Below, piece by piece: positions 1 to 41,985 of a DNA stretch of 41,985 nucleotides. Location: NCBI GenBank assembly GCA_040400605.1, contig JBBAPZ010000010.1, positions 74,714 through 116,698 on the forward strand, given 5' to 3'. A program made the translations under genes and the position numbers. The DNA is from Candidatus Sericytochromatia bacterium (GTDB lineage: Bacteria; Cyanobacteriota; Sericytochromatia; S15B-MN24; JAQBPE01). Numbering within the stretch: position 1 is the stretch's first letter; the number at the start of each line of letters is the position of its first letter. The notes below the pieces were generated by a model, which saw only the letters and a program-made list of their open reading frames with translations, was not told the DNA's origin and did no database searches.

Positions 1-186
1 TCCTTGTACAGCGCTAGCGGGTTTTGGCGTTGCTGACGCACTCGGAGACGCACTCACTGTCGCTGGTGCCTTGGAAGACTTGATACGCCCTTCGGGCGTG
101 ATCGCCACTTTGGTATTGGCCGGACATCCCGTGACACTGATGAGCAGCAGTGTCGTCAGTGAAAAAAAACGAAAAGGGTGTCGCAT
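1..186 (-). CDS. Partial lipoprotein (N-terminal 62 aa, runs off the window edge); probable positional counterpart of the NHL protein at 13598-14929
   Basis: Not in the ORF track. Manual translation from ATG 186 gives MRHPFRFFSLTTLLLISVTGC-PANTKVAITPEGRIKSSKAPATVSASPSASATPKP. It has a lipobox (VTGC), an S/A/P-rich linker and a GGAGG RBS at 197-201. It follows the small lipoprotein, as the NHL gene does in copy 2. Confidence 0.8.
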   Translation of the reverse strand, partial: MRHPFRFFSLTTLLLISVTGCPANTKVAITPEGRIKSSKAPATVSASPSASATPKPASAVQG

Positions 187-217
187 ATCGGTGATGCCTC
201 CTGTAAACAATCAGTGA

Positions 218-688
218 TTAAAAGGGTTGGTTGCGTTCAAGTTGAATTCTGGCTTCCGCTTGTGTTCCGGGGAGCAGTGTAATGTGCGGCAAACGTTTCA
301 GCTCGTCCGAACTCAGAACGAACAGGTAGTCTTCCGATACGATTTGCTTGATTTTAGCGACCTTTGTCGTACCCGCTTCGACGGGAATCCGGAATTCGAG
401 TGGTTGGTGAGGGCCTTGCCATGCATAGGCGCGACTCAAGCGCTGGCTTCCATCGACTTCGGTGATCACGAACAACTGCTCAAAGTCACCTTGTCCAACG
501 AATGTATGCCGTGGCAAACTCACCCACAAACGCAAGATCGCGCTCGTTTCCGCACTTGCCGTTGCATCGTTGATGCGCCAGCTTGAATCCAACGTCGTGA
601 CGCCGGATAAAGGTTGCGTTGGATATGATGCCTGGCAGCCCAGAAGTCCGTACCAAATAGTCGCCACAATGAAAAGGTGCTGCTTCAC
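218..688 (-). CDS. Small beta-rich lipoprotein of unknown function (module copy 1)
   Basis: Lipobox LLGC; GTG start with an AGGAAG-like RBS. Paralog of 14963-15460 (shared SLPxHxF, IVSxDYLF, LxRL and a terminal NQP). Confidence 0.85.
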   Translation of the reverse strand: MKQHLFIVATIWYGLLGCQASYPTQPLSGVTTLDSSWRINDATASAETSAILRLWVSLPRHTFVGQGDFEQLFVITEVDGSQRLSRAYAWQGPHQPLEFRIPVEAGTTKVAKIKQIVSEDYLFVLSSDELKRLPHITLLPGTQAEARIQLERNQPF

Positions 689-698
689 GCTGTCTTCC

Positions 699-2087
699 TC
701 ACAGACGGTCCGGTGTTAATGCCTTATCTACGTTGATGCGACCGAAACCGTAACTCCAGTCTCGCCCCGGCGGCCCCAGATCATCCACGGACGCCAACAG
801 ATGCTGGCGTACTTTATCGACCATCGCCGCAGCACGCTCTGGGGAAGCCAGTGACGCATGACCGGGATCGTACTTGGCAAAAACCAGGGCTGCGACGCCT
901 GCCACAAACGGTGCCGCTTCCGATGTGCCGGAGACGTATGTGTAGCCCGGCGTCAGGTTGCCGCCGATGATGCTGGCCGTCGTTGGAACGGTGGTGAAAA
1001 TACCGCCACCCGGCGCCACGAGGTCCAGGCGGGGACCATAGTTTGAATTGGCATAAGCCAGTTCAAAATTGAGGTGATAGGTCGTTGCTCCCACCGCGAC
1101 GCAATAAGGCGTATTTGCTGGCGATGATACGACGCTGGTGCCTTCGTTGCCGCTCGACGCGACAACCAGGACGCCACGTGTACGCGCGTAAGCGATCGCC
1201 TCGGCGTAAAGCGGATGCACACCCCCGGTATTTTCACCCAGGCTCATGTTGATTACCCGCACCCGGGTTGCACCAACCGTCTGGTTATCCAAGGCATGTT
1301 TGATGCCTGCGATGACATCCCCCAGTACAAAGCCATTGTCATTGTTGTCAGCCTTGATCGGCATCATCCGCACTTCCGGCGCCACACCGGCAATACCCTT
1401 GCCATTGTTGGCACTCGCACCAATGATGCCCGCCGTCACCGTACCGTGTCCGACAACATCGTCCAGCTTGTCTCGCCCGAAACGATTGCTGCCTACATTG
1501 CGCCCGGGTAAAAGTCGACCAGTGAGCTCTTCGTGATTCGGATCAATTCCGGTATCAATGATGGCCACCGCAACTTGCCCTTGATTCACCCCATTTAGCC
1601 GTTCCCACGCCAGTGTTGCTTGGGTAAAGGCGCTTTGCATGCCCCATTGACGCTCAAAATAGGGATCGTTGGGATCGGCATGGGGGCGAGCGATTCGGGT
1701 TGTGTAAACGGCTTGGACATCCTCACGCTCGGCGAGTTGCCGGCGTGTTTGAATGGGGTCAAACGAATCTTTAACCATGACATCCAGCGTGGTACGCCCA
1801 TTCATGCTGAGATCGTGAACCAATTCGACACCCAATTGCCGCGCGGCAGCCAACCAGTTCTCACGCGATGTTTCTTGTGTCAGCGTCACAATCAACCGGC
1901 GCGGCACAACCACAGCAGCCGCGGCTTTTGTTGGCGCAACGGTTTGGTTTTGTGACTGGAGCGGCACGACCGCCTGGTTGGGGCTATCAGGCTTGACGAT
2001 GGAAATTGAGGGATCCGCCTGGCAAGATTGCAGCGTGACAGCACCCGATAAAAGTACACCGATCATGATTGGATGCCAGCGATTCAT
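699..2087 (-). CDS. Lipoprotein subtilisin-like serine protease (S8A) with prodomain (copy 1)
   Basis: Catalytic motifs IIDTG, HGT, ASSGN and GTSEAAP; PNDP at the probable mature start. Start reassigned from 2219 to ATG 2087, which overlaps the upstream stop (ATGA) and gives signal MNRWHPIMIGVLLSGAVTLQSC. Confidence 0.93.
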   Translation of the reverse strand: MNRWHPIMIGVLLSGAVTLQSCQADPSISIVKPDSPNQAVVPLQSQNQTVAPTKAAAAVVVPRRLIVTLTQETSRENWLAAARQLGVELVHDLSMNGRTTLDVMVKDSFDPIQTRRQLAEREDVQAVYTTRIARPHADPNDPYFERQWGMQSAFTQATLAWERLNGVNQGQVAVAIIDTGIDPNHEELTGRLLPGRNVGSNRFGRDKLDDVVGHGTVTAGIIGASANNGKGIAGVAPEVRMMPIKADNNDNGFVLGDVIAGIKHALDNQTVGATRVRVINMSLGENTGGVHPLYAEAIAYARTRGVLVVASSGNEGTSVVSSPANTPYCVAVGATTYHLNFELAYANSNYGPRLDLVAPGGGIFTTVPTTASIIGGNLTPGYTYVSGTSEAAPFVAGVAALVFAKYDPGHASLASPERAAAMVDKVRQHLLASVDDLGPPGRDWSYGFGRINVDKALTPDRL

Positions 2088-3334
2088 AAGCGATAACCCT
2101 CCACGACCGGAAGCGCCGTGCGTGACACACCGATGCCACCTATCGCCCATAACTCTCCGCGGTGAGCAACCAGTGCCAACAGCGCCCGAGCGGTGGGAAG
2201 ATCCGGTAGGCGCTCCCACTTTGCATCCTTACGTTGGGTATTGAAAGACCAGAAGGTTTTTTGCAGGGTACCACCTTCGCTCACGCCCCCGACCAGGTAG
2301 ATGACGCCATTGTTCGCTGTGGCGGCGGCGGAATGACGACCTTCCGGCAAATCCACCCCGGTGGTCCAATTATTGGCGTCCAGATCATAAACTTGAACCT
2401 GTTTCAACGCTTTGTTCGGCGTGCGCGGATCATAACCTCCCAACACATACAGACGTTTGTCAACGACGGAGGACGCGGCGCCTGCCACTGGTGTCGGCAG
2501 GTTAGGGCCCGTTCGGACAGCATCAGGACCTGTTTTGAGCAAATCGATGAGATCCACGCGAGGCAGGGCTCCCGCACTGGCTTCATACACTCCCCCCGCG
2601 ACCACGAAGACATGATCCAACACACCGCCTGCCGGCGCCCGTCGGGGCCTGCTGAGGTTATATGAGCCCCCGTCAGGGCGGCCCTGTGAAAAACCGCTCA
2701 CCTGATAACGCAACAATTCGGTTCGACCCGATCCGCCATCCGGGTTGAAATCGCCCCTGAATCCCCCTGCCGTCCACAACTCGTTGTTATTGAACACACC
2801 ACCTGCACTTAACCACAGACCATATCCCAGCCTGTCTCCACTACCGCTGGTTCCTTTTTCATCATAATTGTCATTGAGTACCCACGAAGGTGCCTGTCTG
2901 TCTGTGCGACCGAAGGCTTCCATCGACGGCCGATGCTCCCCTTCAACGGCAATCAGCACATCATCGACCACCCCTGCCTGCAACCCCGCTCGCCCTCGGT
3001 TTAATGCCGGTTTGACCGTCCACATGCCACTGGGACCCCGAAAATCGAAATCAAAAAAGGGATTCACTTGCGACAAAGGCCCGGTTGACTCGGTGGTGGT
3101 CGGTGTCAAACCACTGACAATCGGAATTGGCCGAAAAGAACCCCACTGCGTTCCCCCGGACGCGCCAGCGACGGGTGCGCCAGACGTTGAAGACGCTGAG
3201 CCGTCACCCCCACCCGATTTGCCTTGGCGTCCCACCGTCACGACCCCCTCGGCGTCCGAGTTGGCGGCAGGTGGCGGGCTCACACAGCTCAACAGCCAGC
3301 CTGTCAACATCAAACAAAGCAAACGTGGCTTCAC
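2084..3334 (-). CDS. Kelch-repeat beta-propeller lipoprotein (Kelch-B, copy 1)
   Basis: Lipobox LLSC and a G/S-rich linker. Kelch motifs LYVLGG..VQVYD..NNW, IYLVGG, LWAIGG. GTGA overlap with the upstream gene. Confidence 0.9.
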   Translation of the reverse strand: MKPRLLCLMLTGWLLSCVSPPPAANSDAEGVVTVGRQGKSGGGDGSASSTSGAPVAGASGGTQWGSFRPIPIVSGLTPTTTESTGPLSQVNPFFDFDFRGPSGMWTVKPALNRGRAGLQAGVVDDVLIAVEGEHRPSMEAFGRTDRQAPSWVLNDNYDEKGTSGSGDRLGYGLWLSAGGVFNNNELWTAGGFRGDFNPDGGSGRTELLRYQVSGFSQGRPDGGSYNLSRPRRAPAGGVLDHVFVVAGGVYEASAGALPRVDLIDLLKTGPDAVRTGPNLPTPVAGAASSVVDKRLYVLGGYDPRTPNKALKQVQVYDLDANNWTTGVDLPEGRHSAAATANNGVIYLVGGVSEGGTLQKTFWSFNTQRKDAKWERLPDLPTARALLALVAHRGELWAIGGIGVSRTALPVVEGYRL

Positions 3335-5115
3335 GGAATCAACTCCTCCACCTCATCGATGGGCCAAGGATACCCATCGGGTGAATCGCCCAAGACGCCT
3401 CCGGCCACCACGATTCGCTCGGCGTCTGCCAACTTCACAAGCCCTGCAGCCGGATATGAACGGGCGATCTTCAGAGGCGCCCGACGCGTCCATGTATCGG
3501 TGGCCGGGTCATAAACCTCCACGGCGTGACTGGCAACACCCCGCGCTTCTTCGCCACCAATCACCCAGATTTTATCGTTCAACACGACGGAGGCTGCCCC
3601 ATAACGCGGTGTCGGCATGCCATTGATCGATCGCCACTGCCCGATCGCGGGATCCAACACCTGCACCGCGCTAACCGGCGCCAGAGCCGACAAATAACCG
3701 CCAATGGCATACAACTTGTTGCCCACCACACCGGTTGCGGCCGCATTGACGGGTGAGCGTGGCCCCCCGACAACATCACCGTCGAATGCACCCGTCTCGA
3801 TATTGAATCTGGCCATCACGCTTTCACTGCGATCGTTGAAGCCTGTGAGGAAAAGCGTGCTTCCTATTCGCCCACACACCCCATCCGTAAAACTGAAATT
3901 GGCAGGCAAGTCACCCTGGATCACAACATTGCCTGTGTCTTTTTGTTCGATGATGCCCCATTTACGTGAGACCGCCTCATTGAGGTATCCGCCAAAAAAA
4001 TGAATCTTGTTGCCAATCGCGCTAAAGCCCGCGCCGTAAATGGGAAAATTGTTCGGCAAGTTAATAACCGACTTCCACCCCTGTTCACGATTGAAACGCC
4101 AAGCCTGTTGCGCCTGTGCCACACGTGTCACGGCCGGCACAGCGCCTGGTTCATCAGACGGTGCACTAACGCCTCCAATCACCCATAGTCCATCGGACAT
4201 CGTCAAACCCATCCCTCGCCCCAATCGCACGGGCAGACGCACCCCGGGTTGACTTTTTACAAATGAAGGCACGCGATAAGACACTGTTGAACCCGCCCCG
4301 ACCTCCAGACTTGCCTGAATCTCTTGCCAGTCAGGTCCTTTTTCCAACGGTGTGATTGTCAGCGTGCGACCGATTGAACCTGCTAAAACGGGATAAAACT
4401 GGAAGGGTTCACCCCGTTGAACGTAAACGGAACGCGAGGCACCATCATCCAGCGTTAATCGCGTGAGCAATCCTTTGGGATAATCATCAAAGGAAATATT
4501 GACAGTCGCAACGCCGACTGCCCAATCGGAAGCAGGCTTGGGCAAGTCTTTCGATGACTTTCCGGTAATGGCCGCCGCCACGCGCTCCGCAACAATTTGG
4601 CGCGGGGTGACAAGCCCAAGTTGACGCGTCGCATCTTCGACCACGTAACGCATGGTGACAAGATCGAACGTATCGGCATCCGGTGCATTGTTTCGTTTAA
4701 GCGCTTCGTACACCGCTGCGGTGGCTGTGCTCAGATCATTCAAACGCACATTGTTGACGCCACCGTGAATGCTCATGACGTGGCTGAGACGCACCTGACC
4801 CATGGGATTCTTTTTACTGTCCAACCATTCGAGCGTCACCACTTTGCGCTCACCGACCGGCACATTGTCAATGCGCGCCTGTGTGTCATTAAGATTGAGT
4901 TCTGCCCGAAAAGGCGCCTCAGCACTGCCAATGGACATCACACTCAAACGCACGGCATCACCGGCTTCAATCTGTTGCAGTCTACGTGGACCGGAATCGA
5001 GAGCTAACTGCAATGACGCAACCGCGGGAACCAAGCGTGCTGTCTCCCTTTCCCAGGAACAAGCCCCGAGCAGGGTGAATGCGGTTGACCACACCCATAC
5101 GTTTCTTTTAAACAT
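3331..5115 (-). CDS. Lipoprotein with N-terminal beta-sandwich/helical regions and a C-terminal Kelch propeller (Kelch-A, copy 1)
   Basis: Lipobox LGAC from ATG 5115 (TTG 5133 is an alternative start). Kelch repeats LYAIGG, MPTPRYG..IWVIGG..VEVYDP..W. Paralog of 18167-20095 with a shared C-terminus GDSPDGYPxPxDxVEELIP. Confidence 0.9.
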   Translation of the reverse strand: MFKRNVWVWSTAFTLLGACSWERETARLVPAVASLQLALDSGPRRLQQIEAGDAVRLSVMSIGSAEAPFRAELNLNDTQARIDNVPVGERKVVTLEWLDSKKNPMGQVRLSHVMSIHGGVNNVRLNDLSTATAAVYEALKRNNAPDADTFDLVTMRYVVEDATRQLGLVTPRQIVAERVAAAITGKSSKDLPKPASDWAVGVATVNISFDDYPKGLLTRLTLDDGASRSVYVQRGEPFQFYPVLAGSIGRTLTITPLEKGPDWQEIQASLEVGAGSTVSYRVPSFVKSQPGVRLPVRLGRGMGLTMSDGLWVIGGVSAPSDEPGAVPAVTRVAQAQQAWRFNREQGWKSVINLPNNFPIYGAGFSAIGNKIHFFGGYLNEAVSRKWGIIEQKDTGNVVIQGDLPANFSFTDGVCGRIGSTLFLTGFNDRSESVMARFNIETGAFDGDVVGGPRSPVNAAATGVVGNKLYAIGGYLSALAPVSAVQVLDPAIGQWRSINGMPTPRYGAASVVLNDKIWVIGGEEARGVASHAVEVYDPATDTWTRRAPLKIARSYPAAGLVKLADAERIVVAGGVLGDSPDGYPWPIDEVEELIP

Positions 5116-5161
5116 GGCGCTGGCTTTCGTCAAAAAATCACGATCTAGCTGTCATGTACCC

Positions 5162-5201
5162 CGAATGGGTTCGAGATGTGGCAACATCCCAAACCCATTC
5201 G
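5162..5201 (-). other. Strong intergenic RNA hairpin without a U-tract (mRNA stabiliser or attenuator candidate)
   Basis: On the minus strand it forms an 18-bp stem with two G-U pairs and a 4-nt loop (arms CGAATGGGTT/AACCCATTCG and GATGT/ACATC). The G-U pairs become mismatches on the plus strand. Confidence 0.65.
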
Positions 5202-5237
5202 CCATTTTTTGCCGAAGAATTTTCGTTTGGAAAATTC

Positions 5238-7370
5238 TTATTTGCTACTCTGTGCTTCGAGATCGAGATCGAACTCGTACAGGCCATTGCGCTGCAAGCC
5301 CGCATACTTCTTGGTGATGTTATCCGCCGAGGCTTGTGTATTGTAGAGATTGAGATCTTTTGATGTGGGATTGTCATTCCCGTCCAAGTCTCGTACGATT
5401 GCCCGTTTGAATTCCAGCTTAAGCGGGTCATCCGTCTTGACGTGTAGGGGGAATTTCAACGATATGGTGGACTGATTATTGCCCTTGAATTTATAGACAC
5501 GCATAGCGCTTTCGCCTTCTACCTGCAGTTCTAGCTGAATGGTGCTGCTCGCAGGAATCGGCAAATTGGGGCTCTTGACATTAAAGGTCAGATTGGGGCT
5601 CATTTTGCGTAAACGCAACTTGGTCAAGGGATTGGACGACGACGACGTGACCTGTTTGATGTTACCCAAGCCAACCGATGCATCATTGCGCGGATTGGGA
5701 TATACATATCGCGCCTGCATTTCGATTGTGTAATCCGCTTGCACAAAATTTCTCGCTTGGCCCGGATTATCATTTTGGCGTGAACGAACAGGTTGTGGGG
5801 CAGGATCCTCGACGATCTTATCCCACCTGACGACAAAGTTACAGAAACATCCACCTGGCGTGTAGCCTTTTCGCATTGAGTAGTTGCTCGGATCACCTTG
5901 ACCGTTGTAATCCAGGTTGTCAGCAACTTCTTCGAAAATGCCGGGGCTGAACGGACTGCCTTGTTTTGTAATCACTTTGACACTGTTTCCATTTATCACG
6001 GTGTTAAAGTCAACTTCGGATTGCGGCATTCCGACTTTTTTAAAGTTTGCTGTTTTGAATTCGTAAAGCGTGTAATCTTGAGCACCATTTTGTTGAATGC
6101 TGGTCTGGGTGCTATGGATACCCACCCAGCCTTCGCCTGGCATTTTGATGCGCTTGTAAACGCCACCTTGCTTCTCGAGCGACCAATCAGCAAAATTGTT
6201 CTCGTTGAGTGAGCCGGTTACGGTTTTTTCACATTTGTTGCCAGATAGATTGAAACCCGGGGCACATTCTGGATTCCCATTTTGATCAAGGGTTGGATTC
6301 TCGACCAATTTGTGGGTGTAGGAGATTGTGCTGCCTGAGCGGTTGGTGATGGTTGCATCATAGCGTTCCTGAGCGACAGCGTCTGATGGCCATTTTTTTG
6401 TTACCCAGTGAAAACCGGGATTGATGGCCGCCGCCATGACGCGTCCAAAGGTTACGTGAGGATGGCTGATACTGAATTTGCTTCCGGCCGATTCGGGGAT
6501 TTTGCTGCCGTCAAAATCGTTTAATTCGCCGACAGCGAGTTGCTCATCCAATGGTGTATCTGCAAAATAGTCTGCACTGCTGTCATGGTCCGATTGCCAG
6601 CGGCATTCCGCCTCAATTCGATACTTTGGTGGCTCAGCCGGCAACGCCTGCGAACGGTAGTCGCAATACGCCTCAATGCGACTGTCGCGCCGGAATTTGG
6701 CCGGATTTTCCGTCTTGATCGGCGCAAAACCCTCTGTCATCTCACCCCGCCGGGTGTCCGTGGTCTTCGGAGCTAACTCAAGCGGCATCGGCTCCAAACG
6801 CGGCCCGTCGATGCTCATCGTAATATTCCAGTTGCCCTGGGCATCTTGGGACAGGCTGTAACGGTCTGGCGTAAAGTCGGTGTACATGGATTTCAATTCA
6901 TCGACAAAACGCTTGTCCGCCCGCGACGACACGGTAATCTTCGCACCCGGCTTGATATACGCTTTGCCGATGTCCATCTGAAACTTCATGCCAGCAAGGC
7001 GCTGCGCCGTATTCGTTTCTTTCGACGTATCCAACGGAATGAACCGCACATCCGCATCCTCGGACAACGCGCCTGGCGGAATGTTGGCAACCAGCAATCC
7101 ATCGCCAAACACGTATTGCCCGCCCTTCGCCGCGTTTACCCGCATTGGTGGCGCTTGCTCCACAATGTCCACACCGCTCAACGTTCCGGCATTGGTTTCC
7201 TTGGCAGCATCACCAGCAGTTTTGCCAGGACTCAGCCTGTTGGTGATTTGGTTAACCTGATCCTCTGGTGCTCTTGTCAAGGCAGTAGGGGTTTGACAAC
7301 CCGCCAAGACAGCCAGAACCAGCAAGCCAGCAACACTGTTGACACGTTTGCCGCGTTCCAATGATTTCAC
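5238..7370 (-). CDS. Large modular lipoprotein (ZU5-like N-domain, variable central insert, beta-sandwich C-domain), copy 1
   Basis: GTG start with AGGAG RBS; lipobox LAGC. GG..DG...IPPGAL resembles the ZU5 signature. Clear paralog of 11311-13452. Confidence 0.9.
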   Translation of the reverse strand: MKSLERGKRVNSVAGLLVLAVLAGCQTPTALTRAPEDQVNQITNRLSPGKTAGDAAKETNAGTLSGVDIVEQAPPMRVNAAKGGQYVFGDGLLVANIPPGALSEDADVRFIPLDTSKETNTAQRLAGMKFQMDIGKAYIKPGAKITVSSRADKRFVDELKSMYTDFTPDRYSLSQDAQGNWNITMSIDGPRLEPMPLELAPKTTDTRRGEMTEGFAPIKTENPAKFRRDSRIEAYCDYRSQALPAEPPKYRIEAECRWQSDHDSSADYFADTPLDEQLAVGELNDFDGSKIPESAGSKFSISHPHVTFGRVMAAAINPGFHWVTKKWPSDAVAQERYDATITNRSGSTISYTHKLVENPTLDQNGNPECAPGFNLSGNKCEKTVTGSLNENNFADWSLEKQGGVYKRIKMPGEGWVGIHSTQTSIQQNGAQDYTLYEFKTANFKKVGMPQSEVDFNTVINGNSVKVITKQGSPFSPGIFEEVADNLDYNGQGDPSNYSMRKGYTPGGCFCNFVVRWDKIVEDPAPQPVRSRQNDNPGQARNFVQADYTIEMQARYVYPNPRNDASVGLGNIKQVTSSSSNPLTKLRLRKMSPNLTFNVKSPNLPIPASSTIQLELQVEGESAMRVYKFKGNNQSTISLKFPLHVKTDDPLKLEFKRAIVRDLDGNDNPTSKDLNLYNTQASADNITKKYAGLQRNGLYEFDLDLEAQSSK

Positions 7371-7438
7371 GCCGTCACTCCTCTCAAGTGCAACCTTCCA
7401 TTTTGTATGGTCGCTTGAACCCTCTCCTGTTTCTGGTT

Positions 7439-7480
7439 ATACCCATCGCCCATAACATCGCTGGTTAAAATGAAGTTAAA
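7439..7480 (-). promoter_or_regulatory. Conserved upstream motif of large lipoprotein gene 1 (TTAA-N7-TTAACC-N4-ATGTTA-N7-TGGGTAT)
   Basis: The same motif occurs at 13534-13576, upstream of the paralog. Confidence 0.7.
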
Positions 7481-7692
7481 GCATTGAATGGCTACACGTC
7501 AGTGCAATTTTGCGTGATCGCATCCGCTGTCCCGCGAGACTTCCTGATGTGCCAGACTCAGCCATCAGGAGGCTTGATTGTTCGTTTTGGGCGATGCGCC
7601 CTGAGGGTGATGACCTTCGCCGACCGGTGTTGGGATACTGCGACAGACGAGCTGTCCGATCCGTCAATTGGTCGTTTCAAACAAAGGGGCAG

Positions 7693-7722
7693 TTGACGCG
7701 AACGGTTTGCGTCTGCTAAACT
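7693..7722 (+). promoter_or_regulatory. Sigma70-type promoter of the tRNA gene
   Basis: TTGACG (7693-7698), 18-bp spacer, TGn-TAAACT (7717-7722), 11 nt before the tRNA. Confidence 0.7.
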
Positions 7723-7733
7723 GATGCTCGTGC

Positions 7734-7812
7734 GCCCGAGTGGCGGAATGGCAGACGCAGTTGACTCAAAATCAACCGGGAAACCGTGCCAGTTCGACTC
7801 TGGCCTCGGGCA
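7734..7812 (+). tRNA. tRNA-Leu (anticodon CAA), CCA end not encoded
   Basis: Acceptor GCCCGAG/CTCGGGC plus discriminator A; D-loop GGAATGGCAGAC; anticodon stem GTTGA/TCAAC with loop CT-CAA-AA (CAA 7767-7769); short type II variable arm; T-loop TTCGACT. Confidence 0.96.
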
Positions 7813-7815
7813 CTC

Positions 7816-7844
7816 AAGCCTCTCTCGAAAGGGAGAGGCTTTTT
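7816..7844 (+). terminator. Rho-independent terminator after tRNA-Leu
   Basis: AAGCCTCTCTC-GAAA-GGGAGAGGCTT stem followed by a T run. Confidence 0.9.
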
Positions 7845-7988
7845 GATGTCTTGGTATCGGAAAAATGCGCACACTGGCACGTAAAAAAGGCAGAGGGACC
7901 CTGTTTGGTTGGGTACCACTGCCATTGAGATTCCCGAAAAAGAACGTGGGCATTCGCGCCCGAGTGTATTGCCCGCCCGGTATTGAAC

Positions 7989-8333
7989 TCAGTGTGCGAC
8001 AGGACCCTGCCAGGCCAGCATGCCACCGGTCATGTTTACCGCGTCAAGCCCTGCTTGACGCAATACCTGCGTGGCGCGATCAGAGCGCCCCCCACTCCGA
8101 CATATAACCACAATCGGGCGTTCCCGTTCCAATTCGCCCATGCGCGCTTCAACCGTTCCAAGTGGCATCAAGACACTGCCAGGTATGTGACCGGCTGAAT
8201 ATTCATCAGGTTCCCGAACATCCAGAAACACTGGTGGGGATGCGTCATTGAGTCGTGAAAGCGCTTCATTGACAGTGATGGCTGGCGTGGCGGATTTGAA
8301 AAATGAAAACACAGGCTCCTCACTTCTAAACAC
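7989..8333 (-). CDS. Single-domain rhodanese (sulfurtransferase)
   Basis: LDVREPDEY..GHIPGS and active-site loop CRSGGRS. The start may be GTG 8312. Confidence 0.92.
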   Translation of the reverse strand: MFRSEEPVFSFFKSATPAITVNEALSRLNDASPPVFLDVREPDEYSAGHIPGSVLMPLGTVEARMGELERERPIVVICRSGGRSDRATQVLRQAGLDAVNMTGGMLAWQGPVAH

Positions 8334-8390
8334 AACGTGATGAATTTCATCTCTGTCAAAGAGTCTAACATATCCTGAAACGCGATTAAT

Positions 8391-8557
8391 CCACCTGGGT
8401 TAGACGCTACGTATCGTCAGTTGACGCATCGTTCGTGGGGTTGCTCCGGTTCTATGGTTGTATCGCGTTGATTGGCGATAGAAAAGACGAGATTGAGCCG
8501 GGCATCACTTGCGCGTCCCGACTGGGTCAATCACTGTAGGATGAACAAGCCGTGTGG
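8391..8557 (+). ncRNA. Candidate rod-like structured RNA (6S-like shape; identity unproven)
   Basis: Nested helices share one centre (~8471): TATCGC/GCGATA, TGCTCCGGTTC/GAGCCGGGCA, GACGC/GCGTC, CAGTTG/CGACTG, CTAC/GTAG, CCAC/GTGG. G-U pairs favour the plus strand. It lies in an intergenic gap with no ORF in the track. Confidence 0.35.
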
Positions 8558-8653
8558 CGACTGGTCGCAGTATGACCGCTCGGGTTCACATGCCAATGAG
8601 TCACTGTGCCAGGCGGCTTGATACCATTCGCTTGCCGGCCTGTTTCGGTGAGG

Positions 8654-9088
8654 TTATTGGCTGGCATCATCGTGATGTATGGGTGTAATGCCCATGATAT
8701 GAACGGCGCTGCTCATGTGTTTGCCGAGGCTCAGTTCGAGACCCTCGACCATTTCCCACAGTGCAGCTTGCACACGGCGCCGCACCAGTGTTTCGTCGGC
8801 GGGACCTTCCACTCGGGTTTCAATGAGCGCATCGACTTTCCATTCCATCAGCTGTTGGCACTCCTTTTGCCGCAGTTTAGCATCCTTTGAGGGTTGGTTT
8901 CGGTGATCATTGGCCCCAACAGGCGACGGTTCCAGCCGCGCCGGTTCGAGAGCCTCGCAGATGAAACGGTTAGAACTGATGGTTGGCTTTGTTGTCAGCC
9001 CCAAGTCACGCCACGAACTGTTCAACGCTGTGCTCAAAACAGCTTGGTTCAAATTTAACGGCCGTACCAACTTTAACAGACGTATCAA
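8654..9088 (-). CDS. Hypothetical protein
   Basis: 144-aa ORF starting (TTG) 8 nt after the PBP stop on the same strand. Protein-like composition but no motif recognised. Confidence 0.55.
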   Translation of the reverse strand: MIRLLKLVRPLNLNQAVLSTALNSSWRDLGLTTKPTISSNRFICEALEPARLEPSPVGANDHRNQPSKDAKLRQKECQQLMEWKVDALIETRVEGPADETLVRRRVQAALWEMVEGLELSLGKHMSSAVHIMGITPIHHDDASQ

Positions 9089-9096
9089 CGCGGGTG

Positions 9097-11136
9097 TCAG
9101 GGGTTTGGCGTCACCGTGGGTGACTGGGGTACGACATTCTCCGTTGGTGCCGGGGTTTGCGGCGGTGGTTCCAGATCATCATCGTTCTCTTCGACGCTGG
9201 GAAGCGGTTCGGGAACGGACGGTTCCTCGTCGGGCGCTTCGCTGGCGGGCTGACTGACCGGACTCATGGATGGCGACGGGGTTGAAACTGGAGCGGGTGC
9301 GCCGGTACGCAAGTGCCGCGCAGGCAGATTTTGATGCGCACGTCGCATGAATTTTGCCCACAAGGGTGCTGCGAGGCCCCCCCCGGTCGCAGAGGCATTC
9401 AGACGCGAGTTGTCATCGTTCCCGAGCCAAATGACACACGCCAGATCAGGCGTATAACCCGCGAACCACGTATCCCGATTATCACTGGTGGTACCAGTTT
9501 TACCCGCCGCATGACGTCCAAAATTGGCGGCTGCACCGGTTCCGTACTGAACAACCCCCATCAGGCAGCGATTGAGTGCCCAAATGGCGTCCTCCTGGAT
9601 CACCGGCCGCGCATCATTGCCAAAATCCCTTAAAAGTTGCCCTTCCGAATTTTCAATGCGAACAATGAACCGGGGCTCTGCACGCACGCCCTCCGCCGCT
9701 AACGTCGCATACGCATTGGTCAATTCCAATGGTGTGACTTCCGCACTGCCGAGCGCGACAGATAAATTTGCAGGTAACGGGCTGTTTATGCCAGCTGCTT
9801 GCGCCACGTCGATCACATTTTGAATACCCACCTCATCGGCAAGCTTGACCGCTGGTATGTTATACGAAAAAGCCAACGCACGTTCCAGTGTGACACTGCC
9901 GTGATACCGATGGTCGTAGTTCTGGGGCGCGTACGCACCGAAGCGTGCCGGGGCGTCAAGCAAGACACTGCCAGGACCTCTTCCACGCGTGAACGCGCTC
10001 AGGTACACGAAGGGCTTGAACGTCGAGCCGGGTTGCCGATGAGCCTGTGTCGCCCGATTGAATTGACTGGCATCGTAACTGGTGCCCCCCACCAAGACCC
10101 GCACATCCCCACTCCGTGGTTCAATGGCGACAAGCGCGCCCTGTCCCACATTCATGCGCCGGTAACGCTTGACACTGTCACGAATCAGGGTTTCAGCCGC
10201 TTCCTGCAAGGGGAGGTCAAGTGTCGTGTAAATACGCAAAGCGCCACGCATGACAACATCTTCCCCAAACTGTTCACTCAGATAAGACAGCACATGGCTT
10301 GTAAAGTAAGGTGCCCGATAAGCGTAATCCGGGGTATTGGCGAAGCGAAGCGGGGCGTCCGCCGCCTTTTTGGCAGCATCCGCCTGAATGAAACCGGCAT
10401 CCACCATGCGCTGCAGCACGACACCTTGAACTTCTTTGCAAAGTTTTAGGTTGCGATACGGTGAATAATACTCCGGGGCCGGTAACAGCCCCGCAAGAAT
10501 TGCCGCCTCCGCGACGTTGATGGCGCTGGCTTTCTTTGCAAAATATTTGCGACTGGCCGCCTCCACCCCATACGCACCATGTCCGAAATAAACCTGATTG
10601 AGGTACATTTCAAGTATTTTGTCTTTGCTCAAGGTTCGTTCGAGTTGCAGCGCCAACCACATATCCGCGATTTTTCGCGTGACGGTTCGCTCCGCCCGGG
10701 TGAACAATACTTTGGCCAATTGTTGGGTCAATGTGCTGCCACCGCCGGCCTTGCCACCGTAAAGCAAGGCACGGGCGACGCCACGTGGGTCGATGCCGAT
10801 ATGCTCGTAGAAGCGGATATCTTCACTCGCGATGACCGCTTGTTGCAAGGCCGGTGCGATCGCCTGCAACGGAACAATGCTTCGATTTTCTCCGTCTTGT
10901 AAACTCGCAATGACGCGATTGTCGCGATCATAAATGGTCGTTGCTCCTCGTGGACGCGCGGCCAACAGCTGCTCAACGGGCGGAATCTGACTGACCATCA
11001 AGCCGATGCCGGTCCCAAGCCCCAAAAGGCCCATCACAACAATCAAAGAAATCAAAATCAACAGACGCTTCAGCCATCTGCCGCTTCGCGACGGGGATAG
11101 CTGATGGGAACCACGATAAGGACGTCGGGGAGCCAT
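9097..11136 (-). CDS. Class A penicillin-binding protein (PBP1A family; transglycosylase plus transpeptidase)
   Basis: N-terminal TM; GT51 motifs EDIRFYEHIG, GGSTLTQQLAK, ILEMYLN; transpeptidase motifs STFK, SYN, KTG; P/S/E-rich tail. Confidence 0.96.
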   Translation of the reverse strand: MAPRRPYRGSHQLSPSRSGRWLKRLLILISLIVVMGLLGLGTGIGLMVSQIPPVEQLLAARPRGATTIYDRDNRVIASLQDGENRSIVPLQAIAPALQQAVIASEDIRFYEHIGIDPRGVARALLYGGKAGGGSTLTQQLAKVLFTRAERTVTRKIADMWLALQLERTLSKDKILEMYLNQVYFGHGAYGVEAASRKYFAKKASAINVAEAAILAGLLPAPEYYSPYRNLKLCKEVQGVVLQRMVDAGFIQADAAKKAADAPLRFANTPDYAYRAPYFTSHVLSYLSEQFGEDVVMRGALRIYTTLDLPLQEAAETLIRDSVKRYRRMNVGQGALVAIEPRSGDVRVLVGGTSYDASQFNRATQAHRQPGSTFKPFVYLSAFTRGRGPGSVLLDAPARFGAYAPQNYDHRYHGSVTLERALAFSYNIPAVKLADEVGIQNVIDVAQAAGINSPLPANLSVALGSAEVTPLELTNAYATLAAEGVRAEPRFIVRIENSEGQLLRDFGNDARPVIQEDAIWALNRCLMGVVQYGTGAAANFGRHAAGKTGTTSDNRDTWFAGYTPDLACVIWLGNDDNSRLNASATGGGLAAPLWAKFMRRAHQNLPARHLRTGAPAPVSTPSPSMSPVSQPASEAPDEEPSVPEPLPSVEENDDDLEPPPQTPAPTENVVPQSPTVTPNP

Positions 11137-11250
11137 GAATGATTCTTATCCACCACAGATCGTGTCTGTCTCACAGGGCGTTAATATGCATCGGACGCTA
11201 CATTATACGGCTTGTCCCTCGTTGTTGCCCACGGCAAGGCGTTGTCATGC

Positions 11251-11282
11251 AAAAAAAGTTGGGAGGCGAGCGCCTCCCAACT
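11251..11282 (-). terminator. Rho-independent terminator after large lipoprotein gene 2
   Basis: Perfect inverted repeat AGTTGGGAGGCG/CGCCTCCCAACT with a T7 run on the minus strand. Confidence 0.92.
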
Positions 11283-11310
11283 CATCCTTAACCCGTAACC
11301 CGTGTTTGCC

Positions 11311-13452
11311 TTACTTGGCGCCTTGTGCCTCAAAGGTCATACTGAGCGGATAAACACCGTTACGCTGAATCGTCATCTTCTCCAACGCCGCGAGGGTCAA
11401 CTGGGTTGCCGACAGATTCAGGTTCTCGATGTAGGCTCGTTTTACCTGGAAACTGGCCGGATCATCGTTCTTCAGGCGAATGAAGAAATCAGCGCTCAAC
11501 TCGTTACCGCCGTTTCCTGGCCACCTGTAAACTCGATTCTCACCGTCAACCACCGTCTCCAATACCAGTGTGGACCCAGTGGCAAATGGCACGTTCGGGC
11601 TGTTCATCGTCACTTGAAGCAAGGGACTGTTTTTGGTTAATCTCAATTGTGCGACCGGATTGCTGGCACCTACCGTCATGGTCACCGCATTGCTGAGATT
11701 GTTTTGATTACCTCGTGGATTGGGATAGTTGTACGTCGCCTGTATCCCGATGGTAAAACCATTCCGCGCGATGTTGTTCGCGCGACCGGGATTTTGACTG
11801 GTCCTGCCCCTGACCGGCTGCGGAGCCGTGTCGTGGACAATGTTGTCGTAATGAACGACGTAATTGCAATGACAACGCCCATTCCATTCGTGTCCCCGAC
11901 GCACGGTCTGGTTGTTGCCCACAGTGAATGCATCCGCACGCTCTTCGAAAATACCCCGGAATTTGAGCGCACCCTGCACATCGATCTGCTTCGCTTCGGT
12001 TGCGACACCATTTGTCCGCTTGATCACCACCCACCAATCAGGATTCTCGAACTGCAAGACCTTGCCATCAGCCAGAGTGAACTTCACCTCGGTCCACGTA
12101 TCCGTGCCTACCGTCGTCGCCACATTCTGGTAACTATCAATGCCAACCCAATTCCCTGACGCCAGTTTGATGGCACTATACCTGCCGTTATCGGTTTCAA
12201 TGGAATAAGGCGCGTAACCATCCTTGCTGATGGTGCGTGTCGGCTTCGGAGTTGGCGTGGGAGACGGTGTGGGCGTCGGTGATGCCGTGGGCTCAGACGA
12301 TGGCGTAGGTGTGGGTGCGCAGGGTATCTGCCAGTTTGTTTCGCATGACAAAGGGGATGACCCCAAGTCGGATGGTTGAGGTAAAAATTGCGTCAGACGG
12401 TATTCACCCTTTTTGAACGTGACGAACTCTTTTGCCGACTCCTCTTTCACGGATTCCCAGTGACTCACTTGCGGAACGGCGGCTTGTGGTGACGTCAGAG
12501 TCACCCAGTGCGTGCTCGTCGGAATGTTGCGGGCGCCCACATTGCCGAATCTGACGGTTGGCTTGGAAGGGTTACCCGCAACTTTCGACCCATCCGCCCA
12601 TCCCGTGTCACCGGTTGCGAGATCACCGTGAAAACCGATGCTGCCCAAGTAATCTGCATCTTTTTCATGGTCTGAAATCCAGCGCACTTCGGAGTCGACA
12701 TTGTACATCGGCTGAGGCGGCGGCGGCGGCGTGTACTCGCAAAACGCCTCGATGCGGCTATCACGTTTGAAATTGGCAGCGCTCTTTGAATCAATGGGCG
12801 CCATGCCTTCTGTCATAATGCCACGGCGAGAGTTTTTGAAGGGATCTTCCGGTGTGAAATCATATGGAATCGACTCCACACGAGGCCCCTCAACCGGCAT
12901 CTCAATGTTCCAGTTGCCCTTGTCATCCTGCTTCAGGCTATAACGCTCTGCCGTGAAATCCGTGTACATTGACTTGAGTTCGGGCACGAAGCGTGCATCG
13001 GCGCGCGCGGCGACCATAATGCGGCTACCGGGCTTGAGGTACGCCTTGCCGATATCCATTTGGAAACGCATCCCAGCCACCCGTTGCGCCGTATTTTTCT
13101 GTTTTGATGTATCCAGTGCCACGAAGCGCACTTCGGCATCTTCAGACAAAGCACCTGGGGGGATGGTCGCTGTGAGCAAACCATCCGGGCTTACGTAAAC
13201 ACCGCCTTTTTCCGCGGAAATGAGCATCGCGGGAACGAGATCAACCGGCGCCACTTCTGATGGCAAATCCCCTTCGCTCAAGGACTGCCCCGGCGCCTGG
13301 TTTTGTATGCCAGCGCCAGTTTGCCCAGTCAGGGCAATTTTGTTCTCACTGTCGGTTTTGATGGCCTGCGGAGTTTGACAGCCCATCAATACGGCAATAG
13401 CAACACCAAGCGATACACTGCCGCTTGCGCTGAGGCGACGCCACTTTGACAT
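11311..13452 (-). CDS. Large modular lipoprotein, copy 2 (with an internal PT-rich linker)
   Basis: Start reassigned to ATG 13452 (AGGAGG RBS at 13461-13466); lipobox LMGC. Shares IPPGALSEDA, FQMDIGKAY, ELKSMYTDFT, RDSRIEAxC, CxCN, YPNPR and QRNG with 5238-7370. Confidence 0.9.
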   Translation of the reverse strand: MSKWRRLSASGSVSLGVAIAVLMGCQTPQAIKTDSENKIALTGQTGAGIQNQAPGQSLSEGDLPSEVAPVDLVPAMLISAEKGGVYVSPDGLLTATIPPGALSEDAEVRFVALDTSKQKNTAQRVAGMRFQMDIGKAYLKPGSRIMVAARADARFVPELKSMYTDFTAERYSLKQDDKGNWNIEMPVEGPRVESIPYDFTPEDPFKNSRRGIMTEGMAPIDSKSAANFKRDSRIEAFCEYTPPPPPQPMYNVDSEVRWISDHEKDADYLGSIGFHGDLATGDTGWADGSKVAGNPSKPTVRFGNVGARNIPTSTHWVTLTSPQAAVPQVSHWESVKEESAKEFVTFKKGEYRLTQFLPQPSDLGSSPLSCETNWQIPCAPTPTPSSEPTASPTPTPSPTPTPKPTRTISKDGYAPYSIETDNGRYSAIKLASGNWVGIDSYQNVATTVGTDTWTEVKFTLADGKVLQFENPDWWVVIKRTNGVATEAKQIDVQGALKFRGIFEERADAFTVGNNQTVRRGHEWNGRCHCNYVVHYDNIVHDTAPQPVRGRTSQNPGRANNIARNGFTIGIQATYNYPNPRGNQNNLSNAVTMTVGASNPVAQLRLTKNSPLLQVTMNSPNVPFATGSTLVLETVVDGENRVYRWPGNGGNELSADFFIRLKNDDPASFQVKRAYIENLNLSATQLTLAALEKMTIQRNGVYPLSMTFEAQGAK

Positions 13453-13533
13453 CAGGTATTCCTCCTTTTCAAATTTTCGCTGAGAGCCTAGCTCACGTGA
13501 TTTGACTTTGGCTTTTGGGTTTCTGCATTTACA

Positions 13534-13576
13534 ATACCCAAGAGGTGCTAACATATGCGGTTAAGAAATAATTAAA
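13534..13576 (-). promoter_or_regulatory. Conserved upstream motif of large lipoprotein gene 2
   Basis: TTAA-TTATTTC-TTAACC-GCAT-ATGTTA-N8-TGGGTAT, matching 7439-7480. Confidence 0.7.
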
Positions 13577-13597
13577 CTGTCTTGGCCCGTGCTGGGG

Positions 13598-14929
13598 TCA
13601 CGGAATCACCAGTGTCCTGATACGACCGTCGTTGAGATCCGAAAACAGAAGGCGATTTGGGCGTTGAAATGTCAGGGCGGTGATGAAGGTTGCCGGTAAC
13701 TCCTTGAAGGTTGATACATCGCCTGATGCAGTCAGTTTTTGGATTCGGTAGTTGCTCGTGTCCGCCAGGTACAGGATGCCGTTTTCGTCTTGGGTCAATA
13801 TCGTTGGGTTCGCGAAATTGGCGTCTGAGCCTTTGCCGTTGGCGTCACCATATTCGGATCCGGCCAAGGTGCTGACTGCTTTGCTGCCGGTGTTGATCAC
13901 CCGCACGCGTTGCCCTGAGCGATCCGACACGTAGACCTTCGAGCCGTCTGCACTACATAGGATCGACGCCGGTTCGTTAAACGTCGCAAGGTCGCCATCA
14001 CCGTCTTCGTTGCCCGCGTTCCCACTGCCGGCCAAGTTGCTGACGCCACCAGTGACAAGGTTGATTTGGCGTACCTTGCGGTTGCCTTGATCCACCACGT
14101 ATAACGTGCCAGCATCAGGAGACAACGCCAACGCAACAGGCGAGTTAAACCGTGCCGCGCTACCGGTTCCATTGTCCGCACCGGACTGCCCAGGTGCCCC
14201 TGCAATCGTGGTAACGGCCGCTGTGTCGCCCGTGAGTGCCAACTTTCGAATGGTGTGGTTTGCAGTATCCGCTACGTAAAGCTTGGTGCCATCGGGTTGA
14301 CAAACCATTCCCTTCGGCGCATTGAATCGTGCCTTCGTGCCCACTTCATCCGTGCTGCCGCTCGTTCCGGCGAGACCTGCGATTGTCTTGACACTCCCGT
14401 CGCTCGCGATGCGTCTGACAATGTTTGATTCTAACGTGAACACCAAGCCAGCCGCATCGGCACACAAGGCCTGCACCGTATCGAACTGCGCCACATCCGC
14501 TGCACCATCACGGGAACTGCCGATGCCAGGTTTGCCACTTAACACCTCAATGCCTGTAACCGGGCTGACAGTCGCTACGGGCGCCTGCGATGATGGTGCT
14601 GGCGCCGGTGTGCCACTGGCCAGAGGAATCGGTGTCGCTGAAGCAGGTACCGGACTTCGTGGCAGAGCGCTTGTGTTCGGCGAGGGTGACGGAACACCAA
14701 CCACTGGGGAGCCGCTCGCTTGAGGACTCGCGCTCGCGGAACTGCCGGGGCTTATAGATGCTGAGCCGCCCGGAGCGATTGAACCGCTCGGCTTGGGTAC
14801 AGATGTGCCACCTCTGACCACACGACCGGAGCTTGTCGTGCCAGCACCCGTTGTGACTGTGCAGGCAAAACCACAACTTGCAACCAACCACAGGCATAGT
14901 GCCCTGCGCTGTCTGGATGTCATTTTCAT
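13598..14929 (-). CDS. NHL-repeat beta-propeller lipoprotein with an S/P-rich linker
   Basis: Signal peptide with Cys (VASC or GFAC). Repeats of type DG..A.FN.P..L...G..LYVAD..N..IRK. Confidence 0.9.
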   Translation of the reverse strand: MKMTSRQRRALCLWLVASCGFACTVTTGAGTTSSGRVVRGGTSVPKPSGSIAPGGSASISPGSSASASPQASGSPVVGVPSPSPNTSALPRSPVPASATPIPLASGTPAPAPSSQAPVATVSPVTGIEVLSGKPGIGSSRDGAADVAQFDTVQALCADAAGLVFTLESNIVRRIASDGSVKTIAGLAGTSGSTDEVGTKARFNAPKGMVCQPDGTKLYVADTANHTIRKLALTGDTAAVTTIAGAPGQSGADNGTGSAARFNSPVALALSPDAGTLYVVDQGNRKVRQINLVTGGVSNLAGSGNAGNEDGDGDLATFNEPASILCSADGSKVYVSDRSGQRVRVINTGSKAVSTLAGSEYGDANGKGSDANFANPTILTQDENGILYLADTSNYRIQKLTASGDVSTFKELPATFITALTFQRPNRLLFSDLNDGRIRTLVIP

Positions 14930-14962
14930 GGTTCGGGTCCTCGTTCCATCGGTGCTCGCGTA

Positions 14963-15460
14963 TCAGGTCGGCTGATTGATAGTCAATGGAATCTGCACGA
15001 TCACACCATCGCCATCGCGCACCGCCATGCTGCCAAGCCGAGTTAAAGTCTCGCTGGGTGCCAAAAACAGGTAATCGTGCGACACAATTTTGTGAATGCG
15101 CAGAGCGTGGGGACCTGTATCTGGCACAGCAACCCGCATGTTGAGCGTCGTCGTACCGTCATGGGTGTCAACGTAGGCCTGTTGTAAGGGGCCATCATCA
15201 AGGGCATAGCGGATGAGCCATCTCTCAGGCCCGTTGTTGAGAAAATTGTGCGACGGCAAGCTTAACTGGAGCCGCACGGCAACGCCCTGTTGTCCCCCGG
15301 CTTCAGTTGCCTTGAACCACGTGGCAGCCGGTGCGATTGCAGTCGGAACAGTGGCAGGATTGGGTGATGATGGCACTTGGCATCCTGGCAGCAACAATAG
15401 TAAACCAAGGGATCTGAACACGTGTCGCATTGGCATCACCAGTGACCTTTCCTGTTTCAC
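14963..15460 (-). CDS. Small beta-rich lipoprotein (module copy 2)
   Basis: Lipobox LPGC; GTGA overlap with the protease stop (a slightly later ATG is possible). Paralog of 218-688. Confidence 0.85.
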   Translation of the reverse strand: MKQERSLVMPMRHVFRSLGLLLLLPGCQVPSSPNPATVPTAIAPAATWFKATEAGGQQGVAVRLQLSLPSHNFLNNGPERWLIRYALDDGPLQQAYVDTHDGTTTLNMRVAVPDTGPHALRIHKIVSHDYLFLAPSETLTRLGSMAVRDGDGVIVQIPLTINQPT

Positions 15461-16896
15461 GGCAAGCTTGAAGGGCTCAATGCCTTGAGCACATTGATGC
15501 GACCTGCGCCGTAGCTTGGATCCCAGCCATAAGGGCCGAGATCATCGACGGCGCGCAACAGGTGTGCCCTTACCCGATCAACCATCGCCGATGCTTGTTC
15601 TTCGGTTGCCAATGAGGCGTTGTTGGGGTCGTATTTGGCAAAAACGAGCGCCGCAACGCCACTGACATAAGGTGCTGCTTCGGATGTTCCGGATGCGTAA
15701 GCGTAACCACGAATATCATTTTGACCACCCAACGTACCAATCATGTTTTCCGTGGTTGGAATCGGCGCCAAAATGCCACCGCCAGGAGCAACGAGGTCGA
15801 GACGTTCCCCGTAGTTGGAAAACGGTGAGACAAACTCGAAGCCCAGATGTTGGCTGGTCGAACCAACCGCCAGACAATAAGGTGTATTGGCAGGTGTCCC
15901 CACAACGTCGGAGCCCAGATTGCCTGTCGATGCGACGACCAGGATGCCTTTTCGTCTCGCCCACGCAATTGCTTCCGCATAAAGGGGGCGCACCCCGCCG
16001 ATGTTTTCCCCCAGACTCAAGTTGATTACCCGAACACGACTGCTGCCTTGGACCTGTTGGTCGATCGCATGGCGCATGCCCGCCAGGAGGTCCATGAGTG
16101 AGAAACTGTTGGTGGTGCCATCTTCCTCAAAGTAATCCGCTTTGATCGGCATAATCATGGCATCGGGCGCGACCCCGGCTCCTCCTTTGCCATTGTTTGC
16201 GCTCGCGCCCATGATCCCGGCAGTCAAGGTTCCATGACCGACGAAATCCCGCAGGTCGTTCACTCCCCAACCATTGCTTCCGACATTGACCCCGCCTACG
16301 AGACGCCCTTGAAATTCTTCGTGCGTCACATCAATGCCTGTGTCGATCATCGCCACGGTGACTTTGCGCTGTTCCACACCCTGCAACTGTCCCCAACCCT
16401 CTTCGGCATTCGCAAACCCTTTTTTGTGCGCCCACTGCTCCTGAATACGGGGATCGGCAGGCACGGAATTGACCTTGGCCACTGAATCCCGATAAACCCG
16501 CAGCACCCCCGGCAATTGTCCCAGGGCTGCGATCGCCGCGCTTGCTGATTGCTCGTTTCTCCACCCCACGCTGGATACCCAGGCATCCGATAACTTCATG
16601 TGCCGTAAAAGCTTCCAGGGACCACCGCTGAGACTGGCACGCGCTTGTGCTTCGTCGCGATTGTCCGTCCAGACCACGATGGCGCGATCGGCCCGGAACT
16701 GTTCGACACCCTGCAGCTTGACCGGTTGAACAGGGTGAGCCAAGCGATCGTTTTGCTTCATCCCTTCCGATGGCCCCGCCAGATTGGAAGGGCTCATCCC
16801 AACACCACTGGATGGCGCACAGGCCACACTGGCTAACAAGAGGCCCAGCACGCCAACACAATGCGTGCCGCGCCAAAAAATCGCAGGCATTTTCAT
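15457..16896 (-). CDS. Lipoprotein S8A subtilase (copy 2)
   Basis: MIDTG, HGT, ASTGN, GTSEAAP. Start reassigned to ATG 16896 (ATGA overlap); signal ends LLASVAC. Confidence 0.93.
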   Translation of the reverse strand: MKMPAIFWRGTHCVGVLGLLLASVACAPSSGVGMSPSNLAGPSEGMKQNDRLAHPVQPVKLQGVEQFRADRAIVVWTDNRDEAQARASLSGGPWKLLRHMKLSDAWVSSVGWRNEQSASAAIAALGQLPGVLRVYRDSVAKVNSVPADPRIQEQWAHKKGFANAEEGWGQLQGVEQRKVTVAMIDTGIDVTHEEFQGRLVGGVNVGSNGWGVNDLRDFVGHGTLTAGIMGASANNGKGGAGVAPDAMIMPIKADYFEEDGTTNSFSLMDLLAGMRHAIDQQVQGSSRVRVINLSLGENIGGVRPLYAEAIAWARRKGILVVASTGNLGSDVVGTPANTPYCLAVGSTSQHLGFEFVSPFSNYGERLDLVAPGGGILAPIPTTENMIGTLGGQNDIRGYAYASGTSEAAPYVSGVAALVFAKYDPNNASLATEEQASAMVDRVRAHLLRAVDDLGPYGWDPSYGAGRINVLKALSPSSLP

Positions 16897-18170
16897 GGTG
16901 TGAAAGCCTCCACAGTGCTCAACGGCGATCGCTGCTTGCCAATCCCACCAATGGCCCAAACCGAATCTTTGTAAGTTACCGCCGCACACAAAGCACGCGC
17001 AGTCGTCAAGGCAACGCCTGTACGCCACGTTGCCTTGGGATCCCTTAAATTCAACCAGTACACCGAGTCCAGGACATCCCCCGTTTGAGACTGTCCGCCC
17101 AACACATACAAAACATCATTCAACACGCTCGCAGCGGCTGAATGTAACGGAATCGGCAGTTCCGGCGGCGCACCGGCGTCACCGGACTTGAGCCACTGAT
17201 TGGCTACCGGGTCATAGACCTGCACCATCTGAACAGCCCTGCCGCCTGCAGTTTCTGGAACATATCCCCCCAAGACGTAAAGCTTCTCTTTTGTAACCGC
17301 GGAAGCCGCGCCGGCGACGGCCAACGGCATCGCAGCACCACTGGATTGGGCGCGATCCCCGGCTTCGGTGAGATTGATGACATCAACACCCCTCACCGCA
17401 CCGCTTGACGCCTGAAAAACCCCGCCCGCAACGATGAAGCGAGCCCCCACCACACCACCACACGCCGCCCGACGTGCCTGCCGCAGAATGTAAGGACCTT
17501 CACCAGGACGACTCAGTCTGAACCCTTCCAAGGTATACAAATATACGCTCGAACGCCCCGATGAACCATCCGCGTTGAATTGCCCACGCAATCCCCCCGC
17601 TATCCATAATTCATTCTCGAATACACCACCGACTGCAAGGTACAAACCTTGGTGCAGGGTGTTTGAGTCAGACGCTCTTGCCGGCTGAAGCTCCGCATCG
17701 TAAGTGTCATTGAGATACCAAACGGGGATAGCCCCGCGATCATCCAATACCTCCAAGCCCGGACGATGGTCGCCCTCCACCAGAATCAAACGATTGTCGA
17801 TCACACCTGCACAAAGTCCGGCACGGGGACGCATCAGCGGCGATTTTTGTGTCCATACACCCTGCGCATCCCTGATGGCCAAACTTAACCCCTGCTCGGC
17901 CTGAATCACGGAGTTCGGATCATCAGGACCCAACGCGCTCGGTATGATGCCCCATGGCCCCTTCACGATCGGTCCATTCGGACGTGACGTTGCAGCAACA
18001 TCTGGACGACGCGATGGGAGTACCGCAGCGCCAGGACCCACCCGTGGCGGCGGCGTTTTTTTGATGTTTACCACCGAATCACGGCTTTCAGGTCCAACGG
18101 CAGTCTGTGGGGCAGTGCTCACACAACTGGCCAGGATCAGGCCCAACGTCATCCAAACAACCCGCATCAT
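16893..18170 (-). CDS. Kelch-repeat lipoprotein (Kelch-B, copy 2)
   Basis: Lipobox LASC; Kelch repeats. Shares EGxHRP, LNDxYD and AGGxRGxFNxDGxSGR with 2084-3334. ATGA overlap. Confidence 0.9.
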   Translation of the reverse strand: MMRVVWMTLGLILASCVSTAPQTAVGPESRDSVVNIKKTPPPRVGPGAAVLPSRRPDVAATSRPNGPIVKGPWGIIPSALGPDDPNSVIQAEQGLSLAIRDAQGVWTQKSPLMRPRAGLCAGVIDNRLILVEGDHRPGLEVLDDRGAIPVWYLNDTYDAELQPARASDSNTLHQGLYLAVGGVFENELWIAGGLRGQFNADGSSGRSSVYLYTLEGFRLSRPGEGPYILRQARRAACGGVVGARFIVAGGVFQASSGAVRGVDVINLTEAGDRAQSSGAAMPLAVAGAASAVTKEKLYVLGGYVPETAGGRAVQMVQVYDPVANQWLKSGDAGAPPELPIPLHSAAASVLNDVLYVLGGQSQTGDVLDSVYWLNLRDPKATWRTGVALTTARALCAAVTYKDSVWAIGGIGKQRSPLSTVEAFTP

Positions 18171-20095
18171 GGGATTAATTCCTCAACAACATCCAGCGGA
18201 TACGGATAACCATCCGGTGAATCGCCAGCCACACCCCCTGCCACGATGATGCGCGGTTTACCATCTTTCAATACCACACTCACCGCAGGGTAAGAACGCC
18301 CACGCTTCAGTGGAATCCGACGCTCCCAAACATCATTGACCGGGTCGTAAACCTCCACGGCGCGACTGGGCTGACCTTTGCGTCCTTCACCCCCAATCAC
18401 CCACAGTTGGTTGTTGACCGCCACCACACCACAACCATAGCGTGGTGTGGGCATTGACAAACCCTTACGCCAACCTAACGCATCCGTATCCAGAATCTGC
18501 ACATGGCCTTCCGGCACCGCGGGCTTCGTATAGCCACCAAACACGTACCATTTGTTTCCTGACACCGCACCAGACGCTCCCTGTACAGGAACCGGAAGAC
18601 CCGGTGCGCTGACATCCGGAAAGATTTTGTTTTTGGGGTCGAAAATAAGCATCTTGTCATTTAGCAAAGCGAAAACATTTGGATTGATAAATCCCCCAGC
18701 CACGAATATCCGTTCTCCCACCGTCGCAGCAACAGCGTTAGCCATTACCAGACGGTTGCCCGCACGGGGATCCAATCCCGGCAAAGCAGGCAATGTAAAA
18801 GGTTCGGAGAGTGTCGCCCGGTCATTCAGGTTGATCACGTGCACACGGCCATCCGGCTCTTCATTCACGAAGCCCCCAAATCCGTAAATCTGGTTCTCGA
18901 AACGAGCCGTCGCCACACCGTAAATCGGGAAGGTCTCATCCAATTGACCCACCTCAGCCCAGTTGCCTTGCGCGCCGTAACGGTATACCTTACGCGATGC
19001 CTTGACCGCGCTTCGCAAGAGTGGCTGTGGCACCTGTTTAATGGGTGAAGGCGTTGCCCCCACCACCGTACACGCATCATTGCCAGGCAGCGTTCTGAAA
19101 CAATCGAACCCTGACGGCATGGTCAAACCCCCAATCAACCACATCCCCTGGTTTGACGCATCCGTTTGGTACATTGCCCGGCCAATCGGTTCCGGCATCG
19201 CTGCAAGCGGTTTGGCCACCCCAAAACTCAGCGGTGAAGGTGTTACCAATTCTCCAGGGAATACATTGAATGAGACGCTGATTGGCTTGAGGTCAGAACT
19301 TGCCTCAAGGGGTGTGACGATCAATTCCCGTGGCAAGTCTCCCGGGATGACTGGCTCAATGTCCGTCGCTCCGCCCGTGCGGTTAAACAAGGGCTTGGAC
19401 AGACCGTCGTCGATGTCGATGCGTACCGGCAGTCCCGGTGGATAATCCGTGAAGCGAACGGACACCTTTGCGGGGCGCACGGTCCAGGCTCGTTCAGGTT
19501 CAGGGATGTTTTTGCTGGTTTTTCCAAGAACCGCCTGACCCAATTTCACGACATCGATCAATCGGGCGGAAGGCAAACTGAATTTTTTGGTGCACTCACC
19601 AACCAGATAGTCTAACATCGCATAATCAAACTCGGCTGCATCTTTGGGATGGTTGCGCAGCATCCACAAAAATGCATCGGCCGCTGCCGTTCGTTGCTCA
19701 TTCAAAATTGCTTCGTTGCGCCCCACGCCCAGGTTCGTGATCGTTGCCCAGTGGAACGCTGGAATGGGAGCCAATTTGTCATTCAAGCCATCAATGCTGA
19801 TGATGCAGCGCTCGGCGATCGGCGCATCGGGAATCAACAACCAATTCCCGGGTTGCGGCAATTTCTGGATATTGGTTTTGATTGGCTCTTTCAGATTCTG
19901 TGACGTGATGGTCACCAACAGATACTTGGGTTGACGCAAAAACGTTTTGGAATCTTCCTTAAGAATTCGAAAAGCCAACGACGAACGGGGCGATTGGACG
20001 CCATGGTCAGGCTGAACACTCGGTGCCTGACAAGCCATAATCGCGGCAAATGTCAGCGACAGTGTCCAAAGACGCAGGAAGCCCGTTCGTTGCAT
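18167..20095 (-). CDS. Beta-sandwich plus Kelch lipoprotein (Kelch-A, copy 2)
   Basis: Start reassigned to ATG 20095 (AGAAGGGA upstream); lipobox IMAC; Kelch C-terminus paralogous to 3331-5115. Confidence 0.9.
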   Translation of the reverse strand: MQRTGFLRLWTLSLTFAAIMACQAPSVQPDHGVQSPRSSLAFRILKEDSKTFLRQPKYLLVTITSQNLKEPIKTNIQKLPQPGNWLLIPDAPIAERCIISIDGLNDKLAPIPAFHWATITNLGVGRNEAILNEQRTAAADAFLWMLRNHPKDAAEFDYAMLDYLVGECTKKFSLPSARLIDVVKLGQAVLGKTSKNIPEPERAWTVRPAKVSVRFTDYPPGLPVRIDIDDGLSKPLFNRTGGATDIEPVIPGDLPRELIVTPLEASSDLKPISVSFNVFPGELVTPSPLSFGVAKPLAAMPEPIGRAMYQTDASNQGMWLIGGLTMPSGFDCFRTLPGNDACTVVGATPSPIKQVPQPLLRSAVKASRKVYRYGAQGNWAEVGQLDETFPIYGVATARFENQIYGFGGFVNEEPDGRVHVINLNDRATLSEPFTLPALPGLDPRAGNRLVMANAVAATVGERIFVAGGFINPNVFALLNDKMLIFDPKNKIFPDVSAPGLPVPVQGASGAVSGNKWYVFGGYTKPAVPEGHVQILDTDALGWRKGLSMPTPRYGCGVVAVNNQLWVIGGEGRKGQPSRAVEVYDPVNDVWERRIPLKRGRSYPAVSVVLKDGKPRIIVAGGVAGDSPDGYPYPLDVVEELIP

Positions 20096-20202
20096 TGACA
20101 CTGATCCCTTCTTGCGAGGGCTCGGACAGGGTATACCATTAAGCCTATCTTTCCCAGGCAGAGCGCTTCCCAAACTCGCTTTGGAAGTTGATATCCTGGA
20201 CT

Positions 20203-20658
20203 TCAGGACAGTTTTGCCAATACCTCCTGCGCATGAATCTCATTTTTTGGTTTTTTCCAGACGTGTTTGACGACACCGTCCGGATCAATCAAAAAGGTGG
20301 TGCGCAGCATGCCCGTTACGGTCTTGCCGTACATGTTTTTCTCACCCCACGTTCCATAGAGACGGGCCACGTTTTTTTCCGTGTCAGCCAGCAAGGTCAC
20401 GGGCAACTGATACTTGCTGGCAAATTGTGCGTGGGAGTCTGTATCATCCGGACTGACGCCAAGCACCACCACCTGGTGCGCCTGTAACGCATCCCAGTGA
20501 TCGCGGAATGAACACGCTTCTTTGGTGCAGCCAGGGGTGTCATCCTTGGGATAAAAATAAACCACGACATGCTGACCCCGAAAACGACTCAAGGTCACGG
20601 ATATCCCGGTTTGATCAGGCAACGTGAAATCAGGCGCAGTCTGTCCGGCTTCGATCAT
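20203..20658 (-). CDS. bcp: Thioredoxin-dependent peroxiredoxin BCP/PrxQ
   Basis: YFYPKDDTPGCTKEAC, GVSPD, RTTFLID; AAGGAG RBS. Confidence 0.96.
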   Translation of the reverse strand: MIEAGQTAPDFTLPDQTGISVTLSRFRGQHVVVYFYPKDDTPGCTKEACSFRDHWDALQAHQVVVLGVSPDDTDSHAQFASKYQLPVTLLADTEKNVARLYGTWGEKNMYGKTVTGMLRTTFLIDPDGVVKHVWKKPKNEIHAQEVLAKLS

Positions 20659-20695
20659 CGTCTTGTCTCCTTTATCTGTCCAACCCGCAAATCGG

Positions 20696-21142
20696 TTACA
20701 ACGGTTGCGTGATCATGACCCAGAGCGCCCACAGAAGCAACACAGTTGCTCCCCATCCAAGGACACTCCATCTCAAAAAAATTTTACGCAAAGCACCTAC
20801 GTCGCCCGCAGTACTGAGCCGTTGCATGCGCGCTTGGTCTGGAATCAGCGCAACCATCCATACAGCGGTAGATAAACCCGTTGCCAGGATCCCTTCACGC
20901 AACCACCGGGTTTGCCACCAGTCGAGTTGATGGGCCTGTACAAGCATAATGCCTGCAATGGTAATCATGGCACCACCCAAAAATGTCAAAACCCAATCGG
21001 CCCGGATAATGGATTGGGAGGCAAACACGGCGACTGCCTGATTGCGCGTTTGCATGGCCCATAGCGCCCATAAACCGGTGACAATCACGTTTCCTACCAT
21101 CAACACGACACCCAGCACGTGTATAAATTTCCAGATCAACAT
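20696..21142 (-). CDS. Four-TM membrane protein, DUF2269-like
   Basis: KFIHVLG start motif, ADW..T, terminal MxxQP. Start reassigned to ATG 21142, overlapping the glycosyltransferase stop. Confidence 0.75.
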   Translation of the reverse strand: MLIWKFIHVLGVVLMVGNVIVTGLWALWAMQTRNQAVAVFASQSIIRADWVLTFLGGAMITIAGIMLVQAHQLDWWQTRWLREGILATGLSTAVWMVALIPDQARMQRLSTAGDVGALRKIFLRWSVLGWGATVLLLWALWVMITQPL

Positions 21143-22296
21143 CCCTGATACCGGCCCCGTCGATAACGACGGCCTTTCCATTCAACGCCGCCGAGCGCCC
21201 AACCCCGCCAGGAATCCAACGCCAGCGCAATCAGACAGAGTACTGCCACAGGATGCAAGGCGATCACGCCCCAAGGCTGTTCCAAGCGGGCTGCAAGCAT
21301 GCCCCGAATCACCATTCCACAACTCATTTGTAACACGCCTGCCACGATGGGTAATGCCCACTGCCCCCACACACCCACGATCACGAGCGCCAATGGCAGC
21401 CCGTGCCAGATTCCCAAAATAGCCACCCCTGTTACAAACGGGCCTGGTTGACCGCCAAAAGCTGGAAAAAGATTTTTGCGAAAACCGGCCCACAGTGCGC
21501 GCCAATCCGTATACATGCGGCACGTCACCGCGTCACCGGCATCGTGAATGACCACCCGACCCCCGCGGGACTTCACCAGGCGTGCCAACGCGAGGTCATC
21601 GACCAGGTCCGCGTGAATCGCTGCATGGCCACCGATTGCTTGATACGTGTCACGTCGTATCAGTAAAAATTGTCCGTTGGCGGCACTGAAACGGGGATCG
21701 CTGGAATCTGTCACAAGACGGAGTGGCAAATGCGCCAACAACACAAAGGCAAGCAGGGGCATCATCAAGCGCTCGCCGGGCGTCACCATTGTTTGCCGCG
21801 GCCAGAAAGACAGCAAATCGGCGCCTTGTTCCGTTGCAACTGCCATCGCACGCTCAATTGCACACGAATTCAATCGGGTGTCTGCATCCACAAAACACAG
21901 CCAGTCACCGTGACTGGCTTGCGCCAGAAGCTGACACGCCCAGGATTTGCCATTCCAATTGGCAGGTGGTGGTTCTTGATTGACCATCAAGTGAAAGCGC
22001 GCGTCCGCTCCGGCTTGGGCGATCGCCCGGGCTTGCGTGTCATCCCCGGATTGATCATCCAACACATGCAGGCTTAAATTTGGCCAGGATTGTTTGAGTA
22101 CACCCGCGACGCATTCACTGATCCGCGCACCTTCATCACGAGCTGGCACCAATACCGAGACATGGTCATCCGCTTTGGGCCACGCCGCCAAATCCGCACA
22201 ACGCCTAAAATGCTTCAAATTGTGCCAAACAAGGCCCACTTGCAAGGCGCCAACCATCGGGTAGCCCAGTGCCACACACCACAGCCACGTGTTCAT
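21136..22296 (-). CDS. GT2 glycosyltransferase, carotenoid glucosyltransferase-like (CruC/CrtQ type)
   Basis: VSVLVPARDE, WNGKSWAC, FVDAD, ANGQF, DDLALA, CRMY, WKGRRY. Start at ATG 22296 (ATGA overlap); lies in the crt operon. Confidence 0.88.
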   Translation of the reverse strand: MNTWLWCVALGYPMVGALQVGLVWHNLKHFRRCADLAAWPKADDHVSVLVPARDEGARISECVAGVLKQSWPNLSLHVLDDQSGDDTQARAIAQAGADARFHLMVNQEPPPANWNGKSWACQLLAQASHGDWLCFVDADTRLNSCAIERAMAVATEQGADLLSFWPRQTMVTPGERLMMPLLAFVLLAHLPLRLVTDSSDPRFSAANGQFLLIRRDTYQAIGGHAAIHADLVDDLALARLVKSRGGRVVIHDAGDAVTCRMYTDWRALWAGFRKNLFPAFGGQPGPFVTGVAILGIWHGLPLALVIVGVWGQWALPIVAGVLQMSCGMVIRGMLAARLEQPWGVIALHPVAVLCLIALALDSWRGWALGGVEWKGRRYRRGRYQGC

Positions 22297-23000
22297 ACAG
22301 GCCCCCAACCGCGCACAGGCACGCGCAACCATGTGTAGCCTTCCGGTTCTTGACGCATCAGGTCTTCATCAAGCGCGGCCAAGGTTGTGGTCAACGCCTC
22401 CGTGATTTGCACGGTTAATTCAGTGGGGGTTTGGTGATGGGGCGTTGGTGGCAATGGTGCCCCCAAACGTACAAACAACTCCGGTTTCGCTTCATGACGG
22501 AATATCAGCCGGATGCCCACGGGCACGATGCGCGTTTGGGGCACGGCAAGCGCCAAACGTGCCGCGCCCGTCGCGAGCTTCAGGGGCTTGGCATGGGCGG
22601 GCAGCAAGGCGCCCTGAGGAAAGATCCAGAGTGCCTCATTTTTGGTCAGAAGGTCTTGTGCATAGGCCAAGTCGCCTTGAATGGCTTCCGGACTGCTGCG
22701 ATCGATCGAAAACGCTCCCACCCGCGCAAAAAATGAATAACGTTGCAATTGATCCAATTGCATCATGACGTAAAAGCGACGCTGCCATTGTCTGGAAAGC
22801 AAGAAGCCGACAAAGCCATCCCACCAACTGCTGTGATTCGGCAAAAACAGCCACGGGCCCGGATGCGCAGCCAGGCCTTCGGCATCATCGATTCGCAGCC
22901 GCCATCCGTGGAACTGCCGAGCGATCGCCCGGTTCAGGTAGGCCTCGAGCAATACCTCCGCCCATCGGGCATGCCTCGCGCGGATCGGCCCGCCACTCAT
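22293..23000 (-). CDS. PlsC-family acyltransferase, carotenoid-glycoside acyltransferase-like (CruD type)
   Basis: NHSSWWD (HX4D), GAFSID, IFPQG. Start at ATG 23000 overlapping the crtB stop. Confidence 0.88.
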   Translation of the reverse strand: MSGGPIRARHARWAEVLLEAYLNRAIARQFHGWRLRIDDAEGLAAHPGPWLFLPNHSSWWDGFVGFLLSRQWQRRFYVMMQLDQLQRYSFFARVGAFSIDRSSPEAIQGDLAYAQDLLTKNEALWIFPQGALLPAHAKPLKLATGAARLALAVPQTRIVPVGIRLIFRHEAKPELFVRLGAPLPPTPHHQTPTELTVQITEALTTTLAALDEDLMRQEPEGYTWLRVPVRGWGPV

Positions 23001-23899
23001 TGCGCCAAGCCAAACCTGCGGGGACCATCCTGCCACATGACTTTCGCCAGGATCCACAACTTCTGCGCATCACTGACGACGGCACGCTGATGAAACACAT
23101 CATAATCAATCGCCTCGATTGCCCGCAAAATTCCTGCATAACTCTGCTGCATCAATCGAACCGTCAAGCGTGAGCCATCTTGGGGGAACAAATCAATCAC
23201 CCGATCACCCGCTGCAAAATATTCTCGCGCACGCGCAATCTGCCATTCCATGAACGCCCGCCACGCCTCCGTGACCTCGCCCGCCTCGATCGCCGCATGA
23301 TCAAGATTGAACCGCGCCAACTCCGACGCAGGCAGATAAACACGCCCACGCCGCCAATCAGACCCCACATCACGCAAGATGTTGGTTAACTGCATCGCAA
23401 CACCCAACTGAATGCCCGCCTCGTCAAAATCGCGACGCGATGCCCCAAGTAACGGACCCAGCATCAACCCCACCACCCCAGCCACCTGATGGCTGTAATG
23501 CATCAGTTCCGCCGTGTTCTCAAAACGCAAAGGCACAAGATCGCGCTCAACCCCCTCCAGCAGTTCAAGAAATGGCCGGGTATCCAGGTTTGCGCGCCAA
23601 AAGGTGTCATGCAAAGGATGCCAGAACACATCCTCTGGCGGCTCTCGCTCCGGCAGACGACGCACCATCTGGCCAATTGTTGCGAGCGCCTGCCGGACTG
23701 TTTCCACCGGGCGATCGCCCCGCTCATCCACCAAATCATCAGCCACCCGACAAAACTCGTAAACCGCAAATACGCCGCGACGCTTGTGCTTCGGTAAAAA
23801 ACGGCTGGCGAAAAAGAAGCTTTTCGCCTTGTCCCGCGTCAGCAGCGCCGCACGCATGTAACCCAGGCTTAAAACGTCTTCGTCTGACGCCTTGCTCAT
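22997..23899 (-). CDS. crtB: Phytoene/squalene synthase family protein
   Basis: KSFFFAS, CRVADDLVD, VAGVVG, QLTNILRDV..D..RGRVYLP. Confidence 0.92.
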   Translation of the reverse strand: MSKASDEDVLSLGYMRAALLTRDKAKSFFFASRFLPKHKRRGVFAVYEFCRVADDLVDERGDRPVETVRQALATIGQMVRRLPEREPPEDVFWHPLHDTFWRANLDTRPFLELLEGVERDLVPLRFENTAELMHYSHQVAGVVGLMLGPLLGASRRDFDEAGIQLGVAMQLTNILRDVGSDWRRGRVYLPASELARFNLDHAAIEAGEVTEAWRAFMEWQIARAREYFAAGDRVIDLFPQDGSRLTVRLMQQSYAGILRAIEAIDYDVFHQRAVVSDAQKLWILAKVMWQDGPRRFGLAQ

Positions 23900-25407
23900 A
23901 AAGACACCAGTTCCGGCTCTCGTGCGCGCTTGCTTGACACCGGCTGCTCAAGCGTAATCCGCTCCGCCACCAGGCGACCCGATATCAACACCATCGGAAT
24001 GCCCGTACCCGGATGTGTGCTCGCACCAACAAAATAAAGGTTCTCAAGCGACGCATGCCGGTTATGCGGCCGCAAATACCCCACTTGATCCATGCCATGA
24101 GCCAAGCCAAACGCGGCACCCTTCTCACAATACAACTCCGTGCGAAACTCACGCGGCGTTAAAATTTTCTCCGTGACAATGTTCTCGCGCAAATCCGTCA
24201 AACCGAAACGCTCCAGGCGGTCAAGCATCGCTTCACGTAAACGTGGCCCCTCAATTCCCCAATCAAGACCTTCGGCTTCATGTGGCACCGGCACCAAAAT
24301 GTAGATGTTTTCACACCCGTCAGGCGCCAACGAAGGATCGGTTTTGCTCGGGTTGCAGATGTAGTAAGCAGGATCAGCCGGGACCCGGCGCGTTTTGAAA
24401 ATCGCGTCCATGTTCGCTGGCAAATCCTTTGGCACCACCAAAGTATGATGCAGCAGTTTGGGGTAACGCTTCTTGACACCCAAAAACATTAAAAATGCAC
24501 CACACGTGTAATTGAAACTTTCTGATCGCGGATGCGGCTCGTTCAACAACTGCCGATAAGCAAACGGCAAGTCCGCATTCACCACGACAACCGAAGCCGC
24601 CACCTCTTCGCCTGATTGCAACCGCACACCCCGCACCGACTTAGCATCTTTCAGTATCGCTTGAACCTCGGTTTCCACATGAATCACAACGCCTAAGTCC
24701 CGCGCCAGACGGGCCAACGCTTTCGGCAACGCATGCATCCCGCCCATCGGGAAAAACAACCCGCCCCCCATCTCCGTGTACGGCAACAATGAATAGATGG
24801 CCGGCGAATCATAAGGCGACAACCCCAGATACATCGACTGAAACGAGAATGCACGCCGCAAACGCTCATCCTTGAAATACCGCGACACCATCTTGTACAG
24901 CTTTTGCGTTACCCGTGCCGTAAACAACAAGCCCAGATTCTGCAAGGTGAAGAAACTTCCGGCTTTCAAAAAGTTGCGATCCACAAAATCACGCAAACCA
25001 ATCTGGTACAACCGCCGTGTCTCCGCCAGGAATTGCAAAAGCTTTCCGCCTGCACCCGCTTCGATGCGTTCAACCTCATCCAGCAATGCATTCAATCGAC
25101 TGCCAAGCACCAAATCGCTGCCATCCGCAAACGCGATGCGATAGTTGGGGTCCAATTGCCGGATATCCAGATAATCTTCGACCCGCCGACCCGAGGCCTC
25201 AAATAACCCCCGTACATACTCGGTCATCAACAGCAAGGTCGGGCCCGTGTCAAAACGAAAGCCCTGGGATTCCCACACGTTAGCACGGCCACCCACCTCG
25301 GGCAGACGTTCATAAACCACCACGTCATATCCGGCCAAACGAAGCCGAATCGCCGCGGACAACCCACCTAAACCTGCCCCCACCACAATGACCGGTTCAT
25401 GTGACAT
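23896..25407 (-). CDS. crtI: Phytoene desaturase (CrtI/CrtN family)
   Basis: VVGAGLGGLSAA FAD motif, FDTGPT, NLYFVGASTHPGTGIPMVLISG. Confidence 0.93.
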   Translation of the reverse strand: MSHEPVIVVGAGLGGLSAAIRLRLAGYDVVVYERLPEVGGRANVWESQGFRFDTGPTLLLMTEYVRGLFEASGRRVEDYLDIRQLDPNYRIAFADGSDLVLGSRLNALLDEVERIEAGAGGKLLQFLAETRRLYQIGLRDFVDRNFLKAGSFFTLQNLGLLFTARVTQKLYKMVSRYFKDERLRRAFSFQSMYLGLSPYDSPAIYSLLPYTEMGGGLFFPMGGMHALPKALARLARDLGVVIHVETEVQAILKDAKSVRGVRLQSGEEVAASVVVVNADLPFAYRQLLNEPHPRSESFNYTCGAFLMFLGVKKRYPKLLHHTLVVPKDLPANMDAIFKTRRVPADPAYYICNPSKTDPSLAPDGCENIYILVPVPHEAEGLDWGIEGPRLREAMLDRLERFGLTDLRENIVTEKILTPREFRTELYCEKGAAFGLAHGMDQVGYLRPHNRHASLENLYFVGASTHPGTGIPMVLISGRLVAERITLEQPVSSKRAREPELVSL

Positions 25408-25445
25408 CGGATTGCCCTTTCAAAATTTGTGCGAATTTTAACTTT

Positions 25446-25473
25446 ATCATAACATTTGGACCGGGTGCGTCAA
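25446..25473 (-). promoter_or_regulatory. Probable sigma70 promoter of the crt operon
   Basis: Minus strand TTGACG-16 bp-TATGAT with an extended -10 TGn. Confidence 0.6.
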
Positions 25474-25569
25474 GGCGAGGCAATGGCCCTGCTGGGCTTG
25501 TCAGCTCATTAAGCCGCGGTTTTTTGACCCCCGGCCACATCTGATGACTGAGAACAAAAAATGAAGTCC

Positions 25570-25590
25570 CCTTGTGCAACTTGCACAAGG
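25570..25590. promoter_or_regulatory. Perfect 21-bp palindrome, candidate operator
   Basis: CCTTGTGCAA-C-TTGCACAAGG in the divergent crtI/mntR intergenic region. Confidence 0.5.
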
Positions 25591-25730
25591 TGGAGATTTG
25601 GTCAGGGCTCATCCAGGAAAGCCGGGCGTCAGTGTGGATGAGAGACTTTGGCGGGACACGTGATGCACAGTCCTTTGATATGCCCCGTTCACAAAAACGC
25701 TTGTCGGTGCTCGTCTTTGCGATTGCCCTC

Positions 25731-25778
25731 TTGCAACATAGGGACTCGTCAGAATATAATTTAGGCGGGCCTAATTAT
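25731..25778 (+). promoter_or_regulatory. mntR operon promoter with MntR/SirR-type operator
   Basis: TTGCAA (25731-25736), 18 bp, TATAAT (25755-25760), immediately followed by TTAGGC-GG-GCCTAA (25761-25774), which fits the TTAGG-N4-CCTAA DtxR-family box. Confidence 0.85.
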
Positions 25779-25783
25779 CTTGC

Positions 25784-26470
25784 ATGGGTAGTAATGGAGC
25801 GTCGTCGGTGCATTCGCGTGCGATTCAGGATTACATCAAGGTGATTTTTAAGTTGGAGCAGGGCGCGGCGGTGAGCACGTCTGCGATCGCCTTGCGTATG
25901 GGGGTTTCGCAGGCTTCTGTGACCGAGATGGTGAAGAAGTTGGCCCAGGCGGGACTCGTCACGCACAGCCGTTACCAAGGCGTTACGCTGACCGGGTCCG
26001 GGCGATCGCTTGCGCTGGAGATGATTCGGCATCATCGTCTGATTGAGTTGTATTTGCACAAGGCCTTGGGGTTTTCGTGGGATCAGGTGGACGCTGAGGC
26101 AGAGCGTTTGGAACACGTGATTTCGGAGGAAATGGAGGCTGCCATGGCCGCCTGGTTGAATGAGCCCACAGAGGACCCCCATGGCGATCCGATTCCGAGT
26201 AAGGATGGCGTGATCTCGATGATACGTTTTTTGCCGCTGACAGGCATGACGCCAGGGCAGTCGGTTCGCATACGACGTGTTAGCGATTCTGACCCATCGT
26301 TGTTGCGATATCTGGGTGAGCGCGGGTTATATCCCCATGTCGAGCTCGATATCCTCTCCCAGGAACCCTTTGGTGGTCCTTTGCTTGTGCGGGTGGCAGG
26401 CGTTGAGCACGCGCTGGGCGTGGGGGTGACCGATCGCGTGTTTGTCGAGTTGGTGGAGGCAATTTGTTGA
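25784..26470 (+). CDS. mntR: DtxR/MntR-family metal-dependent repressor with a FeoA-like C-domain
   Basis: QDYIKVI, SVTEMVKKL, RHHRLIE, EAERLEHVIS, DPHGDPIP. Confidence 0.93.
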   Translation: MGSNGASSVHSRAIQDYIKVIFKLEQGAAVSTSAIALRMGVSQASVTEMVKKLAQAGLVTHSRYQGVTLTGSGRSLALEMIRHHRLIELYLHKALGFSWDQVDAEAERLEHVISEEMEAAMAAWLNEPTEDPHGDPIPSKDGVISMIRFLPLTGMTPGQSVRIRRVSDSDPSLLRYLGERGLYPHVELDILSQEPFGGPLLVRVAGVEHALGVGVTDRVFVELVEAIC

Positions 26471-27381
26471 CAATGGGGGCCTTGCGTGAGTTTTGGGGTT
26501 TCTGTGGCGTGTTGGGGATTGTACTCGCGCTTGGCGTGGGGTCCTGTCACCGTGACGTTCAGCCAACCCAAGGGCTACGGATCGTTGCGACCACCACTAT
26601 GATTGCTGATCTGGCACGTCAATTGGGTGGTCATCGGGTGAATGTGACCAGTATTCTGGCGCCTGGTGGAGACCCCCACGTGTATCGGCCAGTTCCGCAA
26701 GATACGGAACGGCTGGCTTCTGCCGATCTCGTTTTGGTGAACGGTCTGCGGCTTGAGCATTGGATCGAGGATTTAATCGAGACAGCGGGGGTGAAACAAC
26801 GTGTGTTGGTTGTGAGCCAGGGCATCAAGGCGCGCGTGAGTCCCATTGATGCCAGCGTGCCCGACCCCCATTTCTGGTTTGATGTCACGCGCTGGCGCCA
26901 AGCTGCACGCAATGTCCGGGACGAGTTGATACGCGTGGATGCTTCGGGCGCTTCAACCTACCGTGAAAACCACCGTTTGTATGACACGCAATTGCTTGCT
27001 TTGCATCAGTGGGTTCAGGCGCGAATTCGCAGCATCCGTCCCGAAAGACGCAAACTGTTCACAAGCCACGATGCGTTCGCCTACCTTGGTGAGGCTTACG
27101 GCATCGATGTGGTTGCGATACAGGGCATTTCAACCGATGCTGAAGCCAGTTCACAAGATGTCGCCCGTGTGATTGATATGATTCGACGTTTTCGTATCCC
27201 GGCTCTGTTTATTGAAACGTCGGTTCAACCTGCCTTGTTGCAGCAGGTTGCCCGAGAGACCGGGGCCAAGGTGGGTGGGAGTCTTTACAGTGATTCCATG
27301 GGGTTGCCTGAGCAAGGGAGCGGTAGTTATGTCGGAATGATCCGTGATGACGTCGCGCAAATTGTGGAGGGCTTGCAGTGA
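26464..27381 (+). CDS. Mn/Zn ABC transporter substrate-binding lipoprotein (TroA/MntA-like)
   Basis: Lipobox VGSC; GDPHVY, PDPHFW, SHDAFAY, ETS, LYSDS. Confidence 0.93.
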   Translation: MLTMGALREFWGFCGVLGIVLALGVGSCHRDVQPTQGLRIVATTTMIADLARQLGGHRVNVTSILAPGGDPHVYRPVPQDTERLASADLVLVNGLRLEHWIEDLIETAGVKQRVLVVSQGIKARVSPIDASVPDPHFWFDVTRWRQAARNVRDELIRVDASGASTYRENHRLYDTQLLALHQWVQARIRSIRPERRKLFTSHDAFAYLGEAYGIDVVAIQGISTDAEASSQDVARVIDMIRRFRIPALFIETSVQPALLQQVARETGAKVGGSLYSDSMGLPEQGSGSYVGMIRDDVAQIVEGLQ

Positions 27382-28157
27382 GCGCACCTGAAATTGTTTC
27401 GCCCATTGCAACCAGTGCTGATGCGCACGCCGCCATCGCGGTGACAGGACTGGTTGTTGCGTACGAGCACCGCACGGTTTTAGACCACGTTCAGTTCAGT
27501 TTACCCCAAGGCGCCATGAGTGCGATCGTCGGACCAAATGGTGCCGGCAAAAGCACGCTGCTGAAAGCTATTTTGGGTCTGATCAAGATCGAGCGTGGCA
27601 GCCTGTCTGTTTTTGGCAAGCCGTTTTGCCCCAAGGCGTCGGGTGTTGCCTATGTGCCACAACGCAGCAGCGTGGATTGGGATTTCCCTGCGACCGTTCT
27701 GGATGTGGTCATCATGGGGCGCTATGGGCAAATGCCTTGGTGGCGCTGGCCCGGAGCCAATGAACGTCGGATGGCGCTTGATGCCTTGGCCCGCGTCGGA
27801 CTTTTTGACCTGGCACAGCGTCGTATCAGCGATCTTTCAGGTGGCCAGCAGCAACGGGTGTTTTTGGCCCGTGCGCTGGTTCAGGAGGCACGCCTGTATC
27901 TCCTTGATGAACCATTTTCAGGTGTGGACGCCGCTTCGGAGGCTGTTATGGTCGGACTTTTACAGGAGATTTGCCAATCCGGCGCCACTGTCGTCGCCGT
28001 CCACCACGACTTGTCAACGGTCAAACGTTACTTTAGCCACCTGTTGTTGCTCAATCGTGCGGTGTTGGCATGCGGCCCCGTTCATGACACATTCACCACT
28101 GCCGCGTTGCAGCAGGCCTACGGCGCTTATCTGCTGAATGTGAACGAGGTGCCTTGA
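27378..28157 (+). CDS. Metal ABC transporter ATPase (TroB/MntB-like)
   Basis: GPNGAGKST, LSGGQQQR, LLDEP, VHHD; GTGA overlap. Confidence 0.95.
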   Translation: MSAPEIVSPIATSADAHAAIAVTGLVVAYEHRTVLDHVQFSLPQGAMSAIVGPNGAGKSTLLKAILGLIKIERGSLSVFGKPFCPKASGVAYVPQRSSVDWDFPATVLDVVIMGRYGQMPWWRWPGANERRMALDALARVGLFDLAQRRISDLSGGQQQRVFLARALVQEARLYLLDEPFSGVDAASEAVMVGLLQEICQSGATVVAVHHDLSTVKRYFSHLLLLNRAVLACGPVHDTFTTAALQQAYGAYLLNVNEVP

Positions 28158-29047
28158 TTGTGTCGCAAACAGCAACCCTGATTGGCATTGACGGGGCTTT
28201 TCACGAGATTGCGTTGGCCTTGCGTTATGATTTTTTGCAGCAAGCCCTCGCGGGTACGATGTTGATGGGCATCGCTTGCGGGTTGATGGGGGCGTTGCTG
28301 TTGCTGCGCCGCATGGCTTTGTTCGGTGATGCAATCGGGCATGCGGTCTTGCCGGGCGTCATGGTGGGGTACTTGCTCGGAGGCAAACAGTTTGCCTGGA
28401 TTTTCGCGGGCGCGTTGCTGGCTGGCATGGTGGCCGCATCTGCTGTGTTTTGGATTCCCCAAGCCAGCAGGATTCGTCCGGATGCTGCCATGGGGGCCGT
28501 ATTTACGGGCATGTTCGGTCTGGGGATTGTACTGCTCAGTCGGTATCAAAGTGGTTCAGGCGGCGTATCGGGCCTGCTCTTCGGTCATGCGCTCGGTATT
28601 GGTCCCTCAGAAGTTGCCTGGGCGTTCGGCAATCTGCTGGTGGTGCTGCTGTTACTTGGCGTGGCGTGGAAGCCGCTCAAACTGATGAGTTTCGATCCCA
28701 TCCAAGCCGAAGTGACCGGCGCACCGACGCGTGCCCTGACCCACTTGTTAATGCTGGTTTTGACCGCCACCATCGTGGTCAGCCTGCCGATGGTGGGCGC
28801 CGTCCTGGTTGCCGCATTGTTGATTCTACCTGCGGCCGCCGCCAGCCTCGTCGCGCGGCATTTTGGCACATTGCTTTTGCTCGCGGGCATCGGCGGGGGG
28901 GTAGCCTCGCTCGTCGGGCTATGGGTGAGTCACGCGTGGGGACTTGCCAGCGGTGCTTCCATAGTCTTGTCGGCAAGCGCCCTGTTTGTGCTCATGGGAT
29001 GCGTCAGAGGCGCCCGAAGGCACAAGGCGAGCGTGAGACATGGCTGA
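28154..29047 (+). CDS. Metal ABC transporter permease (TroC-like)
   Basis: RRMALFGDAIGHAVLPG, DAAMG, SFDP, multiple TMs. Confidence 0.93.
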   Translation: MIVSQTATLIGIDGAFHEIALALRYDFLQQALAGTMLMGIACGLMGALLLLRRMALFGDAIGHAVLPGVMVGYLLGGKQFAWIFAGALLAGMVAASAVFWIPQASRIRPDAAMGAVFTGMFGLGIVLLSRYQSGSGGVSGLLFGHALGIGPSEVAWAFGNLLVVLLLLGVAWKPLKLMSFDPIQAEVTGAPTRALTHLLMLVLTATIVVSLPMVGAVLVAALLILPAAAASLVARHFGTLLLLAGIGGGVASLVGLWVSHAWGLASGASIVLSASALFVLMGCVRGARRHKASVRHG

Positions 29048-29897
29048 CATCCTGCTGGCATCGTGGTTTTGGGAATCAACCGCACTGGTTGTCATAACGG
29101 CTGCCCTTTGCGCACTGGTGGGGAGTTTCATCCTGCTGCGCAAAATGAGCTTACTGGCTGATGCCGTCAGTCACAGCGTGCTGCCCGGTGTCGTTGGCGC
29201 CTATTTGCTGGTCGGTTACCACACGGTTGCTTTTTTGCTGGGTGCCGTGATGTCAGGCTTGTTATGCGTGTGGTGTGTGGGATTTTTGTTGCGCCATACA
29301 CGTCTGAAAGAAGACGCGGCGACCGGTGTTGTTTTCAGTTCCCTGTTTGCGCTGGGTATCGTGTCTGTTAGCCGCCTTAAAACGGTCGATCTCGATCCTG
29401 CCTGTGTCGTGTTTGGGGAAGCCATGGCAGCAAGACCTGGCAGCCTTTGGCTGGCAATCGGGCTGTTGCTGCTGGCTGCAATCTTGATTGCCCTGTTTTT
29501 CAAACCACTGTCACTGGGTAGCTTTGATCCCCTGCAAGCCCGTCTTCAAGGCCTGCCTGAACGCCAGGTCCACACAGGCTTGCTTGTCATGCTCGCTTTG
29601 ACGACCGTTGCAGCGCTGCGCGCCGTCGGACTCGTGTTGGCGATCGCTTTTTTGATCACGCCGGCCGCCACCGCTTTCGTGCTTACCCGACGTTTGAGGA
29701 CCATGCTAGGATGCGCCCTCGGTCTCGCCGTGATTGAATCCGTCGTCGGCATGGTGCTCGCTGTTTGGTTGAACGTCAGCCCCTCGGGCTTGATTGCAGC
29801 AGTCGCCTTGCTGGTTTTGATCAGCGTACTGACCTTTCAGACGCTCGCTCAGCGCGTCTCCGGCACGAAATTGAAAGCGGCCGAATTCGTGCAATAA
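29040..29897 (+). CDS. Metal ABC transporter permease (TroD-like)
   Basis: [34 protein letters not shown]. Confidence 0.93.
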
Positions 29898-30448
29898 CGC
29901 AATCTGGTCGGCGGCGGACCATCCGGAAACACATGACCCAAATGCCCATCACACCGGTTGCAGATGATTTCAGTCCTGACCATGCCGTGACTGCGATCCT
30001 CCCGCGTCGCGACGGCATCCGGAGCAACAGGCTGAAAAAAACTGGGCCAACCAGTCCCCGATTCATACTTGCTGTTCGAGGAAAACAAAGGCGTGCCGCA
30101 GCCTGCACAATCGTACCGACCCGCTGCATGATTGTTCCAGAAGGCTCCGGTTAAAGCACATTCCGTCCCCTTCTCCCGCAAAATGTGATACTGCTCGGGC
30201 GTCAGCAACTGCCGCCATTCCGCATCAGACTTGACCACCTTACTCATGGTTTTCACCACCTTCCGCTGAACCCCAGGACGCGAAACATCGGTTGCACTGC
30301 CTGATGGCCGCACCCCCCGATCGCTACTAGCCGCATTGGCTGCAGCCAAATGCAGCGTTTGAGGGGCGATCGCCATCAACACCAAACAACCAAATACCAA
30401 CGCCCTAACGAATAAAATACTACCCTTGACACCCCGAAATGTGCGCAT
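29849..30448 (-). CDS. msrB: Peptide-methionine (R)-S-oxide reductase, possibly with an N-terminal signal peptide
   Basis: [14 protein letters not shown], two CxxC motifs, [24 protein letters not shown]. Alternative start ATG 30247. The 3' end overlaps the convergent permease gene by 49 bp. Confidence 0.95.
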
Positions 30449-30470
30449 TTTATATCACATTTTCACCCAG

Positions 30471-31235
30471 TCACGGTGAAGGAGCGGGCGAAGGGCCCAC
30501 CACAGTGAGCGCCAATAAGCCCCGGTAACGAGACTCCAACGCATACGTAGCAACAATCGTTACCCGACCAGGCGCAACTGCGTTGACTTCTCCAGTGGTT
30601 CGATTGACCCGGGCGATGGTGTCATCACTGGAAGACCAATTGACGTTGCCGTTGATCTCACCATTGGCCATTCGCACCTCCGCAATGGCTTTACGACTTT
30701 CACCCACCGTCAGCGTGAGGCTGGCAGGCGTCACGCTCACCTGCTCCACCAACACCGTATCCAGAACTTCGATCGTTAAGGTTGCCCGTGCTGAACCAAC
30801 AGGTGAGCCCTTGAAGCGCGCATAAATAACCGCTGTGCCCGGAGAAGCCCCTCTGATACGCCCCGTTTGTGTGTCGATCGACACCAGGGAGCTATTGCTC
30901 GTCGACCACTCAACTTCCCGAACACCCGGAATATCCCCATCCAGGGTGCGCAAGGAAGGCAGCAGGTCCAGATCTCGACCCACCTCGACGGTGAACATCT
31001 GCTGGGCCGCCACCAACCCGACCGGCCGAGGAGTCGGCGTGGGCGTCGGTGTCAAACGGTGAATGAGACCAATGACATCGGTATCCCTCTCCGTCGAATC
31101 GATCGCGATCGCCTCCTCTTCACTGACCGACTCGATCAACGGTCCCCAAGCATTGGTGTTGTAAACCGTACAAGCAAAAGTTGTGGCCAAAACGTTTCCA
31201 ACAAACAAATACTGAATCAAACGTCTCAACGCCAT
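30471..31235 (-). CDS. Lipoprotein with two bacterial Ig-like (Big_2-type) domains
   Basis: Signal ending TFAC; PTPTP linker; two repeats of WSxS....A.V...G.V.A..PG...I. Start taken at ATG 31235. Confidence 0.85.
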   Translation of the reverse strand: MALRRLIQYLFVGNVLATTFACTVYNTNAWGPLIESVSEEEAIAIDSTERDTDVIGLIHRLTPTPTPTPRPVGLVAAQQMFTVEVGRDLDLLPSLRTLDGDIPGVREVEWSTSNSSLVSIDTQTGRIRGASPGTAVIYARFKGSPVGSARATLTIEVLDTVLVEQVSVTPASLTLTVGESRKAIAEVRMANGEINGNVNWSSSDDTIARVNRTTGEVNAVAPGRVTIVATYALESRYRGLLALTVVGPSPAPSP

Positions 31236-31301
31236 ACCACTTTCTCGCTCCACTGGAATCAAATAGCCAGCGTGACAATCGTCACGCCGGCTTGATTGCG
31301 T

Positions 31302-32063
31302 CTAATTGGCGCTCGCCGAAGGCGATGGCACAGGCGTCGCTGCCGGTGTCGAAGATGCCTGCGTCGGGGCAGGTGTCGGAGCGGGTGTCGCAGTAGAAGG
31401 CGGCATATCCACCGAGACTACCGTCGTTGCCCGAACGGTTCCAGCCGTATCCGATGTAAAGGTAATCGTCGCCCGACCCCGTTTTCGTCCCGATACCAGT
31501 CCGTCGCTGTTGACAAACGCAATCGTGGAATCGGAACTGCTCCATGAACCATTCCGGTTGATGCGGCCACTGCTATCCTTGATCTCCGCCTGGAGTTGGA
31601 CAGTCTGATTGATATCAATCTGCGGGTTCTCCGGCGTGATAACAGCGTTCAGGTCCTCGATGACACCCTCTTTCACCGTCACAGCAATCAGTGCGAACTT
31701 GTTGGCATCGACCATCGACTGTGCCCGAACCGTCGCAGTTCCCTCGGTCACACCCGTTATCTCACCGGTTGTGGGGTTGATCGCTACCCTGGTTGTGTCA
31801 TCGGAGGAGAAATTGACACGCGAATCACTGCTACCGTCTGCATAACGCACCGTCGCTTGAACCTTGGCTGACTTTTTCACCTGAATGACCAACGTGCTCT
31901 GACTGAGTGTGATACCGGTGACAGCCTTGTTGGCCAGGTCATTGTTGGTCGCTGTTCCGTCCTGGCCAGTCACCGTTGGCGGAACCGACGCATTGATCAC
32001 ACAAGCCGACACCGACAAGGCACCACAAACCAATGCGAGTATCAATTTTTTTTGAATCATCAT
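31302..32063 (-). CDS. Lipoprotein with two Big_2-type Ig-like domains and a P/T/A tail
   Basis: AAGGAG RBS; lipobox VSAC; FSSDDTTRVAINPTTGEITGVTEG and WSSSDSTIAFVNSDGLVSG. Confidence 0.9.
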   Translation of the reverse strand: MMIQKKLILALVCGALSVSACVINASVPPTVTGQDGTATNNDLANKAVTGITLSQSTLVIQVKKSAKVQATVRYADGSSDSRVNFSSDDTTRVAINPTTGEITGVTEGTATVRAQSMVDANKFALIAVTVKEGVIEDLNAVITPENPQIDINQTVQLQAEIKDSSGRINRNGSWSSSDSTIAFVNSDGLVSGRKRGRATITFTSDTAGTVRATTVVSVDMPPSTATPAPTPAPTQASSTPAATPVPSPSASAN

Positions 32064-32566
32064 TTAAACTCCTTTTTTGGGCGAAATTTGACGGGATGTT
32101 GCGGCTCACGACTTTTTGCTAGCCTTGCCGTGACGGCTTCCGGACACGAACCACTGTACCATCTGATGCTAACTGACTTCCAGTTTTGACTCCGGTTTAT
32201 GCCGGCTGGCTGACAGTAAACAGATTTAACACGTATTTTATTCCCAGTTTGCTGGTGTCATTAACGCTTTTTCGCCTAAGCCTGTGTAAGCGGCAGCTTG
32301 GCTGACTCAGTTGGACGCGCTATGGCAAAATTTCAGGCTTGGCGCGGTCGCGGTCAATATCCGAAGTGGCCATTGCCCAAACGAAAATTGCGCAAACAAT
32401 CGCTGAATCGTATGAATGGCAGCATCCGGTCTTGGTTAGGCGCGTTTTAGGGATGCATTGTTGGATCGGCGTGCCAGGTGCGCGCGTTCTTGCATTCGCG
32501 GCGACGGGTTCTGAACAGGTGACAAACATGTTGATAATGGTCTTTGGCTCGGGTTAAAGTCCGGAC

Positions 32567-32938
32567 ATGTCTCTGTACCTGACTGGACGCGCGCTTGGTG
32601 CACGCTTTGAACGAATCGCCTGGGGCTATCTTGTGGCCAAAGGTTTTCGGATCCTGGCGCGTAACTACCACTGCGGCCGGGCCGAAATTGATCTGATCGG
32701 CAGTGATGGCGAGATGCTTGTTTTTGTCGAAGTGAAAGGGCGGTGTACGGATCGCTTCGGTGAGGCTGTTGAGGCTGTTGATCCGCGCAAGTTTGCACGG
32801 CTGCGTCACGCGGCCAGACATTATCTGCATCGTCACAGGGTTTGGGGAAGCCCCTGTCGCTTCGATGTCGTCACAATTCTGTTGATTGCGGGGGTGCCGC
32901 ATATCACCCATTTTCAGCACGTGTTTTCGAGCGATTAA
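32567..32938 (+). CDS. yraN: YraN/UPF0102 family putative endonuclease
   Basis: G..FE..A..YL..KGF.IL.RNY, EIDLI, LVFVEVK, RFDVV. Confidence 0.92.
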   Translation: MSLYLTGRALGARFERIAWGYLVAKGFRILARNYHCGRAEIDLIGSDGEMLVFVEVKGRCTDRFGEAVEAVDPRKFARLRHAARHYLHRHRVWGSPCRFDVVTILLIAGVPHITHFQHVFSSD

Positions 32939-33037
32939 AGATGCCGGTTTGATGTGTTATATTGCGGCGCTCATGAGGAATAAGCCCAAGGGAGTATGTT
33001 TGATGCCAGGCACCCCGAATGGTTTTGAAAGAAACGC

Positions 33038-36000
33038 ATGACAATCATAAGTGGTCTTGATTTCGCCAAAGCATCCCTTCTTTCTTCGCGCGGCGCTCGT
33101 CGTGTGTATCGTGTCGAGGACGAGGAGTCCGGTCAGGCTTGGGGCTTGTTGAAGCGTGTGTCACAGTCTTCGTCAACCGATGTTCTGAGGCTTGATGTTT
33201 GGGGACTGACCGCGCTCTCGTGTCCGATTTTGCCCCAAATTTTTGACATCATACGAACCGAGGATGGTCACCCTTGTGCATTGATTGAGGCAGTCAAGGG
33301 TGAACCACTCTGGCTTGATGCGGTGGACGTCGGGCAATTCGGGGCGCTCGTTCGTCAACTTTGTGGGTTTTTGGAGCTTTTGCATGCCCAAGGTATGGTG
33401 GCAGTGGATCTGGATCCTTCCGGGATGTGTTGGCAAGCAGGGAGCCGGCTTCGTCTGGTCGACTTTGGCGCCGTACAGTGTGTCGGGACATTGCCAGGCT
33501 TGCCACATCGCATCCGTGCCCCGGCGCCCGAAATTTGTCAGGGCGGTCCGGCGGAGGTGCACAGTGATCTGTATGCGTTGGGAGTTTTGATTCAGGACTG
33601 GTTGGAGGAGGAGTTTTCATCTGGTGGCAACCGTTCAGGGGACGGGCGGCAGACAGCCGGTGCAGCAGTCGTTTGTGAAGAGTCAGGCTTCTTTTTGCCA
33701 TTGGAAACCTGGCGCGAAATCGCCTCTGGATTGCTTGATGAAAAGCCTATCAAGCGTCAGTTGGCGTATCGTCACCTTTTAAAACGGTTTGATGTCGAGA
33801 CCGAGCAGCACCCCAGCCTCGGGCTGGGCCGCCATTGGGGCGGGCGTTCGGAGCTTTTGACCCAATTTGAGACACAACTTCAGGCGGTTCGCAACACGCG
33901 CACAGGTGAGTACCTTCACATGGGTGGGGGGGCCATGGTGGGCAAGTCGCACACCTTGGAGCGATTGGCGATGCTCGCGGATGCGGCGGGATTTTGTGTG
34001 TTGCGGGGGCGGGGCGGCGATTCCCATCGACCGTATTCAGCGGTTATCACGGCACTGGAAGATGCACTGGAATGGATGGGCTCAGGCGACGCCGTGCCAA
34101 GTAGCCGGATACGTGAGTATCGAATGAGCCTGGCTCCGGTTCTTGAGGGGTTGTCGTTGCCGCAGGGATATCAGGGGTTGCCGCCCGATCGGGAACGGGA
34201 GCGCATTTTGAGTGCCGCATTGTCCTGTTTAATCGATCTCGCGACACGCAAGGGCTTGGTGTTCTTGCTGGACGACTGGCATGAGGCTGATTTGGCCAGT
34301 CGTGAGTTGGTGGCGCAATTGATTCAACGTGTGTCAGGTGTTCCTTTGTTGATTGTCACAATGGGTTTGACGGAGGAAGTGGCCATCAAGGGACAGTATT
34401 GGCCGTTGTCTGCCCTGACATCGTCGGAATGGCATGCGCTGGTTGAAGATTGTTTAGGTACCCATATCCCGCTGCCGGTACTGGAAGAATGGTACGAGGC
34501 GTCTCAAGGGATTCCTGGTTTGTTTTGGCCTGTGTTGGCGCGTTGCGTCGAGGTGGGTCGATTGCGTCTGGGTGATGATGGCTGGATCGTCGTTGACGTA
34601 TCGGTGACCGAAGGGGAAGGCGTCGATGCGTCGCTGTCGGCTGATCTGTCACGGTTGATGCATGATTTGGCTTTCGGTGGTCAGCGATTTCCACTCGAGT
34701 GCGTGTATCGACTCGTTGCTGACTGGCCCGTCGCGCAGGTGCATACGGCTATCATGACTTTGATCAGGCGACGTTATCTGATGCAGTTGGGTGATTTTAT
34801 CGGTTGGCAACAGGCCAGTCAGCGTCGCGCGCTCCAAGCTGCGGTCGCCTTGCCGGAGCGACAGCAGCACTTTGATCGGCTGGCCTTGGCTATTGCGCCT
34901 CCGTACAGCAGCCAACCCGTAGGGGCCGCCCTGGTCGAGTGGGCTTCATACCTGTCTCGGGGCACGATGAGGCAAGAAGCGGTTTTTAGCATTTTGCAGG
35001 CGGCACGTTGTCTCGGCTCATTTGGGCTGACCACGATGGCGCTTCCGTTTTTGGATGCGTTGAGTGTGCCTGAATACGGTGAGTGGGCCGTGGATGTTCA
35101 GCGTGATTATGATGTGTTGTATGCCGGCTTGCTGATTGAGAGCGGTGCTGTCGAAGCGGCATTGGCGCGTCTAAGTGAAGAGTCTGCGTTCCATGCGGGC
35201 GGAGTGGGAGAATTGCTCGGATTTGAACGTCAGTTATGCTTGGCTCGGGCTTATGCCAAATTGGGTGATTTTCAAACATCCTACCAGTATTTTGTTGACG
35301 TCGAGTTGAGTGCACGGCGACTTGAACGATTGACGGTGATGTTGCAAGCCTTGTTGGGGCTTGCTGTCTGTCATCTGGCTCTGAAACAGCCAGATTTGGC
35401 GAAACCTGTCTTGAATGAGGCGCTTGATCTTGGCAGAGCGTCTGGAAACCTTTTCGTGGTGGGGCAAAGCCTGTTGCTGCTGGGTCGGGTGCATCTCTTG
35501 GATTTGACGGATGCGGCCAGAAATGATGGGACTGAACGTGCGATTCAGTATTTGGAACAGTCCGTTGCGGTTCATGAAGCGATGGGTGATCGACGCGGGT
35601 TGTTGGAGAGCCTGACCTGCCTGGGAGAGGTGCAACTGCGTGTCGGAAGACTGAAGGCGTCTGATCGTCATTACGTTCGCGCTTTGGAGATTACACAGTC
35701 GCTTGGCGCACGCCATTCGGAAATTGACATCCGACTCACTTTGTCGCGTTTGTCATTGCAGCAGGGAAATTGTCTCTGGGCTTGGGAGTATGCCAATACG
35801 ACACTCGAAATGACCGAGGGGCCGGATGAGACGCCATTACGCCTTGCCGCTCACATTCTTGGTATCTGGTCCCGTCAAATGCTTGGTCGCCTGGAGGGGC
35901 TCGCCGAAGAAATCGGGTCAGTGATGCTTGCCGTCCGTGCGCTGTCAGTCGCAGATTACCGCAATTCGTTGATGTTTGATCTCTGTGAGGTGTTTCTGAG

Positions 36001-38101
36001 ACTTGGCTTGGTTCAAGAGGCACGGGCGTGTCTGGATGACGTTGAGGTTCGCTCAAGCGATGATACCGTTCGATATGGTCGGTTGTGTGCCTCCGTCTTG
36101 CTTAAGCGGCAGCGTTGGTTGGATGCGATGGATCTGTATGACGTGGCGTTACAGCACGCAACGCACCGTGGACTGTCGTTGGAGATCGGTGCAATCCTGT
36201 TGGGAATGGGCGAAGCGTTTTGGCGTTTGGGTCGGCGTGACGAAGCGGAGCATAGTCTGAATCGTGCCCAAAAAATCGCGGAAACGCTTGCTGCATGGCC
36301 TTTGCTGACGCAATGTCATTTGTTGCGCGGAGCGTTAACCCTGTCGCTTGAGGATGCGGTGTTGGCCGAACGCCAGTTCAACCGGGCGGAGATACTGGCG
36401 GGCCGTCTCAATCTTCCTGATGAATTGGCGGCGGCATTGTACGGGCGATCGTGCGCGGAAGGTATAACGCCTCACAGCCAGCTTTTGCGCTCGCGGGCTC
36501 AAGCGCTCATGGTGCGTCTAAAGGACCGAATTGCTATCGAATGGCGCTCGGCGTTTTTGGCTGATCGCGACAGGCAAGACGTGCTTCAGGCAGTATTGCA
36601 CCAACCGGCCGTTGAACAACCTGCAGGGACGGCAATGGCTGACCGTGTGCTGTCGTTGCAACGGGTGGTCAGTTTGCAGCATCAGGAACTCGAGTTTGTT
36701 GAATTGATTGCAAGTAGTCACGATGCCGCTTTTGCTGTAGAACAGGCATTATCAATTTTATTGGAGCTAAGTTTCGCGGAACGTGCGGAATTGTTGGAAG
36801 TGAGTGATCGAGAATGGCGTTTGCTTCAAACTCAACATCCGCTTACCACCCTTGAGCCCATTGGCGATGATTGGATGCTGTATCGTGATGTTCTGCAGGC
36901 TGCGCTGGATAGTCATCAATGTCAATATCAAGATGAGTGGGAGCCGCTTGGAGCAGATGGTGCGCGCGCGATCGTGGCCATTCCGCTGACTGAAGGTGGC
37001 CGTCAACAAGTGATTCTGTTATTGGGGCATCCTGGCATTGTTAAGGCACTCGGGCGACCTGAACAGCAGTTTATCAAGGTTTTGGCCCGCCATCTCGCGC
37101 ATACGCTCACGCGGATCGATCTTCAGCAGGAATTGAAAGAACGTTCCAACCGTCTTGAAATGCTGTACGCATTGACGACGGCAGTCAATATGACCCAGAG
37201 CATGGGGGATGTCCTTGACTTGGTGTTGCGCTTGGCACTTGAGATCACCCATGCTGAGCGTGGCTTGATCCTGCTGTTGAATTCTCAGAATCAATTGGAA
37301 TGTGAAGCCATCCGACCAACGCCCCTGCGGGTTGGTGACGCTGTGTTGTATTCCAAATCCATTTGCCAACGGGTGCTTGACGAGGACAAGGCCCTTTGGA
37401 CTGATGGTGCGCATGCGACAGCCGATTTTAACCGGCACGTCAGCATTCAGAACCTGAACATTCGAACAGTGATGTGTGTTCCTTTGCGGATCAGGCAACG
37501 CAAGATCGGAGTCTTATATGTGGATAGCCGATTGGCGCTTGGCCGTTTCAAGGATCAGGACTTGACGGTCTTGCAAACCATTGCTGATCAAGCCAGTGTC
37601 GCCATTGAAAATGCGCGGTTGAATGAGGCCAGTGCGGTCGATGAAACGACGGGCTTGTTGGTTTTGTCAATTTTTGAACGACGTCTGAAAGAGGAATTTT
37701 TGCGCTGTTGTCGTTACGGTGGCGTTTTCTCGATTCTGATTCTGGTAGGGGATCAAACACGGTTCGAAGCTGACGCTTTAATTTTCGATCAGGTTGGTGT
37801 CGCTAATGTTTTAAAAACCGATCTGCGTGATCACCTCGACTTGGCCACCGTCGCGCAAGACGGTCATTTCATTGTTCTTCTGCCCGAGACGGCCGCTGCC
37901 GGTGCATTGATTTGCGCCGAACGCATACGCAAAGCCATTCACCACACCACGGTCAGCATCGGTATCGCGACGTTCGAATCCCGACAGGATACAACGGCCA
38001 ACTTGATGCAATCAGCCTATTTAGCTTGTCACGCGGCTCATCAAATGGGAGGCGATCGCGTGCAGCACGTGAAAGAAATGGAATCCAACGTCACGACTTA
38101 G
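33038..38101 (+). CDS. Multidomain signalling protein: kinase-like, P-loop NTPase (AAA_16-like), TPR-like helices, two GAF domains and a degenerate GGDEF domain
   Basis: Kinase remnants DFG, APE, DLYALG; Walker A GGAMVGKS and Walker B FLLDD; TPR-like repeats; GAF motif MCVPL...IGVLYVD..F...D...L..IA.QA.VAIENARL; GGDEF-like DETTGL...LLPET...A...AERIR...TVSIG. Confidence 0.9.
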   Translation: MTIISGLDFAKASLLSSRGARRVYRVEDEESGQAWGLLKRVSQSSSTDVLRLDVWGLTALSCPILPQIFDIIRTEDGHPCALIEAVKGEPLWLDAVDVGQFGALVRQLCGFLELLHAQGMVAVDLDPSGMCWQAGSRLRLVDFGAVQCVGTLPGLPHRIRAPAPEICQGGPAEVHSDLYALGVLIQDWLEEEFSSGGNRSGDGRQTAGAAVVCEESGFFLPLETWREIASGLLDEKPIKRQLAYRHLLKRFDVETEQHPSLGLGRHWGGRSELLTQFETQLQAVRNTRTGEYLHMGGGAMVGKSHTLERLAMLADAAGFCVLRGRGGDSHRPYSAVITALEDALEWMGSGDAVPSSRIREYRMSLAPVLEGLSLPQGYQGLPPDRERERILSAALSCLIDLATRKGLVFLLDDWHEADLASRELVAQLIQRVSGVPLLIVTMGLTEEVAIKGQYWPLSALTSSEWHALVEDCLGTHIPLPVLEEWYEASQGIPGLFWPVLARCVEVGRLRLGDDGWIVVDVSVTEGEGVDASLSADLSRLMHDLAFGGQRFPLECVYRLVADWPVAQVHTAIMTLIRRRYLMQLGDFIGWQQASQRRALQAAVALPERQQHFDRLALAIAPPYSSQPVGAALVEWASYLSRGTMRQEAVFSILQAARCLGSFGLTTMALPFLDALSVPEYGEWAVDVQRDYDVLYAGLLIESGAVEAALARLSEESAFHAGGVGELLGFERQLCLARAYAKLGDFQTSYQYFVDVELSARRLERLTVMLQALLGLAVCHLALKQPDLAKPVLNEALDLGRASGNLFVVGQSLLLLGRVHLLDLTDAARNDGTERAIQYLEQSVAVHEAMGDRRGLLESLTCLGEVQLRVGRLKASDRHYVRALEITQSLGARHSEIDIRLTLSRLSLQQGNCLWAWEYANTTLEMTEGPDETPLRLAAHILGIWSRQMLGRLEGLAEEIGSVMLAVRALSVADYRNSLMFDLCEVFLRLGLVQEARACLDDVEVRSSDDTVRYGRLCASVLLKRQRWLDAMDLYDVALQHATHRGLSLEIGAILLGMGEAFWRLGRRDEAEHSLNRAQKIAETLAAWPLLTQCHLLRGALTLSLEDAVLAERQFNRAEILAGRLNLPDELAAALYGRSCAEGITPHSQLLRSRAQALMVRLKDRIAIEWRSAFLADRDRQDVLQAVLHQPAVEQPAGTAMADRVLSLQRVVSLQHQELEFVELIASSHDAAFAVEQALSILLELSFAERAELLEVSDREWRLLQTQHPLTTLEPIGDDWMLYRDVLQAALDSHQCQYQDEWEPLGADGARAIVAIPLTEGGRQQVILLLGHPGIVKALGRPEQQFIKVLARHLAHTLTRIDLQQELKERSNRLEMLYALTTAVNMTQSMGDVLDLVLRLALEITHAERGLILLLNSQNQLECEAIRPTPLRVGDAVLYSKSICQRVLDEDKALWTDGAHATADFNRHVSIQNLNIRTVMCVPLRIRQRKIGVLYVDSRLALGRFKDQDLTVLQTIADQASVAIENARLNEASAVDETTGLLVLSIFERRLKEEFLRCCRYGGVFSILILVGDQTRFEADALIFDQVGVANVLKTDLRDHLDLATVAQDGHFIVLLPETAAAGALICAERIRKAIHHTTVSIGIATFESRQDTTANLMQSAYLACHAAHQMGGDRVQHVKEMESNVTT

Positions 38102-38167
38102 CATTGACGCTTTGTGGTGGTCTTTTCGGTTGTTACACCATCAACGCATAATCAGGGAGGTTAAAGC

Positions 38168-38518
38168 ATGAGCGAGGGCATCCATGACAAGCTACAGGCT
38201 GTGACCGCCAATGAGGTCGCACGTGCGCTCGCTGGCGAGCAGGCGTTGTCTGAAGAAAAAATCGAGGCTGCTGATGCAAACGACGATAGTCGGATTGATG
38301 TTCAAGACGTTGAACTCTTGAGTCAGGCGCAAATCAGGCTTGCAAACAAAATTTCAGGAGCGATCGTGGGGATGGAGCAATTGAGTCCGGAAGAGCAGGC
38401 GGTCGCGGATCAAAATGGCGACGGGTATACCAATTTGACGGACTCTTATCGCCTGGCGGACGATGCCCGTGCCGCGCAACGCATCATCGGTAAACTGCGA
38501 AAACAGAAAAAAATTTGA
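38168..38518 (+). CDS. Small dockerin-like/EF-hand Ca-binding repeat protein
   Basis: AGGGAGG RBS; duplicated motif LSEEKIEAADANDDSRIDVQD and LSPEEQAVADQNGDGYTNLTD. Confidence 0.8.
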   Translation: MSEGIHDKLQAVTANEVARALAGEQALSEEKIEAADANDDSRIDVQDVELLSQAQIRLANKISGAIVGMEQLSPEEQAVADQNGDGYTNLTDSYRLADDARAAQRIIGKLRKQKKI

Positions 38519-38876
38519 ATGGATGATTATTGGCGCTTGCACGAAGCGGTAAGTGAGTAGCACCAAGCGCCAATAATCGTATTTTAACGGCCGGCAACAC
38601 AGACTTGGTACAGAACATTGTATTTTGAGCCGCGTCCGATGCGCTCGCCGCCACGCTTGTTCGACACTTCAAGAAATCAGAAAGTGCTTGAAACACCGTT
38701 TGGATGCTTGTTTCAGGGCCCTCGCCTGCAAACTGTGCCAGGTCGTTTTGTGGTTCGAATACTTCTTACTGATAAAGCGATGACTTGGTTTGCAGGATTT
38801 TTCGCCGCGAACTGCCGAATGCCCATCTAAAAAAGCAGTCACCAAGGTGTTTCAGGTGTTGGAACCTTGCATTGGC

Positions 38877-39800
38877 TTAAATCCAGCGCTGAATACGAAA
38901 CACCACCAGCATGCCCAAGGCGATGACCAACATGAAACCAAGGACAATCAAAAACGCCAGTGGGTGGTGCGAAAACGGCAGCGGAATGTTCATGCCATAG
39001 ATTCCTGAAACCAGGGTGAGCGGAAGCATGATGACACTGATCGTTGTCAAAACTTTCATGATTTCGCTGGTTTGAAATGACGTGAGACTCATGTGGGTAT
39101 CATTCAAACTTTCCGTGATGGTTTTCAGGTCTTCAAGGCTGTCCCAAATTTTTCCGAGGTGATCGCCAATATCTGAAAAATAGACGTCAAGTTCTTCCTG
39201 AATGATGCGCCCTTTCAGGTACTCCAGTCGCGCAATGACAGGAATCTGCGGTTTGACGATGCGACGAAATGCAATGATGTCCCGCCGAATCAGTGACAAT
39301 TCGAAAACCGTTTCACGCACTTTGGATTCAAAAATTTTTGCTTCAATTTCAAGCACGTTGCGCTCAATCTTGTGAACGAGCGGAAAACAATTATCGACGA
39401 GGCGATCGATCAGCTTGTAGAGCAAATAACCCGGCCCTTGCTTCAGGTATTCCGCTTGCAGCTTTTCATTGTCCAACACAGATTCGACGAGCTTGGTGAG
39501 CGCCCAGAGATCGCCTTGATGCACACTGACCAAATAATCAGGACCGACAAACAGGTTGACTTCGGAAGGAGCCGTTACCCGTCGACCCCGGTCAAAAACA
39601 GGTACGTGCAAGACAATGAACAAGTAGTCATCATATTCATCTAGCTTCGGACGCTGCAGGCCACCTTGAACATCTTCAATGTTGAGGGGATGAAACGAAA
39701 AATGATGCCTGAGGTAGTCAATGTCATCCCCGTTTGGCTGCTGAATATCGAGCCAAGTGACCCCGCCGTGCTGTATCTTTTGAATGGTCACGTCACTCAT
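38877..39800 (-). CDS. corA: CorA-family Mg2+/Co2+ transporter
   Basis: TWLDI, FHPLNIED, QRPKLDEY, MKVLT..S..LPLTL.SGIYGMN, two C-terminal TMs; GGAG RBS. Confidence 0.95.
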   Translation of the reverse strand: MSDVTIQKIQHGGVTWLDIQQPNGDDIDYLRHHFSFHPLNIEDVQGGLQRPKLDEYDDYLFIVLHVPVFDRGRRVTAPSEVNLFVGPDYLVSVHQGDLWALTKLVESVLDNEKLQAEYLKQGPGYLLYKLIDRLVDNCFPLVHKIERNVLEIEAKIFESKVRETVFELSLIRRDIIAFRRIVKPQIPVIARLEYLKGRIIQEELDVYFSDIGDHLGKIWDSLEDLKTITESLNDTHMSLTSFQTSEIMKVLTTISVIMLPLTLVSGIYGMNIPLPFSHHPLAFLIVLGFMLVIALGMLVVFRIQRWI

Positions 39801-39876
39801 TCTCCGTGCCTAGCGAAGCAACCAATCGTATCATGCCGCGACGGAGAATCATGTATCTTCGCCGTTCAAATGACGG

Positions 39877-40971
39877 ATGAACCGAAAGCGACGGCCGCGG
39901 GGCTGCTTCTTCGATTTACAAGTACCAGGCGAGGCATCATCATTGCAGGTGATGTTCTTTGCAGATTCATCCCGTGCGATGGTTGTGTGCTGCGTGGCAC
40001 TGGTTGTGTGGGCGCTGGGTGCGTGTGCGTCCCTGTGTTTTGGTGTTGTAGCGATTCCGCTGGATGGCGTTTTCTGGGGCTTGTTATGGAAAGGCCTCCG
40101 GGGTACACATTCCGGTGTTGGAATTGAAGCCATTGTGTGGGATGTCCGCGTGCCACGCCTGTTGCTGGCCACACTGGTCGGAGCAGGCCTGTCCGTCGCC
40201 GGTGTCACGTGGCAAGCACTGTTGCGAAATCCACTCGCGGATCCCTATTTGATTGGTACGTCTGCAGGCGCCGCGTTGGGAGCCGGGATCGCTTTTTTGT
40301 TCGGTTTTGCCGGCGTGTTCGCCTGGTCCGTCTCTGCCATGGCCTTTTCCGGTGCCTTGGGAGCCACCGCTTTGGTCTATCGCCTCGGCATCGGACCCGC
40401 GTCAACGCAAGTGACCGAGCGTCTAATCTTGGCGGGTGTGGCAGTGAGCGCGTTTCTCGGTGCAGCGCTTTCAGTGCTGGTGGCGGTTCGCACCGACGCG
40501 GCTGCGCCCCTGTACCTGTGGTTAATGGGAAGCTTGCTTGGAAGGGGCTGGGCCGAGCTTTACCAGCTTCTGCCACCACTTGTCTTGAGCCTGGCAGTCG
40601 TGTTTTGGTTTGCGCCGCGCTTGAATTTGCTCCAGTTGGGCGATGAGCTTGCATTTGGCTTGGGGTGCAATGTTGTCAGCACACGTCGTACGCTTGTGAT
40701 GGCAGCGAGTTTGTTGACAGCGGCAGTGGTGGCGGTAAGTGGCATGATCGGTTTTGTCGGCTTGGTTGTGCCCCATTGGTGCCGATTGTTGCTTGGTCCT
40801 GATTTAAGGGTCGTTTTACCGCTTGCAGCATGTCTTGGCGCTTCGTTGCTTGTCGTGGCGGATCTCTGCGCGCGCACCCTTCTGATGCCGACAGAAATTC
40901 CAGTAGGCGTGGTCACTGCCTTGATGGGCGCACCCTTTTTCCTGTCTTTGCTGGTGAGGTCCGGACGTTAA
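39877..40971 (+). CDS. FecCD/BtuC-family ABC permease (iron-siderophore, heme or B12); true start probably downstream (~39950-39980)
   Basis: RVPRLL...VGAGL, QALLRNPLADPYLIG, GMIGFVGLVVPH, EIPVGVVTALMGAPFF. Confidence 0.92.
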   Translation: MNRKRRPRGCFFDLQVPGEASSLQVMFFADSSRAMVVCCVALVVWALGACASLCFGVVAIPLDGVFWGLLWKGLRGTHSGVGIEAIVWDVRVPRLLLATLVGAGLSVAGVTWQALLRNPLADPYLIGTSAGAALGAGIAFLFGFAGVFAWSVSAMAFSGALGATALVYRLGIGPASTQVTERLILAGVAVSAFLGAALSVLVAVRTDAAAPLYLWLMGSLLGRGWAELYQLLPPLVLSLAVVFWFAPRLNLLQLGDELAFGLGCNVVSTRRTLVMAASLLTAAVVAVSGMIGFVGLVVPHWCRLLLGPDLRVVLPLAACLGASLLVVADLCARTLLMPTEIPVGVVTALMGAPFFLSLLVRSGR

Positions 40972-41829
40972 ATGAATCCGATGCTGCAACTGGATGAGGT
41001 CACACTAGCCCGTCAAGAACGTGTCATTGCACAAGGAGTCACCATCCGCGTGAACCCGGGGGAAACAGTCGCGATACTCGGCGCTAACGGCACAGGCAAA
41101 TCAACCTTGCTTGCAACAATGGCAGGGTGTCTTCAACCCCAATCCGGGCGTGTGATGCTTGCAGGGCAACCGCTCCAACACTATCAGACGCGAGCACTGG
41201 CGCGCGTGCGCGCCTACATTCCCCAAATGCAGTCCATGCATCTGGGGTGGCGCGTGAAAGACTTTATCGCACTTGGACGCTATCCCCACGCCGCGAACGA
41301 TTGGCTTCCAGGCCGCCCGGCGGATGAACAGGCCGTTTTTCAGGCGGCAGCTGCAACCGGCGTGACCGATTGGCTTGACCGTCCGCTCCAAAACTTGTCC
41401 GGCGGACAGCGACAGCGCGTGTATCTCGCGCAGATCTTGGCGCAGGAAGCACCCTTGTTGCTGCTGGATGAACCCACAACATACCTGGATTGGCATGGGC
41501 AAATCACGTTTATGCAAACACTGAACAACGTGTGCGCTACCCAAGGTTTGACCTTGGTCACCGTCCTTCACGATCTGAATCTCGCGATTCAGTTTTGCAG
41601 ACGTGTGATTGTGTTGGCGCCGGAGCGCGGAATTGTTGCAGACGGCCCAGCCTCCAATGTTTTAACCCCCTTGTTCGTCCGCGATGTGTTTGGAATCACG
41701 GTGCACCGTCACACCCATCCAGACTCCGGCCATACATTTCTCATCCCCGCCTTTGAGTCGCCAGCCGACGCGATGCAACCGTTGGTATTGCATCAAAGCG
41801 GTTTGCAAGACATGCCGAATGCTCACTGA
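40972..41829 (+). CDS. FepC/BtuD-like ABC ATPase
   Basis: GANGTGKST, LSGGQRQR, LLLDEPT, VLHDLNLA; starts directly after the permease stop. Confidence 0.93.
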   Translation: MNPMLQLDEVTLARQERVIAQGVTIRVNPGETVAILGANGTGKSTLLATMAGCLQPQSGRVMLAGQPLQHYQTRALARVRAYIPQMQSMHLGWRVKDFIALGRYPHAANDWLPGRPADEQAVFQAAAATGVTDWLDRPLQNLSGGQRQRVYLAQILAQEAPLLLLDEPTTYLDWHGQITFMQTLNNVCATQGLTLVTVLHDLNLAIQFCRRVIVLAPERGIVADGPASNVLTPLFVRDVFGITVHRHTHPDSGHTFLIPAFESPADAMQPLVLHQSGLQDMPNAH

Positions 41830-41985
41830 AAACCCACCGTCACCGTGCTTGCGCGTTGCGAATGATCCAGGGGACATTGCACGCTGAAACGGTTATTAAA
41901 ACGGTGCTTCGGGCTGATTTAGCCTGACGCTGATCGACAGATGGTCAATTGGGTAGATCAGAAAAGAAAAAATTTTTCATCAAAA

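Follow-up and report, generated by a model that had tools for sequence, protein, structure and literature searches.

A conserved Kelch-Kelch-subtilase lipoprotein triad, present in two paralogous clusters of a Sericytochromatia genome, may encode a dentilisin-type complex

NlpI-Prc and LbcA-CtpA each pair an envelope protease with a repeat-domain lipoprotein, whose binding would tether or steer the enzyme; the proteases are S41 enzymes with a PDZ domain, the adaptors are TPR proteins and the substrates are cell-wall hydrolases. A lipoprotein complex built around a subtilase is found in the oral spirochete Treponema denticola, where the prcB-prcA-prtP operon encodes its three lipoproteins (PMC8167434). 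As far as the accessible text of that article goes, the acylated N-terminal PrtP peptide is missing from the mature dentilisin complex, the anchors are supplied by PrcB and PrcA1, cleavage of PrcA depends on PrtP, and PrcA and PrcB are called unique to oral spirochetes (PMC8167434). A first-pass annotation of the DNA studied here recognised no described system of its kind; the dentilisin complex is one (PMC8167434).

The window, by which we mean the whole stretch of 41,985 nucleotides that was analysed, comes from an uncultured, non-photosynthetic relative of cyanobacteria. It holds two paralogous clusters on the minus strand, each with the genes large, KelchA, KelchB, S8, small and NHL, and a check of the open reading frames finds all 12 genes on that strand at the coordinates first assigned to them. 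In copy 1, large1 (5238..7370) encodes a 710-aa lipoprotein (LAGC), KelchA1 (3331..5133) a lipoprotein (LGAC) with a beta-rich N-terminal region of ~300 aa followed by a Kelch propeller, KelchB1 (2084..3334) a lipoprotein (LLSC) with a G/S/P-rich linker and a Kelch propeller, S8_1 (699..2087) a subtilase in the form of a lipoprotein pre-pro-enzyme (LQSC), and small1 (218..688) a 156-aa lipoprotein (LLGC). The KelchA1 reading frame opens with TTG at 5133; translation more likely begins at an ATG at 5115. The 5' part of NHL1 (1..185) comprises a signal with a VTGC lipobox and an S/P-rich linker; described at first as an S/P-rich lipoprotein cut by the window edge, which it is, it can now be identified, for in contig C10 it continues past the edge as an intact 431-aa NHL protein (locus L028). 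NHL1 is thus the intact NHL gene of copy 1, and therefore the same six genes are present in both copies.

In copy 2, KelchA2 (18167..20095; IMAC), KelchB2 (16893..18170; LASC) and S8_2 (15457..16896; SVAC) encode lipoprotein paralogues of KelchA1, KelchB1 and the subtilase S8_1; they are accompanied by small2 (14963..15460; 165-aa lipoprotein, LPGC), NHL2 (13598..14929; a lipoprotein with an S/P-rich linker and an NHL beta-propeller) and large2 (11311..13452; 713-aa lipoprotein, LMGC), the paralogue of large1. Only the position of large differs between the copies, with NHL1 and large1 at opposite ends of copy 1. A terminator-like hairpin on the minus strand directly downstream of large2 (11256..11283; 12-pair stem and T run) probably marks the end of the copy-2 operon, as judged from a consensus scan in which the total of such sites was no higher than in shuffles.

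KelchA, KelchB and S8 are joined by 4-bp overlaps in both copies. The GTG start of KelchB1 overlaps the KelchA1 stop (GTGA) and the ATG of S8_1 overlaps the KelchB1 stop (ATGA); both junctions in copy 2, KelchB2 with KelchA2 and S8_2 with KelchB2, are ATGA. Here small2 also overlaps S8_2 by 4 bp (GTGA), and S8_1 and small1 are separated by 10 nt. That all 12 genes have a lipobox, as first proposed, is borne out in the sense that every N-terminus carries a hydrophobic stretch ending in Cys (residues 16-27): a scripted scan finds the strict lipobox pattern in 7 of the 12, the VTGC of NHL1 fits by eye, and four are looser (S8_1 LQSC, S8_2 SVAC, small2 LPGC, KelchA2 IMAC). Pfam recognises Kelch repeats in all four Kelch proteins and NHL repeats in 13598-14929, and its Peptidase_S8 model matches the two subtilases at 171.8 and 164.2 bits; it has no match for large or small.

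The picture of a duplicated lipoprotein module therefore stands in its coordinates, domains, paralogy and overlaps, and fails in one respect: the copies had been said to differ mainly at synonymous sites, and their amino-acid identity is only 29-60% (S8 60%, NHL 45%, KelchB 41-44%, large 40%, KelchA 34%, small 29-30%). The tblastn E-values between copies are 1.7e-143 for large, 3.9e-128 for S8, 1.2e-93 for KelchA, 1.1e-77 for KelchB, 5.6e-63 for NHL and 1.3e-8 for small. The two copies are old duplicates. An S8 tree groups them as each other's closest relatives with support 98/96, within the type-I clade supported at 100/100, and the whole six-gene set was presumably duplicated within the organism's own lineage, both copies remaining intact.

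The protease itself is built as a lipobox (LQSC in S8_1), a linker, a prodomain of ~80 aa and a catalytic domain. The catalytic residues of S8_1 are Asp178, His214, Asn314 and Ser389, and all 24 S8 sequences in the alignment conserve these four. Pfam finds no prodomain in the N-terminal regions of S8_1 and S8_2; among the orthologues, its Fervidolysin_NPro-like model passes the cut-off in L050 with 32.5 bits and in L045 with 28.6 bits, and L046, at 17.2 bits, falls short of it. The prodomain region of the orthologues aligns over its full length with S8_1 and S8_2, an alignment from which the window proteins appear to carry a prodomain too. Given the order of these parts, activation should therefore cut off the protease's own lipid anchor, prodomain cleavage being assumed here from general subtilase behaviour. 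The best NCBIfam model for both proteins is mycosin (163.9 and 162.6 bits; curated cut-off 278.75) and the second-best is dentilisin PrtP (90.8 and 76 bits; cut-off 300); the scores fall well under both cut-offs and the S8 proteins therefore belong to neither family.

Our preferred reading, to which we give a probability of about one half, is that each cluster encodes a dentilisin-type, lipoprotein-anchored subtilase complex in which S8 is anchored via the Kelch lipoproteins after activation. Mature S8, having lost its own lipid with the prodomain, would be kept at the membrane through contact with the top face of KelchB's propeller, and probably with KelchA as well. A complex prediction for KelchB and mature S8 reaches a score of 0.70 (runs 0.58, 0.70 and 0.70), and the best of three controls reaches 0.01. 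In calibration, 116 of 157 solved complexes attained this mark, compared with 2 of 215 mismatched pairs; our prediction, unlike the calibration, used its own alignments and three chains, and its score is the model's own confidence. At least 42% of contacts recur between runs, the partner's pLDDT is no lower than 83, and the confident modelled contacts, which join KelchB to S8, involve S8 residues immediately preceding the Gly-Thr-Ser motif of the active site; among the contacts listed, none confidently joins KelchA to S8. The model supports binding of KelchB to mature S8, and so predicts the kind of interface between members on which the first-pass annotation had made its proposal depend.

Within one Sericytochromatia order, all 23 loci compared in other genomes have Kelch-Kelch-S8 in the same order and on one strand (3 of 3 chosen by a large match and 20 of 20 further ones by a KelchA match; 15 genomes in four families, f1-f4), often with two or three triads per genome, and the orthologues carry lipobox-like signals (S8 20/21, KelchB 21/22, KelchA 13/17). 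With the overlaps in the window copies, these comparisons show that KelchA-KelchB-S8 is a translationally coupled unit whose gene order is the same across a Sericytochromatia order. They uphold the earlier proposal that the lipoproteins belong to a dedicated envelope module, conserved and equipped with an S8 protease; its Kelch-Kelch-S8 neighbours are syntenic and not scattered. The conserved core is this triad and not large, which is absent at 19 of the 23 foreign loci and had been cast as the major subunit. Together with NHL, large accompanies only one triad lineage, in one family; the two are neighbours in all five type-I loci where both are visible (L013, L014, L016, L053 and window copy 2). 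In the lineage of the window, the ZU5-like large and the NHL propeller would have joined the operon, and small would have done so in this genome alone. These three are most likely clients of the complex, as substrates or presented binding modules, and not its framework, although they could simply be co-expressed with the triad.

In an unlikely but credible alternative, the genes encode co-regulated, physically independent foraging lipoproteins: the protease would degrade outside proteins or glycoproteins, with Kelch, NHL and large binding substrates and no stable complex formed. S8 paralogues (~20) and NHL proteins (dozens) are numerous in the genome, the two or three diverged triads per genome are as expected of substrate-diversified systems, and dentilisin itself, in the available portion of its description, also serves nutrient acquisition (PMC8167434). 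Another triad lineage lies directly downstream of galM-galE-galT-galK in five family genomes and could have a nutritional role instead of forming a dentilisin-type complex, and the Kelch proteins weakly match the NCBIfam sugar mutarotase models NanM/YjhT. However, the gal cluster of the window's genome has no triad beside it, so the proximity in other genomes may reflect nothing more than inherited gene order; among solved structures, the Kelch domains are closest to protein-binding propellers of KLHL/KEAP1 type and not to NanM; and no transporter gene emerged as a conserved neighbour when triad loci were compared. The strict order at 23 foreign loci, the 4-bp overlaps and the KelchB-S8 prediction argue for a fixed complex.

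The large protein is a rare new family. In large1 a ZU5-like N-domain (residues 70-195) is followed by an invariant unstructured motif, RRGxMTEG...RIEAFCxY (207-238), a variable middle (~263-520) and two C-terminal beta-sandwiches, and the chain ends in Lys, as does that of large2, which has a P/T-rich linker in its middle part. A third paralogue of 1034 aa, large3, stands alone elsewhere in the genome and has an NHL propeller inserted, like the family representatives P0008 and P0012. The middle is the fastest-changing part, with 72% identity between close strains versus 94-100% in the flanking domains, and is replaced in related strains. The N-domain aligns with 3ud1 (VIA Z 7.2, rmsd 3.7, 106 aligned), 6m3q (6.9), 3f59 (6.1) and 2kxr (5.7), its Foldseek match to ZU5 has a probability of 0.98 at an E-value of only 0.03, and the family profile reaches proteins carrying Pfam ZU5, while Pfam ZU5 itself has no match in the window large proteins even at E 10.

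According to the seen text of one study, ZU5 has been proposed to act as an autoproteolytic releasing domain, both in polymorphic toxins and in further surface proteins of bacteria, with self-processing as a general feature of the latter (PMC3482391). It is extremely improbable that large likewise cuts itself and sheds its C-terminal part without S8. The next fold matches are indeed the self-cleaving relatives GAIN, FIIND and Nup98, but the best are the non-cleaving ankyrin and ZO-1 domains; alignment A1 has no conserved His-Phe/Leu-Ser/Thr or Cys-x-His type motif and no invariant His in residues 70-262, and the window contains neither a toxin domain nor an immunity gene.

The chain end suggests a different role, which we consider doubtful: large, lipid-anchored at its N-terminus, would be cross-linked to peptidoglycan through its C-terminal Lys, in the manner of Braun's lipoprotein (Lpp), as an adjustable membrane-to-wall tether, released when Kelch-held S8 cuts the invariant motif, so that protease and lipoprotein adaptor would act like NlpI-Prc or LbcA-CtpA. 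In the 39 family members whose C-terminal domain is matched, the last residue is basic in 36 and Lys in 31, the Lys usually following Pro or Ala, against only 4.3% ending in Lys among the genome's 1908 long ORFs; Lys710 is invariant in A1. The Arg-Arg-Gly-containing motif sits in a modelled-disordered segment between the two halves of large, and every triad-linked large protein seen contains it. According to the consulted part of a preprint on OutB, L,D-transpeptidase attachment needs no more than one Lys at the C-terminus, and the motif tolerates substitutions and can tether a reporter protein (10.1101/2024.09.03.610988). The genome has two YkuD L,D-transpeptidase genes, but 7 of 14 control genomes carry such widespread enzymes too, the candidate cleavage motif is also found in the stand-alone large3, most triads have no large nearby, and the fast-changing middle fits surface exposure better than a periplasmic strut.

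We find nothing to support the pilus-like polymer of the first-pass annotation, and a protease-matured appendage of type V pilus kind, with large as major subunit, propellers as tips, small as anchor or chaperone and S8 as maturase, is very improbable. All parts are lipoproteins with a dedicated protease, large has a conserved Arg-Arg site, and the suggested fold comparison does align its last domain (residues ~590-710) with Bacteroidia fimbrial N-terminal domains at Z 6.0-6.9 (Mfa3 5nf4 6.1, BDI_3522 3r4r 6.9), although the fold tool notes that Z < 8 is common for beta-sandwiches, pilotins score higher (7.6) and the model of large, at a mean pLDDT of 49, is weak. Neither Pfam nor NCBIfam yields a match to a pilin family, and the Arg-Arg motif lies ~180 residues past the lipid-bearing Cys, not near an N-terminal strand. 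As for small, small1 shares homology with the final beta-sandwich of the large family but lacks its terminal Lys, and small is a stand-alone copy of that domain; it is found only in the window's genome among eight family genomes, which speaks against a conserved anchor or chaperone.

How does the module compare with known systems? Like type V pili (FimA/Mfa1, gingipain-matured), it combines lipoprotein precursors with a dedicated protease, but that protease is S8 and not C25, the cleavage-motif position differs, and large, which lies outside the conserved core, shows weak fold likeness and no sequence family match. The wider ZU5/GAIN/Nup98 fold (ZU5 of ankyrin, ZO-1, UNC5, PIDD and FIIND) offers the best matches for the large N-domain, which differs in its extracytoplasmic lipoprotein setting. 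With Lpp and OutB the large family shares an N-terminal lipid anchor and a conserved C-terminal Lys in a genome with L,D-transpeptidase genes; Lpp, however, is a 58-residue helical trimer and large a beta-rich multidomain protein of 500-1000 aa, its end motif is Pro/Ala-Lys and not Arg-Lys or Lys-Lys, and its wall attachment is putative. Compared with NlpI-Prc and LbcA-CtpA, the window pair is S8 with a Kelch propeller. Mycosin (MycP, type VII/ESX) is likewise a membrane-tethered S8 of an envelope machine, but its anchor is a C-terminal helix and that of the window S8 an N-terminal lipid; no ESX genes occur in the window.

From dentilisin the clusters differ in several ways. The partners here are Kelch propellers, NCBIfam dentilisin models other than PrtP are unmatched, and the S8 scores show that the protease is no orthologue of PrtP. 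The gene order is different, with the large accessory gene leading, several paralogous triads per genome occur together with extra lipoproteins (ZU5-like large, NHL, small), and the host is free-living and of another phylum. PrcA cleavage is PrtP-dependent in the dentilisin article (PMC8167434), whereas cleavage of a partner by the window S8 is hypothetical. Yet both systems, on the same partial account, have one operon with two accessory lipoproteins followed by an acylated S8 pre-pro-subtilase, one accessory protein of ~70 kDa, as KelchA is, and a protease whose acylated N-terminal piece is lost, or here would be lost, leaving accessory lipoproteins to hold the mature enzyme (PMC8167434). 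The module most resembles the dentilisin complex of oral spirochetes, with unrelated partner proteins.

The two paralogous lipoprotein clusters occupy the first 20 kb of the window, with every gene on the minus strand. Copy 1 comprises large1 (5238-7370), the two Kelch genes KelchA1 (3331-5133) and KelchB1 (2084-3334), the subtilase gene S8_1 (699-2087), small1 (218-688) and NHL1, which begins at 185 and continues beyond the window edge. Copy 2 comprises KelchA2 (18167-20095), KelchB2 (16893-18170), S8_2 (15457-16896), small2 (14963-15460), NHL2 (13598-14929) and large2 (11311-13452). The genes for a class A penicillin-binding protein and a rhodanese separate the two. The Kelch and S8 proteins match the Pfam families Kelch and Peptidase_S8, NHL2 matches TEN_NHL and NHL (59.9 and 46.5 bits), and neither large nor small has a family match in Pfam or NCBIfam. 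In the host genome (3.7 Mb in 174 contigs, the window being part of contig C10) the edge-cut gene continues as an NHL propeller 45% identical to NHL2, and it is intact, at 431 aa, in an identical metagenome contig (L028); the gene content of copy 1 and copy 2 is therefore the same, six genes in each. Immediately past window position 1, at about 74614-74713 of C10, the S/P-rich linker of NHL1 carries roughly 100 extra bases compared with L028:12730-14025; they hold a repeated segment and break the reading frame, and are probably an error of assembly in a low-complexity stretch. As the first-pass annotation had claimed, KelchA/KelchB and KelchB/S8 are joined by 4-bp overlaps in both copies (S8_2 and small2 are joined in this way too), and lipobox-like signals are present throughout: a hydrophobic stretch ending in Cys is found at 12 of 12 N-termini, 8 of them canonical and 4 looser.

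The remaining genes of the window are ordinary housekeeping genes. We also note four overlapping or abutting genes at 21136-25407 (minus strand), encoding a squalene/phytoene synthase, an FAD amine-oxidase-type desaturase, an acyltransferase and a family-2 glycosyltransferase, a set which resembles a pathway for a glycosylated, acylated carotenoid in a non-photosynthetic organism. Two adjacent paralogous Big_2 (bacterial Ig-like) proteins are encoded at 30471-32063 (minus strand). At 33038-38101 (plus strand) lies the gene for a 1687-aa protein that resembles a giant signalling protein of the STAND type, combining an AAA_16 ATPase, TPR repeats and a GAF domain with weak kinase and GGDEF matches; at 38168-38518 (plus strand) there is a 116-aa protein with a dockerin-type match.

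The differences between the two copies had been described as mainly synonymous. This description fails: amino-acid identities between the copies are 29-60%. In the S8 tree the window copies are sisters (98/96) on branches of length 0.46 and 0.29, and the pair falls inside a clade of large-associated triads (KelchA-KelchB-S8) from other genera (100/100); the duplication therefore took place within this organism's own lineage. It is old enough for the copies to have diverged deeply, and both are still intact. A strong hairpin with a T run lies directly 3' of large2 and stands out in the consensus scan. It is followed by the promoter-like site that scores best in the region (10 of 12), ahead of the penicillin-binding protein gene; hairpin and promoter-like site lie within 11202-11283 (minus strand). 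As a whole, the promoter and terminator scans are at the level of shuffled sequence (11 versus 11.4 and 22 versus 23.4). RNA-library contigs from a freshwater metatranscriptome (X13; related strain, 90-99% identity) cover large1 in full together with the first part of KelchA1, and large2 in full. Of the S8 and Kelch genes only fragments are covered, and such contigs can neither prove transcription nor rank the genes.

We find that the conserved core of the module is the Kelch-Kelch-S8 triad. Three intact foreign loci picked by their match to large have the order NHL-large-KelchA-KelchB-S8 on a single strand, and all 20 of 20 further loci picked by a KelchA match alone (part of the KelchA matches listed, from families f1 to f4 of the order) carry Kelch-Kelch-S8 in the same order and on the same strand. 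Genomes often hold two to three triads. Type I triads, which include both window copies and the loci L013, L014, L016 and L053, are the sole lineage with adjoining large and NHL genes. A second triad lineage of the same family is found in five genomes (loci L041, L043, L044, L052 and L054), where it lies directly 3' of galM-galE-galT-galK at a distance of about 200 nt; no triad follows the gal cluster of the present genome (contig C1:249411-253743). Across the phylum the N-terminal region of KelchA occurs in 11 of the 301 genomes sampled, all of them in this order (7/7 in family f1, 3/10 in f3). The literature listings and abstracts that we searched describe no Kelch-subtilase lipoprotein operon, nor this module in Sericytochromatia.

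Now we consider the protease. The two window S8 proteins score 171.8 and 164.2 bits against Peptidase_S8 (cut-off 21.8), the catalytic Asp, His and Ser and the oxyanion Asn are invariant in 24 of 24 aligned triad sequences, and the nearest solved structures are AK.1 protease and thermitase, making S8 a thermitase-like subtilase. A lipobox-like signal is present in both window proteins and in 20 of 21 orthologues; the lipid-bearing Cys is followed by a Pro/Ala-rich linker, a region of about 80 residues and the catalytic domain. The Pfam model Fervidolysin_NPro-like matches the 80-residue region in three orthologues at 32.5, 28.6 and 17.2 bits (cut-off 21), and this prodomain region aligns across all S8 orthologues, both window proteins included. 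The S8 proteins have the build of the dentilisin protease: a lipid anchor, a pro-region and a catalytic domain. Subtilase prodomains are usually removed on activation; if this removal occurs here, the mature enzyme loses its own lipid anchor. The best NCBIfam model for both proteins is the mycosin model TIGR03921, at 163.9 and 162.6 bits against a cut-off of 278.75, followed by the dentilisin model denti_PrtP, at 90.8 and 76 bits against a cut-off of 300. We reject the assignment of S8 as a mycosin of type VII secretion, as the scores lie below the TIGR03921 cut-off and no ESX genes are found among the genes of the window.

The two accessory proteins of the triad are clear Kelch proteins, with Kelch_1 scores of 74-79 bits in all four (cut-off 20.1). 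The nearest solved chains to their Kelch domains are designed Kelch propellers and the propellers of KLHL2/3/12/20 and KEAP1; NCBIfam returns weak matches to mutarotase-type models only. Lipobox-like signals are found in 21 of 22 KelchB and 13 of 17 KelchA orthologues. The ESM Atlas gives no usable lead on the N-region of KelchA (residues 30-300): feature scores reach 0.78 at best, and the structure rows are generic glycoside-hydrolase beta-sandwich spacers. We submitted the KelchA propeller, KelchB and mature S8 (as the partner) to complex prediction, using alignments of 19-24 orthologues each. The predicted complex scores 0.70 (runs 0.58, 0.70 and 0.70), against 0.01 for the best of three controls. 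Among solved complexes 116 of 157 reach this mark, as do 2 of 215 mismatched pairs; these counts come from single-chain pairs with other alignments and apply only roughly to our three-chain run. Contact agreement between runs is at least 42%, the pLDDT of the partner is at least 83, and the confident contacts join loops of many KelchB blades to S8 residues 199-269 and 319-328 (numbering of the submitted piece), including the four S8 residues before the Gly-Thr-Ser active-site motif. No confident KelchA-S8 contact is listed, which is not evidence against binding. To our knowledge, there is no solved Kelch-subtilase complex that the predictor could have memorised. The triad has the operon structure and the lipoboxes of two accessory lipoproteins, and the structure prediction suggests that KelchB would bind S8.

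What is the large protein that accompanies the triad in this lineage? We find that it belongs to a new and very rare family of lipoproteins, marked by a ZU5-like domain and a Lys at the C-terminus. There are 7 such proteins among the best 8000 candidates scored of 5.8 billion clusters and 73 representatives among 1.84 billion, mostly sharing the common N-terminal domain only; a search with large as the query finds matches in 7 of 7 further genomes of its own family and in 0 of the 33 genomes searched from other families. In an alignment of nine orthologues the first of four parts is the N-domain, which is very conserved. The second, RRGxMTEGxAP...DSRIEAFCDY, is invariant and has prolines after it; the third, the middle, is variable, and the last is a conserved C-terminal part with Cys-x-Cys, Pro-Asn-Pro and QRNGxY motifs and the terminal Lys. 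The invariant stretch is disordered in both structure models. The N-domain model (25 sequences) is confident over residues 70-195 of the 710-aa large1, with model residues 1-125 mostly at pLDDT >90. Its best fold matches are the ZU5 domains of ankyrin and ZO-1, at Z 7.2, 6.9, 6.1 and 5.7, which is moderate for a search tool whose best Z is typically 7-8 even without a clear relative. Foldseek gives a probability of 0.98 and an E of 0.03 to ZU5, and ZU5 chains top both fold searches; GAIN, UNC5b, FIIND and Nup98 come next.

At the level of sequence, Pfam ZU5 (PF00791) gives no match to the N-domains of large1 and large2 even at E 10, and the N-domain profile has 0 matches among PDB sequences at E 10. 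ZU5 is found in 6 of 30 proteins scanned: two strong family members below the cut-off (representatives P0033, E 0.014, and P0044, E 0.055) and four weak family-profile hits, of which only P0077 is above the cut-off (22.7 bits). The representative P0073 carries ZU5 at 28.2 bits, and the family profile reaches Pfam-ZU5 proteins at a moderate library-wide E of 1e-4 to 8e-4. Fold and sequence evidence agree, both being moderate, and we describe the N-domain as ZU5-like. In the ESM Atlas large1 has a best score of 0.79 and one cluster with ZU5 in 24% of members, giving no usable lead. Excerpts of PMC3482391 describe a 'CxH' cleavage motif in self-cleaving ZU5-type domains. We find no self-cleavage motif (His-Phe/Leu-Ser/Thr; 'CxH') in large and no invariant His in residues 70-262 of the orthologue alignment A1; the nearest conserved Cys motif is Cys-x-Tyr. 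A reading of large as a polymorphic toxin was rejected, since there is neither a toxin or immunity domain nor a cleavage motif.

The other end of the protein bears on the proposal of the first-pass annotation that the cluster builds a protease-matured, pilus-like surface polymer with large as its major subunit. The full-length large1 model is poor (mean pLDDT 49.3), with only the C-terminal part usable for fold search. This part contains a transthyretin-like sandwich (Z 8.2-9.2), and for the last domain of the weak model the likeness is to pilotins of secretins at Z 7.6 and to the N-terminal domains of fimbrial proteins at Z 6-6.9; all of them are likenesses of the generic beta-sandwich kind. 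Large and small match no type V pilin family in Pfam or NCBIfam, and the comparison with type V pilin folds yields Z 6.0-6.9 to fimbrial proteins over large residues ~590-710 only, in the weak model. The polymer proposal finds no support.

Close strain variants of large share 100% identity in the ZU5-like domain, 94% in the C-terminal part and only 72% in the middle, which is a strain-level hypervariable region. In contigs of related strains (X6 and X13) the place of the large1 middle at 5744-6405 is taken by a stretch of similar length whose divergence prevents alignment at 90%, and the P/T linker of large2 at 12280-12394 differs in length in related-strain contigs from the same two sources.

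The small protein is homologous to the last domain of large (hhalign probability 93.3%, E 2.7e-7, 86 columns), and the profile of the large C-domain in turn detects small2 at E 3.8e-6; the terminal Lys of the large family is absent from small. Among the 8 genomes of the family small is found in this one only: in the 7 others we find no true match, the single hit (in G004) being to a signal peptide only. Searching the loci of 10 relatives with tblastn gives only weak matches to the C-terminus of large homologues, and in the flanks of triads the small profile finds only the two window copies. As for NHL, two representatives of the large family and a third large paralogue of this genome carry an NHL propeller within the middle of large, which links NHL and large functionally. 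The third paralogue (1034 aa, at L029:10001-13102, a locus that joins host contigs C12, C55 and C6) has flanks about 90% identical to large2 and carries the propeller where large2 has its P/T-rich linker; within 10 kb of it there is neither a Kelch nor an S8 gene.

The terminal Lys of large raises a different possibility. In 39 family members with a match to the C-terminal domain profile, the last residue is Lys in 31 (17 Pro-Lys, 10 Ala-Lys), His in 3 and Arg in 2; in this genome Lys ends 4.3% of 1908 long ORFs. Large has both the lipobox and the C-terminal Lys of Lpp-like wall-linked lipoproteins, and Braun's lipoprotein likewise combines a lipid anchor with a conserved terminal Lys. According to excerpts of the OutB preprint, one Lys at the C-terminus is enough for an L,D-transpeptidase to attach a protein to peptidoglycan, and the motif tolerates substitutions (10.1101/2024.09.03.610988). 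The genome has two YkuD genes, which show only that the L,D-transpeptidase enzyme class is present. From the likeness to Braun's lipoprotein, the OutB facts and the YkuD genes one could, by analogy only, read large as a membrane-to-wall tether, with a lipid at its N-terminus and its C-terminal Pro/Ala-Lys covalently bound to peptidoglycan, whose invariant, unstructured Arg-Arg-Gly motif between the two halves would be cut by a Kelch-held S8. However, Lpp is a small helical trimer, whereas large is beta-rich, 632-1034 aa long and without an Lpp match, and the fast-evolving middle domain fits surface exposure better. We consider this speculative tether improbable. If it were true, one operon would supply both a tether and the switch dedicated to its release, in a lineage near the cyanobacteria from which we know of no Lpp-like covalent tether. 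The end motif of the family allows attachment to the wall to be tested directly.

We conclude that the finding is genuine and not trivial, and that it is best described as a dentilisin-like, lipoprotein-anchored subtilase complex with Kelch partners. The triad is kept across the order; in this lineage an NHL propeller, a new family of ZU5-like lipoproteins and a small protein specific to the genus have been added to it, and the whole set has been duplicated. Excerpts of PMC8167434 describe dentilisin as an outer-membrane complex of the acylated subtilisin PrtP with the lipoproteins PrcB and PrcA, all from a single operon. PrtP is made as a pre-pro-protein, and the purified complex lacks its acylated N-terminal piece of 15 kDa; lipids are kept only by PrcB and PrcA1, which presumably anchor the complex, and the 70-kDa PrcA is split into two parts in a PrtP-dependent manner. 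The same excerpts name SphB1 as the sole acylated subtilisin-like protease besides PrtP and call the partner proteins of dentilisin unique to oral spirochetes (PMC8167434). The triad follows the same logic, but its partners are unrelated Kelch propellers. Orthology to PrtP, PrcA and PrcB was rejected, the PrtP model scoring below its cut-off of 300 and the Kelch proteins matching only mutarotase-type models, weakly; the triad is therefore an analogue of dentilisin, not a member of its family. From sequence and structure prediction, the triad would be a second, independently built lipoprotein-subtilase system of the dentilisin type, spread across an order of uncultured cyanobacterial relatives. 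It offers KelchB and S8 as a concrete, testable pair, and the predicted complex would assign a bacterial role to KLHL-type Kelch propellers. In the common design that we propose, activation of the subtilase removes its own anchor and partner lipoproteins hold the enzyme; the recurrence of this design with unrelated partners suggests a general answer to the problem of keeping a self-processing protease at the membrane.
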